Part shown: positions 1 to 64,000 of the stretch, in pieces | How positions within the stretch are numbered: the first letter of the stretch is position 1 | Layout of the letters: each line of letters starts with the position of its first letter | NCBI GenBank assembly: GCA_947165815.1 | Contig: CAMVBZ010000001.1 | Location: forward strand, 3,633 to 67,632 | Source of the DNA: an uncultured Clostridia bacterium | GTDB taxonomy: Bacteria > Bacillota > Clostridia > Christensenellales > CAG-917 | Length of the DNA: 64,000 nt | Direction: 5' to 3' | Made by a program: the position numbers and the translations under genes | Notes under the pieces: generated by a model | The model's input: only the letters and a program-made list of their open reading frames with translations | What the model was told of the DNA's origin: nothing | Databases searched by the model: none

Positions 1-17
1 TTTTAAGAGACTTCGCT

Positions 18-920
18 TTGATGATAGTAATATTTGTACATGCCATGATAGAAGCAATGTTAGACTCTGGTATTGTACAAAACGATGGACGTTATATTAC
101 AAACTTTAGAAAGTCTTCCCTTCCTATGTGTATCTACAACGAAAAGGATGTGGCTATATATAGAAGTACAAAATTTAGTGAATCCTCATACAAAGAAAAT
201 AATCCAAATAAAAAATATGTAAGAAAGGATATTGGAAAGTACTATGTTGTTGTTGAAGATGATTTAACAGAATTACTAGAACTTAAAAAGAAACTAACAA
301 CTGAAGCAAAAGAACTAGAAGAAACTAATGCACTACTTAGCAATATGATAGACATTTATTCTAGACAATCCTCTTTAACATATAGACTCCAAATTACAAA
401 CGAGATAGAACAAAGTATTGGAAAAGCAAAGGAAGAATTATTATCTATTCTCAATACTCTTCCAGATGAGATAACCACAAAAAATAATAAAGAGTGCAAA
501 CAAAAGCTTGGAACAATTGCTTTCCTTCTTGGATATATGAAGCAAAGATGTATGTTGCTTTTAAATGCAAAAGAACAAAAGAATATTACAAGTGATGCTT
601 TCTCACTCCTACTAAATGTTATTTCTCATGATATAAAAAGTATTGGATTTGAAAATGTTGGCTACTCTATTCTTTCCAAAGAAGATGTATCCTATCCATT
701 TGCACTTGCTATAAACAATTTTATCTATGATATCTCTAGAACATACCCATTTAAGAATGCCACTATGTTCTTAATAATAGATTCAGACAAGGGAACTTGT
801 ATTGCAAACATAGAAGGAAAAGGTATTAGTATAAACAAAGAATATTTGGACAAACCTAATGTTACTATAAAGAAACAAGATGGTGGTATCCGTATAGAGT
901 TGGAGGTGCAAAATGATTAG
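18..920 (+). CDS. Hypothetical protein, possibly 5'-partial, with a weak degenerate histidine-kinase-like C-terminal half
   Basis: ORF track 300 aa starting at TTG 18. The frame stays open back to nt 3, so the true start may lie upstream of the window. Coiled-coil-like middle region (LTELLELKKKLTTEAKELEETNALL). The C-terminal layout resembles a kinase catalytic domain, but no clear N/G boxes are present. Overlaps the downstream kinase gene by 8 nt. Confidence 0.45.
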   Translation: MMIVIFVHAMIEAMLDSGIVQNDGRYITNFRKSSLPMCIYNEKDVAIYRSTKFSESSYKENNPNKKYVRKDIGKYYVVVEDDLTELLELKKKLTTEAKELEETNALLSNMIDIYSRQSSLTYRLQITNEIEQSIGKAKEELLSILNTLPDEITTKNNKECKQKLGTIAFLLGYMKQRCMLLLNAKEQKNITSDAFSLLLNVISHDIKSIGFENVGYSILSKEDVSYPFALAINNFIYDISRTYPFKNATMFLIIDSDKGTCIANIEGKGISINKEYLDKPNVTIKKQDGGIRIELEVQND

Positions 921-2259
921 TCTTTTAAACCTTCCAGCATCCCTACGTATTACTATGTTTGTATTTGAAACATTAACTGCATCTGCACTATTATTTGGCA
1001 TAATTTATCTGGCTATTAGTAAAGGCCAAAAACTCAGAATCGCATATTTATCTGCTCTTTTTGTATGTTTAATCATATCGATTGTGACAAGAACACCATT
1101 AATGGAGAATATGAATGTGGCAGTTGCAAACTACTTTAGTTTAGCATTTATTATACCTGCAATACTTGGCATAGTTCTTATAATTAAAGAGAAAAAATGG
1201 CTATTCATATTAGACTGTATTTGGTGCATCTTTAACATAACTCTATTAGAGGTTATACCATATTATGCTTATATAGTTTCTGCTCTATTCATATATGTAA
1301 TAATTAGAACCATATTCTTCCTTGTAGAGAGTATGACATCCGTTAAAGATTACCCTGGAAGATTTAGTGTAAAATATGCATTAGACCAGCAAGATGATGG
1401 TATTGCATACATAGATATATTTGGTCATGTAAGATATATTAACACATCCCTTAAGACCACACTTTCTAAAATTGGAATATCTTCATATAACAACTCAAGA
1501 GACATTCTCTCCCTAATTAAACGCAAAGCTATAGAAGAAGGAAGAATAGTATCTGGTACATCCTTCATTCTTAATATAGATAATTCTTCATACAAGTTCA
1601 GCATAGACAATCCCCTCACCCAAATCACTTGTACAAATGTAACAGAAGAAGAAAGATTAATGAGCGAGATAGAAGAAAATAAGACCAACCTTTATAAAGC
1701 CAACCAAGAACTTAATAACACATTGGAAACTATTGAAAGTATCCAACAATACAACGAACTTTTAGCAATTAAAGGAAATATTCATGACTCCCTTGCACAA
1801 CAACTCTCTATTCTTCATATGTTTATCTTAAATGACAATTCAAAAGATTTAAGAGAAGTTAAAAAGATGCTTTCTAATCTAGACTCCTCTTTAAGCACAG
1901 AAGAAAACAAGGGACAAGAAAGAACAGATCTCCAAGAATTATTAAAGGTTATAGGCGTAGACCTCACTATTAACGGTACAAGCCCGGATAACAAGGATAT
2001 TAGAGTATTTATCAATAAGCTAATTAAAGAAACCACAACAAACGCTATACGTCATGGAAAAGCAAATAAAATCAATGTGAATATAATAGACAATGGAACT
2101 GAACTTACTATAAGTGTAATCAACAATGGCATCATCCCTTCTAAAGTAACATACGGAAATGGTCTTACAAGTATTGAGAATGAACTAAGAAAAATAAATG
2201 GCTCCATGTCTATTAAACTGGAACCATCCTTTACTATTATTGCAAAAATTGTTTACTAA
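913..2259 (+). CDS. Sensor histidine kinase (HisKA_3-type H-box, HATPase_c), polytopic N-terminus
   Basis: About 4-5 N-terminal TM helices. H-box HDSLAQQLSILHM. N-box TTNAIRHGKANKINV. G-box region DNG...GNGLTSIENELRKINGSM. Confidence 0.8.
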   Translation: MISLLNLPASLRITMFVFETLTASALLFGIIYLAISKGQKLRIAYLSALFVCLIISIVTRTPLMENMNVAVANYFSLAFIIPAILGIVLIIKEKKWLFILDCIWCIFNITLLEVIPYYAYIVSALFIYVIIRTIFFLVESMTSVKDYPGRFSVKYALDQQDDGIAYIDIFGHVRYINTSLKTTLSKIGISSYNNSRDILSLIKRKAIEEGRIVSGTSFILNIDNSSYKFSIDNPLTQITCTNVTEEERLMSEIEENKTNLYKANQELNNTLETIESIQQYNELLAIKGNIHDSLAQQLSILHMFILNDNSKDLREVKKMLSNLDSSLSTEENKGQERTDLQELLKVIGVDLTINGTSPDNKDIRVFINKLIKETTTNAIRHGKANKINVNIIDNGTELTISVINNGIIPSKVTYGNGLTSIENELRKINGSMSIKLEPSFTIIAKIVY

Positions 2260-2268
2260 TGGAACAGG

Positions 2269-3594
2269 TCATGCAACCATCGTAGGTAACCTTAATAAGA
2301 ATTGATATAAACCTTCTGCATATACTAATGCCAAACACATTATACCAACCAATGGAATAATCATATCTGTAGAAGAAGGTTTGTGTGTTCTTGTATATGA
2401 GAACAACATAACGAAAGGCACAACAAACAACAATGATAAACTCTTACCGAATCCCATTCCATGTGCCTGTTGGAATCCTATCATAACAGCTATTTCAATA
2501 TCCTCCGTGCCCTCCGATATACCTGCTGCCAAAGCAACACCAATAACGACCAACAAGATAGCATCTAGAACGGCTGTGATAACCATACAAACGCTTGCAG
2601 CAATTGAGAAATGTAGTGAATTAACATTTGTCTTTAAGAATACTTCATAGTCTTCTTTAGTCTTTCCTCTCTTTAAGAATAATCTTTCTCTATTTTTAAT
2701 AAAGAATGCTAATATTACAAATAAAACGAATGTAAGAGGTGGCTTTGTTGTTAAGAATGGTGCAAAATACAATGGCAATACAAAGTCTAATTTTACAGCG
2801 CATAATACCTTTAGTATTATAGAAGCAATTTCATATCCTGCTGGAATTAAAGCAAACAATCTAAATATGATTAACTTCTTTCCAACAAATACTCTCTTTG
2901 GATTGTAATTTACAAACATTGTAAACAACGTACATAGGAGCAAGTCTATGAAGATATTGAACGAAATATACCCATTATTCGAGAATACTGCCACAAGTTT
3001 TAATGCTGTTTCTTGAGGGTCAACACCTTCCTCTAATGCAAATAATTTTATTATGCCCAATATATATCTTTGATATATAAGCATAAATAAAGCAAATATA
3101 ACAAGGGCCATAAATGAATATGCCAATATCAGCCTTTTGTAACCATTCTTTGCGTTAAGAATTATAGCAAAGTTAGCCATTAGGAAGAAAGAAAGAGACA
3201 TTGTACCAAATATAGTGAGAAAATGTTGTACGCCTCCAAAATTCTTGGCAAGATTTGGATCCATCTTTGCGCCCATTCCCATAACTAAAGCAGCTTGGGC
3301 AGCAACTATACTTGCCCATGCAAGGACTCTAAGCCATCTATATGATAAAGGTCCACGATACTTGATATCATTTTCTAAAGAATAGTCTTGGATCTTTTTT
3401 CTTTTTCTTTTTTTCCTCTTTTTAGTGTTATCTTCTGAAGATGTTTCTTCTACTGGCTGAGAATCTTCTTCCACAGAAGGCAAATCCGCATTTTCTAGGG
3501 CAGTTTCTTCAACTAAATCCTGTGCATTTGTTTCTTCTGTTTCTTGAACAATTTCTTCGTTATTAATCTCTTGGGATATATTTTCTTCTTCCAT
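2269..3594 (-). CDS. Polytopic membrane protein of unknown function with an acidic N-terminal tail followed by a KKRKKRKRKK patch
   Basis: 441-aa ORF with about 10 hydrophobic segments. N-terminal roughly 70 aa are rich in E/D/Q/S. Own promoter-like TTGACA-17-TAAAAT upstream. Confidence 0.6.
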   Translation of the reverse strand: MEEENISQEINNEEIVQETEETNAQDLVEETALENADLPSVEEDSQPVEETSSEDNTKKRKKRKRKKIQDYSLENDIKYRGPLSYRWLRVLAWASIVAAQAALVMGMGAKMDPNLAKNFGGVQHFLTIFGTMSLSFFLMANFAIILNAKNGYKRLILAYSFMALVIFALFMLIYQRYILGIIKLFALEEGVDPQETALKLVAVFSNNGYISFNIFIDLLLCTLFTMFVNYNPKRVFVGKKLIIFRLFALIPAGYEIASIILKVLCAVKLDFVLPLYFAPFLTTKPPLTFVLFVILAFFIKNRERLFLKRGKTKEDYEVFLKTNVNSLHFSIAASVCMVITAVLDAILLVVIGVALAAGISEGTEDIEIAVMIGFQQAHGMGFGKSLSLLFVVPFVMLFSYTRTHKPSSTDMIIPLVGIMCLALVYAEGLYQFLLRLPTMVA

Positions 3595-3625
3595 AATATC
3601 TCTTCACTATTTTAATAATGTGTTT

Positions 3626-3654
3626 ATTTTAAAAGTAAAATAAAAAGATGTCAA
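3626..3654 (-). promoter_or_regulatory. Sigma70-like promoter for the 2269..3594 gene
   Basis: Minus-strand TTGACA (3649-3654), 17-nt spacer, TAAAAT (3626-3631). Confidence 0.5.
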
Positions 3655-3662
3655 TAATGATA

Positions 3663-3698
3663 TAAAAAATGCCCGTGCAAGAACAAACTCACACGGAC
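3663..3698 (-). terminator. Rho-independent terminator after the lipoprotein gene 3720..4850
   Basis: Minus-strand GTCCGTG...CACGGGC 7-bp stem followed by ATTTTTTATA. Confidence 0.6.
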
Positions 3699-3719
3699 AA
3701 ATATTTAACAACGATTAAA

Positions 3720-4850
3720 TTAGTGTGCTAATTGGTGTGTAAATGTAAAAGATATTCTGGTATAGATTGTATCGTCATCTGATGCTGATTCATATATAGA
3801 AATATATACTTCATCTCCGTCTTCTGAATAAGCATCAAAATTAATAGATGGAGCATTTTCATCAGCTGATTCATCCCTTGTTAAATCTTGATAACTTGCT
3901 TGTAATTCTTCACCAGAATCATATTTTGCGCCAGCATTAAAGAAAGATTCAGCTATTGCCAATAATGCAGTTTTATTTTCCTCTATAGTGCCATCCATAT
4001 TGAGTATAATATCATATTCCTTATTTTGTTCTGATGTGTATAAAGATGCACCATTTAATTGAGTATTTGCAATAGGAGCAATTCCTGTTAATCCCATTGA
4101 TGTCATGAATTCAGTATCCCATTCTTTAACAACAATTTTATTAGTTTCCACTGCAATTTCTGCATCTACATCATTTCCTAACTTGAATTCTTTTGCTTCA
4201 AAAGTTGCCTTACCACTGCCATTCCCATCTGTTGTATCTGCACTTGCACTAGCGGAATATTTGAGACAAGCTCCTGTGCTCTTATCTATAATGTATTCTG
4301 TTTCCATATTTACAGAACCAAGTGATGAGTTTGTACCTATTGATGTACTATATTTTGTGCAAGAGCGTCCCAAGAAAGTTACATCTGATTTAGATGAATA
4401 TGAGATAGACTCTCCAGCTGCTACCATATAAACATTAGCAGAGTTTAAAGGATTTATTGTGGAATCATATAAATTAATTGAAATATATTCGTCTTTCCCA
4501 CTTTCTTGACCATATATATAATAAACATCTTCTACCTTTTTAAGAAGGACTTTGCTATCTCCGGTTTGTGAGAAACTATATGTTCCGTTTGTTGCAACTA
4601 TAATCTCATTAGTTTCGCTAGTATTTTCTTCTCCAGAAGATTCGCTGGTAACTTCATACTTAATATAATATTTTTCTCCAAGTGCTTCTTGAATTTCTTG
4701 TTGAGTCTTCATTGTATCTGATTTTAAGTTTTCAATATCATTTGCTAAATCCATAATTCCTTTAATAGCACCACAAGCTGTTAAAGAAACAGCACAAACA
4801 ATTACTAATGCTATTAATAAAACGAAAATTAGTATTGATCTTTTTGACAT
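3720..4850 (-). CDS. Lipoprotein, unknown function
   Basis: Signal peptide MSKRSILIFVLLIALVIVCAVSLTAC with lipobox LTAC. GGAGG RBS upstream. Confidence 0.7.
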   Translation of the reverse strand: MSKRSILIFVLLIALVIVCAVSLTACGAIKGIMDLANDIENLKSDTMKTQQEIQEALGEKYYIKYEVTSESSGEENTSETNEIIVATNGTYSFSQTGDSKVLLKKVEDVYYIYGQESGKDEYISINLYDSTINPLNSANVYMVAAGESISYSSKSDVTFLGRSCTKYSTSIGTNSSLGSVNMETEYIIDKSTGACLKYSASASADTTDGNGSGKATFEAKEFKLGNDVDAEIAVETNKIVVKEWDTEFMTSMGLTGIAPIANTQLNGASLYTSEQNKEYDIILNMDGTIEENKTALLAIAESFFNAGAKYDSGEELQASYQDLTRDESADENAPSINFDAYSEDGDEVYISIYESASDDDTIYTRISFTFTHQLAH

Positions 4851-4946
4851 GTTTTGAGACCTCCTATATCTCTAAGTATAAAATTATTTTACCACCGCGA
4901 GCAAGTTCATGACAAGACTCACATGGGGTGATTTACGGGTGAATTG

Positions 4947-5423
4947 TTAAAATTTTTGAAAAATATGACAATACCCGTTTGGATTCTTTTCTAAATATTT
5001 TTGATGATATTCCTCTGCTTTCCAAAAATTTACAAGTGGCAATACTTCAACAGCACTATGTTTATTGCTTGCCTTTTCTAGTGCTTCTATTTCTTGTTTT
5101 GCAATATTCATATCTTCACTATTTTCAAAATAAATGCCAGTACGATATTGCTCTCCTATATCCTCTCCTTGTTGGTTTATAGAATATGGATTTATTACTT
5201 GAAGAAACCTATGAATAATATTCTTAAGTGGCAATATGGATTCATCATATACAACTTTTACAGTCTCCGCATGCCCTGTATGTTCATACTTAACTTGTTC
5301 ATACGTTGGATTATCTTTCTTACCATTAGCATATCCAACCTCAGTTTCAAGAACACCTTCTGCACTATCTAAAAATCTTTGTAAGCCCCAAAAGCAACCG
5401 CCAGCCAAATAAATTGTCTTCAT
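4947..5423 (-). CDS. msrA: Peptide-methionine (S)-S-oxide reductase MsrA
   Basis: N-terminal catalytic motif GGCFWG. 158 aa with typical MsrA length and sequence (YHQKYLEKNPNGYC). Confidence 0.9.
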   Translation of the reverse strand: MKTIYLAGGCFWGLQRFLDSAEGVLETEVGYANGKKDNPTYEQVKYEHTGHAETVKVVYDESILPLKNIIHRFLQVINPYSINQQGEDIGEQYRTGIYFENSEDMNIAKQEIEALEKASNKHSAVEVLPLVNFWKAEEYHQKYLEKNPNGYCHIFQKF

Positions 5424-5424
5424 A

Positions 5425-5907
5425 TTAGTCCTTTACGTTATGTTCTACATAGTCTCTTATTTCTCTTAAAACATCATATGGTTTTTCAATATAGTTAAAT
5501 ACAACCCCATGACGTACTCCACGGAATGAAATATTCCCAGTATTTGTCTTTTTATCCAAGATTGATGTGGACGCCTCTGTTGTTACGACGTCTTTATAAT
5601 TAATACTACGATATGACACGCCAAAAGAGCCTGTGCGCGTAATTAAGCGCTTATTGGTATATGCGTAATAAAGATTGTCATATCCCTTCTTAGCGTACCA
5701 AAATGGGAATATGCCCAATGATAACACGGTTAGCATAATGAAATGAGGCCAAAAGATTGGAATGGCAAAAAACAACATCCATTTTACATATCTTTTCTTA
5801 ACTGGTTTAAATACTCCAATTACAGTTTCATCTGCATCTAGATAATCATGGAATATCTCTCTATTTACTAATTCAACACTTGAAGTATCTTCATTGAAAT
5901 CTCTCAT
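5425..5907 (-). CDS. Bacterial PH-domain (bPH_2/YdbS-like) membrane protein
   Basis: Two TM helices followed by YAYTNKRLITRTGSFGVSYRSINYKDV, which is typical of the bPH_2 family. The stop lies 1 nt upstream of the msrA start. Confidence 0.6.
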   Translation of the reverse strand: MRDFNEDTSSVELVNREIFHDYLDADETVIGVFKPVKKRYVKWMLFFAIPIFWPHFIMLTVLSLGIFPFWYAKKGYDNLYYAYTNKRLITRTGSFGVSYRSINYKDVVTTEASTSILDKKTNTGNISFRGVRHGVVFNYIEKPYDVLREIRDYVEHNVKD

Positions 5908-5941
5908 AGCATACCTCCATTAGTTGCATATATTATACCAC

Positions 5942-5972
5942 ATAAATAAAAACCCTACAATTAAGTAGAGTT
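5942..5972 (-). terminator. Rho-independent terminator closing the T4SS-like operon
   Basis: Minus-strand AACTCTAC-TTAATT-GTAGGGTT followed by TTTATTTAT. An extended -10 (TGGTATAAT, 5932-5940) for the next operon follows. Confidence 0.65.
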
Positions 5973-6010
5973 TTTACTATGCTTAACACAAATTAGTTAT
6001 TTGATATGAC

Positions 6011-9000
6011 TTATTTCTTTAAATCATCCTTGTTGAGTTCTTTGTCTTTTCCAACATTAAGAATATCGCCATTAATCTTAATATCTTCTTCATCATCTAT
6101 ATTGATATAGATTTGTTCGCCATCATCAATCTTCTTGTCTTCCTCAACTTTCTTGTCTTCTGCAATTTTATTGATGTTTTCTTTTTCATCAGCAATATTA
6201 TTGAGTTGATCAATATCAATATCATCAAGATAAATTTCAATTTTCCCCGCTCCACTCTTAATCTGATTCTCAATATTAATAATCTTTTCTCTTGCTATCT
6301 CTGCATCAAGATCGATGTTTATATGACCATTATTATTCTTGATTTGTTCTTCAAGGTTTGGTCTAGAATTAATAATGTTAATATTGTTATCATTAATGAT
6401 GTTGATATTTTCATTAATTTGTGGTTGTTGATTTTGAACAACTTGTTGATGTTGAACTCCACCTTGTGCAGGAATTACACCTTGTTTAATATTATCAATT
6501 CTTTGTGCAAGTTGTTGTTTCTCTGCTTGTGTGAGAATCTTTCTGTCATCGACATATTGATCGTGTTCATCTTTAACAAGACATGTAGTTATTCCTTCAT
6601 CTTTCAAGTACAAATTGCCAAGGAATGCGTTCTTTTTATTCTTGCAACGTTCTATATAACGGTTGTAAAGAATTGTTTTTTCCTCATTAGAAAGTTCATC
6701 TATGCTATCAGCAAACTTGCTGTTAATGTATGCATTCTTAGACATTAGTCTATCAGCCTCAAACATTGAAGGAACTCTATCATTGAATCTCTTTGCATCA
6801 AGTTGAGCATTACGTCTATCAAGATACTCTTCACTAATTCTTCCAGCTTTGAAGTCTTGCATTAATTGTGTCTTACGTTGTGCAATTGCTGCATTCAATG
6901 CATTTCTAGCTTCGGTTAATTGTTGTTGTGCTTGTGCTCTTACTACATCATTATTTGCTCTGTCAAAAGTATTTTGAGCTCTAACCACAGCTGTTTGGAG
7001 ATTCTTGAAATTACGGTTAGCTTGTTCATCTGCTGCTCTTGTTTGTGAACCGAAGTTTTTAACTGCACGAGAATTTACGAAGTCAGTATAACTTCTCTCT
7101 ACAAGATTTTGTTGTAAATCTTCTACGGCATTTTCTACATTAATCTGATAATTTTGTCCATTATAAGTAACTCCACCATTTTGATTCATTTGTGTAAACA
7201 ATCCGCGTAATGTTTCTTTTGGATGGACTACGATGTTGTTTAATGTTCTAAATTGAATGCTTTTTTTATCCATTTCTGGATGAGCAACAATATATTTTAA
7301 TGCTGCTTTTTGTATAGCTGTTCCGGCCATTTCTGGTCTTAAAAGAGAATTATGATTTGCTTGTGCAAGTGCAATTGCTTTTCCGCCTTCTTGAACGATA
7401 CGTCTGATATAAGAATTTGCATCTTCATTAGTCTCAATCAAATATTCCATATCATCAAATTCACGACTTGGCATTACTTGCATTGTATCGTAATTATATG
7501 TTGGAACTTCTAGAACTGACACGTCTTCGAGTGGTTCTTTCATCATGAGTAAACGATCAAAATATGGTTTACCATTGCTAAATACGAAATCACGATGTGA
7601 CATTGTTTCCAACTCAAAGTTATTGGTCATAACAAATGATTGATCAACCGCTGCATTATGCTTAGCCATATTTGGATCAGTTTCTATCTTTGTAATATTT
7701 TCACTTGCACGTGTTAGTAATGAATTTAGTAATCTTTCTGGTTTGGAATATGTTGGTAGAGACAATTCAAACAATGCCTCACCTGCTGATTTCCCTCGAA
7801 CAGCCTTATTTGGATCCAACTTATCAATAGCAGTTTTAGTTTGTCTATCCAAAACAGCACGTGGGTCTGCCAAGAAATCATCATAAGAAATGTTTTGTTG
7901 CTTAAGTGAATGATATATTAAATACAATCCATTAAGTGCAGATGCACCAGCAATATTTTTACGGAATTCAATTGGAAGCCCTTGTGTTCTAACAATATCT
8001 AAGTTAGATGAATAATAACCCTTATCTAAGCCAGCATCATTAATCATTTGCATTAATTCTTTTGATTTATTGTATTCACCAATAAGTCTTTCTGAAGCGT
8101 CTCCAACTTTCATCTTTTCAACTGGGTCATTGCTGCTTAATTTATCTATCAAATCGTTATATGCATAAGCAATACCATGGAATCCATAAACCTTTGTTCC
8201 TTCTTCTGGGGCAAATTCATGTTGATCATATCCAAATTCATCAAATTTTTCGAAGATAGCTTTTACGGATTGCTTTGTTTCATCACGTAATTGAACCTTC
8301 ATATTACGCAATGCATTATATTGGTCTAGCATGTCTGGATTTATTTGATCAAGGTTTCTCTTCTCATTAAATTGGTCAATATAATATGGTGGAGCCTTTA
8401 TAGCGCCAGTGAATTTAAGGTTACCTTTTCCTATTGTATCTCCTACTTGTATTCCATTTTCTGCAAATTCTTCAACAGCTTGTTCCTTACGAAATACATT
8501 CATACCAAAGTCGCCTTCTTCACGGGCAGTACGTACACTTTCTAATTCGCTGACATAACTAGGATCTAAGTTTGCAAAGAGAGCACCAGCTTGATCTATA
8601 TTAGCATTGATTTGATTCTTCCTTTCTTCTGTTAATGGTTGACCATGATAGTAATTCATAGCTCCAATAACTCCCTTAGCGGCATTCATCTCATCTACAA
8701 AGACCTTCACAGTGACTTCTTCATCAGGTCTTTCAAGAATTGGTTTATATGCGTCTGTTCTGTATGCAATATTCTTAAATTCTTCTTCAGGCAAACTATT
8801 TACAACTGCTTCCCAAACGTTATGTTGTCCTTTTTGGGCAATATGTTGATTATATGATAATCTGTTAATATGAACTAATCTTGGATCATTTCTTTCTGCT
8901 TCAGTCATAAATGGTTCTGCCATTTGCTTAACTTGTTCCAAAGTTAAAGTTTGTCTATTTGCTCTTATATTAGCTGCCATCGCTTTGGACTCGTTGGACT

Positions 9001-9439
9001 TTTCTGCTCTATTTAAGATACTTGCATAATCAGTCTTGATGTCATAATCAATTCCATGCTTTCCTTCAGCACCCAATGCATTATATACATTTTGTTTTCC
9101 TTCTGGTGACAATTTCTCCCATGATTCTCTAAAGAAGAACTCCATACGTGCTCTTTCTTTTTTAGCTTCTTCAATGGATTGTCTTCTTTCCTGCCAGTTA
9201 TTACCTACTGGATGTTCGTTCATCAAGTCTGCGTGTGCTTCTGTATCCTTAAGTTTTTGTATATAAGCTGCTTTTGTTATTTGAGTACCTGGCTCAAACC
9301 ACTTTCCTGAGAAATCATGTGGTTGCTCAACTTGTGGTTGAGGCTGTGCTTGAGGTTCCTCTACTCTTGTAGTTACAAATCCGAGTTGTTGAGCATTTTT
9401 TTGAATTGCTCTTTCGTTTTCTCTTAGGAATCTTGGCAT
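6011..9439 (-). CDS. Large soluble protein of unknown function (1142 aa), last gene of the T4SS-like operon; N/I/D/K-rich low-complexity C-terminal tail
   Basis: Uninterrupted ORF with AGGAGAA RBS. No signal peptide or TM segment, and no catalytic motif I recognise. Residues about 866-950 are homologous to residues about 288-367 (longest-ORF numbering from 36470) of the 35136..36431 protein. Confidence 0.75.
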   Translation of the reverse strand: MPRFLRENERAIQKNAQQLGFVTTRVEEPQAQPQPQVEQPHDFSGKWFEPGTQITKAAYIQKLKDTEAHADLMNEHPVGNNWQERRQSIEEAKKERARMEFFFRESWEKLSPEGKQNVYNALGAEGKHGIDYDIKTDYASILNRAEKSNESKAMAANIRANRQTLTLEQVKQMAEPFMTEAERNDPRLVHINRLSYNQHIAQKGQHNVWEAVVNSLPEEEFKNIAYRTDAYKPILERPDEEVTVKVFVDEMNAAKGVIGAMNYYHGQPLTEERKNQINANIDQAGALFANLDPSYVSELESVRTAREEGDFGMNVFRKEQAVEEFAENGIQVGDTIGKGNLKFTGAIKAPPYYIDQFNEKRNLDQINPDMLDQYNALRNMKVQLRDETKQSVKAIFEKFDEFGYDQHEFAPEEGTKVYGFHGIAYAYNDLIDKLSSNDPVEKMKVGDASERLIGEYNKSKELMQMINDAGLDKGYYSSNLDIVRTQGLPIEFRKNIAGASALNGLYLIYHSLKQQNISYDDFLADPRAVLDRQTKTAIDKLDPNKAVRGKSAGEALFELSLPTYSKPERLLNSLLTRASENITKIETDPNMAKHNAAVDQSFVMTNNFELETMSHRDFVFSNGKPYFDRLLMMKEPLEDVSVLEVPTYNYDTMQVMPSREFDDMEYLIETNEDANSYIRRIVQEGGKAIALAQANHNSLLRPEMAGTAIQKAALKYIVAHPEMDKKSIQFRTLNNIVVHPKETLRGLFTQMNQNGGVTYNGQNYQINVENAVEDLQQNLVERSYTDFVNSRAVKNFGSQTRAADEQANRNFKNLQTAVVRAQNTFDRANNDVVRAQAQQQLTEARNALNAAIAQRKTQLMQDFKAGRISEEYLDRRNAQLDAKRFNDRVPSMFEADRLMSKNAYINSKFADSIDELSNEEKTILYNRYIERCKNKKNAFLGNLYLKDEGITTCLVKDEHDQYVDDRKILTQAEKQQLAQRIDNIKQGVIPAQGGVQHQQVVQNQQPQINENINIINDNNINIINSRPNLEEQIKNNNGHINIDLDAEIAREKIINIENQIKSGAGKIEIYLDDIDIDQLNNIADEKENINKIAEDKKVEEDKKIDDGEQIYINIDDEEDIKINGDILNVGKDKELNKDDLKK

Positions 9440-9499
9440 AATCTTTTCTCCTATAACATCTCTTTATGTCACTTTATCTAGAAAACTTCGCAATAGGTG

Positions 9500-12160
9500 T
9501 TATGAAGACTTTTTTTCTTCGAATAATTGTGCAACTTTTGCAGATGCTATGATGTTGATGCTAGTTCTGCTTTGAGGACCTGTGATAATAAATGCACTAC
9601 CACGATTATTATTGATAATTTGATCTTGTTCTGTTGCGTTGATATTACCTGCCTTACTATACAATGTGCACAAGTCATCCATATCGTTTGGAGATAGTGC
9701 AAAAATGAATGAATATTGGCAAGCATTAATAATTGCTGTGGACTTTCTAATAATATCTTGACTACCTACAAAGTCCTTAATATTTTGTGTAATGATAATT
9801 TGCATACCATTATACTTTCTAATACGCTTTGCAAGTTGATACATAAAGTCCAACGCTATTGGGTATTTTGGATCGATAAATACGTGAGCTTCATCGATTG
9901 CTACAATAATTTTTCTATTTGTTTTATATTTTAAGTTAAAATCTCTGTTTTTGATAATTTCATTATCAAGCCATTTTAAAACGAGTAACATTTGCGCATT
10001 TGCAATTACCCCATTTTTATTTGCAAGTAAGCTTTGGAAATTGAATACAGCAAAGTTTTCTTTAACAGAAAGTGTACTTGGACCATTCCATAGATTTGCA
10101 TTTCTGCCTCCTGAAGAGAACTTAGAAATAAAGTTTTTAAGTACTCGGAGATTTTCTACTTCATATGGTACGGTTGCTATTTCTAGTTGTTCCAAAATAA
10201 ATGCATATAAATCATCAAATATTGGATACTCTTCCGCTTTAATTTTAGAGAAATCAGAGTCTGCTGTTATGCCCTTCTTTGCATATAAATCAACAATAAG
10301 GTTGTTTAGCATTTCAAGCGCATGAGCATCAATACCTGGTAATATTTCACGGAAGAATTGCTCTAAGAATTGTAGGTGTACCGAGAAGGAATTACCTGCA
10401 TTCTCTGCGTCTTCATCGGCATCTAATGTTGTAATAACATGGAATGGATTAATTCTACCATGTGTGGCTGTGCCGACATCAATAAGTTTTCCACCGATAT
10501 TCTCTGCCATAATATCATACTCGTTTTCTGGGTCGAGAATGAATATCTTACAGTTTTCGGTAGCTAAGTGTGTCAATAATGTTTTGGTTGAATATGATTT
10601 ACCTGAACCAGATTTACCCATAATAACCATATTTGAATTGACACGTTCATTGTTTCTTGCGAAGAAATCTACGATAACTGGGAATCCTTTACTTTCTCCA
10701 ATTGTAATGCCTCCCTTTTCCATAATTGTGGATAATACAAATGGGAATACTGCTGCAATTGAATTAGAGTGTATTGCACGTTGGAACTCTGTCATAACGT
10801 CAATTTTGGATGGATTCATAGAAATCATCGCACGGCTTTGGTTACAAAAGTTATCTGAAATTTCAAAACCTTGTTCTGCAAGTACACGAAGTACACGCTT
10901 TTTAAGGTCTTTCTTCTTTTCTTTTGTACGATTATAAAGTGTTACGTGAATGTTAACTTTATAAAGATTCTCATTGTCATTCTTTAAAAGCGCAAGTAAT
11001 TGAACTAATGTATTAATGTGTGTTGTTCTATCGATAACGGAACTTGCCTTATAGGATTGATCACTTTGTGAAAGTAGTTCTTGCAAAGATCTATCAATCA
11101 TTTTGACTGCCTTATCTTTGTCATAAGGCTCCATATTCATAACAACCTTTGTATCTTCAATATTAAAGAGTTGATAACCCCAAGCATTACCTACAGCAAG
11201 TGGATAATTACGAATAGTAAAATTGAAGCACTCTTCACCATCAACAAATGTACTCCTAGATGTGAAACTAATTTGTTCAGGCAGTACCCAATTCATATAT
11301 TCTCTTTCGTCTAAGTTCTCGATATCTTCTTCGTTAAACTTATCTGTATAATTGTATTTTAAGAATACGCAGATTTCTTTATCATTTAAGATATGAGATT
11401 TCATACCTGCTTCTGAAAATGTTTCTATTGCATTGGACAAGACTTCATCAATAACACCCTTATCTGCGTCATATACAATAAGATAGAATCCAGGGACCAT
11501 AATTTTGTCGTCACCTGTTGAGTTCAAGTTATTGTAAACTTCTATTCTATCTTGAATAACTTTTTCTCTAACAAATAATTCTTGCTCTGTTAGTTCACCT
11601 GCATCATAAGTTTTCTTAAGGTCTTCTCTCTTAAGTTCTTCCATGGCAATAAAATCGTCTAAACGCATCTTCTTATCTATCTTGATTAAAGATGCACGTG
11701 TCTTGCCAGAAATTGTACGAATAATTTTACCAAAATAGTTGTTTATAATTTGGTCTTGTCTAAATCTAGTAAGTAGTCTGAATTCTCTACAACCGATTTC
11801 AAGTACACCGCCATAGTATCCATCAAACTCCATATAACCATTACGGATGTTTTTAAAAGCAAAGAAACTCTTTATATTGGATGCGCTTTCGACATCTTGA
11901 ACAACAAATTTTTTACCGGAGAATAAATATCTTATGAATGTTTTAAAGAATAGATAGAATCTTTGTCCATCATATGGAATATATAAACCTATTGCTATAC
12001 ACAATATAATTGCTGCAATAAAGAATCTTGCGATGCCTATATTGCTTAAACAAATAACAACTATCAAAACTATAGCTATTAGGGCAATCAATATGTCCGC
12101 AACAGATATGTTTTTGAAAAATGTGACTTTAACTTTCGCTGTTTTTGGTATAACTCTCAT
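9500..12160 (-). CDS. VirB4/TraE-type T4SS ATPase with a fused N-terminal two-TM (VirB3-like) segment
   Basis: Walker A MGKSGSGKSYSTK, Walker B IIVAIDEAHVFID, and the IIITQNIKDF motif. The first roughly 85 aa contain two hydrophobic helices. AAGGAAAG RBS. Confidence 0.8.
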   Translation of the reverse strand: MRVIPKTAKVKVTFFKNISVADILIALIAIVLIVVICLSNIGIARFFIAAIILCIAIGLYIPYDGQRFYLFFKTFIRYLFSGKKFVVQDVESASNIKSFFAFKNIRNGYMEFDGYYGGVLEIGCREFRLLTRFRQDQIINNYFGKIIRTISGKTRASLIKIDKKMRLDDFIAMEELKREDLKKTYDAGELTEQELFVREKVIQDRIEVYNNLNSTGDDKIMVPGFYLIVYDADKGVIDEVLSNAIETFSEAGMKSHILNDKEICVFLKYNYTDKFNEEDIENLDEREYMNWVLPEQISFTSRSTFVDGEECFNFTIRNYPLAVGNAWGYQLFNIEDTKVVMNMEPYDKDKAVKMIDRSLQELLSQSDQSYKASSVIDRTTHINTLVQLLALLKNDNENLYKVNIHVTLYNRTKEKKKDLKKRVLRVLAEQGFEISDNFCNQSRAMISMNPSKIDVMTEFQRAIHSNSIAAVFPFVLSTIMEKGGITIGESKGFPVIVDFFARNNERVNSNMVIMGKSGSGKSYSTKTLLTHLATENCKIFILDPENEYDIMAENIGGKLIDVGTATHGRINPFHVITTLDADEDAENAGNSFSVHLQFLEQFFREILPGIDAHALEMLNNLIVDLYAKKGITADSDFSKIKAEEYPIFDDLYAFILEQLEIATVPYEVENLRVLKNFISKFSSGGRNANLWNGPSTLSVKENFAVFNFQSLLANKNGVIANAQMLLVLKWLDNEIIKNRDFNLKYKTNRKIIVAIDEAHVFIDPKYPIALDFMYQLAKRIRKYNGMQIIITQNIKDFVGSQDIIRKSTAIINACQYSFIFALSPNDMDDLCTLYSKAGNINATEQDQIINNNRGSAFIITGPQSRTSINIIASAKVAQLFEEKKSS

Positions 12161-12182
12161 AGATTATTCTTTCCTTAATATC

Positions 12183-13589
12183 TTAATCTTCGTTTTCTTC
12201 TTCTTCAGATGCTTCTGAAATAGTGTCAAGTCCTCCTGGAGGCGATGGCTCATTAGTGAGTGCTTCGGTAATTTGATTTGCAGTCATTTCATTGAGTTTT
12301 TCTTTGCCGAAGTTGAAGTTGTTTACATCAGCTTCACGTGAGCCTCCACCAGTTGTCTCTCCACCATTTGCATTATTTCCAGGTGTTGAGGTATCATTAT
12401 TCTTCAACTTGTCTTGTACATTGTCAGAATTGCCGTATTTTGGATTTGCGTCAAGACCGTCGCCACTATTTCCATCATCCTTCTTGCTTTCGTCGCCGTT
12501 GCCTTCACCTTTGCTGTCGTCTTTACCTTCAGCTTTACCTCCAGTTTTTCCACCAAACAACTTTTTACCACCTGCCATAACTCCTTTGCCTAGGAGTTTA
12601 AGACCACCCATTGCTGCTGCTGCACCGAGACGACCAAGAGATTGATCCATGAGTTCACGTGAACCAGCTCCAGGTCCAACAAGGTTACCAATGAGAGCAG
12701 ATGATCTTTGCATTGCAAAGCCACCACCAATGATTATTAACAATTTGAAAATGCTGTTTAGGAACGAATTATCAAAGAATATTACGTTGGATGGCATTAT
12801 CAACGATATCAGTAAACAATAAATATTTAGATATAGAATAATTCCATATCCAGATATGAACTTGAGGAGAAGTTGTTCTCTCCATAGCTTGAAACGTCCA
12901 CCATCATCTAATACTGATGAAGCAATTGAGAATGGTGAAACCAAGAACAATACACCAATACTGATAGCACGGTCTACGAATTGAATGAGTGCGGCTGTAA
13001 GGACTAATAAAAGGGAAATACCAGTAATCCAAGAGAAAATAAAGTCAAAGTCTGAAATGTCGATTGCTGATGCAACCAAATCTGTATCAAGATATAAATC
13101 ATATCCAGACATAATTTCATTATAAACAGACTGATTTTCAATTGCATCTTGAGAGAATGCCCCGAATAAGAATGTTCCTAATCCTTGTGAACCATTCAAA
13201 GTTGCTTGATATAATGCATTCATTAATGTATTGAGTGCCCATACAAGTGTTAACATTATTAATGGTACAAAGAAGAACAAAAGTAATGCCTTGAAAGCTT
13301 TCCCGGCTACTTGTGCAGGAGAAATTTCTTGTTTAGATTTCATACATACAAGGATAATCCTAAAAATTGTAAAGAAAACTAAAACAACAAAACCAAGTAT
13401 TGCAGCAATCTTAAAACCATTAGCTAAAGCATCACTTCTCAATAAAAAAGAAATGAGATCAGTTTCAGTCCCACCAATATTAACAGTTTCAATGCCGCAC
13501 AATTTGTTTGTACAAGCTATTAATCCGTCAATTAAACGTAATAAGGATTTTGAAATTCCATATAGAAACTCCCAAAACCAATCAAACAT
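12183..13589 (-). CDS. Polytopic membrane protein, VirB6/TrbL-like by topology and context, with a G/K/D/N-rich disordered C-terminal tail
   Basis: About 6-7 TM helices followed by a roughly 130-aa low-complexity tail. Positioned immediately upstream of the VirB4-like gene. No diagnostic motif, so the assignment is contextual. Confidence 0.45.
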   Translation of the reverse strand: MFDWFWEFLYGISKSLLRLIDGLIACTNKLCGIETVNIGGTETDLISFLLRSDALANGFKIAAILGFVVLVFFTIFRIILVCMKSKQEISPAQVAGKAFKALLLFFFVPLIMLTLVWALNTLMNALYQATLNGSQGLGTFLFGAFSQDAIENQSVYNEIMSGYDLYLDTDLVASAIDISDFDFIFSWITGISLLLVLTAALIQFVDRAISIGVLFLVSPFSIASSVLDDGGRFKLWREQLLLKFISGYGIILYLNIYCLLISLIMPSNVIFFDNSFLNSIFKLLIIIGGGFAMQRSSALIGNLVGPGAGSRELMDQSLGRLGAAAAMGGLKLLGKGVMAGGKKLFGGKTGGKAEGKDDSKGEGNGDESKKDDGNSGDGLDANPKYGNSDNVQDKLKNNDTSTPGNNANGGETTGGGSREADVNNFNFGKEKLNEMTANQITEALTNEPSPPGGLDTISEASEEEENED

Positions 13590-13601
13590 TATCTCTCTCC
13601 T

Positions 13602-14471
13602 CTATTTCGAATTAATCAGTATTGCCGTTATCCTTACTTCAACCTTTTCGTATGGAAATTTGGTTTTTTCATAAGTTGCCTGCGCTTCTTCGAAATCTTT
13701 TTCTCCGACATTCTTGTCTGCCGTTGCCTCAGAAAGTGCGTTCATGGCGACATTTCTTTCCTCTTGAGTCGCAGATGGATTATTTAGTACAGCCTGGTAT
13801 GCATCATACTTCGCTTGATATTCTTCTAATACTCTTTGATACTCCTTTTGAGCTTCTTCATATAATATTAGTGCTGGATCATAACAGTTGTTGTCCAATC
13901 TCAATACTACGTATTGTCCAGCTTGAATATCATGTCTCTTAGTTGTTACTTCTCCATCTGTCCATGATTTTAAGTAAGCCACTGACCATTTATTAGCTAC
14001 TCCGTTTAAGTTGCAGGTAGCATGTCCTATGGCCCTACTTACATTAGGTTCATCGCTTTCGTCCTTTGAATATCGACCGCCCTCTCCTGTGTATACTTTT
14101 GGTGGTACTTCGTCATCGTTCAAAATGAAATAAGAAACTGTTAATGTCTCTTGCCTTGTCGATTCGAAGTGTACTGCAATTTCTCCTAGCGAAAGGTCTC
14201 TATCGACTTTGATGAATAGATAAGAATAGTAATCTCTTTCATCTTCATCCATCGGTGATTCAAATTTATTGACTGCGTTCTTATTATAGAAATCTTCCAT
14301 CGTATAATAAGTCACATCAGCAGATCCATCAATTACTCCAACTTCAGGATAAGCTTCGCAATAATCCTCATCATCCTCCGTCCCTTCGCCAAGATCAAAG
14401 CATCCAGACAAAGTAAATGATAAAACTACTATGCAAATTAATAATAGGAAATACCTAATCTTAATATGCAT
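13602..14471 (-). CDS. Lipoprotein with a C-terminal coiled-coil region, T4SS-associated
   Basis: Signal peptide with lipobox LSGC. Its start overlaps the stop of the upstream 99-aa gene by 11 nt. C-terminal segment EEAQKEYQRVLEEYQAKYDAYQAVL. Confidence 0.65.
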   Translation of the reverse strand: MHIKIRYFLLLICIVVLSFTLSGCFDLGEGTEDDEDYCEAYPEVGVIDGSADVTYYTMEDFYNKNAVNKFESPMDEDERDYYSYLFIKVDRDLSLGEIAVHFESTRQETLTVSYFILNDDEVPPKVYTGEGGRYSKDESDEPNVSRAIGHATCNLNGVANKWSVAYLKSWTDGEVTTKRHDIQAGQYVVLRLDNNCYDPALILYEEAQKEYQRVLEEYQAKYDAYQAVLNNPSATQEERNVAMNALSEATADKNVGEKDFEEAQATYEKTKFPYEKVEVRITAILINSK

Positions 14472-14760
14472 ATCCTTGCCACCAGTCAGTGAATATTGTT
14501 ACGCCGACTTGTAACATGATTAACAACACGAAAATAAGCACAAATCCAACGATTGCATGTTGAAGTGCTTTCTTTGCATTCTCATGTTCTTGTGGTTCAC
14601 TGGCACGTGCGTACTTTACTCCAAGTAAAATACAGAAAATTGCACCTACTGCTCCTACTACTGCTAATAATGCAGGAACGAGAATCTTGCATACTTCAAG
14701 AATTGGGGCAATGATTTTGTTCATTTCCGCTGTTGTCATACTAATAAGTGTTAGCATCAT
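14461..14760 (-). CDS. Small two-TM protein, pilin-like (VirB2/TrbC-like) by size and topology
   Basis: 99 aa with two hydrophobic helices separated by a charged loop (KYARASEPQEHENAKK). AAGGAAG RBS. First gene after the conserved promoter element. Confidence 0.45.
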   Translation of the reverse strand: MMLTLISMTTAEMNKIIAPILEVCKILVPALLAVVGAVGAIFCILLGVKYARASEPQEHENAKKALQHAIVGFVLIFVLLIMLQVGVTIFTDWWQGYAY

Positions 14761-14792
14761 AATTCTTTTCTTCCTTCTAAATTATTTAATAT

Positions 14793-14828
14793 CATTGTAA
14801 CACACGAAGTATTACAAATTTATTACAA
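14793..14828 (-). promoter_or_regulatory. Conserved promoter/operator element, copy 1 (upstream of the pilin-like to VirB4 sub-operon)
   Basis: Minus-strand TTGTAATAAATTTGTAATACTTCGTGTGTTACAATG. It has two TTGTAATA direct repeats 11 bp apart, an inverted TTACAA, and an extended -10 TGTTACAAT, with no -35 at 16-18 nt. 35/36 identical to 36468..36503. Confidence 0.65.
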
Positions 14829-14836
14829 CATATTTT

Positions 14837-17800
14837 TTATACTTTCTTTCTCTTTCTCAAGAAGAGAACGATTGTAAATCCTATTGCTATCAATAGACAT
14901 ATAACTATTATTACTATTGTTGTTGGTACATTAGCCGTATATTGACGTGTGAATTCAAATACTTGTTCATTCCCTGCAGCATTTGTAATGACTATTCTGT
15001 AATCACCTTTTTCTTTAATTTCTGGCATCTTTGTAGATGAAGATGTTACAAATATTTCTTCTGACAATGAACCATTCTTATATACTCTAATTACATCACC
15101 AATTTGGCAATTTTCTAATGTAACATTATCTATTGTTAAGGATCCATCCTCTGCACCAATTAATTTTGCTTGAGGTGGAGTCTTGTCTATAACAACATCA
15201 AATTCAAAGTAAGCTGAACTTACTGTTGATGCAACTGTAACATGATATGTACCTGTTTCATCAAATAGCATCGTTGAATTCATCTTGTTTACATTATGTT
15301 TAACTAAGTTTGCATAAGATACCAAGATACCATCTCCAGCATCAAATATAACCTCAGTAATTTTATATGCGTATGGTGATTCATAGTCAAATTTAGATAT
15401 TGCATTTGGTACTGCATAGAAATAGTAATATGCTTGATTTCCAATATCATCTATAATGATGAATTCCCATTTACCAGCATCACCGAAACCAGCACTACTT
15501 GCGATATCATATTCAACACCGTTGAGAACTGCAAGGTTAATTTTTGCTGAATCTTTATTCATTGCCATGAATCTTGCACTTCCTTGCATAATAACACTAC
15601 CATTCTCTACTATTCTATCTGTGCCAGTATAAACGAATGTGAATTCTACCATCGTATCTTTCTTAACTACTGCAGATTGTACATTTCCAGCAATATCTGT
15701 TATATAGAAACGATATGAACCATCTTTTGTTAATTTTTCACCTAATGAATATGGAATTAATTCACTACCGTTTAATGAGTATTCGCATTTTACAGAATCT
15801 GGGAATTCAATAGCGACATTATCTTTTGTCATCTTGACTTCATTGATTTCAACAATCTTCATGAGTTTTGTTAAATCGATTTCTAATTGCTTACGAATAA
15901 GGTTGACTTCGAATGTATACTTGAAGCCATATTCATCTACATAAGTTACATTCTTCTTATACTCACCTGTATCCTCTCCATCTGATGGATAACGAAGTGT
16001 GAGTGGCATATCTGCCTTATCTCCGTCTACACGGATTTCAAATATTCCAGCACTTGTTTCAAATGTTACACTGTAGTTGGAATAAACCTTATTATCAGTA
16101 CCTTCAGCAAACTCAATGTTTTCTGCATCACGAGATGTACGAATTAATCTAGAAACTTTTAGTGTCTTATTGCCCATATAATGCAATGTAGTGTTTGTTA
16201 CATTACCATTTTCATTACGCATTCTTAATACATATACACCATCACCCTTTGAACCGATGATGTCTGTAATGCGCTCTGCAGTAACTGGAGTACCTTCGTC
16301 TTTAAGTATGTCAAAGATAACTGTTTCTTCGTTGTCATAAAGCATTGAGACTTGCATAATGCCATCTGCAATCATCTTCTCTGCATTTATAGAGAGTTTC
16401 TTGTTGCTATAACCATCTTCTTTTCTTAATGCATCTTCATTATATCCAGTTAAATAATCATGTTTGAATTCAAATGGTTTGTCTTTAATTTCAAAATCTA
16501 TAACTATCTCATTTTGGAATTGATCTCTAATAGTGAGATGATATTTGCCTGGTGTAGACCATGAAACTGAACATACACCACCTATTCCCATAATAATTCC
16601 ACCATCTAGATAGATTTCATCACGAATAGAATTGTATTCAATCCATTCAGTATAGACATCAATAGAAACTCTTTCGTTAGATTTATAAGTTGATCCACTT
16701 ACAACTGCATGTTGAACTGAATAATCATCTATAAAGTCAGTTGTTATAATAGCTCTTAGTTCATTTGACATTGTTACTAAGAATTCTGCAACTCTTCCGT
16801 AAATATTGACTACAACTACAGAATAGAATCCTTCTTCAGTGAATATAACTTGTTGATAACCATTATTTAAGTCATAAATTGTTTGATAATCACTGAATTC
16901 TCTTGTCAAAGAGTATGCAACTGATATTTCTGTGATATTTGTGAATGAAGTCTCTGCGACAAAGAAACCACCATTCAAGTAAATTACTTGCTCTGTTGAT
17001 TGTGGTATGATTTGTTTTTCAGCAACATCGTCACCAATATGTTCAAAAGTGATTGATGGCAATTCTGCACTCATTACAACCTTTGCAAAATAAGGTTGAT
17101 AATCACTATTGTATACGATTCTCATTGAAACAGTTGCTTCACCTACAGCTGGTGCATCTACATGATAGTAAACATTATTATTCTCATCAAATCTAACTGA
17201 GATAGTTACTCCGGCATTGTTTTCGTCTGCCAATACAAATGACTTTCCTGCTTCAACTTCTGCCATATTAGAAACAATTGTTGCATAATAGATTTGTTGA
17301 TATAATAAGATTTCATTGTCATAGTCATCGTATAGTGGATTGCCTTCTTCGTCTGTCAATCTGATTAAACGATAAGCAACTTCATACAATGCACCATTTA
17401 CACTTTCATATGCAAGATATTTCTTTTCGCCATTTTTCTCTACAAAGATAACAATCTTACCACTTCCGGAATACATAAATTCCATATTTTCATATGAATA
17501 CGCATCTGCAGGATAGTAATAACTATCATTTTCTATTGTGATTGCATCTGCTGGAGATAGTTTGATATCTTTTACGTTGCCATCAACAGTAAATTCAAAT
17601 TTGTTTGCATCATAGTTTGCAAAAGTGAATTCACTTTGATTTCCAAGTGTATCTCTTGCAACAATACGATATTCACCGAAACGATTGATTGTAATGTTAT
17701 TTACACCTTCGCTTTCGCTATATTCACGGATCATAACTCCGTCCAAATAAATCTCAACTTCACTACAAATTGATTTATCATCAAATGATAATGTCAAAAG

Positions 17801-20800
17801 TGTTGAGTAAATTGTTGAGTTAGCACGTACTGCTTTAGATATTGTCTTTGTAACACCAAAGTAAATATTATCTGGTACAAAATATTCTGGACTTGATGAA
17901 GTAAGATTACTTTGATTTGCTTCTTCTATTTGCTTTTGATCATAATATTTAACAACGTCTTGTCTTGCACTAACATTAATGATTGGTGCAGTTTGGTCCA
18001 TTATGCAATTATATACAATATATATTTCTGGATAACGTGCATATCTAATTGTTAACTTCCAGTCTACTGCATCGTTAATGTTAACACGAGTTTTTCCATT
18101 GAACTCACGTGCTGTTGTAGATATTGAACGATCATAGAATTCATATTCATATTCTTCTGATGTATCAAATGTGAACATCAAATGTTTGTTAGTTACTATT
18201 GCATATTCTCTTTCAGCTGACTTTTGAATCTTTAAACATGATTGTGAGCCGTCATATGCAATATAATTATCATCTTCTTGATAGAACCAAGAAATTTTTG
18301 GTAATTCACGCTTTAATTCATAGTCGTAATAGAATGTATTACCAAACCAGTCTTCAATACGAATTGAATAAATACCTGATTGATAATATGTAACTGAAGA
18401 TGAATAGTTGGATTCGATCAACTTATTATCTAAATAAATTTCAAACAACTTAATCTCAGATGTATCTCTATTACATGTAATACGTACATAACGATTCTCT
18501 TCTGGAATCACTTTTACTTCCAATGGTGTGGAGTTCAAAGAAACATATACCTTGTACATATTTCCAGAACGGTCTGCAATTTCTAAGTAGTATTGACCTT
18601 CTCCTACTTCTATTCCTGCTGCTGGAATATCTTCTCTACGATATACATTAAGTAATACACCATTCTTCTTAAATACAGCGATGTAAGACATTGTATCTAT
18701 TTCTGTTGCAGTTGAGCTAAATCCTTTGATAGTTAGAACTTTACCATTGATTGTCATGCCATCTACTGCTGCATCAAGTTCACGATCAATGCTATCACCC
18801 TTTGCATTCTGATAAGATACATTAATTGTTGGTGCGGACTTATCAAGATATACCTTATAATCTCTTACACCATTTTCATCACATTCGCGAATCCAATATA
18901 CACCACCATCTATGTTCAAACTGCCAAATACACTTCCCTCTGGCAACAACTTAAATTCTCTTGATATTGGTGCACCAGATGCATCTGTTTGATTTGTATA
19001 GAATATCTTTGTAAATTTTCCATATGTGAAGTTATATGTTGTTACTAATGAACAAACCAAATCTTCACCTGCTGGCAATACGTGACTATTATAAATATCT
19101 ACATCCCCTTCAAATACAACAGCATTTCTAAGTTCTGCTCCTGCATTTGTTACAAAAGATGTTAATCTATTAAGGACTATTTGATTCTTATCTAAATATG
19201 GTGAACCATTAGCATCTAATCCATCATTTCCGCTTGTTAAATAAGTATATCCACCTTTATCTACAATTGTATCTGTTACTTGTCCAATAGCAGTTGCTAA
19301 AGAGTTAGGCAAACGTTCTGGGTCTATTTCTGAACTTGTGCCAAGGAAATAATATACCCAAGCATCAGAAGATGTTGCATTATCCCATGTTGCACGCTTA
19401 TAACGAACCCATACTTGTCCTACAGAAGCAGTAACTGAAGCATCTAATGCTGCCTTTCTATAACTACCATCACCTGTATTCAAAGATGTGGCTTGGGAAG
19501 TGGTCCTAATTTCAAAAATTCCAAGATCTAGCATCTCATGGTATTTAACATATTCAACAGCCTTATCTCTTGAAGAGAATGCCATTAATCTTGTTGTGTC
19601 ATTATAGTTCTTTTGACGTACACCTTCTCCGTTATGATAATAATATGTTGAGGAATTAAGCATATAAACTTTGTTAATAAACAAAGTACCACTACCTGTT
19701 GCTAAGTAATTATATGTCTCGGCCTTATCCGTACCATTTGTCAAATAGAAGATAACATCTGATGATTCTTGAATTGTATGGTTTTCACCAGTACCAGATA
19801 TTGCCTTGAAGTTAATACGTACAACACCAATAACACTTGTCTTAAATTGAATGTGTACACCATCTATATCTGAAGTATACTCTATGTAATCTTCAAATTT
19901 GGCTTCCGCTATTTCTTTCTCTCCAATATACAAATGATTAATATCATATTCATCTGCTTGTCTTGAGAATGAGAAATCAAATGTTGGAGAACCTCCAGCT
20001 ATGTTATATACAGGAACTGAATCCGCATCAAAGAATGGCTCCTTAGATGAAGAAACTTCTACTTCAACTTCAGATCTAGCATCGAAGTTAACAATGGTTG
20101 GATAGAATGTATATGTTGAGATAGACGCTGAATTGCCTATTCCATCAACAGCATAGAATGCCAATGTTACATCCTTTTGTTCTTCTTTTTGAATACCTAA
20201 CATCTCATATGTTAGTAAGAAGACTACTCTATTGTTTTCAGAGATTGTGATACGATTACTCTTTTCATCTCCATTGATATCATAAAGTTTTAATATTTGA
20301 GGTACATCCTCACCCTTGAACAAGTAATACATATATACTTGTGCAACTCCTGAAGAAGCTTCTCCTCTTGGTTCGTCATTTACATAGAATACAACATTTC
20401 TTTCTTTCAATCCCTTTGTTGCTTCCTCTATTGTAAGTCCTGTAAATGTAGGAATTGAGTTATCGAACAAGAATGGACCATATGTCATTGTAGCAACTTT
20501 GCCATATACACTTTCCATGTAAATATGGAGATAGTAAATGCCAGAGAATCCTTTAGCTTCCAACATGACCTTTTGTTCAGAGGATGTTAATACTAATTGC
20601 TTTTCATATATTGCTGGTGCATCACTCTCAACTGTCCATGAATATTCCATTATTGCACCAGGTGCTGTTTTTGTAATCTCAATAGGTACTGATGCATTTC
20701 TTTGAGGTTTTGCAGAAATATAATAACTGCTATCTATTGTAATAGATGGAATACGTGTATCTAATGAACATGCATTATCCCATTCTGTATCTCTTGGTAG

Positions 20801-23800
20801 AACAACTGAACCTACTTTGTTATTTGTTCTAGAAACATTATATGCATAATCACAAATTGAAGATTGATTTCCTATGTATGAAAGTGATACAGCACTTATG
20901 TTAATATCGGATGTATAACCAGATGGATCAAATTCAAAATACAATGTATCTGTTCCAGCACCACCAGCATATTCAAATGAAATGGTTTGCATTGAACCAG
21001 CAACTGTTGCATTTATATAAGGTTCCTTTCCTAAAATATAAACCGGTTCAGAGAAACGAACTGATAAACGTAAACTATCGCCTAAATGTATGGTGCCATG
21101 ATCGATGTGCCAACTTTGTATTGTTGGAGCCGTTGTGTCTACAAGCAAGCTATATCCTAATACATTATTAATATTTCTATCTGGTAATATATAAACATCT
21201 CTAGAATAGACTCCAGCACCACCGCCACTTGAATAATATCTAGTAATCATACCTTCATCCTCATGGATGTTAAGTACAATTGTGCCACTACTATTTACTG
21301 GAACAAGGAAGTACTTGCCTGAACTTGCATTTCCACGATATTCACCAATTTTTAATGCATTAGTTGAGTCATATGTCTCTCCAGAAGAATTTGTTCCTGG
21401 ATATGATAAACCCAATGATATACTCTCGTTATCCTCATCAATATCTTTAAGATAAACTCGGAAGAGTTGTTTGTTTAGAGACTTGTCAGATAGAGTTAAA
21501 CGTAACTTTGGATAATCTGACTGATCATTACCAGAAATATCCATTGTTGATGAAACATATAAATTTGCCAGTCCTGTTGAAACGAAAGTTGTTAACCAGG
21601 TTTGGTTTACTGAAAAATCAAATGAATAATCATAGTATTTACTTTCAGCATTATATGACTCTTTGTACTCCATAGCCACATTTGGCAAACCATGTTTGTC
21701 ACCTTTTGTATATGGTTCAAATACTTGTATATCATCTTTTTTAACAATATTTATTTCTTGTTCTCCTGGACATGCACATTCAATCGCTGACTTACCCTTC
21801 TCTGCATTTCCTTCTAAATACTCAATATAGAAATCAAAGGTACGTCTTGCATATACATGTGTTGAACTATTATATGTAGAGAATCCGGATGGGTGTGTTT
21901 GAATAACAACCATCTGCTCTTTATTTGTTGGTGTCAAAGTAACAATGCCCTCATATGCATCATAATCACCCAATGAGGCTATTGCGCTTCTATCACGAGT
22001 ACGAAGATGTACTACTACGTTATCAACGAGTTCATCTTGTGTGCCAACATAAACAACAATACGATTTGTTTGATCTGGTTGAGCAATCCCTGCGCCATCT
22101 TTTTCAACTGGTCTCAAGTCAATTGCTGCAGGAACAACGGCACGTTTAGCTATACGATTATATGTAACAGCAATGTTTGGATATAATGTGTAGTAAATAC
22201 GTACTGACCAACGTTCTGTAGAATCAACATTTACATAAACATATTTCTTTCCACTTACAGTACGCTCTATTGCCTGATATGTAACATTTCCCGTAAATGT
22301 ATATGAATATATTGTTGTGGAGTCAAGTACGAAAGTTAATTTATCATCACTTGAAATATAGTATGTATCAGAGTGGAACAATGTCATATCCTCTGGATCC
22401 AAGTCTACATATCTGTCTTCAGATCTAGTAACCCACTTTATATTCTCATATGGATTTACTCTTGTTAAATCTGCCACTGTATGAACTTTTCCTATGTCTG
22501 GATCTGTAGATGGAGAAAGTGTATAGCCATATTTATCTATAACCATAAATTCATATCTACCAGAATCTGTATAGATTAATGAGTAAGACTCGTTTCCATA
22601 GATGTCTGTTGTTACAACTGCCTCAGCGGCAAAGTCAACTTCTTCCATTGCATATCCAGGACGACTTACATAAACATGATTTAATTCTGTAGGAATTCTA
22701 TCTGGAATAGTAAAAATTATCTTGTCATCTTTTATCACTTCAATGTTTGCTGTCAAATCTGTTCTTGCAACAGATATTGTCATTGAGAAACCATTGCCAG
22801 CACGGTCATAAATTTCAACAATAAATACACCATATGGGAATTCATAAGTTCTATCTTCAGATACAAGATCATGTAAAGAGAAACTTGCCTCTAATTTCTT
22901 TATTCCGTCTGTGATATTGAATATTGCAACATATGAATATGTATCTGCATCCAATCCATATCCATGATAATCATTATATGTTATATCACTTGAGTATGGT
23001 TTATCTTCAAGGAGAGCCAATGTAAATGCGCTTGTATATAAGATGTCTCCATCATTATTATCTTTTACCCACCATTGGTTGTAATGCATTGTATGCTCTG
23101 CATCTATATCAGAATATGTGCCATGAATTGTTGGACAATCTAAATCTACGTATACAAAATAATCATGCATACCAGTTTCGTCCAACTCACGAATGAAGTA
23201 AATACCAGACTTTGTTGCAGACTGTGTTAGGTATGATGTTTTAAGCAATGTTAAATCATCTTTATACGATGTGATATCGAATATTAAATTCTTATCTATG
23301 TCATATTTGGCCTCTGCATAATAAATCTTTGAACTATTTGATTGAATAAATTTATATGCGGACACAAGTTTTACATTATCTAGGTCATTATATTTGTCAT
23401 AGAATACTTCTTTATCAAAATTATAAACGAGTGGATTTGTTAATGATCCTGTATAAATTAAGTTAGTCGATGGTACACCAACGGATGATGTTGCTATATA
23501 CGTATCAGGTATACGAACTGGATCAACATATAATGCGCCATTATCACTTACTCCAGACAATGAGGATAAATATAAATCAGACCCTTTTTGAATAATCAAT
23601 TGAACAATTTGGTCTACAGCTGATGCCAATTTAGGTGAAATCTTACCAATATCAATAGTTGTATTTACAGATGAGTCACCATAGTAATAATATGCCCAGT
23701 CACGTTGATTGGTTGAGAATTTCCATGTCGCTGCTTTGTATCTAATCCATACATCCCCTACTTCTGGACGGCGAACTTCACCACGTTCTGTTATTAGTGT

Positions 23801-26800
23801 TCCATTGTTGTATGCTTGAACATCTTCGTTTGTGATTCTAATAGCGTAGAAATCACAATATTCCATCATCTTTATATATTCCGATGCTTTTTCTTTTGAT
23901 GAGAATACTAGTGGTTCAACTGAGTTGTTATAATAAGTACTTACACTACTACCCATACCAGTTCCAGTACGTGAATAATATCTTCCAGTACTTAATGTGA
24001 AGAGTTGATTCTTAAAGTTTACACCTACATTGAATATTGTATTATAGTTCTTTGTTGTGCTATTTTCATTTCCATTTGTTACATAGAAACGTTGTGTTTT
24101 GCTGTAATAGTTTTTGGACACATAGGTTGCAACCGTTTGGATTTCATAATATCCAGGTTCCAAAGCATTCAATGAAATATATGGATTTGTATTTCCATTT
24201 TCATTTATTACATAATTATCAAAATAAACTTTTTCTGGTGAAGCAACTGCACTACTATCGTTATCTATTAAAAGATTCTTTTTAAAGTTATTATCATAAT
24301 AAGCTACATTGCTTAATGAATAGCAATTTGGTCCATCAATATTTCCAGGTCTTCCTATCTCAATAGTAACTGGACCATTTGAAATATCTACAACATATGC
24401 ATTTTCTGCATAGAAAGTTACATTCTCAATAATTGGAAGTCTATCATCTGTGTCATCTGTAACAGTTACTCCTCCTATCTTAATATAAGGAGCAAATTGG
24501 TCACGCAAATCGAATGTTGTTTGTTTTTCTGAAGAAACTATTGTGGATATATTACCAACCAAATCTGTTCCAACAATACCAATGTAATAATCTCCATAAG
24601 ATTTTGTTCCTTCTTCTAATCCAACATGTTCTTCTGCTTTAAGAATAAATGAGATAGAGTTGTTTGCAAGATCTACAATTGTTTGGCAACTTTCACTTGG
24701 AACTTCTACAGTATCATCATCTGTTGTGCCATATATTAATAGCTTTTTAACTTCAAATTCTGAGTCTTCTACGTCAAATCCAGTCTCACGTAAATATACA
24801 ATAATATTGGCAAGTCCTGATAGTTCTTCAACATCTACAGTAATTTGTTTCTCTTGCAATTCTTCTGATGGAATTATATTAGAAAATACTGGGGCATCAT
24901 CATCTATCTTAATTGGCCCAAATCTACGGGATGTACTTACATCATCTGAATAAACTGATTTCGCATATACATGTAAATAATATGTTCCAGATACACCAGA
25001 TAATGTTGTAGTAAAGTTTCCATCCTCAGAATAATTAATATCAAAGTCTGTAAAATTCTTATATCTTAAGATATCATTATAAATGGATAGTTTCTCTGGC
25101 TGAGTAATATGCAATGTTTCATAAACTTTTGCAAGGTTGAAAGCTCTCTTTATAAGATATGTTTTTCCACCTATAACAGAAACATCTTGTGTCTTTACTA
25201 TTTCACCATTCTTGATTTCATAATATGTATTTATATCTGCATCAACTGGTGTTGCAACTACGTCATAATTTAAATCTGGAGATAATGACCAGAGATAATA
25301 AACACCTTGTAACATATTGGAACCAGTTGTTGTAATGTTTGCATCAAACTTCTTTACATATTCATTTATAATTTCTGCACTTTGATCAACAACCGGACTA
25401 CGGTTATCAAACTTTATTGTTAAATCTGAACGTAATTGTCTTGGAGAAATTCTATCCCCTTCTAGTGAAGACAATGTTGTGTAATTGCCACACATATTAT
25501 TGTTATTGGATATATTTCTTCCATAGTCTTTTAATTTATTGATGTTATTAAATCCTTCAATTTCTATGCTATTAATTGTTCCTGTAAGAGGTACATTATA
25601 ATCATCTGTTGCTGCGTTAGGATCAAACTCAAAAATTAATGTATCTGTACATAATCCATTTGAACCTGGACGAGAAATACAATCAAATGTTGCACGATAA
25701 TTGTTAAATCCACCACTACCATTAAATATTGTTCTTAATTTAATGTTCTCAATGTCAGCTGCTGATGCATTAATTGGTTCATTAAAACGAATACTTAAAC
25801 GAATTTTGTCGCCTTTTTGTATTGTACTCTTATCTAAATACCATCCCTTTATAAGAGGTGATGTGTCATCAACTACTATCCAATACAAATGCCAACCAGT
25901 CGTTTTACGCCAAAAGTTTGAATTGTTCTTAAATGTTTCATAAAGTGTCCCTGATGAAACTCTCATATAGTTTGCTTTAATATCTCTTCCATTTTTCTCA
26001 GACTCATCTTTAAATGAATCTGGAGATTTTGCAAATGATTCATTTCTATGGTCCATATCCTCATAATAAATTCCAGGATAAAGAGAATCACTCCAAATAC
26101 TATGGAATTCACCATGATAAAGGTGTGTGCCAGAAGTACTTCCATCATAGAGATCAAGGTCACACCAAGAAGATAAAGCTACACCTTTTTCGTCTAAGTG
26201 TAAATTTACACCAACGAAATAGTCTGCAAGTCCAGTTCTTTTATAATCTGCAGCAAAAGTTCCTCCTTGTTCTTCATCTGTATTAATTGCTTGACTAGCA
26301 GATAATGTTTGACCTGATTTATCTTCTGAATAAATATTTAATGAAGAAGACGATTGATGATATGATGTTAAATATCCACTGAGCATTTTAGTACTAAATG
26401 CATCTGTTGTACTATAATAGTGTTCTTTACCTGCTACTGAAGCAACATATACTCTTACAGATTTTGCGTTCTCTGCTATAGAGAAACCTTCATTCAATAC
26501 ATCATATATTTCAATATCAAAATATGGACGTACTCCATCAACGATAAATCTTTCTACATTTGTTTCAACTTTTACAGAAACATTATCGTAATAAATAGGC
26601 TCTTCGTTTCCAGCCTTAATAAAGCTAGAACGGCGTAATGTAACTATTGAATCTATTGGTGTATAGTCTACTCCCGCAACTGCTGTTCCATTTCTAGTGC
26701 GGACTCTTACTCTAACATCTTTTGATGGACTTCCATATGGAATACCACATACGATATCTGCAATTGCTGTACTGTGAACATACCCATTAGATTCTCTTAA

Positions 26801-26995
26801 TGTATCTTCTTGTACGAGATTTTCTTCATTAAAACTTATTGCCACCTTGTATTCACCACACCAGTCTGGATATGCACCATATGCGCTATCAACTGGGTTC
26901 TTAACAAACACCAATGTTACAACGAGGATTACTAAAAATACTGCAAACGTAGCAATTGTTAGTATTCTATTCTTATTTATTCTGTTTGCGTTCAT
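14837..26995 (-). CDS. Giant surface protein (4052 aa): N-terminal signal-anchor, two Calx-beta-like modules, many Ig-like modules, C-terminal TM anchor
   Basis: Uninterrupted 12159-nt ORF. N-terminal hydrophobic ILTIATFAVFLVILVVTLVFV. Calx-beta-like RNGTAVAGVDYTPIDSIVTL (aa about 101-120) and RDRSAIASLGDYDAYEGIVTL (aa about 1667-1687). Recurrent D-x-T/S-x-P-x-I domain-boundary motifs (DDTSPLI, DTTAPTI, DQTAPII, DKSAPTI). Big_5-like RLSIRFNEP and RLSVRFSEP. C-terminal TTIVIIVICLLIAIGFTIVLFL followed by RKRKKV. Confidence 0.9.
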   Translation of the reverse strand: MNANRINKNRILTIATFAVFLVILVVTLVFVKNPVDSAYGAYPDWCGEYKVAISFNEENLVQEDTLRESNGYVHSTAIADIVCGIPYGSPSKDVRVRVRTRNGTAVAGVDYTPIDSIVTLRRSSFIKAGNEEPIYYDNVSVKVETNVERFIVDGVRPYFDIEIYDVLNEGFSIAENAKSVRVYVASVAGKEHYYSTTDAFSTKMLSGYLTSYHQSSSSLNIYSEDKSGQTLSASQAINTDEEQGGTFAADYKRTGLADYFVGVNLHLDEKGVALSSWCDLDLYDGSTSGTHLYHGEFHSIWSDSLYPGIYYEDMDHRNESFAKSPDSFKDESEKNGRDIKANYMRVSSGTLYETFKNNSNFWRKTTGWHLYWIVVDDTSPLIKGWYLDKSTIQKGDKIRLSIRFNEPINASAADIENIKLRTIFNGSGGFNNYRATFDCISRPGSNGLCTDTLIFEFDPNAATDDYNVPLTGTINSIEIEGFNNINKLKDYGRNISNNNNMCGNYTTLSSLEGDRISPRQLRSDLTIKFDNRSPVVDQSAEIINEYVKKFDANITTTGSNMLQGVYYLWSLSPDLNYDVVATPVDADINTYYEIKNGEIVKTQDVSVIGGKTYLIKRAFNLAKVYETLHITQPEKLSIYNDILRYKNFTDFDINYSEDGNFTTTLSGVSGTYYLHVYAKSVYSDDVSTSRRFGPIKIDDDAPVFSNIIPSEELQEKQITVDVEELSGLANIIVYLRETGFDVEDSEFEVKKLLIYGTTDDDTVEVPSESCQTIVDLANNSISFILKAEEHVGLEEGTKSYGDYYIGIVGTDLVGNISTIVSSEKQTTFDLRDQFAPYIKIGGVTVTDDTDDRLPIIENVTFYAENAYVVDISNGPVTIEIGRPGNIDGPNCYSLSNVAYYDNNFKKNLLIDNDSSAVASPEKVYFDNYVINENGNTNPYISLNALEPGYYEIQTVATYVSKNYYSKTQRFYVTNGNENSTTKNYNTIFNVGVNFKNQLFTLSTGRYYSRTGTGMGSSVSTYYNNSVEPLVFSSKEKASEYIKMMEYCDFYAIRITNEDVQAYNNGTLITERGEVRRPEVGDVWIRYKAATWKFSTNQRDWAYYYYGDSSVNTTIDIGKISPKLASAVDQIVQLIIQKGSDLYLSSLSGVSDNGALYVDPVRIPDTYIATSSVGVPSTNLIYTGSLTNPLVYNFDKEVFYDKYNDLDNVKLVSAYKFIQSNSSKIYYAEAKYDIDKNLIFDITSYKDDLTLLKTSYLTQSATKSGIYFIRELDETGMHDYFVYVDLDCPTIHGTYSDIDAEHTMHYNQWWVKDNNDGDILYTSAFTLALLEDKPYSSDITYNDYHGYGLDADTYSYVAIFNITDGIKKLEASFSLHDLVSEDRTYEFPYGVFIVEIYDRAGNGFSMTISVARTDLTANIEVIKDDKIIFTIPDRIPTELNHVYVSRPGYAMEEVDFAAEAVVTTDIYGNESYSLIYTDSGRYEFMVIDKYGYTLSPSTDPDIGKVHTVADLTRVNPYENIKWVTRSEDRYVDLDPEDMTLFHSDTYYISSDDKLTFVLDSTTIYSYTFTGNVTYQAIERTVSGKKYVYVNVDSTERWSVRIYYTLYPNIAVTYNRIAKRAVVPAAIDLRPVEKDGAGIAQPDQTNRIVVYVGTQDELVDNVVVHLRTRDRSAIASLGDYDAYEGIVTLTPTNKEQMVVIQTHPSGFSTYNSSTHVYARRTFDFYIEYLEGNAEKGKSAIECACPGEQEINIVKKDDIQVFEPYTKGDKHGLPNVAMEYKESYNAESKYYDYSFDFSVNQTWLTTFVSTGLANLYVSSTMDISGNDQSDYPKLRLTLSDKSLNKQLFRVYLKDIDEDNESISLGLSYPGTNSSGETYDSTNALKIGEYRGNASSGKYFLVPVNSSGTIVLNIHEDEGMITRYYSSGGGAGVYSRDVYILPDRNINNVLGYSLLVDTTAPTIQSWHIDHGTIHLGDSLRLSVRFSEPVYILGKEPYINATVAGSMQTISFEYAGGAGTDTLYFEFDPSGYTSDINISAVSLSYIGNQSSICDYAYNVSRTNNKVGSVVLPRDTEWDNACSLDTRIPSITIDSSYYISAKPQRNASVPIEITKTAPGAIMEYSWTVESDAPAIYEKQLVLTSSEQKVMLEAKGFSGIYYLHIYMESVYGKVATMTYGPFLFDNSIPTFTGLTIEEATKGLKERNVVFYVNDEPRGEASSGVAQVYMYYLFKGEDVPQILKLYDINGDEKSNRITISENNRVVFLLTYEMLGIQKEEQKDVTLAFYAVDGIGNSASISTYTFYPTIVNFDARSEVEVEVSSSKEPFFDADSVPVYNIAGGSPTFDFSFSRQADEYDINHLYIGEKEIAEAKFEDYIEYTSDIDGVHIQFKTSVIGVVRINFKAISGTGENHTIQESSDVIFYLTNGTDKAETYNYLATGSGTLFINKVYMLNSSTYYYHNGEGVRQKNYNDTTRLMAFSSRDKAVEYVKYHEMLDLGIFEIRTTSQATSLNTGDGSYRKAALDASVTASVGQVWVRYKRATWDNATSSDAWVYYFLGTSSEIDPERLPNSLATAIGQVTDTIVDKGGYTYLTSGNDGLDANGSPYLDKNQIVLNRLTSFVTNAGAELRNAVVFEGDVDIYNSHVLPAGEDLVCSLVTTYNFTYGKFTKIFYTNQTDASGAPISREFKLLPEGSVFGSLNIDGGVYWIRECDENGVRDYKVYLDKSAPTINVSYQNAKGDSIDRELDAAVDGMTINGKVLTIKGFSSTATEIDTMSYIAVFKKNGVLLNVYRREDIPAAGIEVGEGQYYLEIADRSGNMYKVYVSLNSTPLEVKVIPEENRYVRITCNRDTSEIKLFEIYLDNKLIESNYSSSVTYYQSGIYSIRIEDWFGNTFYYDYELKRELPKISWFYQEDDNYIAYDGSQSCLKIQKSAEREYAIVTNKHLMFTFDTSEEYEYEFYDRSISTTAREFNGKTRVNINDAVDWKLTIRYARYPEIYIVYNCIMDQTAPIINVSARQDVVKYYDQKQIEEANQSNLTSSSPEYFVPDNIYFGVTKTISKAVRANSTIYSTLLTLSFDDKSICSEVEIYLDGVMIREYSESEGVNNITINRFGEYRIVARDTLGNQSEFTFANYDANKFEFTVDGNVKDIKLSPADAITIENDSYYYPADAYSYENMEFMYSGSGKIVIFVEKNGEKKYLAYESVNGALYEVAYRLIRLTDEEGNPLYDDYDNEILLYQQIYYATIVSNMAEVEAGKSFVLADENNAGVTISVRFDENNNVYYHVDAPAVGEATVSMRIVYNSDYQPYFAKVVMSAELPSITFEHIGDDVAEKQIIPQSTEQVIYLNGGFFVAETSFTNITEISVAYSLTREFSDYQTIYDLNNGYQQVIFTEEGFYSVVVVNIYGRVAEFLVTMSNELRAIITTDFIDDYSVQHAVVSGSTYKSNERVSIDVYTEWIEYNSIRDEIYLDGGIIMGIGGVCSVSWSTPGKYHLTIRDQFQNEIVIDFEIKDKPFEFKHDYLTGYNEDALRKEDGYSNKKLSINAEKMIADGIMQVSMLYDNEETVIFDILKDEGTPVTAERITDIIGSKGDGVYVLRMRNENGNVTNTTLHYMGNKTLKVSRLIRTSRDAENIEFAEGTDNKVYSNYSVTFETSAGIFEIRVDGDKADMPLTLRYPSDGEDTGEYKKNVTYVDEYGFKYTFEVNLIRKQLEIDLTKLMKIVEINEVKMTKDNVAIEFPDSVKCEYSLNGSELIPYSLGEKLTKDGSYRFYITDIAGNVQSAVVKKDTMVEFTFVYTGTDRIVENGSVIMQGSARFMAMNKDSAKINLAVLNGVEYDIASSAGFGDAGKWEFIIIDDIGNQAYYYFYAVPNAISKFDYESPYAYKITEVIFDAGDGILVSYANLVKHNVNKMNSTMLFDETGTYHVTVASTVSSAYFEFDVVIDKTPPQAKLIGAEDGSLTIDNVTLENCQIGDVIRVYKNGSLSEEIFVTSSSTKMPEIKEKGDYRIVITNAAGNEQVFEFTRQYTANVPTTIVIIVICLLIAIGFTIVLFLRKRKKV
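17966..22108 (-). repeat. Giant protein internal module B (aa about 1630-3010), diverged tandem copy of module A
   Basis: Collinear matches to module A. Pairs (B / A): LLVDTTAPTIQSWHIDHGTIHLGDSLRLSVRFSEP / WIVVDDTSPLIKGWYLDKSTIQKGDKIRLSIRFNEP; YYLHIYMESVY / YYLHVYAKSVY; FSSRDKAVEYVKY / FSSKEKASEYIKM; VWVRYKRATW / VWIRYKAATW; VYWIRECDENGVRDYKVYLD / IYFIRELDETGMHDYFVYVD. Confidence 0.75.
22121..26818 (-). repeat. Giant protein internal module A (aa about 60-1625)
   Basis: See module B. Both copies start with a Calx-beta-like segment and end with (W)xxRIYYxxYPxIxxxYN (ERWSVRIYYTLYPNIAVTYN / VDWKLTIRYARYPEIYIVYN). Confidence 0.75.
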
Positions 26996-26996
26996 T

Positions 26997-29507
26997 CTAT
27001 TTTCCTCCTCTGTTTATGTCCTGTCCCAACAAATCTTCAATTTTTGCGTCTGGATGACTTTGTTTGTACAATTTCCACATCCTTGTAATGTCTTGTACGG
27101 ACTGAGCATCTGTTTCCGCCTCTTGCTGGTTCTGTGCCTGATCCGCCGCTTGATTTGCTGCAACCCCTTCGACATAAGCTGCATATTCGGCATTTGATTT
27201 TTCTTCGGAATTAACAGCTTCTTGTTCTGTTTCAACACCGCCAGATGCTGAACCGCTATTGTTTCCACTAGTGCCTTCACTATCTGCCGTTTGACGTGAG
27301 GCCTTCTTCTCTGCTTTTGCTTGTGCGTCTTTTTCAACTAAATTGTTACGTATTGAAATATCATAGAATGCTTCTTTTTCATCAAAGAGTCTTTCATTAA
27401 GTTCTGATGTATCCATCTTTCCCACTTTGAAGAAAGGAACTTTGAAACTTGGTGTGAAATAAGTCATCAATGGATAATTACCAAATGTAACAACAATTGA
27501 GTGTCCTATATCACCTGGATGATTAAGTCTTTGTAATTCACTTGGATAAATAAGAGGTCTAACTTGCATTTGTGTTGTAACATTAATATCACGTGCACTA
27601 TTTGCACTTCCTGAAGAACTATTCGTTGCAACAGTAATGTTACCACAAAGCTCACTATACTCTTTACATGTGCCCATATCATTAGAACCAATGAACATCT
27701 TAATACCACAGTTACCTTTTACGATATCTGCAACCTTATCTCCATAGACGTTATTAAGCTGTGCATATGATTGTATAATCATATTGAACCAAATCTTTCT
27801 AGAACGTCCAACAGTAATCATCTTGTCAAACTTATCAATCTTTGGCATATTTGCAAATTCATCTAAGATGTAATAAACATTTCTTGGTAATGAAAGGTCT
27901 TCATATGTAGATGCAATCTTAATAAGTGCCTTATAGATAGATAACATAAAGATAGCTGCAAGATTGTAACGTGTATCTTTTTCATCTGGTATCTTAAGGA
28001 ATAATGCTGTTGGCTTTTCTGCCAAATTTTCTGGCACGAAATCACTTGCAGATGTTAATGCACAAATACCTGAGTCATTAAACATTGTAAGTTTTTCATA
28101 TACGATAGACATATAACTTGCTCTTGTAGATTCTGCAGCATCACATACTTGTTTACTTAAAGATAATGCCTTACTTAAAGGATTACGTCCTGCAAAATAT
28201 CTACGGAGTTCGTAATAGTCTTTATTACTATTTTGTAATATCTTAGCCAAATTGAAGAAATTGAACTTTTCCTTTACCATGTGTAGACGTGGATCTTCAC
28301 TATCCTCTAACATAGCAAGTAGAGTTGCAAGTGTTATTGCTCTTGCACCTTTCTCCCACATTGGGTCTTTTTCATTTTCAACAGGCACCAAAGCAGAAAC
28401 TAAGTCGTTTAAATCTTCATATACTTCGTCAAAAGTACGTTTCTTAAATACCTTAATTGCTGTCTTAAGTGATGCCATATTTGCATAAGCCTTGCCATCA
28501 AAGACATACCAAGACTCTGCTGCTAATAATTCAGATTCATCACTTGCTGGAATATATTTATCTTTTTCATATGGTTCTTTATGTAAAAATACATTATGTT
28601 GTGCATTTGCATATTCTTGATAATGATCCCAAATAGAATCTAATGGGTTCCAACGATATGATGAATATGTATCACGAAGGTCTATAACTTTAACGTCATA
28701 ACCACGTTCTTTTAAGAAACCACTATGAATGTTGAATAACTCACCTTTTGGGTCTGTCATAATCATTGAAGAACCAGCTGATGAAGCACCAAGTAATTGA
28801 ATCATAGGGTTAACGAATGTTGTTGTTTTACCACTACCAGTAGAACCGATAATGATTGAGTGACAAGGAGAGTTGAATAATACTTCCATATCCTTGTCTT
28901 TATTTGTAAGTTTTGCCATAACTGGTACGCCATCTTTGTCACTAGCGTTGAGTTGGCTATATTTTATTGGTTTGAATATCTTTTTCTTTTCATCGTCACT
29001 CATCCAACGAGAGTTTTCTAAGTTTGCTTCGATTTCTTTGAGTTTGCCTTTTCCACCAATTCCTGTGTAACGCATAAACTTCCATAAATCTCTATCTATA
29101 AAGCCAAGGTAAATTGCTGAAAAACCAACTAATATTGAGAATGTTATTGCATAAAAACGCCAATCCCAATGTAGCATACGGTTAAATACCCCAATCCAGT
29201 CAAAATTAGAGAAATTTGCACGATTGATTATCAATGCAAAAATAACTATTCCAAGGAAGAATGAAATCAATATCGCTGTAGATAAAGCAAAAATAACATC
29301 ATATGCTTTGCCTGAGAAAATCTTATGTGCAAAAATAACTATTCCTATATCTAGTAAAACAATAAAGAAGAAAGCAATATAACTAATTGCATTAATAATT
29401 GTCAAAGCATGTGTTGCTGCCAAAATAGGAAGCGATATCACAACTGACAAGATGAGAGCACCAGCTACTACAGATAATGCATAGATTAGGTTCTTTTTTA
29501 GTGCCAT
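26997..29507 (-). CDS. VirD4/TraG-type type IV coupling protein (T4CP)
   Basis: N-terminal TM helices. Walker A IIIGSTGSGKTTTF. YYILDEFANMPKI and VGRSRKIWFNMIIQSYAQLNNVYG motifs. GGAGGA RBS. Start overlaps the upstream gene by 10 nt, and the stop is 1 nt from the giant gene start. Confidence 0.8.
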   Translation of the reverse strand: MALKKNLIYALSVVAGALILSVVISLPILAATHALTIINAISYIAFFFIVLLDIGIVIFAHKIFSGKAYDVIFALSTAILISFFLGIVIFALIINRANFSNFDWIGVFNRMLHWDWRFYAITFSILVGFSAIYLGFIDRDLWKFMRYTGIGGKGKLKEIEANLENSRWMSDDEKKKIFKPIKYSQLNASDKDGVPVMAKLTNKDKDMEVLFNSPCHSIIIGSTGSGKTTTFVNPMIQLLGASSAGSSMIMTDPKGELFNIHSGFLKERGYDVKVIDLRDTYSSYRWNPLDSIWDHYQEYANAQHNVFLHKEPYEKDKYIPASDESELLAAESWYVFDGKAYANMASLKTAIKVFKKRTFDEVYEDLNDLVSALVPVENEKDPMWEKGARAITLATLLAMLEDSEDPRLHMVKEKFNFFNLAKILQNSNKDYYELRRYFAGRNPLSKALSLSKQVCDAAESTRASYMSIVYEKLTMFNDSGICALTSASDFVPENLAEKPTALFLKIPDEKDTRYNLAAIFMLSIYKALIKIASTYEDLSLPRNVYYILDEFANMPKIDKFDKMITVGRSRKIWFNMIIQSYAQLNNVYGDKVADIVKGNCGIKMFIGSNDMGTCKEYSELCGNITVATNSSSGSANSARDINVTTQMQVRPLIYPSELQRLNHPGDIGHSIVVTFGNYPLMTYFTPSFKVPFFKVGKMDTSELNERLFDEKEAFYDISIRNNLVEKDAQAKAEKKASRQTADSEGTSGNNSGSASGGVETEQEAVNSEEKSNAEYAAYVEGVAANQAADQAQNQQEAETDAQSVQDITRMWKLYKQSHPDAKIEDLLGQDINRGGK

Positions 29508-32500
29508 TCGTCATCTCCTCCTTGTTCATAATAGGAAATTATACTATCGTTAGCGATAAGAACATCTTCTTTACTTGCTATATTTAATAATGTATAACAC
29601 CCGTGTTGTACGGTTCCAATTTCATAAGTGTTATCATCCTCATAAACTACTTTTAATTCATAGTCATAAACAGAGAACCAATACACTTCAAATCCTTCTT
29701 CATCTATGAAAGGAGTATATATCAAGAAATCTCCAGATGATCCAATTGCCTTAACCTTTTCTACAGCAATATACTTATTAATTTTGGTGTCAGCCCAACC
29801 AGTGTAGTCATTTTCCTCAAATAAAACACATCTGCCATTAATATATACAGCTTCTCTACTTTCTGGTCCATGACCAGTAAAATCGATTGTATCAAAGGCG
29901 ACATTAATGTTGTTAATCCAAATTGAGATTGTGCCATCTGTATCTACAAACATATATGTCAAAATATTGTCTTTTGCTTTTCTTCTAATAACATATGGTA
30001 AAACATAGATTCCATTTGTTGTATAAATAGCGCCATCATAAATCAAACGATTTTCAACTGTGTCTGTATTTGCACTACGTTCATTATCCATAAATGCATT
30101 TGCCATCATATTAGCATATGTTGTAAGTGTGGCTACATCATCAAATCCTAAAAGATTTGCTATCATTTGACGATACTCATCAACTGTATGATTATTTCCC
30201 GTACCAGCAATTGCAAAGGATTTGTTTAATCCAATGACTGCACTATTGGTCAATAAATATTCACTTGTATATCCAAGATCGTTATTAGCGATGGTGTATA
30301 AATTTCCAGCTTGTTTGAAGAATCTTCTATAGTCAAGATAATTATCATTGCCTTGTCCAATCTCCCAGTAGTTTGCACCATTTTCTTCAATAGAATAATT
30401 AGAGAAGAATGTATGATACAAATCACTTAAGGAATCAAATCTAGCAACAACCTCATCTGCCATAACAGCAATATCGTTTCTATCTATTCTCTTTGTTATA
30501 GAACAATACTCACCATTTGCATATACGATTCCGCCAAGTGGATAACAATCACAAATTAAATAACATGCATTTTCTCTAAATATAGTGTATTCACCATATT
30601 GTTCGTTCTCGTTAGTATCTTTACAACTTACATTTGGATATGTAACCGTAAAAATATTGTGAGAAGCGTTCTGCAAATCCTTTATTAATTCTGCAACCTT
30701 TGAGTCCAAATCTTCTCTCATAATATAACCATCATCTTCAGCCAATAGACATCTGCCATAAATAGTTACCTCGTATTTATCTTCCGAAGATAAGACTGCA
30801 TCGCCAAAATTAGTAGCATTAAATGCATTACGTGCATCATTAATCCATACAGACATATTGCCAACTGTATCAACAAACACTAATGCAAATACCTTTTGTA
30901 AAGACAATTCGGTTCTAATTACGAATGGAAATATGAAATATCCATTTGTCGTATAAACAGCGCCGTCATACATCAAACGTGCTGATACAGATTCAACATT
31001 TGCATTTTTCTTATTTTGAGCAAGTTCTTGTGCCAATGTATTAGTATATGATGTGAATGTGGCTAAATCATTGAATCCAAACAACTTTGCAACTATCATA
31101 CGATATTGGTCTAAAGAATAATCGTTTCCACTATTGTTTATGGAAATAGTGAATGGATTATTCATACCGATAATTACACTTTCACTAAGGACATATTCAT
31201 TATTCTTTCCTAAATTACGACCTGCCAAAGCCATCAAGTTACTTGTAAATTCAAAGAAATCTTTATATAAATTGTAATAACGGTTAGTAACTCCCAATCT
31301 CCACTCATTAACAACATCTTCACCTATTGCATAATTTGAAATAAATAAATTATACAATTCAGTTACATAATCAAGATTTTCAGCAACACCAGCCTCCATT
31401 TGAGGATGTTCATCTCTATCTGTTCTATTTGTTAAACTAATCGAATCTCCATTTGCTTTAATTATTTTTGCAAAAATATCATCATCGCAGAATGTATATG
31501 TTGCTTGATTTGTAGAAATTTGATGTTCTGCCAAATCATATGATTCACTCTCCTCTGCACAATTTCCTGGAAGATTTTCGACAAATCTATATACTGCACG
31601 AGTTCCTTGAGTAAGTTTTTCTGTTGCAGCAGATTCTTCCAAAAATGTAAGATCTTTATCACTTGTTATTACATGTGTAACGTCTGTTCCAGATTCATCA
31701 ACCACTTTAACTATTGGAGATAATCTTGTCAAATAGACTTCACTTGTCAAACAACGTCCTTCCAGTTTAACCTCTTGTTGTGGAGAGTTGAATAAATTAA
31801 ATAATGAATCTACATCACTTATTAAAACGCCCATATCCTTAAAAATTGAAAGAGAGGATTCTGTTCTTTGTAATCTTGCAACGATAAAAATTATTGCTTC
31901 TGATCTTTGATTTCCTTCATTATCAACCCAACTAAAAGTATATGGGAACGCAATTACTGAATCACGCTCACCTTTATCATAAACTCCGCCTTTAACGGCA
32001 CATGTAAGTTGTCCATTAACGTTATTTATGGATGTTCCGGAATTATCTCTCATCATGTTACTACAAAATTCATCAATTTTCTGGACAACTTTACCTTCTC
32101 CAAAGAAATCGCTTGAGTTTTCAAAGCCAAAAATATGTGCTAGCACATCAATATAATCAGAATGTGTATGTTCTTTATGTTTTGATATATATCTCCAATC
32201 TTCTGAATCCTCTAGCAAAACATACGCAGCATTATTCAACTCAAATGTCCAAGGAGTGTCTTCACCAGATGTTGGTCTCAATGCTTCATTTGAAGCATTC
32301 AACAATGATGTAAAAATATCATCATCAACGTCAAGCCAACTTTCTGTACCAACTATATAACGCTTGTACTGAAGTCTAAAATTGCGATACTCCTCTGCAA
32401 GTGTATGGAAATCTTCTCTCTTAGATGGTTGTATATATCCCTGTTCCGAATTGGTTAAAGCAGTTTCTCCTTTCTTATTATATTCATAGAATACATTACA

Positions 32501-34327
32501 ATCACAGAATTGCATTGTAATGCCACCGAATGTGAATTCCTCCAAATTTTCATCACAAGACCCACCTTCATGGAAGTCCATAAATGCGCCTGATGCATTG
32601 CCTGTCTCTGGGTTTACCCAATCATCATCAAAAACCTTTAAATCCCAATTTGTGAAACTATTCACCGTTGATGCACGTATAAGTGTATTAACTTTGGTAA
32701 GCCCAGTATAGTTGCCACTTCCATCGAATTCTATGACAACAACATAGTATCCATCTTCAAGAATCTTTTCTCCGTATCCCTCTCCTTCACCATCAAACGA
32801 AGAAAGATCATCTATCCAACCGTCAACTTTTTTATACTTTACATCTTTGACTTTAAGACCGTCTGGTATATTTTGAGGACGATATTCATTAGCTGCACGA
32901 TATGGATCAAAATAGAATACCTTTAAATGCTTAGCTCTTTCTTCAGCTGATTGTTCTTCTGGATGTTGGAATATATAGTTCCAATATTCTGTAGGGAAAT
33001 CATCTTTGATACTTCTTTGAGAAATGAAACGACGGCGTTCAAAAGTAATCATATCCATTTTGGCTGGAACTGGGTCAATAATAATCGTTGCAGTCATAGA
33101 AGCAGGATTCTTAAAGTTTGGATTATTACTTTCAAAAGATGCTATCGCTACATAAGTCCCTGCATTTTTTGCTACATTGCCACTATAGGACACTGATAAT
33201 CCCATAGGCAAAGTTCCTTCTATCTCTATAGTCTTTTCTGTACCATCATAAGAAGTCTTTGTTCCATTAAATTGAACACCCGACATATCATACTCTGCTT
33301 TTTCAATTGTTAAAGTTGCATACATATTTGGAATTGGTTCATAATTGACTATATCATCTATATCAAATTTAGCTGTTGCATTATATACGCCCACGTCCAC
33401 GTGTTCATTATTAATATAAGTAACAGAAACTCCTAAAGGAAGATTACCTTCAAGTTCAATCTTTTGAACAGTACGATCATACTGAACCCATTTGCTATCA
33501 AAACTTAAATCTGAGACATCTATCTCTGCTTGCTTTATTCTAAGAGTTGCAATCTTTGGTTCAACTACATTATAGTTGACATTATCACCAGAGAATGATG
33601 CTTGTATTGTATATATTCCTGCATTTTTAGCAGAGTTTCCTTGTTCTTCTCTGCCTCCAAATTTTGTTATTGTATAATCTACATATAATCCAGTAGGCAA
33701 AGTTCCATCAATGGATATCTCGTGTATGTCACCATCATAGACTTCTTCTTTATTTTCAAAGTTGATATGTGATAAATCATAAGTTGCTTTTCTAATAACT
33801 ACATTTGCAGTCATTTCCTTCATCTCATAAGCATCTTTTCTTAAAATTGCAGTTGCTTGATATGTTCCTGCTGTACGGAAACGATTTGTTGTAGGATATG
33901 TTACTGTTGTGCCTTCTGGAACATTCTTTACCTCTACTGTATGGAATTCTCCATCATATACAATGTCTACGTCATTAAATTCTGCTCCAGCAAAAACATT
34001 TCTTCTAACATTTACATTAATTGTTGTTGTCTTGTCTTTAAAGTAAACAGTTAATACGTGTTCGCCTTCTTGGAATAATAAAATACGGTCTTTTGCCTCT
34101 AACATATCTGCACTTAATGTAGATTGTTCTGTTTTGCCTGAGTCGAATGTTGCTGTAACGGTATAGTCTGAGTAATTGAACTCACCCATTCTTACATCTA
34201 TAGTATCGGGAGTGACACTTATTTCTTTTACATTATCGATATTACATGCGAATAGCACTACGCATGTTAGTACAAATGTTGCCAACAACATGGCATATAA
34301 TAGTATTTTCTTTCCTTTTTTAATCAT
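29498..34327 (-). CDS. Large surface lipoprotein (1609 aa) with four MBG-like repeats and three Cys-containing ~300-aa repeats
   Basis: Lipobox LFAC. Four units with the YDG...AG(T/I)Y signature (VYDGEFHTVEV...RTAGTYQA; VYDGDIHEISI...KNAGIYTI; QYDRTVQKIEL...DVGVYNA; SYDGTEKTIEI...KNAGTYVA). Three C-terminal units each end in GRC(L/V). Confidence 0.8.
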   Translation of the reverse strand: MIKKGKKILLYAMLLATFVLTCVVLFACNIDNVKEISVTPDTIDVRMGEFNYSDYTVTATFDSGKTEQSTLSADMLEAKDRILLFQEGEHVLTVYFKDKTTTINVNVRRNVFAGAEFNDVDIVYDGEFHTVEVKNVPEGTTVTYPTTNRFRTAGTYQATAILRKDAYEMKEMTANVVIRKATYDLSHINFENKEEVYDGDIHEISIDGTLPTGLYVDYTITKFGGREEQGNSAKNAGIYTIQASFSGDNVNYNVVEPKIATLRIKQAEIDVSDLSFDSKWVQYDRTVQKIELEGNLPLGVSVTYINNEHVDVGVYNATAKFDIDDIVNYEPIPNMYATLTIEKAEYDMSGVQFNGTKTSYDGTEKTIEIEGTLPMGLSVSYSGNVAKNAGTYVAIASFESNNPNFKNPASMTATIIIDPVPAKMDMITFERRRFISQRSIKDDFPTEYWNYIFQHPEEQSAEERAKHLKVFYFDPYRAANEYRPQNIPDGLKVKDVKYKKVDGWIDDLSSFDGEGEGYGEKILEDGYYVVVIEFDGSGNYTGLTKVNTLIRASTVNSFTNWDLKVFDDDWVNPETGNASGAFMDFHEGGSCDENLEEFTFGGITMQFCDCNVFYEYNKKGETALTNSEQGYIQPSKREDFHTLAEEYRNFRLQYKRYIVGTESWLDVDDDIFTSLLNASNEALRPTSGEDTPWTFELNNAAYVLLEDSEDWRYISKHKEHTHSDYIDVLAHIFGFENSSDFFGEGKVVQKIDEFCSNMMRDNSGTSINNVNGQLTCAVKGGVYDKGERDSVIAFPYTFSWVDNEGNQRSEAIIFIVARLQRTESSLSIFKDMGVLISDVDSLFNLFNSPQQEVKLEGRCLTSEVYLTRLSPIVKVVDESGTDVTHVITSDKDLTFLEESAATEKLTQGTRAVYRFVENLPGNCAEESESYDLAEHQISTNQATYTFCDDDIFAKIIKANGDSISLTNRTDRDEHPQMEAGVAENLDYVTELYNLFISNYAIGEDVVNEWRLGVTNRYYNLYKDFFEFTSNLMALAGRNLGKNNEYVLSESVIIGMNNPFTISINNSGNDYSLDQYRMIVAKLFGFNDLATFTSYTNTLAQELAQNKKNANVESVSARLMYDGAVYTTNGYFIFPFVIRTELSLQKVFALVFVDTVGNMSVWINDARNAFNATNFGDAVLSSEDKYEVTIYGRCLLAEDDGYIMREDLDSKVAELIKDLQNASHNIFTVTYPNVSCKDTNENEQYGEYTIFRENACYLICDCYPLGGIVYANGEYCSITKRIDRNDIAVMADEVVARFDSLSDLYHTFFSNYSIEENGANYWEIGQGNDNYLDYRRFFKQAGNLYTIANNDLGYTSEYLLTNSAVIGLNKSFAIAGTGNNHTVDEYRQMIANLLGFDDVATLTTYANMMANAFMDNERSANTDTVENRLIYDGAIYTTNGIYVLPYVIRRKAKDNILTYMFVDTDGTISIWINNINVAFDTIDFTGHGPESREAVYINGRCVLFEENDYTGWADTKINKYIAVEKVKAIGSSGDFLIYTPFIDEEGFEVYWFSVYDYELKVVYEDDNTYEIGTVQHGCYTLLNIASKEDVLIANDSIISYYEQGGDDEWH
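29828..32542 (-). repeat. Three tandem ~300-330-aa protein repeat units in the 1609-aa lipoprotein
   Basis: Units 2 and 3 align clearly: IIGMNNPFTISINNSGNDYSLDQYRMIVAKLFGFNDLATFTSYTNTLA / VIGLNKSFAIAGTGNNHTVDEYRQMIANLLGFDDVATLTTYANMMA, and RLMYDGAVYTTNGYFIFPFVIR / RLIYDGAIYTTNGIYVLPYVIR. Unit 1 is more diverged. Each unit has an FCDC/FCDDD/ICDC patch and ends at GRC (aa 857-859, 1191-1193, 1498-1500). Confidence 0.7.
33077..34006 (-). repeat. Four tandem MBG-like domain repeats (aa about 108-417)
   Basis: Period of about 75-80 aa with conserved YDG, G(T/N)LP.G and AG.Y positions. Confidence 0.7.
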
Positions 34328-34344
34328 TATTTTAAGATCTCCCG

Positions 34345-35139
34345 TTACATTCTATATTTTTTTGGCCCAGTCAAATCTGACCATGAGGCATAATTTGTCA
34401 TATATGCGCCCTGGTAGGCGTTAATTGCTTTTATATCACCATTAAGGTAGTCATAATAATCACAATCAATTTTTTTAGGATCTATTGCATATGCATTATG
34501 AGATTTGATGATAATATCTGAACCACCTATTGCATTCAAAGTCTTAACAAGCGTTGAGAATGCTTGAGATAAATATTGATCACCACCAACACCTACATCA
34601 TCAAAAATGTAAGCAATTATCTCAGAACGGCTACATGCAGCTCCCTTTTTGTCTATTAAATAAGCAAGTAATTCTTTTGCTTTTGCTCTTGGGAAATGAA
34701 CAGGCATTCCATCACAGAAAAACTCGAAGTTTCCAAATGTTTGAGCATAGAACTTTTTGCCCTTTCCCATATCTTTTTCTGGATAAAGAAGATTATCAAA
34801 TTGTTCACGAAGTTGGTTTTCATCAACTGGTTTTAGCAAGTAACCACTTGCATGCAATCTAATAGCATCCATCATATATTCGGAGTACCCTGTTACAAAC
34901 ACTATGTTTGTATGTGGATAAATAACCTTAACTCTATGAGCAAATTGTATGCCTGTCATATCATACATTCTAACATCACTAAAAATGATATCTGGTTTCA
35001 TTGCACCACTTTCCAAAGATTGAAGAGCCATTATAGGATCATGGAATAGATAAAGGTCCGCATCTGGCTTAACCTTCTTAATGCAATCTGCCAATGAATT
35101 TAATGCTAATGTCTCATCATCAACTGCTAAGATAATCAT
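34345..35139 (-). CDS. Two-component response regulator: REC domain plus SARP/OmpR-like winged-helix output
   Basis: REC motifs MIILAVDDE, IIFSDVRMYDMTG, IVFVTGY. C-terminal FGNFEFFCDGMPVHFPRAKAKELLAYLIDKKGAACSRSEIIAYIF is typical of wHTH (SARP/OmpR-like) DNA-binding domains. ATGA overlap with the upstream gene. Confidence 0.8.
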   Translation of the reverse strand: MIILAVDDETLALNSLADCIKKVKPDADLYLFHDPIMALQSLESGAMKPDIIFSDVRMYDMTGIQFAHRVKVIYPHTNIVFVTGYSEYMMDAIRLHASGYLLKPVDENQLREQFDNLLYPEKDMGKGKKFYAQTFGNFEFFCDGMPVHFPRAKAKELLAYLIDKKGAACSRSEIIAYIFDDVGVGGDQYLSQAFSTLVKTLNAIGGSDIIIKSHNAYAIDPKKIDCDYYDYLNGDIKAINAYQGAYMTNYASWSDLTGPKKYRM

Positions 35140-36431
35140 TTTTTCAAACTCCTTATATAGAGTTCATCTTGTACTGGTTGTACTTGACGCATTGTCATAC
35201 CAATATAATCTTCTCCTATTTCATCTATATCTACACTAATACGACTTACTTTATCACTATTTTCTATTCCATCTTCATCATATTGTTTCTTTCCTGTTGC
35301 AAGACCACGATAGAAAATTTCTCTATTGAGTGCCATTTCGGAAAGAAGATATCTGCTGGAATTGGCAAGTCCTTTTTTTGTTAAGAACTGTTTTGTGAGA
35401 TATATATTCTTGTCTTTTTGTGCTTTTTTAAGTGCAAGATTACAAATAGCATCCGCTTCATCCTTACTTAAATCTTGTAAATCATGATCTTTGAGGTATT
35501 GCTCTCTATTTTTAATATCATCTTCCTCAAACATCTCTGGGACTCTCTTGTAATCACGTTTTATTAATTGTTCATTGCGTGTTTTATAATAGTATTCACT
35601 TATTACACCTTCTCTAAAAGCATCTTGTATTGCACTACCTCTTGCATAAGTTGCCTTTAAAAGAACATTCTCTGCTCTAAGTTTCTTGTTTTCTATTTCC
35701 TCACGTTCTTTTCCTGAAACAAAACCTAATCTTACATCCAACTCATGAATATCTTTTAGAAGTTTTTGAGCATCTTTATTGAAACTTTCATCCTCGTTGC
35801 GAATAGCAGACCACTTATCTGATACATGAGGTTTACGAAGATACTCATGACAATCCAAATCTATTGAAGATAAGTCTTCTTCAAAATGTATTTCACTAAA
35901 TGCATCTTGCTTTCTATCGTTTGCAATTAAAGTTGCTTGTACGAAAGCTTCAGGTTGCTTAACGAACCACTCTGCTTGTCCATTGTCACTTGAATTTGTG
36001 TTTGAATCTGACAATAAAAGAACTTGAGCTGTTTGGCAATGAAGCATTTTTAAAACTGCCTTAGACAAGTCGTCATTATGTAATTCTGTAGTTTCTGTTG
36101 CATCTTCAACTGTTGAGATTTCATCAAGGTCTAAAATACACTCTTTCACATTTTTAATGTGATTCTTAGATAAAACGTTATTTTTTACGATTAATTCTAA
36201 CTCATCAAAAGGAAGATCATCATCACCTTCATGATATAAAGAAAGAGCGCCCATTTGCTTTGAATTAAGCAACATCATACGCTCTAAATTATTCAATTCT
36301 TTTGTTATACGTACTCTAACGGTATCACGTCTTAATTTCTCTGTAAAAGATCCTTCAGACATATTTTGAGATGCTTGGTTTCCACCAATTTCATCCCAGA
36401 TTTTTTGGTATAAATCTTTTAAAACTCCCAT
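35136..36431 (-). CDS. Soluble protein of unknown function (431 aa from the corrected start), co-transcribed with the response regulator
   Basis: I moved the start to ATG 36431 (MGVLKDLYQ) because GGAGAG lies 7 nt upstream, and the longest-ORF start at 36470 falls inside the conserved promoter element. Shares a roughly 80-aa module with the 1142-aa protein. Confidence 0.6.
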   Translation of the reverse strand: MGVLKDLYQKIWDEIGGNQASQNMSEGSFTEKLRRDTVRVRITKELNNLERMMLLNSKQMGALSLYHEGDDDLPFDELELIVKNNVLSKNHIKNVKECILDLDEISTVEDATETTELHNDDLSKAVLKMLHCQTAQVLLLSDSNTNSSDNGQAEWFVKQPEAFVQATLIANDRKQDAFSEIHFEEDLSSIDLDCHEYLRKPHVSDKWSAIRNEDESFNKDAQKLLKDIHELDVRLGFVSGKEREEIENKKLRAENVLLKATYARGSAIQDAFREGVISEYYYKTRNEQLIKRDYKRVPEMFEEDDIKNREQYLKDHDLQDLSKDEADAICNLALKKAQKDKNIYLTKQFLTKKGLANSSRYLLSEMALNREIFYRGLATGKKQYDEDGIENSDKVSRISVDIDEIGEDYIGMTMRQVQPVQDELYIRSLKK

Positions 36432-36467
36432 TAGACTACTCTCCATTATAATATGAATTATTACAAC

Positions 36468-36503
36468 CATTGTAACACACGAAATATTACAAATTTATTA
36501 CAA
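36468..36503 (-). promoter_or_regulatory. Conserved promoter/operator element, copy 2 (upstream of the unknown protein, response regulator, lipoprotein, T4CP and giant sub-operon)
   Basis: Minus-strand TTGTAATAAATTTGTAATATTTCGTGTGTTACAATG, 35/36 identical to 14793..14828. A third TTGTAATAA and a TATAAT box follow before the GGAGAG RBS. Confidence 0.65.
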
Positions 36504-36537
36504 AAGCATTTTTAAAGTTTTAGTGTTTGAAATTATT

Positions 36538-37833
36538 TTATTCTGAAATTGGGAAACGAATAGTGGCCGTTGTACCATAACCTATTTTACTTTCTATTTC
36601 AAGTTTTCCATTAACCATTGTTTCAACACGGTTTCTAACATTTTCAATACCAATATGGGTAGAATCTCTTGGTTCATTAACCTCAAATCCTACACCATTA
36701 TCTATTATTCTAATGACTATGTCATTATCCTCACGTCTTGTTGCAATCTTAATTGTACCACCTTCACGCTTAACAGATATACCATGTTTAACTGCATTTT
36801 CTGCCAATATTTGGACACTCATAGCAGGAAGATCAAAATCTTTTTCTTGTATATCGTATTCAACTTGCAAACTCTTTCCAAAACGTATTTTTTCAAGTCT
36901 TAAATAAACTTGTACATTCTCAAATTCTTGTTCAAAAGAAATGAGAGTGTTTTCATTAATTGTATTTAGTGTCTGACGAAGATATTTAGCAAAGTCCCCT
37001 ATTGCTTTCTTTGTTTTATCTGGGTTGTCTGGAAGAGCTTGTATAGCCGTTAGTGCATTGTAAATAAAATGTGGAGAAACTTGACTTCTAAATAGTCTCT
37101 CTCTTGTTTTTTCTGTTTCTAATTTTGCTTCCTCTTTTGCGATTCTTTCTTTCAAAAGTATGTCAGTTGCTTTTGATTGTTCTCCAAACAAAAGAACTAC
37201 AATTGACATAATAGTTATAGCATCCACAAAGAACAACTGTGGAATAAGACATTGTAAAATTAAGCCAATTAGAAGCAATGAAAAATAGATATAGAAAGTA
37301 ACCATATCTTGTTTGCACAAACTTTTTCTATTAATAACAACCAATGCTGCAATTGCTAACCATAATACTAATTCAACAACTGGAATTAGGTAGAAGGCGA
37401 TGCCACGAACATAGTGATTATTTGCGTTTACAGAATATAAATATCCTGCAAATAGATTTCCTACAAGCAGTGCAAGCACGACCCCTTGTATAGCAAAAAC
37501 AATAATGGTCCAAACCTTATAAAACTTTGAGTCACTTTTAATTAAATGAATCAAATAAAGGTTGAGGAATGCTATGCATAAACAACCTGCCATTATTCCT
37601 ATAAACCTTGAGGCTATAATCATCGCTCTAGAAGATTCTAACCCCATATCGTTAAATACATTAAACAATCCGTTAAAGAGAGCAGAAACGCCCAATGATG
37701 CCATAATAAATGCTAAATCACGTTTTTCTTGTTTGCTAACGTGAGGGAAAGTGAGCATACAAATAGAACCAGCAATTGCTAATAACAATGCAACAACCTC
37801 AAAAGAGATGTTTATTGTGGCATATACCCCCAT
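36538..37833 (-). CDS. Sensor histidine kinase, LytS/YehU type (His_kinase PF06580-like plus HATPase_c), six-TM sensor
   Basis: H-box region FRSQVSPHFIYNALTAI. N-box ILAENAVKHGI. G-boxes IIDNGVGF and GIENVRNRV...GYGTTATIRFP. GGAGGG RBS. Confidence 0.85.
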   Translation of the reverse strand: MGVYATINISFEVVALLLAIAGSICMLTFPHVSKQEKRDLAFIMASLGVSALFNGLFNVFNDMGLESSRAMIIASRFIGIMAGCLCIAFLNLYLIHLIKSDSKFYKVWTIIVFAIQGVVLALLVGNLFAGYLYSVNANNHYVRGIAFYLIPVVELVLWLAIAALVVINRKSLCKQDMVTFYIYFSLLLIGLILQCLIPQLFFVDAITIMSIVVLLFGEQSKATDILLKERIAKEEAKLETEKTRERLFRSQVSPHFIYNALTAIQALPDNPDKTKKAIGDFAKYLRQTLNTINENTLISFEQEFENVQVYLRLEKIRFGKSLQVEYDIQEKDFDLPAMSVQILAENAVKHGISVKREGGTIKIATRREDNDIVIRIIDNGVGFEVNEPRDSTHIGIENVRNRVETMVNGKLEIESKIGYGTTATIRFPISE

Positions 37834-37895
37834 GTCAGACCCTCCACTCTAAATAAATATGCTTTAGTATATCATATCTTTTTTTATATTACCAT

Positions 37896-37926
37896 AAAAA
37901 AAACGAACCCTCTAAAAGAGTTCGTA
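37896..37926 (-). terminator. Rho-independent terminator after tRNA-Val
   Basis: Minus-strand ACGAACTCT-TTT-AGAGGGTTCGT imperfect hairpin followed by T8. Confidence 0.6.
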
Positions 37927-37929
37927 CTA

Positions 37930-38006
37930 TGGTGCGGGATATAAGACTTGAACTTATGACCTCTACGATGTCAACGTAGCGCTCTAACCAACTGAGCTAA
38001 TCTCGC
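37930..38006 (-). tRNA. tRNA-Val (anticodon GAC), CCA encoded
   Basis: Manual cloverleaf: acceptor GCGAGAT/ATCCCGC (A4:C69 mismatch), D arm GCTC-AGTTGGTTA-GAGC, anticodon arm CTACG-TTGACAT-CGTAG, T arm ATAAG-TTCAAGT-CTTAT, discriminator A plus CCA. 77 nt. Confidence 0.85.
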
Positions 38007-38017
38007 AAAGCAAAGTT

Positions 38018-38046
38018 ATAATACACCATTTTTTTTGGATTATCAA
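38018..38046 (-). promoter_or_regulatory. Sigma70-like promoter for tRNA-Val
   Basis: Minus-strand TTGATA (38041-38046), 17-nt spacer, TATTAT (38018-38023), about 11 nt upstream of the tRNA 5' end. Confidence 0.55.
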
Positions 38047-38060
38047 GTATTTTATATATA

Positions 38061-38088
38061 AAAGAAACCCCTTGGCTTAACCAAGAGG
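38061..38088 (-). terminator. Hairpin terminator (second of two) between the ABC operon and the tRNA promoter
   Basis: Minus-strand CCTCTTGG-TTAAG-CCAAGGGG followed by TTTCTTTTAT. Confidence 0.5.
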
Positions 38089-38198
38089 ATCTTTATTGAG
38101 AGAGGATTATTATGAAAAATTTTGTTTGTTTCTTTGCTTTTCTTGTCTTTATTATAAAAAGGGAATATTAAAGGAACATTAAAAAATAAAAAAATTTT

Positions 38199-38231
38199 TA
38201 AAAAATAAAACCGAAGATTTTTCTCTCCGGT
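38199..38231 (-). terminator. Rho-independent terminator after the ABC permease genes
   Basis: Minus-strand ACCGGAGA-GAAAAA-TCTTCGGT (one G:U pair) followed by TTTATTTTTT. Confidence 0.65.
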
Positions 38232-38258
38232 TTTAGTAATAAATATAAGTTCTTTTTG

Positions 38259-39218
38259 CTATCTTTCTTCTCTAAAGTATGGAACACCAAGAGATGCTGG
38301 TGGTTGTAATTCTTTCTTTCTTAATAAACTAATTGCTATTAAAACAATAATTGTTACAACATATGGAATCATCTTAATTAATTCTCTGTATTGGAATGGA
38401 ACATTAACGTAAGATGGAAGAATATAGAATGCTGCGAATAAAATAGAACCAGCTATACCAATGTTTGGTCTCCATACTGAGAAGATAACAAGGGCGATAG
38501 ACAACCAACCTAATGCCTCAATTGTATATTCCCAGTTACCACCAAGATAGTCAAAGATGAAGAATAATCCACCAAGGCCAGATATTCCAGCACCTACAAT
38601 ACAAGCGATATATTTATATTTAATAACATTAATACCTACTGCATCTGCTGCTGCTGGGTTCTCACCTACGGCTCTTAAACTTAATCCTTGTTTAGATCTC
38701 TTAATGAATCCCGCAACCAAAATAGCAAGTACAATTGCGATATAAACTAAACATCCATATGTTAAGAATAAATCACTAAACCATCCTGCTCTATCTGCAC
38801 CTGGAGCGTATGCTGTGAATGCCTTACTTACTACTGTTGTAAATCCAGTTACATCTACTTGTGGGATAATAAAGTTTGTTATACCAACACCAAATGTTGT
38901 AATTGCAAGACCAGATACGTTTTGGTTGCTTCTTAATGTAATTGTTAAGAATGCATATAGTAAACCGCCTGCACCGGCAAATAGCATTGCACATAATATA
39001 CCTATTATTACTACAGCAAAACCATTGGCTTGGCTCATATCTGACAATCCTTTAAGATATGCTTCCTCACCTACACAAGCACCTGCTGCACCAAGACACA
39101 TAATTCCTGGAATACCAAGATTTAAATGCCCTGCTCTTTCTGTAATAGTTTCACCTGTTGAGCCAAAGAGGAATGTTGTGCTTAATCTTATTGCACTACG
39201 TAAGAATACTAAAAACAT
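38259..39218 (-). CDS. ABC transporter permease (BMP/nucleoside-type importer, second permease)
   Basis: 319 aa with about 8-9 TM helices. Adjacent to the other permease, the ATPase and the BMP lipoprotein. Confidence 0.8.
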   Translation of the reverse strand: MFLVFLRSAIRLSTTFLFGSTGETITERAGHLNLGIPGIMCLGAAGACVGEEAYLKGLSDMSQANGFAVVIIGILCAMLFAGAGGLLYAFLTITLRSNQNVSGLAITTFGVGITNFIIPQVDVTGFTTVVSKAFTAYAPGADRAGWFSDLFLTYGCLVYIAIVLAILVAGFIKRSKQGLSLRAVGENPAAADAVGINVIKYKYIACIVGAGISGLGGLFFIFDYLGGNWEYTIEALGWLSIALVIFSVWRPNIGIAGSILFAAFYILPSYVNVPFQYRELIKMIPYVVTIIVLIAISLLRKKELQPPASLGVPYFREER

Positions 39219-39220
39219 AA

Positions 39221-40558
39221 TTATTTATCCTCCTTTTCTTCGTTCTCTGCTGTTTTTTCAACAGGAGGTTTTTCTTTTTGAGGAGTGAATGTATCATTCC
39301 CTTCAAAATTCTTTGATTTAGTAATAGTTCTTTCAAAGTATCTTGTACCAATAGATTCCAATTCTTCTTCGAATTGTTCTTCTGTAATGATATCTTCCTT
39401 CTTTGTCTCCTCTTTCTCAACTTTGTTTCCAAATGTAGCAAGTGAATCTGCAGTTTTTGCGACTTTCTTGTGTTTGTGTATTTTGAATACTACGTTGTAA
39501 TTTACCAAGAATTCTGCTGCTATAACGATAACGAAGAATAATCCAACAACGATACTACCAAATGCTGAACTACTACCAATATGATATGTTGAAGCAACTT
39601 GTGCTGCACCTGTTTGCATAAATACTACTAAGAATGCAGAACCAAGCATAATAATTGGATTTAATTGTCCAAGCCAAGCAACTAAGATGGCTGTGAATCC
39701 TCTTCCTGCAACTAGTGTAGAGTTAATTGTTGGTGTTGGACTTCCTCCAACCAAGAACCATCCTGCTAAGCCACAAAGAGCACCGGATAATACCATAGTT
39801 CTAATAATAACACTCTTAACATTAATACCAATGTATTTTGCTGTGTTTACACTTTCACCTACAACATTAATTTCATAACCATGTTTACTATATTTAATGT
39901 ATATAAATAGGATCGCCGTAACTATAGTTACCAATACAATATTAATAATATAGTTCATTCCAAATGCATCTGAGAAACTACCATATTTTAAGATACCAAT
40001 TGTACCAGAACCATTAGGTGCCCATATGTTAATTGCGAATAAAACTAATTGAATTGCAATATAGTTCATCATTAGTGTAAACAATGTTTCATTGGTATTC
40101 CAAATAGCTTTAAATATAGCTGGAATTAATCCCCAAATAGCACCGAATATAATACTGAATAAAAGCATTAAGATAATGAGTACTTCTTCTGGTAACACTT
40201 TACCCCATTCTTTAATGACAACTACTGATGCAAGTGCACCCATTAATGTTTGGCCTTCTGCACCAATATTCCAAAACTTCATTTTGAATGCAGGAACTAG
40301 TGCCAAACCAATCATTAATAACATTACCCAACCATTAAGGAACTTCAATGCTTTGTTTGCAGTACCCATCGTTCCAACAAACATTTCTTTAAAGAATCCG
40401 CCCATATCTCCTTTGGTTAGGATTGTAGAAACTATAGCGGTTAGAATAAATGCTATGACAATTGCACCACCTCTAACGAGCCATGCTTTCCATGCCACTA
40501 TATCTGTTCTTTTTGTAATGTGGAAAGGAAGTTCAAATTTAATTTTGCTTGATGCCAT
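39221..40558 (-). CDS. ABC transporter permease (BMP/nucleoside-type importer) with a ~95-aa charged C-terminal extension
   Basis: Polytopic core followed by the tail KHKKVAKTADS...EKTAENEEKEDK. Start overlaps the ATPase gene by 20 nt. Confidence 0.8.
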   Translation of the reverse strand: MASSKIKFELPFHITKRTDIVAWKAWLVRGGAIVIAFILTAIVSTILTKGDMGGFFKEMFVGTMGTANKALKFLNGWVMLLMIGLALVPAFKMKFWNIGAEGQTLMGALASVVVIKEWGKVLPEEVLIILMLLFSIIFGAIWGLIPAIFKAIWNTNETLFTLMMNYIAIQLVLFAINIWAPNGSGTIGILKYGSFSDAFGMNYIINIVLVTIVTAILFIYIKYSKHGYEINVVGESVNTAKYIGINVKSVIIRTMVLSGALCGLAGWFLVGGSPTPTINSTLVAGRGFTAILVAWLGQLNPIIMLGSAFLVVFMQTGAAQVASTYHIGSSSAFGSIVVGLFFVIVIAAEFLVNYNVVFKIHKHKKVAKTADSLATFGNKVEKEETKKEDIITEEQFEEELESIGTRYFERTITKSKNFEGNDTFTPQKEKPPVEKTAENEEKEDK

Positions 40559-42620
40559 TATCTTCTACCTCCTCCACTTCATTATTTTCTTGTGTTGAAT
40601 CATTCTCTTCTCCAACATGTTTGGTCATTAATAAACCAACCTCGTCCTTCTTTGCTGTTTTTCCATCTACGATACCAGTTATCTTACCACCGCATAAGAC
40701 GAGAATTCTATCACATAATTCTAGTAAAACGTCCAAATCTTCTCCAACGAAGATAACTGCAACGTTCTTTTCTTTTTGTTTATTTAAAAGGTTATAAATA
40801 AGATATGATGAGTTGATATCCAAACCTCTTACTGGATATGCAGCCATTAAAACTTTTGGTGATGAGGAAATTTCTCTTCCAACCAAAACCTTTTGAACGT
40901 TACCACCTGACAATCTTCTAACTGGTGTTTGATCACTAGGTGTTACAACTTCAAGTTCCTCTATGATATTATCTGCCAAGTTCTTAGGTCTTTTTCTATT
41001 TAAGAAAGCTGTCTTGCCCTTTCTGTAACTTCTTAGGAGCATATTATCTACAATACTCATATTTCCTACCAAACCCATATTTAAACGGTCTTCTGGAACG
41101 AATGAGAGCTTGATGCCTAATTCTTGAATTTCTCTTGGTTTCTTATCTCTTAAATTAATAATTTCATTTTCATAATAGAGAATCTGTTCATTATTGACTA
41201 ACTTCTTAATCTCTCCATTAGATTTACCCTTTAATACAACAGGAGTACCATCTGGATAATGGAACATACCCTTCTCTGCTTTTTCCTTAATTTGTTTAAT
41301 GTCATTATGGAAGAAAGTAACTGGTTTATTTTCTTTTGGATTATGGAATATAATCTCACCAGACTCAACTCGTTGCAAACCTGCGATACCTTCAAGGAGT
41401 TCTTTTTGTCCATTTCCTGCAATACCTGCAATACCAAGTATTTCACCGCCATTTGCAGTAAATGAAATGTCATCTATTACTTTTCTTCCCTCATTATTTT
41501 GAATTGTTAAATTATTAATTACTAGTCTTGGTTTTGGATCTACTGGGTCTTTTCTATCTATGTTAAGATCAACCTTCTTTCCAACCATCATTTCAGTGAG
41601 TTCTTTGTAATTTGTTTCAGCTGTATTTACTGTTCCAATATATTCACCTTTTCTCAATACAGAAACTCTATCTGAAATTTCCATAACTTCGTTAAGCTTA
41701 TGAGTAATAATGATAATGGCCTTATCATCCTCTTTCATTTTACGAAGTACATCAAATAATTTTCTAATTTCTTGTGGTGTTAAAACAGCTGTTGGTTCAT
41801 CCAAAATAAGGATGTTAGCACCTCTGTATAATACCTTTATAATCTCGACAGTTTGTTTTTCAGAAACAGACATATCGTATATTTTCTTACTTAAGTCTAT
41901 ATCAAACCCAAACTTTTTAATATAGTGTTGAATTGCTTCTATACGACCTCTTGCCAAGTAGTTAAATTTGTTTCTTTCCCAGAATCTTAACAATGGCATT
42001 ACGGCAGTCTTAATAGCAACTTTAAGATATGCTCTTTGACGTTTCATCAAATACTTGGCATATATTCTAGACCTTGCTTCTGGATTTTCAGCATTAAGTG
42101 CTGCATCTCTAACTTCCTTTGCTGAAGAAATAGAACCTCTATAATCACTAAAGTAACTGTTCAATACTTTTCTATTGTCAACTTTAAGGATTTTATCGCC
42201 AAGGATTATATTATCTGCTGCGGTAAATACATCAACAAGTTTAAAGTGTTGGTGAATCATACCGATGTGATTTTCAAAAGCATCTTGAGGAGATCTGATT
42301 TGAACTTCCTTTCCATTAATAAATATTTGACCTTCATCTGGATAGTAAATACCAGATATCATATTCATCAATGTTGTTTTACCAGAACCATTCTCCCCTA
42401 AAATAGCAAGAATTTCACCCTTCTTCAAGGTGAGATTAATGTTGTTATTTGCACGAACTTCTCCGAAGTGTTTTGATATTCCTCTTAATTCTATAACAGG
42501 GGTATCATCTTTCACTTCTTCCACTTGCTCAACTTCAGTAGTCTTTTCTTCTTCTGGAGAAACTTCGCTTACTTCTTTGGTAATTTCGTTTTCCACGATT
42601 ACCTCCATTTTAGTTTGCAA
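40539..42620 (-). CDS. ABC transporter ATP-binding protein, duplicated NBD (sugar/nucleoside type), with an acidic N-terminal extension and an insertion in NBD1
   Basis: NBD1: Walker A GENGSGKTT, Q-loop IHQ, signature MSVSEKQ, Walker B ILILDEPT. NBD2: LSGGNVQK signature, VIFVGEDLD. Confidence 0.85.
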   Translation of the reverse strand: MQTKMEVIVENEITKEVSEVSPEEEKTTEVEQVEEVKDDTPVIELRGISKHFGEVRANNNINLTLKKGEILAILGENGSGKTTLMNMISGIYYPDEGQIFINGKEVQIRSPQDAFENHIGMIHQHFKLVDVFTAADNIILGDKILKVDNRKVLNSYFSDYRGSISSAKEVRDAALNAENPEARSRIYAKYLMKRQRAYLKVAIKTAVMPLLRFWERNKFNYLARGRIEAIQHYIKKFGFDIDLSKKIYDMSVSEKQTVEIIKVLYRGANILILDEPTAVLTPQEIRKLFDVLRKMKEDDKAIIIITHKLNEVMEISDRVSVLRKGEYIGTVNTAETNYKELTEMMVGKKVDLNIDRKDPVDPKPRLVINNLTIQNNEGRKVIDDISFTANGGEILGIAGIAGNGQKELLEGIAGLQRVESGEIIFHNPKENKPVTFFHNDIKQIKEKAEKGMFHYPDGTPVVLKGKSNGEIKKLVNNEQILYYENEIINLRDKKPREIQELGIKLSFVPEDRLNMGLVGNMSIVDNMLLRSYRKGKTAFLNRKRPKNLADNIIEELEVVTPSDQTPVRRLSGGNVQKVLVGREISSSPKVLMAAYPVRGLDINSSYLIYNLLNKQKEKNVAVIFVGEDLDVLLELCDRILVLCGGKITGIVDGKTAKKDEVGLLMTKHVGEENDSTQENNEVEEVEDNGIKQN

Positions 42621-42621
42621 T

Positions 42622-42656
42622 TAAAAAAAGCAAGACGGAGTTTTTTGGGCTCCGCC
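42622..42656 (-). terminator. Intra-operon hairpin/attenuator between the BMP lipoprotein gene and the ATPase gene
   Basis: Minus-strand GGCGGAG-CCCAAAAAA-CTCCGTC followed by TTGCTTTTTTT. It may set the binding-protein to transporter stoichiometry. Confidence 0.55.
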
Positions 42657-42677
42657 TTACCTATTTCAATTTAATTA

Positions 42678-43958
42678 TTATGCATTAAGTGGTGAAATAC
42701 CGTCAATTGTTAATCCAAAGTATGGAGCTGAACGATATGTGCTTTCTGCAATATAAGTTGTGTTGCCAGACTTTAATACAACGTTTGTATCTGCTTCGAA
42801 GTTTTCATCTGAGATAACGTTTGCAACGTATTCTGTAAGGGTTAGACCACTAACTGTGAACTTGGAGCAATCGAAAACTTTTAATGTGCCAGCTTCGAAT
42901 TGTGCCTTTGCTGCTGCGATAGCTGCTGCTGTTCCATCTGCAACTGCACTGCCTAATTCTAATGTTTCAACTGCGCCTGTTGCGAAACCACCTGTCCAAT
43001 CATCTGGGATGTCTTTGCCATATTGTACACATTCAATGATGTATTTGAAGTATGTTCCCCAGTTAATCTTACATCCTGCAAGATATGTGTTTGGACATGC
43101 TGTTTTTGTGCTTACGTTATATGTTACGTTTGGAACACCTTTTGATTCACATGTTGATGGAGCACCCATTGAGTCTGCGTGTTGGCTAATAAGGGCACAA
43201 CCTGCATTGATTAATGCTAATGCTGAGTTTGCTTCTGCTGTTGGGTCAAACCAGCTATTTGTGAATGTTGTCTTCATTGTAACTTGTGGACATACAGATT
43301 TTGCACCAAGATAGAATGATGTTAATCCAGAAACAACTTCTTCATATGGATATGCACCAACATAACCCATAACAGCTTGAGCTGCTGTGATTGTGTTATT
43401 ATTGATCATTTCATTTAATTTCATACCTGCTGCGATACCTGCAAGATATCTTCCTTCGTAAATGTTTGCAAATGCTGTTTGGAAGTTAGATACGTTTGCA
43501 ATACGTCCTGTTGTACCTGTTGCATGACAGAATTGAACGTTTGGATATGCTTTTGCTGCTTGTACCATGAATGGTTCATGACCAAATGAATCTGCGAAAA
43601 CGATGTCAAATCCTGCTTCTGCCAACTCAACTGCTTTATCATAGCAAGCGTTTGATTCTTCAATACCAGATTCAACTCTAAGAGCTACACCCATTTCTGC
43701 GCAAACTGCTGTTGCTGCATCGATGAAGTTCTTATCATATGTAGATGAGCTGTCATGTAATGTGATTAAACCAAATTTGATAGATGATTTTACAACGCCA
43801 CCTGTTTTGTCAACTGTAACGTTATCAATATTTGTCATTGGGTCTAACTTGATAGTATCATCTGCATTGTTGCCTTTCTTATTACATGCTACGAATGTTG
43901 CACATAATGCTGCGATTAATGCTACTACTACGAGTAAAACAAAAACTTTCTTTTTCAT
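42678..43958 (-). CDS. BMP-family (PnrA-like) substrate-binding lipoprotein of the nucleoside ABC importer
   Basis: Lipobox FVAC. BMP-like sequence throughout (FGLITLHDSSSTYDKNF, GYVGAYPYEEVVSG). GGAGAA RBS. Confidence 0.85.
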   Translation of the reverse strand: MKKKVFVLLVVVALIAALCATFVACNKKGNNADDTIKLDPMTNIDNVTVDKTGGVVKSSIKFGLITLHDSSSTYDKNFIDAATAVCAEMGVALRVESGIEESNACYDKAVELAEAGFDIVFADSFGHEPFMVQAAKAYPNVQFCHATGTTGRIANVSNFQTAFANIYEGRYLAGIAAGMKLNEMINNNTITAAQAVMGYVGAYPYEEVVSGLTSFYLGAKSVCPQVTMKTTFTNSWFDPTAEANSALALINAGCALISQHADSMGAPSTCESKGVPNVTYNVSTKTACPNTYLAGCKINWGTYFKYIIECVQYGKDIPDDWTGGFATGAVETLELGSAVADGTAAAIAAAKAQFEAGTLKVFDCSKFTVSGLTLTEYVANVISDENFEADTNVVLKSGNTTYIAESTYRSAPYFGLTIDGISPLNA

Positions 43959-44019
43959 AAATATTCTCCTTTTTAAAGTGCCGTTTTGGCATTATTTTTT
44001 GTTGTTCTTAATTTATTTC

Positions 44020-44595
44020 TTAGTCTTCAAAAACGATTCCGTCTTCTACTGACATAGATTTGATTTTAGCAAGGGATTCAATTCTAACTCCCTTTGAAGC
44101 AAGCTCAGCACCGCCACCTTGATATACTTTTTCTATTGCTATTGCGCATCCAACTAGATTAGCACCACTTTCTTTAACGATTCCTGTTAATGCATTAAGC
44201 GCACTTCCCTTTGCAAGAAAATCGTCCACAATAAGAATTGAGTCATCTTTGGAAATGAATCTCTTTTCTACTTGAATAAGATTGGTTGCACCTTTTGTGT
44301 AAGAGAAAGCTTCAACCGAATAAACATCTTGAGACATGTTCTTGTTTTTATTTTTCTTTGCAAAAATTATTGGAACATTAATATATCTAGATACTGCCAT
44401 AGCAATAGCAATACCAGATGCTTCTATTGTTAATATTTTGGTAATTTTGCTCTTGGAAAAAATGTCGGCGATTTCTCTACCGATGTGATCCAACAACTCT
44501 GTATCTAGTTGATGGTTCAAAAAACTTGAAACTTTTAGAACGTCACCTGGATAGATCTCTCCGTCCTTGACGATCCTGTCTTTCAATTCCTGCAT
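44020..44595 (-). CDS. xpt: Xanthine phosphoribosyltransferase
   Basis: Full-length similarity to the Xpt family as I recall it (LKVSSFLNHQLD, ILTIEASGIAIA, PRPP-binding loop ILIVDDFLAKGSA). Confidence 0.85.
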   Translation of the reverse strand: MQELKDRIVKDGEIYPGDVLKVSSFLNHQLDTELLDHIGREIADIFSKSKITKILTIEASGIAIAMAVSRYINVPIIFAKKNKNKNMSQDVYSVEAFSYTKGATNLIQVEKRFISKDDSILIVDDFLAKGSALNALTGIVKESGANLVGCAIAIEKVYQGGGAELASKGVRIESLAKIKSMSVEDGIVFED

Positions 44596-44683
44596 GTGCT
44601 ATCCTCTCTACACCACAATATATTGTGTCTGGACCCGGACTTTTTGCCCGTAACTTGTGTCAGCTTTGCTCTAAGATATGCAA

Positions 44684-44712
44684 ATTATATATAATATAAT
44701 TGATAATATCAA
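44684..44712 (-). promoter_or_regulatory. Sigma70-like promoter of the xpt-BMP operon; the -35 lies in a perfect palindrome
   Basis: Minus-strand TTGATA (44707-44712), 17-nt spacer, TATAAT (44684-44689). The -35 is half of the palindrome TTGATA-N-TATCAA (44700-44712). Confidence 0.55.
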
Positions 44713-44841
44713 GCAAAAACCTAGCATTTTTGACAAAAAATTTTTATACATTTTTTATGCATTTATACATATACATTTTTATGCAATTTTTTATACATTA
44801 AAAGTCCACTATTCACGCACGTACACAAACAATAATATTAT

Positions 44842-44868
44842 AAAAGGAGAGAAATAATCCCTCCTTTT
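44842..44868 (-). terminator. Hairpin downstream of the aldolase-like gene (possible terminator)
   Basis: AAAAGGAG-11 nt-CTCCTTTT, symmetric on both strands. The U-tract is part of the stem, so the call is weak. Confidence 0.4.
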
Positions 44869-44893
44869 GCATAATAATAATTTTTTAAAAATC

Positions 44894-46141
44894 TTAATCT
44901 TCTAAGTACTTCTTGCAAGCGTTTTCTAAATCATAGCAAACTTGGAAAGCTTCTTCTAAAGTATTTCCTCTTGCAACGATACCATGATTCTTTAAGAATA
45001 CTGCTGGTGCATCTCCAATAGCTGCTGTTACGCTCTTAACGAGTTTCTTTGTGCCTGGGAGTCCACCTGTTGTACAAGGAATAGATTCACCTAATGTTGC
45101 CTTATACTCTTCTGGAACTTGCAATGCTTTTCCCATAGAAGCAAGAATACAACCATATTTTGGATGTGAATGTAATACCCAAGTTGTTTCTTTCTTAGCA
45201 AGCATTAAAGCACCATGAATTTTCTTTTCTGATGTTGGCTTGTTGGATCCTTGCCATTCCATTGTTTCGATATCTACGATTGCCATTTGTTCTGGTTTAA
45301 GCATTACATAGTCTAGTGCACTTGGTGTACAAAGGATGTGTTTATCATCTACTCTAACAGAAATGTTGCCCCATGTTCCTTGAACAAGGTTTTCGTTTAG
45401 CATTCTTACGCCAACGTCTTTAACTTCTTGTGCAAGTTTTTTGAGTTCATCTGTTGTAATTGCAGATGGTTGTTCTTCTGTCTTTTCTGCTACGCCAGAT
45501 TCTGCTGCTTTTTGTGCATCTTGGTTCTTCTTGGAATATTTGAGTTTATATACAACGTGTTCAAGACAAGCATCTAATGCACCAAGTGGTTTGCTTCCAC
45601 CCTTTTTCTCTGCGAGAAGATAACAGTTACATGCTTTATCTAATACTAATGTTGCCGTATGAACTTCATCCAATGTTCTACCAGTTACAATTGCTCCAGC
45701 ATCTGGTAAGAAACAACAATTTCTTAATCCTCTGATTGCTCTTAATACCTCTATTGCTGTGTTTTCTTTTGCACACTTTACAGTAACACCACAAATTTGA
45801 GACATATCATCTAAAACTGGCGGCAATGTTTTCTTTTTGGAAGAGAACTTTAATATATTCTCGCTATCTACAATAGCTGCTGCTCCAATCTTGTCATCAT
45901 GTCTAAAGAGACAGAAAAGAAGAACTGCTGCTGCTCTTTCATTGCCTTGAAGTTTTTCAATGTTTTTATCATCAACGTACATAATTGAACCAACTTCTAG
46001 TTTGCTCAAATCTGCACCTAATTGTGTCATTGCAATACCCGTATCGCATCTAACAGCAATAGCACCAGAAGCTATATATCCATCTGCAACAAATTTTTGT
46101 GCATAGGATATAATATTTTTTTGAACTGTTTCGGTTATCAT
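44894..46141 (-). CDS. Class II aldolase/adducin-family protein with two aldolase-like halves
   Basis: The C-terminal half has GTWGNISVRVDDKHILCTPS and VLHSHPKYG (metal-binding His motif). The N-terminal half is a degenerate copy (GAIAVRCDTGIAMT). Confidence 0.6.
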   Translation of the reverse strand: MITETVQKNIISYAQKFVADGYIASGAIAVRCDTGIAMTQLGADLSKLEVGSIMYVDDKNIEKLQGNERAAAVLLFCLFRHDDKIGAAAIVDSENILKFSSKKKTLPPVLDDMSQICGVTVKCAKENTAIEVLRAIRGLRNCCFLPDAGAIVTGRTLDEVHTATLVLDKACNCYLLAEKKGGSKPLGALDACLEHVVYKLKYSKKNQDAQKAAESGVAEKTEEQPSAITTDELKKLAQEVKDVGVRMLNENLVQGTWGNISVRVDDKHILCTPSALDYVMLKPEQMAIVDIETMEWQGSNKPTSEKKIHGALMLAKKETTWVLHSHPKYGCILASMGKALQVPEEYKATLGESIPCTTGGLPGTKKLVKSVTAAIGDAPAVFLKNHGIVARGNTLEEAFQVCYDLENACKKYLED

Positions 46142-46158
46142 CTTAGTATTTCCTTATA

Positions 46159-47787
46159 TTATTTGTGTTCGAATCTTGCGTTATCACAAGCTACAACATC
46201 CTTAAATGTTTCTTCGAACTTAGCAAGTGCTGCATCGATAACTTCGTCTGTATCAGCCATAGATGTGTATAAACGGCTTCCTGCTAATGTTACGATACCA
46301 TGTCTCATATAAGCTGCACCCATTTGTTCCATTGCAACTTTTCTTCTAAGCATTTCTGGCTTTGTCTTGAGCATTGGGATAACAGAACCAAGTAAGCTCA
46401 TGCTTGAGAAGTCATAACTCATAGCACCTGTACATTCAAGGTGTACGATTGAACCTTGGTTGTATACTACGAATGGGAGGTTGTACTTCTTTACAAGTTC
46501 TTTTAATCCTGCTGCAAGTCTATCTCCTGCTCTTCCTGCTTTTGCACATGCATCGTTCTTTTCAATTTCACAAATTGCTAAATATCCTGCATAAGATGAA
46601 AGTGGGTTTGCTGCAAGAGTTCCACCAACATATGCTTTCTTGCCCATACCAGCAAGTCCTGCTGCCATTAAGCTTACATATTCTCTCTTACCACCGACAC
46701 CACCTGCTGATGGATAACCACCTGCAACGATCTTTCCAAATACTGTGAGGTCTGGATACATATCTCTATTTGTTGCTGGACGTTTGAACTTAACAACTTT
46801 TCCATCTTCAAGTTTCTTGTCTTCGATAATCCATTCTTTTCCATCTACAAGAGCTTTTTCATTATTGTATGGATAACCATAGTTTTCATTGAAGAAATAT
46901 CCTGCTGCGCCATGGATACCAATTCTGAATCCTGTTACAACTTCATCAAAGATGAAGAGTGCACCGTATTTCTTTGCTAAGATACGTGCTCTGAGGTTGT
47001 ATTCCAAGTCGATTGGACGTGTTCCTGATTCTGGACCAACTGGTTCAACGATAACTGCAGCTGTGCCACCTCTCATTTTATTCTTCTTTAACATTGCTTC
47101 GAGCATTCCAAGGTCATTTGGACGAACTTCGTCTGTTGTCTTGTATGAGCCTGGGATACCATGACTTTCTAAGAATTGACGGCTTCCTGGAATTTTAAGA
47201 CCATATACCATTTGATCTGACCATCCATGATAAGCACCACCAACTTTGATGATTCTCTTCTTCTTTGTTGCACAACGTGCCACTCTGATTGCTGCCATAA
47301 CAGATTCTGTACCAGAACCAAGCATACGGAACATTTCGCAGTTTGGCATTAATTCGTTAATCTTCTTTGCGAGGAGTAATTCACCTTCATGGAAAAGACC
47401 TGTTACAGGACCACATGTGTTTAATAATTCAATAACCTTTTCTCTTACTGCTGGGAAGTTTGAACCTAAGATTGTTGGTCCACCTGCTTGAAGGAAATCA
47501 AAGTACTTGTTTCCATCTCTATCCCAAAGGTAAGCACCTTCTGCTTTTTCAATACAGATTGGGAATGGATAGTTGAATGCTAAGTTGTGTTGTACTCCAC
47601 CTGGGATGTACTTCTTAGCTTCTGTTGTGATTTCTTTAGACTTTGCACATTTTGTGTTGAAATAGTCTAAGATTTCTTTGAGAGCTTCATCTGAAACACA
47701 ATAAATTGGTTTAGATGTGAGTTCTGCGAGTTCGTCATAAATTGGTTGAGCCTTTGCCCATTTTTCAATTGCATAACCGTTTGCCAT
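46159..47787 (-). CDS. Class III aminotransferase, glutamate-1-semialdehyde aminomutase-like, with an N-terminal extension and an internal insertion
   Basis: IPGGVQHN, GSGTESVMAAIRVAR, FIFDEVVTGFR, and PDLTVFGKIVAGGYP (PLP lysine context). Confidence 0.75.
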   Translation of the reverse strand: MANGYAIEKWAKAQPIYDELAELTSKPIYCVSDEALKEILDYFNTKCAKSKEITTEAKKYIPGGVQHNLAFNYPFPICIEKAEGAYLWDRDGNKYFDFLQAGGPTILGSNFPAVREKVIELLNTCGPVTGLFHEGELLLAKKINELMPNCEMFRMLGSGTESVMAAIRVARCATKKKRIIKVGGAYHGWSDQMVYGLKIPGSRQFLESHGIPGSYKTTDEVRPNDLGMLEAMLKKNKMRGGTAAVIVEPVGPESGTRPIDLEYNLRARILAKKYGALFIFDEVVTGFRIGIHGAAGYFFNENYGYPYNNEKALVDGKEWIIEDKKLEDGKVVKFKRPATNRDMYPDLTVFGKIVAGGYPSAGGVGGKREYVSLMAAGLAGMGKKAYVGGTLAANPLSSYAGYLAICEIEKNDACAKAGRAGDRLAAGLKELVKKYNLPFVVYNQGSIVHLECTGAMSYDFSSMSLLGSVIPMLKTKPEMLRRKVAMEQMGAAYMRHGIVTLAGSRLYTSMADTDEVIDAALAKFEETFKDVVACDNARFEHK

Positions 47788-47964
47788 AATTTTTTCTCCT
47801 ATTTTTTATTTTTTTTATTAATTTCGCAATAATTATAATATAATTATATCTTTTGTGTAAAGATAAAAAGTGCGCACACACGTACAAACATTAATTAAAA
47901 ATACTTAACTAACTCCAAAAAGTTTAAAAAACCCACTATTTTCGGTCATTTTTTATATTCCCTA

Positions 47965-47993
47965 TTGAAATATTGGAAATTAGCACTTATACT
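47965..47993 (+). promoter_or_regulatory. Sigma70-like promoter of the HU gene
   Basis: TTGAAA (47965-47970), 17-nt spacer, TATACT (47988-47993). GGAGGA RBS at about 48022. Confidence 0.55.
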
Positions 47994-48036
47994 TTAAGAA
48001 CACAACAAACAAAAATCCAGCAGGAGGAAAATTTAA

Positions 48037-48309
48037 ATGAACAAAAAAGAATTAGTAACAGCAATCGCAGCTAAAGCAGATCTATCAGCAAAAGACGCAG
48101 AAGCTTTCTTAGCAGCATATGCAGATGTTATCGCAGATGCAATCAAATCAGGTGACAAAGTAGCTATTGCAGGATTCGGCACATACGAACTCAAGGCAAA
48201 AGCAGCAAGAACAGGTTTCAATCCTTTAACAAAAGAACCAGTTCAAATCCCAGCAAGCAAAGCTCCAGCTCTTAAATTCTCAAAGGCATTTAAAGACTTG
48301 TTTAACTAA
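48037..48309 (+). CDS. hup: DNA-binding protein HU
   Basis: 90 aa. MNKKELV...GDKVAIAGFGTYE...ARTGFNPLTKEPVQIPASKAPALKFSKAFKD is canonical for HU. Confidence 0.9.
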   Translation: MNKKELVTAIAAKADLSAKDAEAFLAAYADVIADAIKSGDKVAIAGFGTYELKAKAARTGFNPLTKEPVQIPASKAPALKFSKAFKDLFN

Positions 48310-48337
48310 GAGGTTTTGATTTATTTAGCAAATTAAG

Positions 48338-48366
48338 TGCAGTCTTCGGGCTGCATTTATTTTTTA
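48338..48366 (+). terminator. Rho-independent terminator after hup
   Basis: TGCAGTC-TTCG-GGCTGCA followed by TTTATTTTTT. Confidence 0.7.
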
Positions 48367-48543
48367 TACACTACTTAATATTTTGTTTATTTTTTGATAT
48401 TTTTCTGTATTCTAACCGCATAGATTTCCAATATTTAACTATTATATTTTAGACATTTTTCTGTTCAATTTTATTTGAAAACGTTATACACGTGTGCTAA
48501 AATTATACATTATTATTTTTCTAATAGTTATTCGGAGTTATAA

Positions 48544-51156
48544 GTGAGAAAAGAGAAAAACGTATCTGAATATGAAACCAAGAATATAGGTATCATCCCT
48601 TCTGCTGATGAAAAGCAAACAAAAACGAAGGAAAAGATATCTATAGAAAATGCTTTCCCTCTCACCACACCTCAAGTTAAAGCCAGAATTGCTGCTGGGC
48701 AAGTAAATGGCGAGCAAACCATTAGAACCAAATCTGTTGGACAGATTTTAAGAAGCAATATCCTAACATTCTTCAATTTTGTTTTTATAGTTCTTGCAGT
48801 ACTTTTAATTATATTCGAAAGAGATAATTTCAAGATTGGTGATTTCGGTTTCATGATTTTGGTTATTATTAACACCTTAATTGGGACAATCCAAGAGTTA
48901 AAGGCAAAGCACACCATGGACAAATTATCCTTAATATCTGCACCTAAAGTTACAGTTATTAGAGATAACCAAGAAAAAGAAATTGCTGTTTCAGATATTG
49001 TTTTGGATGATATCGTTCTTCTCTCCACCGGTTGCCAAGTTTGTGCAGATGCCGTTGTTATAGATGGAACAGTTGAAGCAAATGAAAGTGCTGTAACTGG
49101 TGAACCAGATGCCATAACAAAAACTGCTGGAGATGAAGTTATTAGTGGTAGTTACATTGTTTCTGGTCATGCCCAAGCAAAAGTTATACATATTGGTCCA
49201 GAAAACTTCGCTATGAAGATTTCTTTAGGCGCAAAATATTTCAAAAAACCAAACTCTGAAATATGGAAATCCTTAATGTTAATCATTAAGATAATGTCCA
49301 TAATAATCGTACCACTCGGAGTTGCTCTATTCTGTGTTAAATTTTTCTTACAAAATACAGGTCTAGAGGTTAACGAAACAGTTATTTCCGTAGCTGGTGC
49401 ACTTATAGGTTTAATCCCTTCAGGATTAGTTGCTCTAACTAGTGCAGTATTTGCAGTATCCGTTGTACGTATTTCAAAATATAAGACACTAGCACAAGAT
49501 ATGTACTGCGTAGAAACATTGGCACGTGTTGATGTTCTTTGTTTAGATAAAACTGGAACAATTACAGAAGGATCCATGGAAGTTCAAGGGATGCAACTTG
49601 AAAAGCATATGGATGAAACAACATTTAGAACTGCTATTAAGAACTTGCTTATAGCAACAGCCGATGACAATCCAACTGCAAATGCCGTTAGACTATATGT
49701 TTCAGACACAGACCAAACTGAGACAGCATCTCAAGTAATTGCATTCTCCTCTGCAAGAAAATGGAGTGGTGCAACTATTGGTAGTTACTCCTATGCTCTT
49801 GGTGCTCCAGAATTCTTATTCAAGAAGCAAACAAAGGCAATGCAACAAACAATTTCAGAAAATGCTGCCAAAGGCTTTAGAGTACTTGCACTTGCTAGAT
49901 CCAAAGATAAATTTAAAGGATATGACCTCCCTAAGTCTTTAGAGATAATGGGATATCTTTTCATAACAGACAAAATTAGACCAGAAGCACCAGATACACT
50001 TAGATTCTTCAAAGAAGAAGGCGTTAACATTAAGGTTATTTCAGGAGACAATCCAATTACAGTACAAGCAGTTGCTAGACGTGCAGGTCTTGAAGATTGT
50101 GAGAACATCATAGATATGTCCACTATTCAAACAGACCAAGAGCTAAAAGAAGCTGCAGAAAAATACTCTATCTTCGGAAGAGTTTTACCAGACCAAAAAT
50201 TAAAACTTGTTAAAGCACTTAAATCCCACGGACATACTGTTGCAATGACAGGTGATGGTGTTAATGACGTTTTAGCTCTTAAAGAAGCAGATTGTTCCAT
50301 AGCGATGGCTTCTGGTTCAGATGCAGCAAAGAACGTATCCTCTCTTGTATTATTAGATAGTAACTTCGCTTCTATGCCAAAGGTTGTGGCTGAAGGTAGA
50401 CGTTCTATTAATAACTTAACAAGAACTGCTTCATTATATTTAATGAAAACTATATATAGCCTACTAATTGCTATAACATTCATGATAGTACCAATTGCAC
50501 TCCCATTTGATCCAAGTAACCTCACATTTGTAGGTATGCTAACAATTGGTGTTCCATCTGTAATTCTTGCTCTAGAACCAAATAAAGAACGAGTTACTGG
50601 AAGGTTCCTACCAAAGGTACTATGCTCTGCTCTGCCGGGTTCGCTTGCAGTTATTCTAGGAGTACTTGGAATATGTATAGCAATAACATACTTCAATACC
50701 TCATTCACAGACCAACAAATCAAAGATATGTTTATCTTGCTTGTAACGGCTGTTGGATTCTTAAATCTATTACGAGTATGTTTCCCATTCAAGAGCAAAG
50801 AAGGCGTAATAAACGGAATAATGTATGGCCTACTTGTTGGAATATTTGCAATAATCTACGGAGTAGATATACCTGTTCATATTGCAAGCTTTGCAAAAAT
50901 ATTTGCTAAACTAGGAATAAACGAAAACAGCGTTATCAAATCCTTCTTTAAGATTGGTATGGTAGATTGGGAAATGGGCAAGATTGTACTAGTCTTATTT
51001 GCAGTAATAGTTCCAATTTTTGTTGGCATGATATTCGCATTTAGACTAATACTCAAAGCTGTAGAAAAGAGTTTGGATGAAAAAGAAAGAATTAAGAACG
51101 AAAATTTAATAAAAGCAGAACAACAAAAAGAACAAGAATCTGCTTCTTTAGTATAA
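48544..51156 (+). CDS. Cation-transporting P-type ATPase (HAD-IC family, Ca2+/Mg2+-like)
   Basis: Phosphorylation site LCLDKTGTITEG. TGES-like AVTGEPDA. Hinge MTGDGVNDVLALKEAD. 10 TM segments. GTG start per the ORF track. Confidence 0.85.
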   Translation: MRKEKNVSEYETKNIGIIPSADEKQTKTKEKISIENAFPLTTPQVKARIAAGQVNGEQTIRTKSVGQILRSNILTFFNFVFIVLAVLLIIFERDNFKIGDFGFMILVIINTLIGTIQELKAKHTMDKLSLISAPKVTVIRDNQEKEIAVSDIVLDDIVLLSTGCQVCADAVVIDGTVEANESAVTGEPDAITKTAGDEVISGSYIVSGHAQAKVIHIGPENFAMKISLGAKYFKKPNSEIWKSLMLIIKIMSIIIVPLGVALFCVKFFLQNTGLEVNETVISVAGALIGLIPSGLVALTSAVFAVSVVRISKYKTLAQDMYCVETLARVDVLCLDKTGTITEGSMEVQGMQLEKHMDETTFRTAIKNLLIATADDNPTANAVRLYVSDTDQTETASQVIAFSSARKWSGATIGSYSYALGAPEFLFKKQTKAMQQTISENAAKGFRVLALARSKDKFKGYDLPKSLEIMGYLFITDKIRPEAPDTLRFFKEEGVNIKVISGDNPITVQAVARRAGLEDCENIIDMSTIQTDQELKEAAEKYSIFGRVLPDQKLKLVKALKSHGHTVAMTGDGVNDVLALKEADCSIAMASGSDAAKNVSSLVLLDSNFASMPKVVAEGRRSINNLTRTASLYLMKTIYSLLIAITFMIVPIALPFDPSNLTFVGMLTIGVPSVILALEPNKERVTGRFLPKVLCSALPGSLAVILGVLGICIAITYFNTSFTDQQIKDMFILLVTAVGFLNLLRVCFPFKSKEGVINGIMYGLLVGIFAIIYGVDIPVHIASFAKIFAKLGINENSVIKSFFKIGMVDWEMGKIVLVLFAVIVPIFVGMIFAFRLILKAVEKSLDEKERIKNENLIKAEQQKEQESASLV

Positions 51157-51187
51157 CAATTTTACTTATGTAAGGGGACGAAAACAA

Positions 51188-52630
51188 ATGGCACAATTAC
51201 TATCTAAAGACAAACTTATTGAGATGGAAGAAAAAATGGTATCTATTGGTACCCGTTTCACAGGCTGTAAAGCTCATGAAGAATGGATAGACTACATCTC
51301 AGAGCAAATGACATCTCTTGGACTAGAGGTCAAGGAAGACGTTAAGACATTTAAGAGATGGGAACCAAAAGACTGGGCATTATCATTTGAAACAGCTGAT
51401 GGAGAAAAAGTAGATGTAGACAAAGAAGATGTTACTTACTACCCATACTCCGGAATAACAGATGAAGAAGGTGTAACTGGACAACTCAAGTATTGTGGTT
51501 CAAAAGGTATTAACACATTCTATACTGGGACAAAAGGTAAAATCGCTGTTATAGCAATGCCACTCTTCCAAGCAGGTTGTGGACTTTGTTTTAAGAAAAG
51601 AAAAGGCGGTGTATATCCAGACACATTCGAACCACCAAAGAAACAAAGTAGCCCTGTAGTTGCAACATTCGTAATAGCTCCACTTCTCAATATGGCTAGA
51701 AGAGCCGGAGCAAAAGCTGTTATTTGCATTATGACAGGTTGTTCAGATGAGATGGCAAGACATCAATACCTTCCATTCATTAAAAAGTATGCAGGCATCC
51801 CTGCTGTATGGGTTGGTGAAACAACAGGAAAGAAAATCATTGCTGCTGCAAAGGCACACAAGAGCGCTACAGTTAAACTTACTGGTACAGTTGAAGACAA
51901 TGCAACAACAAGAACAGTATACGCTGTATTACCTGGACAAGATACAACAAGAAGTATCCTTGTAAACACACATACAGATGGCGTAAACGCTTTTGAAGAA
52001 AATGCACCTATTGGATTAATCTCACTTGCAAAATACTTTGCAGAAAAACCAATTGAAGAAAGAAAACATACATTAGTATTCTCTTTCGTTACTGGCCACT
52101 TCCAACTTTGTCAATTCGGTAATGCAATGAACCAAGTAACTACCCTATTCTTAAATAAACATCCAGAATTCTGGGATGGCAAGGATGGACATATGCTTGC
52201 AACAGCTGGTGTAACTCTTGAACACTTAGGATGTACACAATGGGCAGACAATGAAGACCATACTCACTTTGTAAAGATTAGTGATGTCGATCCAGAATTA
52301 GTATATGCTTCTAATGACTATATGAAAGACATTTATATTGAAGCAGTACAAGGAAGAAAATACACAAAGACATTAGTGCTCCGTCCAAAGAACTTTGTAC
52401 ACTTTGGTGAAGGACAACCAATATATAAGAAAGGTATTCCTGATTTATCTTTATGTCCAGGTCCAGATTATCTTTGCAATGATGCTGAAGATGGCTATAT
52501 TGACAAGATTAATTATGACATGATGGAAGAACAAATTGAGACATTTAGAAAGGTTATAGAAAGACTAGATGGAGAATCTAGAAAGTCTATAGGAAAGAAT
52601 CAATTCTATAGTTTAGGATTTAGATTTTAA
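51188..52630 (+). CDS. Soluble protein, tentatively a PA-domain/M28-like hydrolase family member
   Basis: 480 aa. NTHTDGVNAFEENAPIG resembles the H-x-D...D/E-N metal-ligand region of M28 peptidases, but only loosely. Confidence 0.35.
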   Translation: MAQLLSKDKLIEMEEKMVSIGTRFTGCKAHEEWIDYISEQMTSLGLEVKEDVKTFKRWEPKDWALSFETADGEKVDVDKEDVTYYPYSGITDEEGVTGQLKYCGSKGINTFYTGTKGKIAVIAMPLFQAGCGLCFKKRKGGVYPDTFEPPKKQSSPVVATFVIAPLLNMARRAGAKAVICIMTGCSDEMARHQYLPFIKKYAGIPAVWVGETTGKKIIAAAKAHKSATVKLTGTVEDNATTRTVYAVLPGQDTTRSILVNTHTDGVNAFEENAPIGLISLAKYFAEKPIEERKHTLVFSFVTGHFQLCQFGNAMNQVTTLFLNKHPEFWDGKDGHMLATAGVTLEHLGCTQWADNEDHTHFVKISDVDPELVYASNDYMKDIYIEAVQGRKYTKTLVLRPKNFVHFGEGQPIYKKGIPDLSLCPGPDYLCNDAEDGYIDKINYDMMEEQIETFRKVIERLDGESRKSIGKNQFYSLGFRF

Positions 52631-52657
52631 TATTTAAAGTGCTTTTTATGTAAAAAT

Positions 52658-52697
52658 ATAGTGGAGGTATGATAATTATACTTCCACTATTTTATAT
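52658..52697. terminator. Bidirectional terminator between convergent genes
   Basis: 13-bp stem ATAGTGGAGGTAT-GATAATT-ATACTTCCACTAT, flanked by an A-run and a T-run. Confidence 0.7.
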
Positions 52698-52714
52698 ACT
52701 TAATTTAGATACAA

Positions 52715-54556
52715 TTATTTATCTTGTTCTAATGCTGCTCTTTCTCTCATTAAGAGTTTCATTCTTTCTTCACCACTAAGAATAACCTTACGGATTCTTA
52801 AGTTCTTAGGTGTTACTTCAAGAGCTTCGTCATCGTTTAAGAATTCAATACATTCCTCTAAACTTAACTTCTTTATTGGCTTTAATCTTAATGCTTCATC
52901 TGCACCAGAAGAACGCATATTTGTAACGTGCTTTTGTTTGCAAACATTAACCCTTATATCTTCATTCTTTGGATTTACACCAACAACCATTCCTTCATAA
53001 ACTTGGGTTTGTGGTCCAATGAATAATTCACCTCTATCTTGTGCATTGAATAATCCATATGTTGCAGCCTCACCTGCTTCAAATGCAACCAAGGAACCAG
53101 TAAATCTTCTTTGGATTGGTCCTTTATATTCTGCATAACCATCATTGAGTTGGTTCATAATTCCTTCACCTTTTGTTTGTGTTAAGAACTCATTCTTAAA
53201 TCCGAACAATCCACGTGCTGGTACTTTGAATTCCATACGAATTCTGCTTCCCATTGGTGTCATGCTAATTAACTCACCTTTTCTAACACCCATAAGTTCC
53301 ATAACTGCACCAGTACTTACGGAAGGAACGTCTATGTATAATCTTTCCATTGGTTCACACTTTACGCCATCTATTGTTTTATAGATAACCTTTGGTGTTC
53401 CTACTGTAAACTCATAACCTTCTCTTCTCATTGTTTCTATTAAAATAGAAAGGTGCATTTCTCCTCTACCACAAACCTTGAATGTGTTTGGAGAATCTGT
53501 GTTATATACTCTTAATGAAACGTCTTTTAGTAACTCTTTGAATAATCTATCTTTTAGATGTCTAGATGTTACGAACTTTCCTTCTCTTCCTGCCAAAGGT
53601 GAATCATTGATTGAGAAGTTCATTTCAATTGTTGGTTCTTCAATAGCAACGAATTGTACTGGTTCTAATGCCTTTGGATCACAGAGTGTATTACCTATGG
53701 TAATATTTTCAAGTCCAGAGAAACAAACTATGTCTCCAACATTAGCTTTTTCTACAGAAACTCTCTTCAAACCTTCAATTTGGAATATTGTTTGAATCTT
53801 TCCATTGTATGGCGAAATGCCTTGTGCATAGTCTGTAACTGTAACTGTTTGGTTAACTGCTACAGAACCTCTTTCAATTCTTCCAATACCAATACGTCCA
53901 ACAAAGTCATTATAGTCTATAGCACTACACAATAATTGGAGTGGACCTGTTTCATCACCTTCTGGTGGATCAATATAATCTACTATAGTATCAAATAGTG
54001 GTTGTAAATCTTTGCCAGGTTTAGATAAATCTAAAGTTGCTGTTCCTGCTCTTCCTGAACAATAAATAATTGGAGATTCAAGTTGTTCATCTGTACAATT
54101 TAAGTCCATTAATAATTCAAGAACCTCATCACCAATTTGATCTGTTCTAGCTTCTGGTTTATCTATTTTGTTTACAACAATAATAATCTTTAATCCTAAT
54201 GCTAATGCTTTTTCTACTACGAATCTTGTTTGTGGCATTGGACCTTCTACTGCGTCTACTAGCAATAATACACCACTAACCATCTTAAGAACTCTTTCTA
54301 CTTCACCAGAGAAATCCGCATGTCCTGGAGTGTCTATAATGTTAATCTTCATATCCTTGTAATGAATAGATGTATTCTTTGCAAGAATAGTGATTCCTCT
54401 TTCTCTTTCCAAATCCCCAGAGTCCATAACACAAGTTTCTACTTGTTGGTTTTCTCTAAAAGTTCCAGATTGCTTTAACATTGCATCTACCAATGTTGTC
54501 TTGCCGTGGTCTACGTGTGCAATAATAGCTACGTTTCTTAAATCTTTTCTAATCAT
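52715..54556 (-). CDS. typA: Translational GTPase TypA/BipA
   Basis: G1 AHVDHGKTT, G3 DTPGHADF, G4 NKID. 613 aa with family-typical sequence throughout. Confidence 0.9.
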   Translation of the reverse strand: MIRKDLRNVAIIAHVDHGKTTLVDAMLKQSGTFRENQQVETCVMDSGDLERERGITILAKNTSIHYKDMKINIIDTPGHADFSGEVERVLKMVSGVLLLVDAVEGPMPQTRFVVEKALALGLKIIIVVNKIDKPEARTDQIGDEVLELLMDLNCTDEQLESPIIYCSGRAGTATLDLSKPGKDLQPLFDTIVDYIDPPEGDETGPLQLLCSAIDYNDFVGRIGIGRIERGSVAVNQTVTVTDYAQGISPYNGKIQTIFQIEGLKRVSVEKANVGDIVCFSGLENITIGNTLCDPKALEPVQFVAIEEPTIEMNFSINDSPLAGREGKFVTSRHLKDRLFKELLKDVSLRVYNTDSPNTFKVCGRGEMHLSILIETMRREGYEFTVGTPKVIYKTIDGVKCEPMERLYIDVPSVSTGAVMELMGVRKGELISMTPMGSRIRMEFKVPARGLFGFKNEFLTQTKGEGIMNQLNDGYAEYKGPIQRRFTGSLVAFEAGEAATYGLFNAQDRGELFIGPQTQVYEGMVVGVNPKNEDIRVNVCKQKHVTNMRSSGADEALRLKPIKKLSLEECIEFLNDDEALEVTPKNLRIRKVILSGEERMKLLMRERAALEQDK

Positions 54557-54578
54557 AATCTATTTCCTAAATATTGAA

Positions 54579-54761
54579 TTACCAGTCTTCTCTGTGGTTA
54601 ATCTTTACATCGTCATACTTGTCAAAGTATTCTTTTTTATACTTCTCAGTTTCTTTTCTTGCCTTTTTAAGTTGTTCTTTAGCAAGTTTTTGAGCTGGAG
54701 TAAGTTGTTTGTCTTTATCCACGTCTATTACAGGTGTTAACTTTGTCTTATCTTTTCCCAT
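54579..54761 (-). CDS. Small lysine-rich protein, unknown function
   Basis: 60-aa ORF packed between yhbY and typA in the same orientation. No motif recognised. Confidence 0.4.
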   Translation of the reverse strand: MGKDKTKLTPVIDVDKDKQLTPAQKLAKEQLKKARKETEKYKKEYFDKYDDVKINHREDW

Positions 54762-54762
54762 A

Positions 54763-55053
54763 TTAGTCTAGAATGTGCTTTATATCTTTTGAACTTCTAC
54801 GATATAAAATAATCTTGCCACCAATGACACCACATACATCTGCATTTAAACTCTCTGCTATTTCTCCAGCAATCTCTTTTGCTGTGAATTCACTGTTCTT
54901 AAGTACACTAACCTTAATTAGTTCATGTGCTTCGAGTGCGTCTGAGATGTCATTTAATATTGTTTCACTTACGCCACCCTTTCCTATTGTGCTAGATGGT
55001 GTAATTATGTTTGCTTTACTTCTTAATATTGCTCTTGTTTTTGAATCTATCAT
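54763..55053 (-). CDS. yhbY: YhbY/CRM-domain RNA-binding protein (ribosome assembly)
   Basis: 96 aa. IGKGGVSETILNDISDALEAHELIKVSVL and IGGKIILYR are typical of the YhbY family. Confidence 0.75.
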   Translation of the reverse strand: MIDSKTRAILRSKANIITPSSTIGKGGVSETILNDISDALEAHELIKVSVLKNSEFTAKEIAGEIAESLNADVCGVIGGKIILYRRSSKDIKHILD

Positions 55054-55478
55054 AATTCTATTCCTTGTTCTTCTAAGTATGTTGCAAGAATATCTACTGC
55101 ATCCTTGATAAGTTCACTACAACTATGTTGAAAACCTTTGGTTTTAGCTAGTGATAATAATTCCCTACATACTATACTTTCATGTTTTTCTTTAAATCTT
55201 TTTATGAGAACCTGTTCCTCATTATATAATGCCATCTTTTGTTTTTGGTCTGAACAATCATAATTTCTTACTAAACTAAGAACCATAACCATTCCACTAA
55301 TAGTTCCACAAACCTCTTGTGATCTTCCTACGCCACCACCAAATGGTGCAGATACATTTTCTAAAACTTTTGTATCAAGTCCTGTTATGTCTTCAAATGC
55401 AAGTGCAACACTTTGCGCGCAGTTATATCCAGCACTATGTAATTGTGCAGATTTTTCTATTCTCTCTTGTTTAGTCAT
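55050..55478 (-). CDS. C_GCAxxG_C_C family protein
   Basis: GYNCAQSV, the VCGTISG motif, and the later Cys pair (VCRELL...HSCSELI). Confidence 0.6.
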   Translation of the reverse strand: MTKQERIEKSAQLHSAGYNCAQSVALAFEDITGLDTKVLENVSAPFGGGVGRSQEVCGTISGMVMVLSLVRNYDCSDQKQKMALYNEEQVLIKRFKEKHESIVCRELLSLAKTKGFQHSCSELIKDAVDILATYLEEQGIEL

Positions 55479-56478
55479 CTAAGTCAGAAGGTGAAGAGTC
55501 TATGATCTCTTCTAATTTCTCTTTTGTTGTCTTCTTTTTATTTTTTGCGTTTGCCTTTTCTTTTTGAACTTTTTCTCTGTTCTTTTTCTTTTCGTTTACG
55601 ATTTCATAATCTTCTGTTGAAGGTTTGAACTCCTTTACTCTAAATTCTGATGGAATACCATTGTTTTCTTTTGCAGTATTAACTGTAATATGGTTGTAAG
55701 CAAATGTAATTCCTTGAGAGTATAGTGCGTTATAAATCTTTTCTTGTAAGTCAAATTTTACACTCCAATATTGATCCGTATCTGTCCATGCTCTAACAGA
55801 CAAACAAACTGAACTATCTTTAAATGTAGTAAGCACAATTTGATATGGTTGTTCAATAGATACTCTTTCATCTGTTTCCAAAACAGTAGCAATAATCTTT
55901 CTTGCTTCATCTATATCAATTCCATATTCAAATCCAAGTTCAAGGTCAACTCTTCTTGTAGATGCTGTATCGCAGTTCGTTAAAGGATTGTTTACTGCGA
56001 CTGAATTTGGGACTACTACAACTTTGTTATCCCATGTAGTTAAGATTGTGTTGAAAAGATTAATCTTGTTAATTTTCCCTTCTACTCCACCAACCATGAT
56101 GTAGTCTCCTTTCTTGAATGGTTTATTAACAATAATAATAAAGCCACTCGCAACATTGCCTAAGCTGTCTTTTAATGCTAAACCTATAGCAACACCACCA
56201 GTTGCGACTACTGTTAAGATAGATGCAAGATTCAATCCCATAATTGACAATGCGGCAATAATAATGATTATGTCTAAAATTGCCATAATTAATGAAATAA
56301 TAAATGAAGCAACTGCACCATCTGTCTTACTCTTTGAGGCTATTTTTTTGCAAATAACACCAATAACCTTTACAATAATTAGTCCAACAACAAGGACGAA
56401 TAATCCTAGTAAAAAATCTATTCCGTGATCTACAAAAAACTCAGCTACCTTATTCCAAATTTCTTGAACCTGACTCAT
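55471..56478 (-). CDS. Mechanosensitive ion channel, MscS family
   Basis: TM helices followed by the MscS beta-domain sequence (SGFIIIVNKPFKKGDYIMVGGVEGKINKINLFNTILTT). I chose the start at ATG 56478 (MSQVQEI) because of the AAGGAG RBS; the longest ORF extends to 56541. Confidence 0.8.
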   Translation of the reverse strand: MSQVQEIWNKVAEFFVDHGIDFLLGLFVLVVGLIIVKVIGVICKKIASKSKTDGAVASFIISLIMAILDIIIIIAALSIMGLNLASILTVVATGGVAIGLALKDSLGNVASGFIIIVNKPFKKGDYIMVGGVEGKINKINLFNTILTTWDNKVVVVPNSVAVNNPLTNCDTASTRRVDLELGFEYGIDIDEARKIIATVLETDERVSIEQPYQIVLTTFKDSSVCLSVRAWTDTDQYWSVKFDLQEKIYNALYSQGITFAYNHITVNTAKENNGIPSEFRVKEFKPSTEDYEIVNEKKKNREKVQKEKANAKNKKKTTKEKLEEIIDSSPSDLDD

Positions 56479-56596
56479 TCTTGGTGACTCCTTATTATAA
56501 AATTGCATTAACAATTTTAAATTTTTACGAAATTTTATCACGATAACATATAATAGGTCAACCGATAAAAAAGCATTTTCATAGTATTTTATCTAT

Positions 56597-56623
56597 GAAA
56601 AAAGCCAGCAACGAATTACTGGC
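56597..56623 (-). terminator. Rho-independent terminator after the S58 peptidase gene
   Basis: Minus-strand GCCAG-TAATTCGTTG-CTGGC followed by TTTTTTCA. Confidence 0.6.
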
Positions 56624-56651
56624 CTGAAATTTAAATTTTTATAAGGCTAAT

Positions 56652-57584
56652 TTATTCTTCTTCAGAGTATTCTACTTCGTATCCAATTCCACTTTTTGCT
56701 GCATTAATAATAGCCAACTCTACTGCTCTTGCTGCTGCAGCTTGAACCATCATAATATTAACAACAGGTTTACTTCCAACACTACATGCAAAGAGTGTGT
56801 CTCCATCATAATCTGTATGTACTGGTTTAATTGCTCTAGCAAATCCATCATGAGCACAAGAGGCTATATTGTTACATTGTGTCTTGGTCAATTTTGCATC
56901 CGTAACTACACATCCAATAGTTGTATTACTGCCTTTGACAATGTCTAAAAGATGTCCATCCTCTACCCATTTTTCTGTATTAAAGAATGAACCATCGGAA
57001 TTTTTAGCACCAGATATTATCTTGCCATCTTCATAAACATCTCCTAGTGCATTTACACAAACGAAAGCCGTAACATTTATTCCAGCAACCTTGATTGTTG
57101 CCATTCCAAAACCAGTTTTTGAAGCATACTTTAAACCACGTATTTTACCACAAGTGGCACCTTTACCGACTCCTTCTTGTCCATTAAGTGCCGATTCTGT
57201 CATTGCAGCCTCACATGCTTTATATCCCATTTGGGCATCTGGATAGTGGTAATCTTTATCATTAAGGTCAAATATAACAGCCTCTGTAACAATAGGAACT
57301 ATCTTTCCGCCAGCGGCCTTAAACCCCCACTTCTTATCCTTGCAAAACTCCATAACTCCAATGGATGCAGCAAGGCCATATGCACTACCACCAGATAGTA
57401 CAACAGCATTAACTTCTTGGACACTCTTCTCACTCTTTAACAAGTCTGTTTCTCTTGTCCCTGGAGCACCACCTCTTACATCTACACCGCAAGTTGCACC
57501 TTTTGGAAATAACAAAACTGTACATCCTGTGTACTCATCATTTGCTGAACCTATTTTAACATTTTTTGGTATAACTACTTTCAT
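56652..57584 (-). CDS. P1/S58 family peptidase (DmpA/BapA-like aminopeptidase)
   Basis: GCTVLLFPKGATCGVDVRGGAPGTRETDLL and the SNTTIGCVVTDAKL self-cleavage-type region. Confidence 0.75.
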   Translation of the reverse strand: MKVVIPKNVKIGSANDEYTGCTVLLFPKGATCGVDVRGGAPGTRETDLLKSEKSVQEVNAVVLSGGSAYGLAASIGVMEFCKDKKWGFKAAGGKIVPIVTEAVIFDLNDKDYHYPDAQMGYKACEAAMTESALNGQEGVGKGATCGKIRGLKYASKTGFGMATIKVAGINVTAFVCVNALGDVYEDGKIISGAKNSDGSFFNTEKWVEDGHLLDIVKGSNTTIGCVVTDAKLTKTQCNNIASCAHDGFARAIKPVHTDYDGDTLFACSVGSKPVVNIMMVQAAAARAVELAIINAAKSGIGYEVEYSEEE

Positions 57585-58519
57585 TCTGAATCCTTTAATA
57601 AATCCTCTATTGTTGTTTGTTTATATACAACATATTTGTCGAAGAATTTCACCATGTCTTCCATTGCTTGCTCTTTGCATACATCATTATGAACTTCATG
57701 ACGAACACCTTCATATAAATGCAATTCGGTTGGAATACCAACTGAGTTATAGAACTTATTGAGTTTAACCACTTTCTTACCCTTTCCACCGATAGGATCA
57801 TCCGTCCCACAGAACATAGCTATTGGACAAGTTGGAGACAATTTATTCTTTGCCTTTTTTCCATACAACTTTCCCGTTTCTTTTAGCATATAGTAATCAA
57901 AGTTAATGCTCATATCTATTCCAGTCATAGGATCTTCTAAAAATTCCTTTCTGCTTTCTAAATCTTTTACAACCCATTGTGCCTTTCCAGAGTCTCCCTT
58001 GTATCTAAACATTAATGAGGAGGCATTATTTGCAAGTTTTAGTCTTGCTTTACCACAAATAATATGCATTGGCCATAACAAGATCGCACCAGTCGTCATT
58101 AAACCAGCACCCATATATCCTGTGCCTATTAATCCAATGGCTCTACAATCCGTACCTGCTTGTGCAAAAGCTTGTGTTATGAAACTACCATAACTATGTC
58201 CCAAGACAAAGACTGGAAGATTGTATTTTTCTTTAAGATGTTTATAGAACAATAACTCGTCATTTAATGTATCTTTGAAAATGTTCCCTGGGCATCTTCC
58301 CCTATTCTCATCTGTTTCTGTTCTGCCGTGGGCTCTGTGGTCATCCATAAAGACAATATAACCATGCTCGTTAAAATATTTAGCAAGTGGCTCATATCTC
58401 TTTGTGTATTCTGCCATTCCATGAATGATTTGTATAACACCCTTAGGGTCTTTTACATCGTCCATCAATGTGACAAAAATTTCTTTTCCATCGCTTCCTG
58501 GTGTCATGTATTGTTTCAT
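57581..58519 (-). CDS. Alpha/beta hydrolase (lysophospholipase/monoacylglycerol-lipase-like)
   Basis: Nucleophile elbow GHSYGS and HG oxyanion motif IHGMAEY. ATGA overlap with the downstream gene. Confidence 0.75.
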   Translation of the reverse strand: MKQYMTPGSDGKEIFVTLMDDVKDPKGVIQIIHGMAEYTKRYEPLAKYFNEHGYIVFMDDHRAHGRTETDENRGRCPGNIFKDTLNDELLFYKHLKEKYNLPVFVLGHSYGSFITQAFAQAGTDCRAIGLIGTGYMGAGLMTTGAILLWPMHIICGKARLKLANNASSLMFRYKGDSGKAQWVVKDLESRKEFLEDPMTGIDMSINFDYYMLKETGKLYGKKAKNKLSPTCPIAMFCGTDDPIGGKGKKVVKLNKFYNSVGIPTELHLYEGVRHEVHNDVCKEQAMEDMVKFFDKYVVYKQTTIEDLLKDSE

Positions 58520-58622
58520 AATGTTTCCTCTTAGAAAAAATGATACAATAATTATAGCATTGAGATGCTTTATTTTTCAATAAAAGTATTGAAAAAAATA
58601 TAGTTAATGTTATAATTTAGCC

Positions 58623-59213
58623 ATGATAAAGGTTGCAATTGTACTAAATAGCCCATCTCTAACTCGTTTACCAAAAGACGAGGATATCATTATTTGTACA
58701 GATGGTGGCGCAAGATATATAGATGCTCCAGATTATCTTTTAGGAGATATGGATTCTCTAACTGTTGCAAATAAAGCTAAAAATACAATTATTCTTCCTA
58801 CACATAAAGATGTTTCAGATGGCGAGTTTGCAATCCGTTTTGTTGCAGATAAAATCAAACCAGATGAAATACATATCTATGGTATTGCTGGAGGACGAAC
58901 CGACCACATTTTAGGCAACCTTTCACTACTGGCATTGGCCAATGAATTGGGCTATAACGCATATGGCCATGATGATATTCAAGATATATATTTTACTAAC
59001 ACCAACTTATCTATTAAGGCAAAAGAAAACGACACCATATCTATAGTGCCGTTTAGTGGTGATGCTGTTGTTTCAGCCACTGGGCTCGAATATCCTTTAA
59101 ATAATCTTACATTGCCTATTAAAACTACCTTAGGAATTTCCAATGTGGCTATGGAAGAAGATATTAATATATCAGTCCTCAGTGGTAGTGTCTTTGTCTT
59201 CCACACTATCTGA
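58623..59213 (+). CDS. thiN: Thiamine pyrophosphokinase
   Basis: CTDGGA, LLGDMDS, HKDVSDGE, GGRTDHILGN motifs. Confidence 0.85.
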   Translation: MIKVAIVLNSPSLTRLPKDEDIIICTDGGARYIDAPDYLLGDMDSLTVANKAKNTIILPTHKDVSDGEFAIRFVADKIKPDEIHIYGIAGGRTDHILGNLSLLALANELGYNAYGHDDIQDIYFTNTNLSIKAKENDTISIVPFSGDAVVSATGLEYPLNNLTLPIKTTLGISNVAMEEDINISVLSGSVFVFHTI

Positions 59214-60200
59214 TTCTTTTACATTTTCATCCTCAACAACTTTTGTCTCATAATCTCCAGGATTATTATCTTCTATTTCTTCTGGTTCTTCCTCTATTTG
59301 TACACCCTTCTTTCTTCCAACCTTTCCTTCTGCTGCTTTATCTAATACTTGTGTAACAAATGATCTAGATGCAAATAGTAAGCTTCCTAGTGCAATTGCT
59401 ATGGCACCATCTGCAAAAGCAAATGTATTGTATAAGAATCCCCATGCGACAGCGGTGTATCCTTCTTCTGCATACATTCCAAAAGCGAAAATACCACTTC
59501 CAACGTGTGATAAATATCTTAATACTACGGCGAGTATACCACCGAGAACAAATGCTAGAATTGGCATCTTTTTAAACAATCCAATTTCTTTAAATACGCC
59601 TGCAACGCCTATCATTGCAAATGCAAGTGGATAGTCTAATAAGAATTGTAATGGGTGGATAATCCATGGATCTTGTATTGCTTGTAAAATACCATATATG
59701 AAACCAAGTATAAGACCTCTTCTAATTCCAAACATGTATGAATAAATCATTAGTGGAAGAAGAGAAACAAATGTAATTGTTCCGCCTTGAGGCATCTTGA
59801 ATAAGGCAGCATAACTTAGCGCATAACTTAATGCAAGAGATATAGCACCATACGCAATTGTTCTTGTGTCATTATAGTCATTGTGCTTCTTTCCTAGGAA
59901 GAAATAGAAAACAATTATTACTGCAAAAAGAATAACTGCGATAACGGCCATTGCTACCGTGTTAATTCCCTCATAATCTCCAGATGGTTCTATCTCATTC
60001 TTATAGTAAAGAGACATACATACTACGGTTGCTATAATTCCTAATAATAAAAGAACGCCTACTATAATCTTTACAATTTTAGCAGCCTTTTTATGCCCTG
60101 TTGCAGATACTGCAAGTGTAACTGCTGCGCCAACAATTGCAACTAACAATGTTGCCAGTATAGGCCAAAACAAATAATTGATTAATGTGAAATCTGACAT
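59172..60200 (-). CDS. thiT: ThiT/YuaJ-like thiamine transporter with extra N-terminal TM helices and an acidic C-terminal tail
   Basis: Lies immediately downstream of a TPP riboswitch. The core (MPQGGTITFVSLLPLMIYSY...LLDYPLAF) resembles ThiT. I chose the start at ATG 60200 (GGAGGA 8 nt upstream); the longest ORF starts at 60242. Confidence 0.65.
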   Translation of the reverse strand: MSDFTLINYLFWPILATLLVAIVGAAVTLAVSATGHKKAAKIVKIIVGVLLLLGIIATVVCMSLYYKNEIEPSGDYEGINTVAMAVIAVILFAVIIVFYFFLGKKHNDYNDTRTIAYGAISLALSYALSYAALFKMPQGGTITFVSLLPLMIYSYMFGIRRGLILGFIYGILQAIQDPWIIHPLQFLLDYPLAFAMIGVAGVFKEIGLFKKMPILAFVLGGILAVVLRYLSHVGSGIFAFGMYAEEGYTAVAWGFLYNTFAFADGAIAIALGSLLFASRSFVTQVLDKAAEGKVGRKKGVQIEEEPEEIEDNNPGDYETKVVEDENVKESDSVEDKDTTTED

Positions 60201-60249
60201 AAATAAATCCTCCAACACATTGCTAGAGGACATCATATACAAAATGAAA

Positions 60250-60328
60250 TTATGCTTCCTTACGCGAGTATTAACTCACAAGTTCGAGGGTATAATCTCA
60301 GCCTATTTGGCACCCCTAGCTGTCTGTT
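60250..60328 (-). promoter_or_regulatory. TPP (THI-box) riboswitch
   Basis: Minus-strand CTAGGGGTGCC...GGCTGAGATTATACCCTCGAACTTGTGAGTTAATACTCGCGTAAGGAAGC contains the conserved GGGGTGC, CTGAGA, ACCC and AATAC..GCG..AGGGAA-like elements. The downstream TCCTC...GGAGGA hairpin could sequester the RBS. Confidence 0.75.
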
Positions 60329-60334
60329 GCTCTT

Positions 60335-60364
60335 ATTATAATGTTGCTGTATAAAAAATGTCAA
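60335..60364 (-). promoter_or_regulatory. Promoter of the TPP riboswitch-thiT unit
   Basis: Minus-strand TTGACA (60359-60364), 18-nt spacer, TATAAT (60335-60340). Confidence 0.55.
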
Positions 60365-60385
60365 TAACACAAAAACGCATTTTTA

Positions 60386-60415
60386 TTGACTTATTAAAAT
60401 AATAAACTATATAAT
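60386..60415 (+). promoter_or_regulatory. Promoter of mscL
   Basis: TTGACT (60386-60391), 18-nt spacer, TATAAT (60410-60415). AAGGAG RBS before ATG 60459. Confidence 0.55.
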
Positions 60416-60458
60416 TTTACTATCTAAAACAAAACATTTTTTTAAGGAGATACGTATC

Positions 60459-60986
60459 ATGGCAAAAGAAAAGAAAAAAAGAACTTCCCTTATTAAGGAA
60501 TTCAAAGATTTTATAACACGTGGCAATGTTATGGATTTAGCCGTTGGTATGATTATAGGTGCAGCTTTCACCGCAATCATCACCGCAGTTGTAACAGGTA
60601 TCCTCACTCCTCTTATCAATATGATTCCAGGAACAGGAGACACAAGTGCTCTTATTACAATCCTCAAGGAAGCAGTATATGATGCAGATGGAAACATTGT
60701 CCAAGAAGCAGTTATACTTAACTGGGGTGCAGTAATTTCTGCAATCATCACATTCCTTTGCACAGCTGTTGTATTGTTCTTAATCGTTAAGGCATTCAAC
60801 ACAGTTAAGAAGAGAGGCGAAGCACTCAAAGCAAAAGCAGAAGAAAAGCTTAAGAAAGAACAAGAAGCTGAAGCTCCAGTAGAAGAAGCACCTGCAGCAC
60901 CAGCTGAACCAGTTGAAACAACAGATGATATTCTTAAGGACATTAGAGAATTACTTAAAGCACAACAAGAAAATAAAGTTGAATAA
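60459..60986 (+). CDS. mscL: Large-conductance mechanosensitive channel MscL with an extended charged C-terminus
   Basis: FKDFITRGNVMDLAVGMIIGAAFTAII is canonical for MscL. 175 aa. Confidence 0.9.
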   Translation: MAKEKKKRTSLIKEFKDFITRGNVMDLAVGMIIGAAFTAIITAVVTGILTPLINMIPGTGDTSALITILKEAVYDADGNIVQEAVILNWGAVISAIITFLCTAVVLFLIVKAFNTVKKRGEALKAKAEEKLKKEQEAEAPVEEAPAAPAEPVETTDDILKDIRELLKAQQENKVE

Positions 60987-61010
60987 TTCGTTTAATGATT
61001 AAAAAATTAA

Positions 61011-61046
61011 AAGAGCCTGACCTAAAAAATCAGACTCTTTTATTTA
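61011..61046. terminator. Bidirectional terminator between mscL and the convergent gene
   Basis: AAGAGCCTGA-CCTAAAAAA-TCAGACTCTT (one mismatch) followed by TTATTTAT. Confidence 0.65.
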
Positions 61047-61064
61047 TCCCCTCTTATCTAAGTT

Positions 61065-61715
61065 TTATTTTAATTCTTCGTAGTCTACAACTATTCCACT
61101 TTCCAATGTTTTAATAGTATCTGGTGTTTTATCTACTTGTCTCATTAATACAAATTTATCCATTAAGAAGACTATAACAAAGTCTGCTGCGGAGTAGATT
61201 ATCATAGACAATGTTGGGCAAATAGATACCCAGAAGCTTTCTTCTGCTGCACCTGCTGCCATAAATCCTTTCTTTAATGCTTCTGCAAGTGGTGCGCCAA
61301 CTAATGTCTCTGCAATGATCAATGCAACAACCATAATTACATAGCCAATGAATGAGAACAATTTGTTACTATTGGACTTAAATGTAGTCTTATAGTTAAG
61401 AACAAAAGATAATACCTTTGCTACAACATTACCTGCTAAGAATCCAATGAATTCATTTAGAGGTTGGTTAAATGCCTTGAATACACCAGCAAATTCTAAT
61501 TGCTTAGTATACCCTGCTGCTCCAAATATCTTAATACACACATTCAAAACAATAATTTGAGATACAAAACAAAGTAAACTCAAGAACATAAATAATATCA
61601 TTTGAAGAATTGCACGATGTTTGTCAAAGAAACCTCTAATGCCAGTTCTTGGAGCATTCATTGCCACAAAATCACTGTAATAAAAATCAGGTTCAAAATT
61701 TTCTTTTTTTCTCAT
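61065..61715 (-). CDS. GtrA-like small polytopic membrane protein (tentative)
   Basis: Four to five TM helices. VLSFVLNYKTTFKSN resembles the GtrA-family N-x-x-x-x-F motif. Weak call. Confidence 0.4.
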   Translation of the reverse strand: MRKKENFEPDFYYSDFVAMNAPRTGIRGFFDKHRAILQMILFMFLSLLCFVSQIIVLNVCIKIFGAAGYTKQLEFAGVFKAFNQPLNEFIGFLAGNVVAKVLSFVLNYKTTFKSNSNKLFSFIGYVIMVVALIIAETLVGAPLAEALKKGFMAAGAAEESFWVSICPTLSMIIYSAADFVIVFLMDKFVLMRQVDKTPDTIKTLESGIVVDYEELK

Positions 61716-61801
61716 AATCTCCCCATTAAAAACAAAAAACTACTAAATATTTTAAGTGTTTAATAAAACTATGTCAATATTAGTAAAAATTATAAGCATA
61801 G

Positions 61802-61830
61802 TTGACTATTAGAATAATATTCTATATTAT
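61802..61830 (+). promoter_or_regulatory. Promoter placed so that the antiporter mRNA would be leaderless
   Basis: TTGACT (61802-61807), 17-nt spacer, TATTAT (61825-61830). ATG 61838 lies 8 nt downstream, with no Shine-Dalgarno sequence. Confidence 0.45.
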
Positions 61831-61837
61831 TTTCTAT

Positions 61838-62944
61838 ATGGAATGGTTTGTTTGTATATCCTTACTAATTGTAGGGCTCATTTTGATTATAAAAGGCGGA
61901 GATTGGTTCGTAGATGCAGCAAGTTGGATTGCTGAAGTTAGTGGCATACCACGTTTTATTATTGGTGCCACAATAGTTTCTCTCGCAACCACACTCCCTG
62001 AAATTTTAGTTTCATGTATTGGCGCAGCCGAAGGAAATATCGGTTTAGCTATTGGTAATGCTGTAGGTTCTGTAAATGCGAACTTGGGATTAATACTAGG
62101 TATATCTATTATTGCTGCACCTGCAATTATGGATAGAAAAAAGAACTGGCCAAAAACAGTTATGTTAATAATTGCAATTGCAATGCTCTTTATCTTCTGT
62201 ATGACTGGTGGAGACAAAGTAACTCATACAGGAACACTAGTACTATGGCAAGCCATTTTAGTTATTTTAGTCTTTGCTGCATTCTTTATAGAAAACTTCA
62301 TCTCAATTAGAAAGGAAGCTGTAGCTAACGGAGAAGTTACAAAAGATAGAAAACTTAAGTTCAATAATGATCCTGTACAACTTGATAACGGTTTTACCTT
62401 TAAATACGACAGCCAAATCGGTGGAAACCACAAATTCTTAGACCCACAAAAAGATCCTAAAACCATAGCAATAAACATGGTTAAATTCGTGCTCGGAGCT
62501 GCCTTTATTATCGGTGGTGCCCTACACTTAAATAAATATGGTCAACAACTCGCAGAAATGCTAGGCGTACCTTCTGATATCATTGGTGTAACTATTGTCG
62601 CAGTTGGAACTTCCCTTCCAGAACTTGCCACAGCTATTACATCTATTATAAAGAAAAAGAGTGATATGTCTGCTGGTAATATTATTGGTGCAAATATCAT
62701 AGATATTACACTTATTCTACCTCTTTGTGCATTCATAGGTGGTGGTTCACTTCCAGTAGATGCCCAAACTATCGTTCTAGACCTCCCATTCTGTCTTGCT
62801 GTTTCTTCCTTTGCTTTAATACCAGCATTAATATTTGGTAAGTTCAAACGTTGGCAAGGATATATTATGCTGGCTGGTTATGTTGTCTATATATTGCTAT
62901 TAGTATTAAACGTAGAGTCCGTTGGTGTAATCCATATATTCTAA
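61838..62944 (+). CDS. Ca2+/Na+ antiporter (CaCA family, YrbG-like)
   Basis: Two alpha-repeats: GDWFVDAASWIAEVSGIPRFIIGATIVSLATTLPE and GVTIVAVGTSLPELATAI. The ORF track starts at TTG 61802, which I read as the -35 box instead. Confidence 0.8.
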   Translation: MEWFVCISLLIVGLILIIKGGDWFVDAASWIAEVSGIPRFIIGATIVSLATTLPEILVSCIGAAEGNIGLAIGNAVGSVNANLGLILGISIIAAPAIMDRKKNWPKTVMLIIAIAMLFIFCMTGGDKVTHTGTLVLWQAILVILVFAAFFIENFISIRKEAVANGEVTKDRKLKFNNDPVQLDNGFTFKYDSQIGGNHKFLDPQKDPKTIAINMVKFVLGAAFIIGGALHLNKYGQQLAEMLGVPSDIIGVTIVAVGTSLPELATAITSIIKKKSDMSAGNIIGANIIDITLILPLCAFIGGGSLPVDAQTIVLDLPFCLAVSSFALIPALIFGKFKRWQGYIMLAGYVVYILLLVLNVESVGVIHIF

Positions 62945-62953
62945 GAGGTGCTT

Positions 62954-64000
62954 ATGAAAAAAACTTTTTGGCTGATAATTATGTTTTGTCTTTGTTTGTG
63001 CATTTTTGTAGCATGTAACAAAGAACAACCTTTTGAGAAATTAACATTCTCTGCTTCAAATGGTGAGGATACTTATGAATTTGTTGTTGAGGATGCATCT
63101 CACTATACATATACACACACATGGGTAAATGGATACAACAAAACTGTTACAGTTAATAAAGGTTCATATGTGAATGATGGAAAGGTTTATACCAGAACAC
63201 CTGAATCTGAACATGTTTATGATTACTTCTTTGATTTTGAAACACCAGTTCACTCATATGAAAATGACGTTTCTTATGATTCAAAACACTACGCTCAAAT
63301 TTTAACAGATAGAGTTATAGCTGTTGATGATGGAAATAGACCAGTTGCTTTAAACGGATCATCTGGCGTTGATGATGCAAATATTATATGCATATATAAT
63401 AAAGAAAGAAGAAGTTTAGTAGATTCAAAAGTCGCATTAAATGCCACAAAGGAAGATGTTGCAAAATCTCTAAACCTTAGAATCATTTATGGAGACCTAT
63501 ACACCAACCATATCGCTCTCACATCGTTCAACATTGGAGATATAGACACATCCACAACTGGACCTAAGAGTGTACGTATTAATTACTATGGCAAGTCCTA
63601 TGATGCTATTATTGAGGTTGTTGAAGTAGGCTTAGATAAGAAAATGGATATATCTGGATTGCAAAGTTTAGTTTCTAGAGGGACCTCTGCCAGAGACTAT
63701 GTTAGAGACCAAAAAATTATCTATGATGGAAGAGAGATTAGTTTGACATCTAGTATGATAAAGAACTTCTTCACAAACGATATTGGCATCTCAACTTTCA
63801 CAGTTGAATATAATGGCATAAGCGCAGAAAAGAATATTAAAGTCTATGATCCTAATGCACAGGCTGTATATGACAGAATAGTAGGAATTGAATTTGCAGA
63901 AGGTAAAGGCGTATATAATCCAGTCGATACAAAAACCTCAACAACGAACCCGGCAAATTATATTAAATCAATATTATTATTAAAGAACAATGGTGAAATT
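62954..64000 (+). CDS. Lipoprotein, 3'-partial (runs off the window), Ig-like repeat flavour
   Basis: My own translation from ATG 62954 (AAGAGGTG RBS) gives MKKTFWLIIMFCLCLCIFVACNKEQ with lipobox FVAC and no stop through nt 64000. Absent from the ORF track because it is open-ended. Confidence 0.7.
   Translation, partial: MKKTFWLIIMFCLCLCIFVACNKEQPFEKLTFSASNGEDTYEFVVEDASHYTYTHTWVNGYNKTVTVNKGSYVNDGKVYTRTPESEHVYDYFFDFETPVHSYENDVSYDSKHYAQILTDRVIAVDDGNRPVALNGSSGVDDANIICIYNKERRSLVDSKVALNATKEDVAKSLNLRIIYGDLYTNHIALTSFNIGDIDTSTTGPKSVRINYYGKSYDAIIEVVEVGLDKKMDISGLQSLVSRGTSARDYVRDQKIIYDGREISLTSSMIKNFFTNDIGISTFTVEYNGISAEKNIKVYDPNAQAVYDRIVGIEFAEGKGVYNPVDTKTSTTNPANYIKSILLLKNNGEI

What the first reader, a model, noticed from the sequence alone, without database searches (positions are those of the whole stretch)
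5942..37926. Relaxase-less, recombinase-less T4SS-like block built around giant surface proteins and carrying its own two-component switch
Eleven co-directional minus-strand genes run from the kinase (37833) to a terminator at 5942-5972, with overlaps or gaps of 76 nt or less. Three T4SS hallmarks can be read directly. The first is a VirB4-type ATPase (GKSGSGKS, VAIDEAH, ITQN). The second is a VirD4/TraG-type coupling protein (GSTGSGKTT, YILDEFANMP, GRSRKIW..IIQSYAQL). The third is a polytopic VirB6-like protein together with a 99-aa two-TM pilin-like protein. The functions that normally accompany these are missing: I see no relaxase-like HUH or Rep motif, no tyrosine/serine/DDE recombinase, no ssb or primase, and no VirB1-like cell-wall hydrolase. 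About 20.4 kb of the roughly 32 kb encodes three very large non-enzymatic proteins (4052, 1609 and 1142 aa), and the block is headed by its own sensor kinase and response regulator. The pilin-like, lipoprotein, polytopic, VirB4 order resembles the conjugation module of Mollicutes ICEs. Those carry TraG/VirD4, TraE/VirB4 and a surface lipoprotein but also a DDE recombinase, which is absent here. Large adhesins inside Gram-positive conjugation operons have precedent (PrgB in pCF10). A T4SS core dedicated to a 4052-aa anchored giant, with signal-controlled expression and no DNA-processing genes, is not an arrangement I can assign to a described system. It could be a domesticated T4SS for contact-dependent adhesion or protein delivery, or a non-autonomous conjugation module.
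Basis: partly seen in the sequence, partly recalled or inferred. Interest (0 to 1): 0.85.

Follow-up and report, generated by a model that had tools for sequence, protein, structure and literature searches.

The report
Relaxase-less chromosomal T4SS with giant proteins
A gut/rumen Clostridia bacterium carries a strongly conserved, signal-controlled type IV secretion machine in its chromosome that has no DNA-mobilising genes, which makes it a candidate for a non-conjugative secretion or cell-contact system in Gram-positive bacteria, where such systems are almost unknown.

Summary
There are eleven co-directional minus-strand genes (37833-6011) followed by a real terminator. VirD4, a T4SS pilin-like protein, a VirB6-like protein and VirB4 all match profile HMMs. 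The core is of the Mollicutes-ICE (Mbov_0395/0396/0397) type. No relaxase, recombinase, ssb, primase or VirB1 domain was found in the block or elsewhere in the 64-kb window. No att-type repeat was found, even though a tRNA-Val abuts the block.

New findings:
- The whole block recurs as a unit in many uncultured rumen/gut Clostridia. Its GC content tracks each host (33.6-56.3%). VirB4 keeps 85% amino-acid identity while synonymous sites are saturated, so it is an old, selected resident and not a recent or decaying ICE.
- A conserved operator/promoter (TTGTAATA-N3-TTGTAATA plus an extended -10) sits upstream of two operons, and only there, in the window and in 11 related loci.
- The 4052-aa protein is an expanded version of a small anchored surface protein found after VirD4 in a sister clade that includes cultured Hungatella and Enterocloster.
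- The 1142-aa protein is cytoplasmic and predicted all-alpha. It is one unit of a rare orphan module that is tandemly multiplied in relatives.

Best reading: an exapted, two-component-regulated, contact-dependent T4SS. This is a new variant of a known kind. Its function is inferred, not shown.

The parts
36538..37833 (-). Sensor histidine kinase (431 aa). About 6-7 N-terminal TM segments, then His_kinase (PF06580) and HATPase_c. It has its own upstream region after the tRNA-Val terminator.
   Evidence: Pfam 6.4e-19 and 5.2e-11. Hydropathy. Conserved at 39-60% identity at the head of the block in L087, L089, L090, L092 and L095.
36469..36503 (-). Operator/promoter P1. Direct repeats TTGTAATA at 36503-36496 and 36492-36485 (11-bp period), then an extended -10 TGtTACAAT (36477-36469). 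A third TTGTAATA copy lies at 36467-36460.
   Evidence: 60-nt repeat D2. Exact 19-mer found only twice in the window. Conserved upstream of the unk444 orthologue in five relatives. Sequence read.
35136..36431 (-). Cytoplasmic protein of unknown function (mechanical ORF 444 aa from 36470; likely 431 aa from M14). It contains a subdomain of about 170 aa that is paralogous to residues 784-952 of the 1142-aa protein.
   Evidence: No Pfam, NCBIfam or PDB hit. No TM segment. BLASTP against unk1142 gives 30% identity, E 1e-9. Orthologues at 40-62% identity in the same position.
34345..35139 (-). Response regulator (264 aa). Receiver domain plus a C-terminal domain with a sub-threshold winged-helix (Trans_reg_C) match. 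Overlaps the preceding gene by 4 nt.
   Evidence: PF00072 at 5.4e-18. PF00486 at 0.0027, 18.2 bits against a cutoff of 26.2. 71-76% identical in relatives.
29498..34327 (-). 1609-aa lipoprotein (lipobox LFAC). Surface protein with no confident domain; weak MBG_3 match.
   Evidence: 40-48% identity in the same position in relatives.
26997..29507 (-). VirD4/TraG-type coupling protein (836 aa). N-terminal TM segments, with T4SS-DNA_transf, TrwB_AAD_bind and TraG-D_C domains. Overlaps the upstream gene by 10 nt.
   Evidence: NF045973 at 298 bits, cutoff 250. 62-99% identity in relatives.
14837..26995 (-). 4052-aa surface protein. N-terminal signal/anchor, a long non-repetitive region that is beta-rich in the modelled C-terminal 1100 aa, and a C-terminal TM helix with an RKRKKV tail. 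There is no LPXTG motif. Its last 130-210 aa are homologous to the C-termini of 520-865-aa proteins encoded after VirD4 in the sister clade.
   Evidence: no internal repeats by BLAST; low-confidence beta-rich model; C-terminal homology, E 1e-5 to 2e-8, same topology. 52-69% identity in relatives.
14794..14828 (-). Operator/promoter P2. The same TTGTAATA-N3-TTGTAATA repeats (14828-14810) and extended -10 TGtTACAAT (to 14794), in the 76-nt gap before the pilin-like gene.
   Evidence: one copy upstream of the pilin gene in L001, L002, L011, L081, L163 and L164.
14461..14760 (-). 99-aa two-TM VirB2/pilin-like protein.
   Evidence: PF18895 at 3e-10, 40.5 bits (cutoff 26.6). NF045849 Mbov_0395 at 39.2 bits against a cutoff of 40. 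87-96% identical in close relatives.
13602..14471 (-). 289-aa lipoprotein (lipobox LSGC) of unknown fold.
   Evidence: No family or PDB hit. 40-58% identity in relatives.
12183..13589 (-). Polytopic VirB6-like protein (468 aa) with a disordered G/S/D/E-rich tail.
   Evidence: NF045848 at 148 bits and NF045889 at 127 bits, both above cutoff. TM profile.
9500..12160 (-). VirB4 ATPase (886 aa) with two N-terminal TM helices, a VirB3-like fusion.
   Evidence: 64-100% identity in more than 100 clusters.
6011..9439 (-). 1142-aa cytoplasmic protein predicted all-alpha. It is one unit of about 900 aa from an orphan module, plus a highly charged low-complexity tail. Relatives carry 2-3 tandem units (2029-2947 aa).
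   Evidence: (115 representatives among 1.84 billion).
5942..5982 (-). Intrinsic terminator that closes the block.
   Evidence: -18.2 kcal/mol, z -5.3, followed by a U-run.

Best explanation
The block is a long-resident chromosomal type IV secretion system that has lost, or never had, the functions of a self-transmissible element.

Shown by sequence and comparison: its membrane core is the minimal monoderm type found in Mollicutes ICEs. The core consists of a VirD4 coupling ATPase, a two-TM VirB2/pilin-like protein, a VirB6-like channel protein and a VirB3-VirB4 fusion ATPase. No VirB1 or VirB8 family match was found. Lineage-specific parts have been added to this core. These are a lipoprotein, a 1609-aa lipoprotein, a 4052-aa membrane-anchored surface protein that is an enlarged version of a small accessory subunit, and cytoplasmic proteins built from an orphan all-alpha module.

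Inferred:
1. The membrane kinase phosphorylates the response regulator.
2. The regulator binds the tandem TTGTAATA repeats, which replace a -35 box.
3. This switches on two operons. One runs from unk444 through RR, giant1609 and VirD4 to giant4052, so it is self-amplifying. The other runs from the pilin-like gene through the lipoprotein, VirB6 and VirB4 to unk1142.
4. The giant surface proteins make contact with another cell or surface.
5. The VirD4/VirB4-powered channel then moves a substrate across the envelope.

The most likely substrate is the rapidly diversifying, signal-peptide-less all-alpha protein encoded right after VirB4. The less likely alternative is DNA without a cognate relaxase.

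The system serves the host rather than its own spread. It is functionally analogous to the chromosomal relaxase-less T4SS of Patescibacteria.
For: Core identity.

Absence of relaxase, recombinase, ssb, primase and hydrolase in the block and window. Absence of att repeats or a tRNA 3'-end copy.

Recurrence as a unit: the same gene order appears in L087, L089, L090, L092 and L095 (upstream half) and in L001/L081, L002, L005, L011, L163 and L164 (downstream half).

Long residence: block GC runs from 33.6% to 56.3% and matches the local flanks. VirB4 GC3 is 26% here against 57-70% in close relatives. Amino-acid identity is 85%, yet third-position identity within identical residues is only 43.8%. 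Synonymous sites are therefore saturated and purifying selection is strong.

Not plasmid-borne: no plasmid in PLSDB has a VirB4 above about 31% identity.

Regulation: the operator/promoter is conserved. It has two copies in the window, and one copy at the orthologous site in each of 11 loci from different genomes. It is absent from the other 154 loci.

The giant as a subunit: its C-terminus is homologous to that of the protein encoded after VirD4 in the sister clade.

Candidate substrate: unk1142 has no SP or TM, always lies directly after VirB4, varies from 1 to 3 units, and is only 23-39% identical between relatives whose VirB4 is 85% identical.

Precedent: a chromosomal relaxase-less monoderm T4SS with PF18895 pilins is described in PMC12102498 and PMC12857230.
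Against: - No function was measured, and substrate identity is pure inference.
- A relaxase could be encoded elsewhere in the genome. Only 64 kb was seen.
- The flanks of the block differ between relatives. This is compatible with past mobility as well as with genome rearrangement.
- One 66%-identity relative has a serine recombinase, a PF03432 relaxase and MobC right next to the block. The VirD4 here belongs to the CD1115 family, which normally works with such relaxases (PMC12084326).
- The regulator's DNA-binding domain is sub-threshold.
- Both structure models are of low confidence (pLDDT 55.6 and 38.9).
Confidence: 0.55

Rival explanations
1. The block is a non-autonomous conjugation (mating-pore) module kept in the chromosome. 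It transfers DNA with DNA-processing functions supplied in trans. These could be relaxases of integrative mobilisable elements living in the same genome, or a relaxase-independent chromosomal transfer like the mycoplasma chromosomal transfer driven by MICE.
For: A full VirD4 coupling protein of the CD1115 family is present; that family pairs with PF03432 relaxases in Tn1549-type ICEs (PMC12084326). An IME-like module (serine recombinase, PF03432 relaxase, MobC) lies beside the block in L083. The core is closest to MICE, in which no relaxase has been identified and which mediates chromosomal transfer (PMC6030558, PMC12857230). The surface lipoprotein and giant adhesin match the contact function of CDS14 or PrgB.
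Against: No relaxase lies in or next to the block in the window or in the other relatives examined. It is unclear why a host would keep a 32-kb helper under strong purifying selection across hosts of 33.6-56.3% GC. The conserved, fast-evolving cytoplasmic module protein after VirB4 has no role in this model.
Confidence: 0.25
2. The block is an adhesion or pilus-display apparatus only. The T4SS core serves to assemble a VirB2-like filament and/or to present the giant surface proteins for attachment or biofilm formation, without translocating a dedicated substrate.
For: The pilin-like protein is extremely conserved (87-96%). Two giant surface proteins are co-regulated with the core. T4SS-dependent biofilm and adhesion roles are known (PMC12491478 abstract).
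Against: The giants carry their own signal peptide or lipobox, so they should use Sec and do not need a T4SS. A complete VirD4 substrate receptor is retained and is 62-99% conserved. VirD4 is dispensable for pilus biogenesis in model systems (established knowledge; see also the title of PMC13463995).
Confidence: 0.1
3. The block is an ordinary ICE whose relaxase and/or recombinase are novel and unrecognisable. The 1142-aa and 444-aa proteins would be the candidates.
For: Both are cytoplasmic proteins of unknown function inside the block. MICE also lack a recognisable relaxase (PMC6030558). A tRNA-Val abuts the block.
Against: - The unk1142 family is predicted all-alpha. Forty-seven members have no Pfam domain, and neither a profile search against PDB nor Foldseek gives a hit. 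This is unlike the alpha/beta HUH, Rep_trans, tyrosine, serine or DDE folds.
- Its unit is tandemly multiplied 1-3 times and is only 23-39% conserved, which is unlike an enzyme.
- There is no att repeat or tRNA fragment.
- None of the 10 related loci has a tRNA at the border.
- GC and GC3 are fully ameliorated in each host.
Confidence: 0.07
4. The block is a decaying remnant of an ICE that lost its mobility genes and is on its way to being lost.
For: Relaxase and integrase are absent.
Against: All eleven genes are intact, including ORFs of 12.2 kb and 4.8 kb. The same intact order is present in many species. VirB4 is 85% identical at saturated synonymous sites. A regulatory motif is conserved.
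Confidence: 0.03

Closest known systems
Conjugation module of Mollicutes ICEs (MICE; ICEA of M. agalactiae, ICEB of M. bovis: CDS5/VirD4, CDS13/15, CDS16/VirB6-like, CDS17/VirB4, surface lipoprotein CDS14)
   Same: The best curated matches of the VirB4, polytopic and pilin-like proteins are the Mbov_0397, Mbov_0396 and Mbov_0395 families. Both are minimal cores with no VirB1-like or VirB8-like component detected, both include a surface lipoprotein, and both lack a recognisable relaxase (PMC12857230, PMC6030558).
   Different: There is no DDE (CDS22) recombinase, no ParA-like CDSG, and no other MICE backbone family. VirB4 scores just under the family cutoff (563 against 590). VirD4 belongs to the clostridial CD1115 family instead. 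The host uses the standard genetic code and is a Clostridia bacterium. The block has its own two-component system, two giant surface proteins and an orphan all-alpha module protein. It is fixed in the chromosome with ameliorated composition.
Chromosomal relaxase-less T4SS of Patescibacteria/Saccharibacteria (PMC12102498; Southlakia epibionticum, reviewed in PMC12857230)
   Same: Both are monoderm-type T4SSs encoded in the chromosome, conserved across a lineage and lacking a relaxase. Both carry VirB2-like PF18895 pilins, which the review otherwise describes as not found in Gram-positive T4SSs. Both are proposed to be exapted for a non-conjugative, cell-contact function.
   Different: The phylum is different. 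Patescibacterial loci have VirB1-like and VirB8-like genes and arrays of several pilins, and adhesins such as PrgB were not detected there (PMC12102498). Here there is one pilin-like gene, no VirB1 or VirB8 match, giant surface proteins and a dedicated kinase/regulator pair. Essentiality and lifestyle are unknown here.
Undescribed sister clade of chromosomal clusters in Lachnospiraceae, Oscillospiraceae, Hungatella effluvii DSM 24995 and Enterocloster lavalensis KCTC 15153
   Same: VirB4 is about 50% and VirD4 about 55-60% identical, with pilin-like and VirB6-like genes. A signal-peptide plus C-terminal-TM protein is encoded after VirD4 and is homologous to the giant's C-terminus. Sensory or regulatory genes lie nearby (GHKL kinase, SpoIIE/STAS). 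No recurrent relaxase or integrase was seen within 10 kb, and the flanks are housekeeping genes.
   Different: There are no giant proteins (the exception is L006, with 2132+ aa) and no unk1142 module. VirB6 is duplicated. An SBP_bac_3 lipoprotein and an Rce1-like CPBP protease recur. The regulators differ.
Surface adhesins of Gram-positive conjugation systems (PrgB of pCF10) and giant surface proteins of 'Hodor' conjugative megaplasmids (PMC12934698)
   Same: Very large secreted, cell-anchored proteins are encoded with a T4SS and are thought to mediate cell contact.
   Different: No sequence homology was detected. There is no LPXTG or sortase; anchoring is by a TM helix or a lipid. Those systems have relaxases and are plasmids. 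Here the giant sits between VirD4 and the pilin gene as a conserved subunit.
T4SS of the Streptococcus suis 89K island secreting SspA-1 (reviewed in PMC12857230)
   Same: A Gram-positive T4SS proposed to export a protein.
   Different: 89K is a transferable island with VirB1 and VirB8 components (PMC3132442, PMC12857230). It is a different T4SS type and has no giants.

Membership tests
Self-transmissible ICE / conjugative T4SS | VirB4-family ATPase | tested here: met
   PF19044 at 2.6e-20; NF045975 at 563 bits; NF045971 at 161.7 bits.
Self-transmissible ICE / conjugative T4SS | Type IV coupling protein | tested here: met
   PF02534 at 5.7e-49; NF045973 at 298 bits, above the cutoff of 250.
Self-transmissible ICE / conjugative T4SS | Relaxase (any MOB class) with oriT | tested here: not met
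   No relaxase family at E <= 0.01 in any of the 11 proteins or in the other window ORFs. The orphan proteins show no relaxase-like fold or sequence. The rest of the genome was not seen.
Self-transmissible ICE / conjugative T4SS | Integrase/recombinase and flanking att repeats | tested here: not met
   No tyrosine, serine or DDE recombinase family was found. There is no copy of the tRNA-Val 3' end and no shared word of 12 nt or more between the borders.
Mollicutes ICE (MICE) | Mbov_0397-type VirB4, Mbov_0396-type TM protein and Mbov_0395-type pilin-like protein | tested here: inconclusive
   Mbov_0396/MMCAP2_0566 is above cutoff. VirB4 scores 563 against a cutoff of 590, and the pilin-like protein 39.2 against 40. 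These are the closest families but both scores are marginally below the equivalog thresholds.
Mollicutes ICE (MICE) | DDE (Mutator-like) recombinase CDS22 and other backbone CDSs (CDS1, CDSG, CDS19...) | tested here: not met
   No transposase or other MICE family hit in Pfam or NCBIfam.
Patescibacteria-type exapted chromosomal T4SS | Chromosomal, lineage-conserved, without a relaxase near virB4/t4cp | tested here: met
   For comparison see PMC12102498.
Patescibacteria-type exapted chromosomal T4SS | VirB2-like PF18895 pilin gene(s) in the locus | tested here: met
   PF18895 at 40.5 bits, above 26.6. There is a single gene rather than an array.
Patescibacteria-type exapted chromosomal T4SS | [quoted passage not shown] | tested here: not met
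   No VirB1 or VirB8 family hit. The best VirB4 family is Mollicutes-type. No tree including patescibacterial sequences was built.
Patescibacteria-type exapted chromosomal T4SS | Required for growth on or contact with a partner cell | not testable with these tools
   This needs culture and genetics.
OmpR/SARP-type response-regulator-controlled regulon | Winged-helix output domain plus tandem direct repeats at an 11-bp period replacing the -35 box | tested here: inconclusive
   The repeats and extended -10 are conserved. The Trans_reg_C match is only 18.2 bits against a cutoff of 26.2. Binding was not tested.

The most novel reading that the evidence does not exclude
A lineage of uncultured gut/rumen Clostridia maintains a dedicated, signal-switched T4SS as a host organelle for contact with other cells. 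One relative is labelled Candidatus Coproplasma, a genus placed in Christensenellales/Borkfalkiaceae with genomes of 1.4-1.7 Mb. Giant anchored proteins and a VirB2-like filament would make the contact. The VirD4/VirB4 motor would inject or exchange very large modular all-alpha proteins. This would be a dedicated effector-translocating T4SS, possibly linked to an epibiotic lifestyle, in Bacillota. A simpler sister system is present in cultivable Hungatella and Enterocloster.
Probability: 0.3. Interest if true: 0.85.

Novelty: new variant of a known kind. Interest (0 to 1): 0.68.

Why it matters
[quoted passage not shown] It adds that whether dedicated effector translocators exist there is a long-standing open question, and that VirB2-like pilins are known among monoderms only in Patescibacteria (PMC12857230).

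This block, together with its sister clade in cultured gut Clostridia, is a concrete and widespread candidate. It is conserved, lacks a relaxase, carries a pilin-like gene and is under signal control. It has an identifiable regulator-binding site and a candidate substrate family, so the question becomes testable.

It also shows how a conjugation core can be rebuilt around proteins of several thousand residues. Finally, it warns that ICE-finding pipelines will score such loci as 'partial ICEs'.

Tried and rejected
- **tRNA-Val as an integration site.** No copy of its 3' end is present anywhere in the window at up to 3 mismatches. The two borders share no word of 12 nt or more. No tRNA lies beside the block in 10 related loci. 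I treat the adjacency as coincidental.
- **Looking up the exact VirB4 protein.** It is not on record.
- **Word-indexed homologue searches.** Searches with unk1142 and with the giant's C-terminus returned only 3 hits each, because low-complexity words swamped the candidate list. The alignments for structure prediction were therefore shallow.
- **AlphaFold models.** The unk1142 model has pLDDT 55.6. It is usable only for its all-alpha secondary structure, and Foldseek against PDB gave nothing with E < 0.001. The model of the giant's C-terminus has pLDDT 38.9, so I did not use it for a fold search.
- **PDB sequence or profile searches** of unk1142, unk444, both giants and the lipoprotein found nothing meaningful.
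- **Internal repeats in the giants.** None were found by BLAST.
- **Plasmid relatives.** None exceed about 31% identity.
- **A distant unk1142-family member (P0123).** No T4SS genes lie within 10 kb of it, so the module is not strictly T4SS-linked at long range.
- **tBLASTn with the L083 relaxase, MobC and serine recombinase against all 165 loci.** Only L083 itself and one serine recombinase in L050 were hit. This is a weak test, because relaxases diverge fast.
- **The hairpin formed by the second repeat and the -10 box.** Its energy is not better than shuffled sequence at P1, so I read it as a DNA site and not as an RNA structure.

Full report

Yes. The window has eleven co-directional minus-strand ORFs from 37833 to 6011, with the stated lengths. 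Profile HMMs confirm the hallmarks:
- VirD4: PF02534 at 5.7e-49, PF12696, PF10412, and NCBIfam NF045973 'CD1115 family' at 298 bits against a cutoff of 250.
- VirB4: PF19044 at 2.6e-20. NF045975 'Mbov_0397 family ICE ATPase' scores 563 bits against a cutoff of 590.
- Polytopic VirB6-like protein: NF045848 at 148 bits (cutoff 90) and NF045889 'Mbov_0396' at 127 bits (cutoff 70).
- 99-aa two-TM pilin-like protein: PF18895 at 40.5 bits (cutoff 26.6). NF045849 'Mbov_0395' scores 39.2 against 40.
- PF06580-type histidine kinase and a receiver-domain regulator.

The terminator at 5942-5982 is real (-18.2 kcal/mol, z = -5.3). None of the eleven proteins hits a relaxase, recombinase, transposase, SSB, primase or cell-wall hydrolase family at E <= 0.01. 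The rest of the 64-kb window is housekeeping: msrA, a Bmp-type ABC transporter, hpt, a P-type ATPase, typA, HU, thiamine genes and others.

**2. Corrections to the description.**
- The 444-aa ORF probably starts at M14 (36431), behind a GGAGAG ribosome-binding site. The mechanical ATG at 36470 lies inside a -10 box.
- The 1142-aa protein has no signal peptide or TM helix.
- The 1609-aa protein is a lipoprotein.
- The 4052-aa protein has an N-terminal signal/anchor and a C-terminal TM helix with a basic tail, and no LPXTG.
- VirB4 carries two N-terminal TM helices, like a VirB3 fusion.
- A tRNA-Val(GAC) at 37930-38006 abuts the block.

**3. Is it an island with borders?**

I found no evidence for that.
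- The tRNA 3' end has no second copy, even at 3 mismatches.
- The two borders share no word of 12 nt or more.
- The window-wide repeat search shows no flanking direct or inverted repeats.
- GC is 33.6% in the block and 32.2% and 35.0% in the flanks.

**4. A conserved cis-element.**

The one notable repeat in the window is a 60-nt direct repeat with 83% identity. It lies in the two longest intergenic gaps of the block, upstream of the 444-aa gene and of the pilin-like gene (family D2). Its core is TTGTAATA-N3-TTGTAATA, with an 11-bp period, followed by an extended -10 (TGtTACAAT). There is no acceptable -35 box.

The exact 19-mer occurs only at these two places in the window. A degenerate form (TGTMATANNTTTGTAAYA) occurs exactly once in each of 11 related loci from other genomes. 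In every case it lies at the orthologous intergenic site and on the coding strand.

I read this as an activator-dependent promoter used twice. The block is therefore at least three transcription units: the kinase alone; unk444-RR-giant1609-VirD4-giant4052; and pilin-lipoprotein-VirB6-VirB4-unk1142. Tandem repeats with a helical-turn period that overlap the -35 position are typical of winged-helix response regulators (established knowledge). The regulator's C-terminal domain gives only a sub-threshold Trans_reg_C match (18.2 bits against 26.2), so the regulator-site pairing is an inference.

**5. Relatives.**

VirB4 has more than 100 cluster representatives at 63-100% identity and nearly constant length (877-886 aa). 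They come from metagenomes and MAGs labelled 'Clostridia bacterium', 'Clostridiales RUG', 'Acholeplasmatales (rumen)' and 'Candidatus Coproplasma'. Ca. Coproplasma is GTDB genus UBA11940, in Christensenellales/Borkfalkiaceae, with genomes of 1.4-1.7 Mb (PMC8035907). This is only a lead to the host's affiliation.

The complete order is conserved:
- HK-unk444-RR-giant-VirD4-giant in L087, L089, L090, L092 and L095.
- Giant-pilin-lipoprotein-VirB6-VirB4-unk1142-like in L001/L081, L002, L005, L011, L163 and L164.

The flanks differ between these genomes: a guaA-like gene, TetR/FecCD, McrBC, and Lactamase_B/rubredoxin. None has a tRNA at the border.

Block GC ranges from 33.6% (window) to 56.3% (L095) and follows the local flanks. 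VirB4 GC3 is 26% here and 57-70% in the close relatives. Against L081 the protein is 85% identical, yet only 43.8% of third positions within identical residues match. Synonymous sites are saturated and the composition is fully ameliorated, while the ATPases are held almost constant. This rules out a recent transfer and a decaying remnant. It also shows selection on function over a long period.

Evolutionary rates within the block are very uneven:

| Protein | Identity between relatives |
|---|---|
| Pilin-like | 87-96% |
| VirB4 | 83-88% |
| VirD4 | 76-86% |
| HK | 39-60% |
| Giants | 40-69% |
| Lipoprotein | 40-58% |
| unk1142 | 23-39% |

**6. Wider family.**

At about 50% VirB4 identity there is a large sister clade in Lachnospiraceae, Oscillospiraceae and cultured strains (Hungatella effluvii DSM 24995, Enterocloster lavalensis KCTC 15153, Lachnospiraceae 45-P1). 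It carries VirD4, the pilin-like gene, two VirB6-like genes and VirB4.

In H. effluvii the cluster starts with a GHKL sensor kinase. It is followed by a cNMP-SpoIIE-HATPase protein, a STAS protein and an Rce1-like protease, and no relaxase or integrase was found.

I scanned 133 neighbouring ORFs from 20 such loci. The recurrent families are Rce1-like (15), SBP_bac_3 (13) and choline-binding repeats. The single hits are housekeeping genes. No relaxase or recombinase is among the 25 families listed. Because 26 single-member families were not shown, this excludes only a recurrent or strong hit.

PLSDB holds no plasmid with a VirB4 above about 31% identity; the best matches are Spiroplasma plasmids annotated as Mbov_0397 family. 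This VirB4 clade therefore appears to be chromosomal and undescribed. Literature searches found no description of it.

**7. The large proteins.**

*The 4052-aa protein.* It has no detectable internal repeats and no Pfam or PDB match. Its last 130-210 residues comprise the final beta-domain, the TM helix and the basic tail. They are homologous (E 1e-5 to 2e-8 in a small database) to the C-termini of 520-865-aa proteins with a signal peptide and a C-terminal TM helix. Those proteins occupy the same position, directly after VirD4, in the sister clade. They are also homologous to the C-terminus of a 2132+ aa protein in L006. The giant is therefore an about five- to eightfold expansion of a conserved accessory surface subunit, not cargo. 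A model of its C-terminal 1100 aa is beta-rich but of very low confidence (pLDDT 38.9).

*The 1142-aa protein.* It is one copy of a module of about 900 aa plus a charged low-complexity tail. Relatives have two or three tandem copies, giving proteins of 2029-2947 aa. The 444-aa protein shares the module's C-terminal subdomain of about 170 aa.

An exhaustive HMMER scan of 1.84 billion representatives found only 115 relatives. Forty-seven of them carry no Pfam domain. A profile search of PDB hits only designed helical repeats. The AF2 model is all-alpha with pLDDT 55.6, and Foldseek finds nothing with E < 0.001. Nothing suggests an HUH, Rep_trans, tyrosine, serine or DDE fold. The modular multiplication and fast divergence are also unlike an enzyme.

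**8. Mechanism.**

*Shown.* The block encodes a minimal, MICE-like monoderm T4SS core with a complete coupling protein. It lacks mobility genes and has a lineage-specific surface and cytoplasmic complement. It also has a conserved dual promoter and shows long-term purifying selection.

*Inferred.*
1. The polytopic kinase senses an envelope or contact signal.
2. It activates the regulator.
3. The regulator binds the TTGTAATA repeats and turns on both operons. This includes its own gene, giving positive feedback.
4. The Sec-exported giants and lipoproteins mediate contact.
5. The VirD4/VirB4-driven channel moves a substrate.

I consider the signal-less, hypervariable, always VirB4-adjacent all-alpha protein the best substrate candidate, with the 444-aa paralogue as an adaptor or regulator. 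I put about 0.55 on 'exapted, non-self-transmissible contact-dependent T4SS'.

*Main rival (0.25).* A resident mating-pore module that serves relaxases in trans or performs MICE-like chromosomal transfer. Three points favour it. The VirD4 family normally pairs with PF03432 relaxases (PMC12084326). An IME-like module with a serine recombinase, PF03432 relaxase and MobC lies next to the block in L083. MICE themselves have no identified relaxase (PMC6030558).

*Minor rivals.* An adhesion or pilus-only apparatus (0.10), an ICE with unrecognisable enzymes (0.07), and a decaying remnant (0.03).

**9. Comparison and novelty.**

By sequence, the block is closest to the MICE conjugation module, but it fails MICE membership on the DDE recombinase and the rest of the backbone. 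By logic, it is closest to the chromosomal, relaxase-less, pilin-bearing T4SS of Patescibacteria (PMC12102498, PMC12857230), but it is not a member of that clade and no VirB1 or VirB8 match was found. Giant surface proteins linked to T4SS have loose precedents. These are PrgB, the Hodor megaplasmids (PMC12934698) and the 4322-aa VirB6-4 of Anaplasma (PMC7648143 abstract). None of these shows detected homology to the block or has the same architecture.

I rate the block as a new variant of a known kind, with interest 0.68. The field regards non-conjugative Gram-positive T4SSs as an open question (PMC12857230). This family offers a regulator site, a candidate substrate and cultivable sister-clade hosts in which to test it.

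Noticed in passing
L039 (Hungatella effluvii DSM 24995, NZ_QJKD01000003.1 34048-56747), L067 (Enterocloster lavalensis KCTC 15153), L040, and about 60 further loci L006-L080: A large sister clade (VirB4 about 50% identical) of chromosomal clusters ordered VirD4, anchored surface protein, two VirB6-like genes, VirB4, SBP_bac_3 lipoprotein and pilin. Sensor kinase, SpoIIE/STAS partner-switching and Rce1-like CPBP genes recur beside them. No relaxase or integrase was seen within 10 kb. The clade appears undescribed and occurs in cultivable species.
   Followed up: partly
L083 17943-21769: In a relative with 66% VirB4 identity, a serine recombinase (Resolvase/Recombinase/Zn_ribbon), a PF03432 relaxase and a MobC/NikA-like gene lie on the opposite strand about 5 kb downstream of VirB4. 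This looks like an integrative mobilisable element parked next to the T4SS block, and it may be a client of the block.
   Followed up: partly
window 37930-38006 (-): A tRNA-Val(GAC) with its own terminator (37903-37925) directly abuts the kinase end of the block. No att-like repeat of its 3' end exists in the window, and relatives have no tRNA at this border.
   Followed up: yes
window 36460-36467 (-): A third TTGTAATA copy lies just downstream of the -10 box of the unk444 promoter. It is absent from the pilin promoter. It could be an extra regulator site, for example for autoregulation or repression.
   Followed up: no
window 18-4850: Four consecutive ORFs (300, 448, 441 and 376 aa; two on each strand) have no Pfam hit. 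They lie beyond msrA and the bPH_2 gene and are not found next to the block in any relative.
   Followed up: partly
window 5425-5907 (-); L006 12092-12613: A small two-TM bacterial PH-domain (bPH_2) protein is encoded right after the block's terminator. In L006 a membrane protein of similar size and apparent topology directly follows VirB4, but its family was not checked. This may be coincidence or a loosely linked accessory gene.
   Followed up: no
L165 (context of P0123) 8787-25799: A distant member of the all-alpha module family (1932 aa) sits beside two further giant ORFs (2984 aa and more than 1690 aa), a STAS protein and an EAL protein. No T4SS gene lies within 10 kb, so the module also occurs outside T4SS loci.
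   Followed up: partly
window 40539-42620 (-): The ATPase of the Bmp-type nucleoside ABC transporter is 693 aa, which looks long for this kind of protein. The first ABC_tran match is stretched over residues 59-278, which suggests an insertion.
   Followed up: no

Follow-up and report, generated by a model that had tools for sequence, protein, structure and literature searches.

A duplicated 36-nt element with 11-bp-phased repeats in a T4SS-like locus of gut Clostridia: a putative promoter box for a SARP-type response regulator

Introduction

The response regulator PhoB binds in tandem to pho boxes and recruits RNA polymerase. In a pho box, an AT-rich spacer of 4 bp separates two 7-bp direct repeats, which replace the -35 region and are located approximately 10-11 bp 5' of the -10 hexamer. 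Histidine kinases of the PF06580 type usually partner with LytTR or AraC-type regulators, and LytTR sites consist of 9-bp repeats with 12-bp spacers, yielding a period of 21. The targets of SARPs contain direct repeats at a spacing of 11 or 22 bp, and 8 bp separate the 3' repeat from the -10 element (PMC10936776). In the afs box, two 11-bp repeats occupy positions -40 to -19 and are bound by a side-by-side dimer of AfsR, each protomer of which contacts the first 8 bp of one repeat, the base contacts being made by T88 and R92 (PMC10936776).

A large family of response regulators, comprising at least 2056 clusters at 90% identity, includes members that were named “SAPR family response regulator” by JGI (COG3947, REC-wHTH-BTAD). 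In the literature searched, neither functional studies of COG3947/SAPR regulators nor a description of a COG3947 binding site or regulon were found, and nothing relevant was found on two-component control of T4SSs in Clostridia. In this article we analyse a locus of an uncultured gut Clostridia bacterium, which encodes a member of this catalogued group together with components of a T4SS-like apparatus. Two nearly identical 36-nt elements precede the two halves of the gene block; they most likely represent a pair of activator-dependent promoters, and their repeats are probably bound by the SARP-type response regulator of the locus itself.

The gene block and its two intergenic elements

The window, i.e., the whole 64-kb stretch of DNA that was analysed and to which all positions refer, harbours a block of genes flanked by housekeeping genes. 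The block genes concerned are all located on the minus strand, and the relevant features are as follows, starting from the kinase side.

37930-38006: tRNA-Val, beside the block
36538-37833, minus strand: membrane histidine kinase of 431 aa (PF06580 His_kinase and HATPase_c), presumed partner of the regulator
36468-36503, minus strand: element copy 2, kinase side (upstream unit 36493-36503, downstream unit 36482-36492, spacer 36475-36481, -10 TACAAT 36469-36474)
36461-36463, minus strand: transcription start of the operon of the 431-aa gene, regulator, VirD4 and giant protein, as predicted from the geometry
36460-36466, minus strand: third TTGTAAT, overlapping the predicted start of copy 2
35136-36431, minus strand: 431-aa protein of unknown function, first gene 3' of copy 2
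34345-35139, minus strand: response regulator of 264 aa (receiver, winged-helix output domain of SARP type), proposed to bind the repeats
29498-34327, minus strand: 1609-aa protein, predicted copy 2 operon
26997-29507, minus strand: VirD4-type coupling protein, predicted copy 2 operon
14837-26995, minus strand: giant protein of 4052 aa, predicted copy 2 operon
14793-14828, minus strand: element copy 1, pilin side (upstream unit 14818-14828, downstream unit 14807-14817, spacer with TG 14800-14806, -10 TACAAT 14794-14799)
14786-14788, minus strand: transcription start of the pilin operon, predicted from the geometry approximately 7 nt past the -10
14461-14760, minus strand: T4SS_pilin, first gene of the predicted copy 1 operon, ATG at 14760
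After the T4SS_pilin gene, minus strand: proteins of 289 aa and 468 aa, predicted copy 1 operon
9500-12160, minus strand: VirB4-like ATPase, predicted copy 1 operon
6011-9439, minus strand: 1142-aa protein, last listed gene of the predicted copy 1 operon (6011 to 14760)

Copy 2 falls in the interval from the kinase stop codon (36538) to the probable ATG of the 431-aa gene (36431), the ribosome-binding site of which is GGAGAG at 36439-36444. This gene overlaps with the response-regulator gene, and the genes for the 1609-aa protein, VirD4 and the giant protein (14837 to 34327) overlap or are closely spaced. Copy 1 lies 8 nt past the stop of the 4052-aa gene and 33 nt 5' of the pilin ATG, and the pilin gene has the ribosome-binding site GAAGGAAG at 14770-14777. 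No box precedes the kinase gene. The 431-aa protein is 41-59% identical in the loci L006, L008 and L012 described below; it is also weakly similar to part of the 1142-aa protein.

Occurrence and anatomy of the element

The 36-mer TTGTAATAAATTTGTAATA[C/T]TTCGTGTGTTACAATG is present in two minus-strand copies, at 14793-14828 and 36468-36503, and the pattern TTGTAATAAATTTGTAATAYTTCGTGTGTTACAATG has only these two matches in the window, even if 3 mismatches are tolerated. The 36-mer was recovered in none of 100 dinucleotide-preserving shuffles. The original prediction of an element duplicated at 35/36 identity is thus borne out exactly; the sole difference between the copies is element position 20 (C or T). 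The tandem core TTGTAAT-N4-TTGTAAT with 0 or 1 mismatch likewise occurs in the 64 kb only in the two copies, as expected from the claim that no other promoter in the window carries the element, while the lone heptamer TTGTAAT is not notably enriched (39 observed vs 27.6 expected in the window). The 19-mer core TTGTMATAAATTTGTAATA has at least 119 matches in unrelated contexts in 596 Gb of genomes, and therefore, this core alone is not diagnostic. Among the core matches listed, none contains the full 36-mer and none lies near homologues of the proteins of the block.

Each copy is composed of two 11-bp units, consisting of TTGTAATA plus 3 variable bases, followed by 7 bp between the end of the downstream unit and a TGn-extended -10 element, TACAAT. 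In element numbering (1-36), TTGTAATA occupies positions 1-8 and 12-19, TG positions 27-28 and TACAAT positions 30-35, and the element also comprises TGTTACAAT. The repeats start 11 bp apart in both copies, as had been noted from the letters of the sequence. If the -10 is set at -12 to -7, the two units cover approximately positions -41 to -31 and -30 to -20. A 17-nt spacer puts TAAATT at the -35 position and neither copy has a -35 hexamer, in agreement with the predicted combination of an extended -10 and the lack of an acceptable -35. The spacings from the repeats to the -10 amount to 12 or 23 nt, neither of which fits a sigma -35 spacing, and a consensus promoter scan called neither copy as an ordinary sigma-70 promoter.

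The similarity of the two copies had been proposed to extend further upstream; this holds for an A-tract (6/10 positions) and for nothing beyond it, and the sequence 3' of the 36-mer is unrelated between the copies. A simple terminator scan identified no hairpin preceding either copy, again as predicted. A sigma-70 promoter candidate in copy 2, GTTACA-17-TATTAT, was rejected: its start would land within the ribosome-binding site, and copy 1 lacks it. The third TTGTAAT near copy 2 is 27 nt away from the downstream repeat and thus out of phase with the box, and it is not conserved in L006.

Domains and fold of the response regulator

The receiver domain of the regulator (PF00072, E 5e-18) contains the residues D7, D55, T83 and K103, which are invariant in 56 homologues. 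The output domain reaches 18.2 bits with Pfam Trans_reg_C, under the cut-off of 26.2, yet its fold is still a winged helix of that superfamily; a match to a LytTR domain was not obtained with Pfam. In a profile search of solved structures, full-length OmpR-family regulators align through residues 196-212, and a full-length AlphaFold model (pLDDT 88.9) matches PrrA, DrrB, VanR, PhoP, KdpE and PmrA over approximately 230 columns. The output domain was also modelled alone (residues 124-264, pLDDT 87.8, pTM 0.85). The best match of this model is the SARP EmbR (E 1.8e-5, 153 columns), and AfsR in transcription-activation complexes is matched with E values of 6e-5 to 3e-4. PhoB-type effector domains rank after the SARPs (E ~7e-3) and align with the winged-helix core only (82-86 columns). 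By sequence, the output domain falls between both groups (DrrB 9e-4, AfsR 0.03, EmbR 0.1). The structural matches to EmbR and AfsR, followed by PhoB/OmpR effector domains, agree with the OmpR/PhoB/SARP-type output domain that had been assigned to this protein.

A full BTA domain comprises approximately 145 residues. In the window regulator merely about 50 residues, corresponding to the first about three short helices of this domain, follow the wing, with no match to Pfam BTAD, and hence the BTA domain is considered truncated. In addition, the output domain carries a conserved extra C-terminal helical segment (CDYYDxLxGD...GEYM..YSWAE).

Comparison with described systems

The closest parallels to the window element are SARP boxes, for example the targets of AfsR, ActII-ORF4, DnrI and RedD in Streptomyces. 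In these promoters as in the window, 11-bp direct repeats overlap or replace the -35 region, each 11-bp unit contains approximately 8 conserved and 3 free bases, and the 3' unit is 7-8 bp away from the -10. Compared to the afs box of the afsS promoter recognized by AfsR, the layout in the window is the same within 1 bp, with units spanning -41 to -20 and 7 bp to the -10. The DNA-binding domain of the window regulator is also structurally closest to EmbR and AfsR, and by analogy with SARPs two protomers are predicted to be arranged side by side and to act by sigma adaptation (PMC10936776). Unlike in SARPs, however, the domain is fused to a phospho-receiver as part of a two-component system, and only the first approximately three helices of the BTA domain are present. 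Moreover, the window stems from a low-GC gut Clostridia bacterium and not from an actinomycete, its repeat TTGTAATA is rich in A and T, and the putative targets are not antibiotic clusters but a T4SS-like apparatus and giant surface proteins.

The combination of receiver and winged helix is shared with PhoB, PhoP and KdpE acting at class II sites, where phosphorylation would drive tandem head-to-tail binding. As in a pho box, the 7-bp repeats of the window with their 4-bp AT-rich spacer stand in for the -35 element, some 10-11 bp 5' of the -10. In contrast to PhoB, the output domain is closer to SARPs, matches Trans_reg_C below threshold and carries the extra C-terminal helical segment. The kinase resembles those of the LytS/LytTR and YesM/YesN systems in its core of PF06580 and HATPase_c as well as in the adjacency of kinase and regulator genes, whereas the window regulator differs from the partners in these systems by the lack of a LytTR or AraC domain and by repeats that are 11-bp-phased.

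Conservation in orthologous loci

The regulator is identical on five gut-metagenome contigs, and further homologues show graded identities. A kinase paired with the regulator is likewise encoded in L001-L012, L055 and L215. The kinase-side element is kept in L006 (regulator 77% identical), L215 (75%) as well as L008 and L012 (72%), the sequence in L008 being TTGTCATAAATTTGTAATAGTTCCGATGTTATGAT. L010 (regulator 50% identical) lacks the 431-aa gene, and here the element is located after the regulator and before a 3228-aa gene (TTGTAACGGTATTGTAATATGCCGTGTTTTATCAT). On the pilin side, the element is kept in L211, L212, L216 and L219 (e.g., GTGTAATAGATTTGTAATACCTCGTGTATTATAAT), and the gene order of the pilin operon is the same in L211-L214, L216 and L219. 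L008 and L211 form one contig, and L215 and L212 belong to one regulator cluster; both element positions are thus conserved in other genomes. The box upstream of the pilin gene is absent in L213 and L214 (VirB4 77% and 66% identical, respectively), and therefore, control on the pilin side is not universal.

Nine intergenic regions were aligned, namely the two window copies, L006, L215, L008, L012, L211, L212 and L010, the regulators of which are 50-100% identical. The invariant columns are the upstream TGT.A, the downstream TTGTAATA, one spacer T and TA..AT of the -10, while the 3 bases after the downstream TTGTAATA vary and the upstream flanks cannot be aligned. In L006, L211 and L216 a GC hairpin is found 5' of the element, which fits an independent promoter. 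The two copies within a genome are identical at 35/36 positions in the window vs 25/36 in the L008/L211 genome, suggesting that in the window lineage a recent homogenisation has brought the pilin-side copy into line with the kinase-side version.

Putative promoter architecture across the regulator family

To extend the comparison to distant homologues, a profile of the regulator was scanned against metagenome contigs, yielding 80 loci that are mostly about 40% identical. A total of 85 regulator loci was then subjected to a pair test, which scored [TG]TGTNNN repeats with at least 6/7 identity and a TAnnnT 17-19 nt past the start of the second repeat. Period 11 accounted for 41 repeat pairs, 35 of which have a -10 in the offset range, and in 27 of the 41 the offset equals the 18 nt observed in the window. 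Just 0-3 pairs with a -10 were found at periods 8, 9, 10, 12, 13 and 14. An unbiased tally of exact 8-mer direct repeats around the regulator gene peaked at period 11, with 35 repeats. Periods divisible by 3 reached 17-21 owing to coding repeats, and the remaining periods 3-8. Period 21, the spacing of LytTR sites, is at the mere level of the other multiples of 3 in this count at the regulator loci. The density of sites is approximately 13-fold higher in regulator loci (29 in 0.66 Mb) than in more AT-rich control loci (3 in 0.89 Mb). At most family sites a ribosome-binding site and an open reading frame follow 20-110 nt downstream. The layout typical of promoters dependent on winged-helix activators, which the original prediction had recognized in two copies, is thus reflected in intergenic regions where conservation is restricted to the repeats and the -10, at the kinase side as well as the pilin side, and in a family-wide enrichment of the 11-bp phasing.

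The repeat itself is lineage-specific, TTGTAAT, TTGTCGC, TTGTTGC, TTGTCAC, TTGTAGC and TTGTTGT being among the versions found, and it is uniform over all sites within one locus. L055 harbours at least 5 sites, which are located before kinase, GGDEF and chemoreceptor-type (MCP) genes, with another repeat pair before an HD-domain gene, and L072 harbours three sites. With sites before differing genes and one repeat version per locus, the sites travel with the regulator rather than with cargo or T4SS genes. L062, whose regulator is 42% identical, has a TGTAGCAC box with the regulator on one side and homologues of the 1609-aa, VirD4 and giant proteins on the other.

The lineage-specific repeats covary with residues of the predicted recognition helix. 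Repeats ending in C pair with Arg at the position of window Ser191 in 14/14 loci, counts that are not phylogenetically independent. The TTGTAAT group features Ser-Gln at the positions of Ser191/Gln192, and the other repeats ending in T pair with Gln, Gly or Glu at the Ser191 position, with one exception. In the alignment window Ser191/Gln192 lie opposite R87/T88 of AfsR, next to base-contacting residues (PMC10936776). This pattern suggests that the predicted recognition helix reads repeat positions 5-7.

A model for coordinated control of the T4SS-like block

In light of these features, we regard it as quite likely that each 36-mer is a promoter, in which the -35 region is replaced by a box for the response regulator encoded in the locus. 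The original interpretation is supported, since all of its testable parts held. In the proposed circuit, the adjacent membrane histidine kinase would phosphorylate the regulator, a pair of regulator molecules would then occupy the box next to each other, each on its own 11-bp unit, and the bound regulator would recruit or adapt the housekeeping RNA polymerase. The latter step is proposed because AfsR and other SARPs as well as PhoB act in this manner on their own boxes.

Copy 2 would drive the expression of the 431-aa gene, the regulator, the 1609-aa protein, VirD4 and the giant protein, and copy 1 that of the operon encoding the pilin, VirB4 and the 1142-aa protein. Given that the regulator gene would itself be driven by copy 2, a positive feedback on the regulator is predicted, and with copies 1 and 2 under one regulator, both halves of the T4SS-like block would be induced together. 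As the kinase gene is devoid of a box, the putative autoregulation covers the regulator and not necessarily the kinase. The strong TGn-extended -10 may allow some activator-independent (basal) transcription, and repression by a protein positioned at -41 to -20 is also conceivable in principle.

Alternative explanations

Among the alternatives, the one that survives best, albeit as an improbable one, is a repressor operator. In this case, a repressor dimer would occupy the inverted repeat TTGTAATAC-N5-GTGTTACAA (TTGTAA-N11-TTACAA) overlapping the -10, and both operons would stay silent until the dimer is released. The arms of the inverted repeat match at 8/9 positions in copy 1 and at 7/9 in copy 2, and a strong extended -10 might need no activator. 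However, the right arm coincides with the -10 region, and the reverse complement of TTGTAATA (TATTACAA) is itself -10-like. The inverted TTACAA half-site pointed out in the original prediction is present in the sequence but not independently conserved: in the orthologues the right arm becomes TTATGA, TTATCA or TTAAAA and leaves the left arm unmatched, no pair is altered on both sides, and 69/500 shuffles pair equally well. Furthermore, the repeats of the wider family, such as TTGTCGC, have no complement at the -10, and the upstream direct repeat is conserved though superfluous to an operator of this kind.

Somewhat less probable still is an arrangement in which the boxes are recognized by another binder, i.e., a factor encoded elsewhere, the 431-aa protein or an alternative sigma factor. 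The binding of the regulator to the repeats is itself deduced from comparison, and the customary association of PF06580 kinases with LytTR or AraC-type regulators would be compatible with a different partner. Yet a search that started from the regulator alone retrieved the sites beside differing cargo genes in the absence of the 431-aa gene, and the repeat sequence tracks the recognition-helix residues of the regulator. A distance of 12 or 23 nt from the repeats to the -10 suits no sigma -35 spacing, and with respect to LytTR, the regulator does not belong to this class and the repeat period is 11 rather than 21.

We judge it very improbable that the copies are remnants of recombination or mobility, in other words att-like or duplication scars around the 21.6-kb segment from the 431-aa gene to the giant gene, with no regulatory role. 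The copies are directly oriented and 35/36 identical at a distance of 21.7 kb, the block adjoins tRNA-Val, and the higher copy identity compared to the L008/L211 genome points to a recent homogenisation. On the other hand, no relaxase, integrase or recombinase was detected in the window with Pfam, and no att-like repeats of tRNA-Val were found elsewhere in the window. Diverged genomes hold the element at the same two intergenic positions with the repeats and the -10 alone conserved, and the same architecture occurs before unrelated genes beside distant regulator homologues. Equally remote is an RNA-level element, where a hairpin of the downstream repeat and the -10 would act in read-through transcripts as a processing, stability or attenuation signal: although a folding energy of -11.1 kcal/mol (z = -2.3) was obtained for the 76-nt intergenic RNA at copy 1 and pairing is possible in 88.9% of the cells of the 9-bp stem among the orthologues, copy 2 folds no better than shuffled sequence (z = -0.4), the stem is followed by no U-tract and features no compensatory change, there is no match to an Rfam family, and family members whose repeats differ are unable to form the hairpin.

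Regulon prediction and significance

The promoter type to which the activator box would belong is a known one (SARP or pho-box type), and for this reason the element is useful rather than surprising. New are the specific box, the family of REC and SARP-type regulators in Clostridia and the family-wide grammar; a description of the box, the regulator family or the promoter grammar was not found in the literature searched. The locus yields a testable regulatory model, in which one kinase signal and one regulator would act on two box promoters in a T4SS-like giant-adhesin locus of uncultured gut Clostridia. An abundant, unstudied response-regulator family is thereby also given its first candidate DNA motif, together with a candidate promoter grammar. 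The fixed architecture renders regulon prediction possible in metagenome-assembled genomes, and the lineage-specific repeats together with the covarying helix residues represent a natural set of orthogonal regulator-promoter pairs.

In a broader perspective, we lean, if only slightly, towards the view that REC-SARP (COG3947-type) regulators constitute a large class in Clostridia with regulons that can be read from sequence. A TTGTnnnn repeat particular to each lineage would be embedded in the scheme of two 11-bp units, 7 bp and a -10, and a few recognition-helix residues (Ser/Gln vs Arg at the positions of AfsR R87/T88) would set the specificity. In one gut lineage, an environmental signal would thereby control a chromosomal, relaxase-less T4SS-like machine along with giant surface proteins. 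Compared to plasmid-borne proteins, the VirB4 protein of the window has best matches that are merely 27-31% identical, found among Spiroplasma plasmids and “Mbov_0397 family ICE” ATPases.

The promoter-like element beyond the T4SS-like block

The architecture of the 36-nt promoter-like element, two 11-bp repeats followed by a -10 hexamer, recurs at loci that encode distant homologues of the response regulator proposed to bind it. At one of these loci (L055, positions 3472-18100), where the regulator homologue is approximately 41% identical, at least five TTTGTCGCR-N2-TTTGTCGCR boxes are found, each with a signalling gene behind it. The genes encode two kinases, two GGDEF proteins and a chemoreceptor-receiver protein, and an additional repeat pair lies upstream of an HD-domain gene. 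One promoter grammar apparently serves quite different regulons across the regulator family.

Another relative (L063, positions 4420-5751) carries the box TTGTTGCAC-TT-ATGTTGCGG, followed by TATAAT, upstream of genes for a small membrane protein and a putative sigma factor. Judged by eye from its sequence, the latter looks like a sigma-70 region-4 or ECF-type sigma factor. A T4SS pilin homologue comes next, an order that hints at a cascade leading from the regulator to the sigma factor and on to the pilin.

Within the window, a further repeat unit adjoins copy 2 of the element:

36460-36466, minus strand: third TTGTAAT, just 3' of the copy 2 -10 hexamer and over the predicted transcription start

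The phase of this unit differs from that of the box, and it has no counterpart at copy 1 or at the orthologous locus L006. It could represent a low-affinity feedback site or a chance occurrence.

Repeat cores and arrays in other genomes

Matches to the 19-mer repeat core in cyanobacterial genomes (L096, L151, L155, L159, L173, L181, L195 and L205) are part of a longer conserved element, CTTAACACT-TTGTAATAAATTTGTAATA-GCATAG, which has no connection with the Clostridia system. In several uncultured Clostridia MAGs, 11-bp units recur in arrays of three or four, e.g., CACTTGTAAAAT-TTGTAATAAAT-TTGTAATAAAT-TTGTA.., at the following loci:

L107, L119, L123, L142, L149, L163, L166, L177, L183, L197: arrays of 11-bp units

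No regulator homologue was found near these arrays within the 8-kb stretch covered. The arrays may represent extended boxes that serve related factors, or a repeat element of another kind.

Composition and boundary of the T4SS-like block

The kinase gene and the T4SS-like block begin right after a tRNA gene, which is flanked by terminator-like hairpins:

37930-38006, minus strand: tRNA-Val(GAC) gene, directly upstream of the kinase gene
38206-38235, 38068-38088 and 37903-37925: terminator-like hairpins

Such a position is typical for island insertion; a second occurrence of the tRNA-Val sequence was not found elsewhere in the window.

Among 72,556 plasmids searched, the VirB4-like ATPase (9500-12160, minus strand) finds its closest relatives in proteins from Spiroplasma plasmids and in "Mbov_0397 family ICE" ATPases. 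Since these are only 27-31% identical, the T4SS-like machine is distant from characterised Gram-positive conjugation systems. The 431-aa protein encoded after copy 2 (35136-36431) is weakly similar to part of the 1142-aa protein (6011-9439), whose gene ends the operon that holds the pilin and VirB4 genes. Through orthologues of the 431-aa protein, the similarity amounts to 24-30% identity with E-values from 1e-7 to 1e-10.

At L214 (positions 17943-21769), a relaxase, a MobC/NikA-like protein and a serine recombinase flank a T4SS block with a 66% identical VirB4. Pfam recognised none of the three in the window's block, which may therefore be a domesticated or non-conjugative derivative.

Elsewhere in the window, a TPP riboswitch (60240-60327, minus strand; Rfam RF00059, score 55.1 bits, threshold 54.3) is located immediately 5' of the gene for a PF09515 thiamine transporter at 59172-60242.

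Follow-up and report, generated by a model that had tools for sequence, protein, structure and literature searches.

An undescribed all-α protein family at a relaxase-less type IV secretion locus of rumen Clostridia and its possible role as a secretion substrate family

A 64,000-nucleotide stretch of DNA from an uncultured Clostridia bacterium (the window) carries a type IV secretion system (T4SS) locus that encodes two soluble proteins, A and B. The initial annotation assigned a shared module of ~80 residues to these proteins and proposed that it might dock to the coupling protein of the secretion system. The locus raises the question of how A and B are related and whether their common parts mark them as cargo of the T4SS.

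Proteins A and B are paralogues of one all-α family

Both open reading frames are real as annotated. The protein A gene (35136..36431, − strand, stop included) encodes 431 residues that form one short unit and a tail, and the protein B gene (6011..9439, − strand, stop included) encodes 1142 residues that form one long unit and a tail. Translation of A starts at the ATG at position 36431, which is preceded by a GGAGAG Shine-Dalgarno site and is used in 33 of 33 homologues; the longest-ORF numbering of A runs from position 36470. An N-myristoylation-type MG start in A was considered and dropped, given that position 6 is Asp. Neither protein contains a signal peptide, a transmembrane segment or any other hydrophobic segment, the highest Kyte-Doolittle 19-residue means being 1.0 for A and 0.8 for B.

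The similarity between A and B is significant after correction for composition. BLASTP with compositional matrix adjustment aligned A residues 256–368 (longest-ORF numbering) with B residues 834–950 at 30% identity over 117 residues (E = 2e-10). None of 2000 residue shuffles reached the observed score, with z values of 17 for the 120-residue module and 14 for the 80-residue stretch first noticed. A tblastn search within the window returned exactly two module matches, all A homologues match the module of B and the reverse, and a profile comparison restricted to the module gave an E value of 3e-17. A chance or compositional likeness between two helical, K/E/D-rich regions is refuted by the BLASTP, shuffling, reciprocity and profile results (family profile E = 2.2e-35; reversed control E = 0.13) and is negligible as an explanation. 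A generic coiled coil is likewise refuted, as the module matches only 69 clusters among 1.84 billion representatives, nearly all of them in one family, and contains invariant G, Y, R, Q, L, P and F residues.

The homologous region is considerably larger than the ~80 residues originally proposed and comprises ~310 residues plus a 35-residue tail. The module spans residues 243–358 of A (35358..35705, −) and 834–957 of B (6569..6940, −), which include the stretches at 35370–35609 and 6590–6844 recognized by the initial annotation. It is preceded by a pre-module at residues 43–236 of A (35724..36305, −) that is homologous to residues ~622–826 of B (6962..7576, −). With shallow alignments, an A N-terminal profile matched B at P = 0.017 only, and deeper profiles were needed to establish the pre-module homology. 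Comparison of the A family with 90 short-unit segments yielded an E value of 2.2e-35 over 311 columns, and hhalign of the pre-module without the module columns gave a probability of 98.1 and an E value of 6.7e-14 (0.13 for the reversed control). A and B are thus not otherwise different proteins, as had been supposed; A is a free-standing copy of the C-terminal third of the B repeat unit. The core domain of B (residues 366–621; 7577..8344, −), which contains the invariant residues E412, K416, Y418, N479, R484, N503 and R577, has no counterpart in A.

Family proteins are composed of long units (~950 residues; core domain, pre-module and module) and short units (~300–400 residues; pre-module and module), which are present in one to six copies. 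The module is located at the end of each unit, internal units included, and is therefore part of the unit fold rather than an appended signal, although BID domains, too, are known in internal copies. Near-identical strains differ in unit number, and a three-unit B is present among them. One protein (P0036) contains the core domain without the module and is encoded outside any T4SS. In AlphaFold2 (AF2) models, the helix patterns of A residues 77–352 and B residues 663–947 run in parallel, and long, confidently placed helices continue from the pre-module into the module. The module is modeled with three ~30-residue helices and additional short helices with a conserved loop region between them, and the tails are modeled at low confidence. 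Across loci, A and B are 39–63% and 30–43% identical, respectively, and diverge as fast as the adhesins, in comparison with 72–86% identity for the coupling protein, VirB4 and the response regulator. The module is more conserved than the rest of the protein in both families and is the most conserved portion of A.

A and B have no match in Pfam, NCBIfam, PHROG or PADLOC, and a Pfam search of 14 module sequences at E ≤ 1 returned only noise. At E ≤ 10, a search of all PDB chain sequences with a module profile retrieved only 2myv_A and 9ip6_C, neither of which is a relative. Foldseek searches with the full-length AF2 models of A and B against the PDB, and with the B model against BFVD, gave no meaningful TM-score. 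The module is absent from the viral contigs of IMG/VR and the family from 72,556 plasmids of PLSDB. The first homologue search with B retrieved only three matches and was dominated by the low-complexity tail. A and B are thus paralogues within a single all-α protein family that is undescribed.

Organization of the secretion locus

The block opens with the gene of a membrane histidine kinase (36538..37833, −; His_kinase PF06580 and HATPase_c), upstream of which lie three terminator-like hairpins and a promoter-like site. The A gene, initially annotated as the first gene of the operon, is the second and is inserted between the kinase gene and the gene of a response regulator (34345..35139, −) that combines a REC domain with a weakly matched Trans_reg_C winged helix. 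The A stop codon and the regulator start codon overlap as ATGA, the Shine-Dalgarno site of the regulator is contained in the last codons of A, and no terminator-like site was found between the kinase and regulator genes.

The T4SS genes follow. The VirD4-type coupling protein (26997..29507, −; T4SS-DNA_transf 5.7e-49, TraG-D_C and TrwB_AAD_bind) contains an acidic linker that is variable and ends in a conserved peptide. Its gene is flanked by those of two giant proteins of 4052 and 1609 residues (14837..34327, −), each with a hydrophobic N-terminal segment and the larger also with a C-terminal hydrophobic anchor. A VirB6-like membrane protein (MMCAP2_0566/Mbov_0396 family), a 289-residue putative lipoprotein and a 99-residue pilin-like protein are encoded at 12183..14760 (−). 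Among these membrane components, matches were obtained to NF045848 at 148 bits (cutoff 90) and to NF045889 at 127 bits (cutoff 70). The 99-residue protein (Mbov_0395 family) scores 39.2 bits with NF045849, just below the cutoff of 40, and PF18895 is on record for the homologous gene in two other loci (L005 and L013). The VirB4-type ATPase (9500..12160, −; P-loop_TraG 2.6e-20) has N-terminal hydrophobic segments, and its nearest plasmid relatives are Spiroplasma ATPases of the Mbov_0397 family (~30% identical). The B gene sits directly after VirB4 and closes the block.

Pfam and NCBIfam searches found no relaxase, VirB1 or VirB8 in the locus. No relaxase, integrase or mobility gene was detected in the block or in the other window ORFs of at least 150 residues, a scan that covered all but five ORFs at 58.6–63 kb. 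The locus is flanked by housekeeping genes. Neither immunity genes adjacent to family members nor recognizable toxin domains were found.

The C-terminal tail and the genomic setting of the family

A and B share a tail element that ends in LKK. It comprises residues 397–431 of A (35139..35243, −; SRISVDIDE...RSLKK) and residues 1107–1142 of B (6014..6121, −; GEQIYINIDDEED...NKDDLKK) and contains the motif I-x-[IV]-D-[LI]-D-[DE], 34 residues from the C-terminus in A, in a region of low pLDDT in the AF2 model, and 33 residues from it in B. Of the A-family proteins, 32 of 36 have the motif 32–35 residues before the C-terminus, as do 34 of 69 B-family proteins, and its density within the final 75 residues exceeds that in the remaining sequence ~90-fold. 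Among 204 six-frame segments of the window, only A and B contain it. The distance from module to motif is highly variable (tails of 56–348 residues), and the distance from motif to end is fixed. The mean net charge of the last six residues is +3.2 in the A family and +0.6 in the B family, and that of residues −40 to −7 is −7.8 and −5.0, respectively. The tails of A and B are disordered and acidic with a basic LKK end. The LKK end is not a by-product of the Shine-Dalgarno site of the regulator, as B and its relatives retain it without an overlapping downstream gene. The B tail is 186 residues long and rich in N and I, and two looser copies of the motif were seen by eye further upstream in it.

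Genes for tail-bearing family members are confined to the ends of a single locus type. This locus type occurs in uncultured rumen Clostridia and combines giant adhesins and a relaxase-less T4SS with a two-component system whose kinase and regulator genes enclose that of A. The module is tightly tied to this locus in the clade that contains the window. The kinase-A-regulator order is present in all A-family loci (>15), and B homologues follow VirB4 in L005, L013, L014, L015 and L016. A further B-like gene lies 5′ of the kinase gene in two contigs, and in L007 the slot between kinase and regulator is filled by two full-length B-type proteins. Genes of ~150 residues that overlap the regulator gene in L008 and L032 were evaluated as A relatives and are unrelated (hhalign E = 0.24–0.45).

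The response regulator is the most recurrent neighbor of family members. Two distant, tail-less relatives (P0074 and P0083) precede a homologue of the regulator, with no T4SS in view; their regulators are 35% identical to that of the window and 53% identical to each other. Tail-less P0069 and P0101 carry modules without a visible T4SS, P0069 adjoining a hybrid kinase-regulator gene. P0077 follows VirB4 and lacks the tail motif.

Candidate functions of the family

The best explanation, advanced tentatively from sequence and gene order, is that the A/B family constitutes protein substrates of the locus T4SS, through which they would be exported. The folded helical module, together with the tail motif and the basic end, would form a two-part C-terminal signal read by the coupling protein, and A, whose translation is coupled to that of the response regulator, may also signal secretion activity to this regulator. 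The tail motif, the linkage to the T4SS, the adhesin-like divergence and the change in unit number count for this reading, and the lack of a signal peptide, transmembrane segment and relaxase and the absence of the module from plasmids and viral contigs are substrate-like features. The fixed spacing between motif and C-terminus lends support to the originally proposed docking to the coupling protein. The case for docking by the module itself is weakened, as modules also occupy internal positions in multi-unit proteins and are present in distant relatives that have no neighboring T4SS. Several observations count against the substrate reading. Known T4SS substrates have mainly basic signals, whereas the tail here carries a net negative charge; family proteins of 3000–4400 residues would be unusually large substrates; some tail-less relatives have no visible T4SS; and P0077 lies after VirB4 but has no tail motif. 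The kinase-A-regulator order and the ATGA overlap point instead to a role in the two-component system.

Such a regulatory role is a serious rival, if a rather doubtful one. The family, and especially its module, would remain unexported in the cytoplasm and modulate T4SS expression through binding to the regulator or kinase, and B-type proteins would scaffold or sequester the regulator through multiple binding sites. The position of A in every locus and the regulator Shine-Dalgarno site inside its last codons suggest this partnership, as do the two B-type proteins in the same slot of L007 and the P0069 neighborhood. The rivalry is sustained by the tail-less distant relatives, which often adjoin the same regulator, P0074 and P0083 preceding it outside any visible T4SS. 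A purely regulatory partner does not account for the family genes that lie behind VirB4 and 5′ of the kinase gene, the one- to six-fold unit expansions, the surface-protein-like divergence and the fixing of the motif to the C-terminus. Moreover, the regulator gene in L008 and L032 is overlapped by the unrelated ~150-residue gene rather than by a family member.

It is unlikely that A and B are simply paralogues without a dedicated docking function, in which the module would be the best-conserved part of the common helical fold. In that case their role at the T4SS would be a different one, such as that of an enzyme or of an exported component that is structural or spans the cell wall. The module closes every repeat unit, its helices are continuous with those of the pre-module, and P0036 has the core domain but no module and lies outside any T4SS, all of which fit such a role. 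The invariant polar residues of the core domain (E, K, Y, N and R) also fit it and suggest an active or binding site. Two observations argue against it without being decisive: the tail element, locked in position to the C-terminus, shows conservation that is independent of the fold, and the module exceeds the remainder in conservation in both families, which suggests a specific constraint.

A role in DNA processing, with B-type proteins replacing the missing relaxase or serving a conjugative system as pilot proteins and the module and tail as a translocation signal, is very improbable. It would account for the failure to detect a relaxase in the block or elsewhere in the window and could draw on the invariant Tyr, Arg, Lys and Glu residues of the core domain; relaxases themselves are substrates of T4SSs, with signals located internally or at the C-terminus (PMC6509941). 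However, the proteins resemble no Pfam or NCBIfam relaxase family, their models have no PDB relative, and a relaxase domain repeated in tandem up to three times would be unusual. The setting among housekeeping genes without an integrase and the absence of the family from plasmids also speak against this role.

The substrate reading has partial parallels in known systems. In Bartonella Beps, alphaproteobacterial toxins and relaxases, a BID domain and a positively charged tail form a two-part T4SS signal (PMC6509941). As in BID proteins, a helical domain of ~100–120 residues is followed by a short C-terminal tail, is common to otherwise diverse proteins encoded beside a VirB/VirD4-type system, and can occur in several copies per protein, the terminal one being best conserved (PMC6509941). 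In contrast, A, B and the module have no sequence similarity to BID in the PDB-sequence profile search or Pfam, and Foldseek with the full-length models returned no BID structure. The tail here is acidic and basic only at its extreme end, the host T4SS is of the Gram-positive type, and the module belongs to a larger repeated unit. The XVIPCD, a conserved C-terminal region of ~120 residues, marks the X-Tfe effectors of one T4SS in Xanthomonadales and has a flexible tail of 34 residues at the commonest length with basic last residues (PMC8740702), reminiscent of the motif 32–35 residues from the LKK end. It differs in its α-α-β-β-β fold and Gln-rich tail, compared with the predicted all-α fold and Asp/Glu-rich tail here, and its motifs (PMC8740702) are unlike the invariant module residues. 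The family also lacks the adjacent immunity genes and recognizable toxin domains. A further property of the XVIPCD is binding to the all-α domain of VirD4, and the coupling protein of the window matches TrwB_AAD_bind.

The secretion apparatus resembles the minimal T4SSs of Mollicutes ICEs and the relaxase-less monoderm-type T4SSs of Patescibacteria (PMC12857230, PMC12102498) in its VirD4, VirB4, MMCAP2_0566/Mbov_0396, Mbov_0395/PF18895 and lipoprotein components and in the failure to find VirB1, VirB8 and a relaxase. It differs in its chromosomal location in rumen Clostridia, in the two-component system at its head and in the interleaved surface proteins of 1609 and 4052 residues; the A/B family is undescribed for those systems. 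Iyer et al., in J Bacteriol in 2017, are said to have proposed delivery through T4SSs for the polyvalent giant proteins of conjugative elements. Like A and B family members, these are soluble, of very large size and made up of several modules, and their genes adjoin those of a T4SS, but they combine recognizable enzymatic domains, whereas the family described here has one repeated unit without a Pfam match.

FlgM and ExsE are small proteins that are held in until their machine is active, carry the same export signal as its substrates and are encoded with the regulator under their control. The position and tail of A fit this logic in a purely inferential analogy; A has no homology to either protein and is much larger. 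In the boldest form of the substrate reading, which is improbable as a whole, the locus would be a dedicated protein-translocating, chromosomal, relaxase-less Gram-positive-type T4SS under two-component control. The A/B family would be its first identified substrate family, with a new two-part C-terminal signal (helical module and I-x-V-D-L-D-E ... LKK tail), and A would act as an anti-activator whose export ties T4SS gene expression to the activity of secretion.

According to a 2025 review, whether Gram-positive bacteria possess dedicated effector-translocating T4SSs is a long-standing question, and the known functions are nearly all in DNA transfer (PMC12857230). Three features of the locus make this question testable by binding and reporter assays. 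Its T4SS is relaxase-less and of the minimal Mollicutes-ICE type, its candidate substrate family is almost absent elsewhere, and the C-terminal motif of this family, short and locked in position, lends itself to fusion, mutation and use as a search key. If the regulatory reading were true instead, the family would represent a new kind of third partner in a two-component system governing a secretion machine. The motif also provides a sequence signature for further candidate substrates in gut and rumen Firmicutes.

Homology between proteins A and B

Protein A (431 aa; window 35136..36431, minus strand) is encoded between the histidine kinase and response regulator genes, and protein B (1142 aa; window 6011..9439, minus strand) is encoded after VirB4; both open reading frames are present as initially annotated. 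The longest ORF of A extends to 36470. The ATG at 36431 is preceded by a GGAGAG Shine-Dalgarno site, and all A homologues begin at this same start with MG(A/V)LKDLYQ. At the other end of the gene (window 35136-35160), the A stop codon and the regulator start codon overlap by 4 bp (ATGA), as they also do in loci L001 and L003/L004, and the AAGGAG Shine-Dalgarno site of the regulator sits within the A codons for IRSLKK.

The similarity of A and B, originally claimed by eye, is borne out by statistical analysis. Residues 256-368 of A (longest-ORF numbering) align with residues 834-950 of B with 30% identity over 117 residues, and this K/E/D-rich similarity is still significant after compositional adjustment (BLASTP, E=2e-10). 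The observed Smith-Waterman score was matched by none of 2000 shuffles, with z=17 for the 120-aa module, the C-terminal helical part common to both proteins (A 243-358 and B 834-957), and z=14 for the 80-aa stretch of the initial annotation. The module has exactly two matches in the 64-kb window (tblastn), and the A/B match is reciprocal across all 33 A homologues and the B homologues. The similarity is therefore real and non-compositional.

The homology spans ~310 residues plus the tail. In a comparison of profiles built from 20 A-family sequences and five B-type units, A residues 49-353 align with B residues 623-957 (probability 98.6, E=1.2e-15); at this shallow profile depth, the region preceding the module (pre-module) alone yields only P=0.017. 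A deeper profile, built from 90 segments that span pre-module and module in relatives retrieved by HMM search, gives an A-family alignment of 311 columns with E=2.2e-35. The pre-module still aligns when the module columns are removed from both sides (A 43-230, probability 98.1, E=6.7e-14), with E=0.13 in the column-reversed control. AF2 models, with pLDDT values of ~90 over A residues 80-355 and 80-95 over B residues 370-950, display the same succession of helices in A 77-352 and B 663-947. The series ends with three ~30-residue helices, the last two of which are separated by a region of short helices and loops. The profile alignments and the models thus identify A as the C-terminal third of a B unit in free-standing form, not one of two otherwise different proteins with a common ~80-aa module. 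The homology of the pre-module alone likewise rejects A as an unrelated protein carrying an inserted module.

The T4SS locus

The window belongs to a MAG labelled 'Clostridia bacterium', on a contig of 79,993 bp; MAGs from the rumen, RUG767 and a roe-deer bin among them, supply the related loci. [quoted passage not shown] It opens with the histidine kinase (PF06580), A and the response regulator (REC and a weak winged helix). Then follow a protein of 1609 aa whose N-terminus is hydrophobic, the VirD4-type coupling protein (T4CP) and a protein of 4052 aa with an anchor at each end (window 14837-26995). Next come a pilin-like protein of 99 aa, a putative lipoprotein of 289 aa and a VirB6-like protein (MMCAP2_0566 / Mbov_0396 families), and VirB4 and B complete the block. 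No relaxase, VirB1-like hydrolase, VirB8-like protein or integrase was found among the scanned ORFs; five ORFs at 58.6-63 kb lie outside the scan.

The nearest plasmid relatives of VirB4 are the Spiroplasma 'Mbov_0397 ICE ATPases' (~30% identity), and the VirB6-like and pilin-like proteins match NCBIfam models built for Mycoplasma ICEs, whereas the host here is a rumen Clostridia MAG. In composition, the block matches the minimal apparatus of Mollicutes ICEs (PMC12857230) and, with no relaxase detected, it is reminiscent of the co-opted monoderm-type T4SS of Patescibacteria (PMC12102498). Within the T4CP, the C-terminal region (window 26997-27400) contains a variable acidic linker of ~100 residues, behind which the protein ends in a well-conserved peptide, …MWKLYKQSHPDAKIEDL… (…DI(T/M)(R/K)MWKLYKQSHPDAKIEDLFGQ… across the window, L001, L003, L010 and L012). 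Judged from sequence, linker and end peptide have the pattern typical of a partner-binding tail.

On the minus strand at window 37900-38240, three terminator-like hairpins and one promoter-like site are located between an ABC-transporter permease gene and the kinase. Because of these upstream elements and the lack of a terminator-like site between kinase and regulator, the arrangement is consistent with a block that begins its own transcript at the kinase. The 4052-aa protein seems by eye to be internally duplicated, as similar segments, for example '...SPLIKGWYLDKSTIQKGDKIRLSIRFNEPI' and '...APTIQSWHIDHGTIHLGDSLRLSVRFSEPV', recur ~1900 residues apart, and it has only weak Calx-beta and DUF7336 hints in Pfam. 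The VirB6-like protein (window 12183-13589) carries a ~130-residue C-terminal extension rich in Gly, Asp, Asn and Lys, outside the NCBIfam model span (residues 9-312). At the left edge (window 18-2259), a 300-aa ORF precedes a 448-aa membrane protein whose C-terminal part resembles a histidine-kinase ATPase region without a Pfam match at E<=0.001.

Family architecture, distribution and divergence

The family is rare. The module profile retrieved 69 clusters from 1.84 billion representative proteins, 40 of them at E<=1e-10. Unit profiles mapped onto these clusters define one family with two unit types: a long unit (~950 aa) of core domain, pre-module and module, and a short unit (~300-400 aa) of pre-module and module. 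The core domain (B residues 366-621) has no counterpart in A. Each protein contains one to six units; P0037 (4367 aa) has three long and three short units, and P0038 and P0041 are short-unit arrays. No part of the family matches Pfam, NCBIfam, PHROGs or PADLOC, a PDB sequence search with the module profile returned nothing, and Foldseek gave no hit with a meaningful TM-score for the A and B models in PDB or for the B model in BFVD. The family and both common elements, the module region and the tail motif, appear to be undescribed in the libraries and literature searched.

Unit number is polymorphic, as seen from window B, L015, P0128 and P0131. The 90%-identity cluster of B contains three 1142-aa sequences, one-unit forms from three assemblies, and two three-unit sequences of 3141 and 3148 aa. 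Window B corresponds to residues 1958-3148 of the three-unit form with 90% identity, and the T4SS proteins on the three-unit contig (L015, JAEEGL015557969.1) are 99-100% identical to those of the window. Unit number thus varies among very close strains.

Family genes occupy three slots in related loci. The slot after VirB4 contains B in the window, P0035 and a second multi-unit gene in L005, P0037 in L013, P0077 in L014 and the family genes of L015 and L016. The slot between kinase and regulator contains A in more than 15 loci (39-100% identity); L007, a contig of low GC, has two B-type proteins of full length here in place of A. The third slot lies upstream of the kinase, where two contigs (L012/L018 and L020) carry an additional B-like gene. 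L003/L004, the most divergent A-family locus, has a 95-aa gene (8024-8311) with a weak match to TfoX_N, a competence regulator, just upstream of the kinase. No module was found in 2.9 million IMG/VR contigs or 72,556 plasmids.

The machine and the A/B family diverge at very unequal rates. Relative to the window copies, homologous loci retain 72-86% identity in T4CP, VirB4 and the response regulator, 40-49% in the surface proteins (adhesins), 39-63% in A and 30-43% in B. The module is the most conserved portion of both A and B.

Linkage of the module to T4SS loci, raised by the initial annotation, holds in the window's clade and fails in distant members without a tail motif (P0074, P0083, P0069 and P0101). 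P0074 (L008) and P0083 (L032) are followed by an unrelated ~150-aa gene, a response regulator and a ~420-aa protein, with no T4SS genes visible around them. Their regulators are 35% identical to that of the window and 53% to each other. The ~150-aa acidic proteins (L008 4669-5109 and L032 2945-3412) are 31% identical and overlap the regulator start; as relatives of A they were rejected. P0069 adjoins a gene for a hybrid kinase-regulator, and no T4SS occurs in the surrounding 10 kb. P0101 has neither T4SS nor regulator neighbours on its short contig, and in P0036 the core domain occurs in two copies, the module is absent and no T4SS lies close by. P0077 also lacks the tail motif and sits after VirB4. 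The module is therefore integral to the family unit rather than a T4SS-specific add-on, and the response regulator is the most persistent neighbour family-wide.

The C-terminal tail and its possible role

The tails of A and B are both predicted to be disordered. Both (end of A, SRISVDIDEIGEDYIGMTMRQVQPVQDELYIRSLKK; end of B, GEQIYINIDDEEDIKINGDILNVGKDKELNKDDLKK) contain the motif I-x-[IV]-D-[LI]-D-[DE], usually with (G)E(R/K) ahead of it, and both end in LKK. As LKK is retained in B-type proteins, where no gene overlaps, its conservation is at the protein level. Of 105 family proteins, 71 match a loose regular expression for the motif in their last 75 residues. In most of the 71, among them 32 of 36 A-family and 34 of 69 B-family proteins, it sits 32-35 residues from the end, and its density per 1000 residues is 10.7 in the last 75 residues versus 0.12 elsewhere. 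The spacing between module and motif is highly variable (tails of 56-348 residues), whereas that between motif and end is fixed, which ties the motif to the C-terminus. A six-frame search of the window for the motif 25-45 residues before a stop, covering 204 stop-to-stop segments of at least 60 aa, recovers A and B alone. On every sufficiently long contig with a tail-bearing member, genes for the T4SS or the kinase-regulator pair of this type of locus lie next to it. In the visible contexts, which are few and phylogenetically non-independent, the tail motif rather than the module tracks the T4SS locus.

We tentatively favour tail-bearing members as putative protein substrates of the relaxase-less T4SS, a function inferred from these patterns. 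The common C-terminal portion would be a recognition signal for the coupling protein, in which a variable acidic linker joins the folded helical module to the motif at its fixed position and to a basic end; speculatively, the T4CP end peptide may be its partner surface. The same logic is seen in BID, a ~100-aa helical bundle with a charged tail (PMC6509941), and in XVIPCD, a ~120-aa folded region with a tail most commonly of 34 residues and a basic extremity (PMC8740702). These are functional analogies only, as A and B fall outside BID on sequence and outside XVIPCD on sequence and fold. The main rival, a cytoplasmic role with the two-component system, draws on the unchanging gene order of kinase, A and regulator, on the ATGA overlap and on the linkage of distant members to a regulator; we consider it less likely. 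The two interpretations join readily in a model of A as a secretion-coupled regulator, which we regard as rather unlikely.

Dedicated protein translocation by Gram-positive T4SSs has been described as a long-standing open question (PMC12857230). If the substrate interpretation is true, the family would present a C-terminal two-part T4SS signal of known type in a setting without a known case, and the short tail motif can be put to immediate use in binding and reporter experiments and in genome searches.
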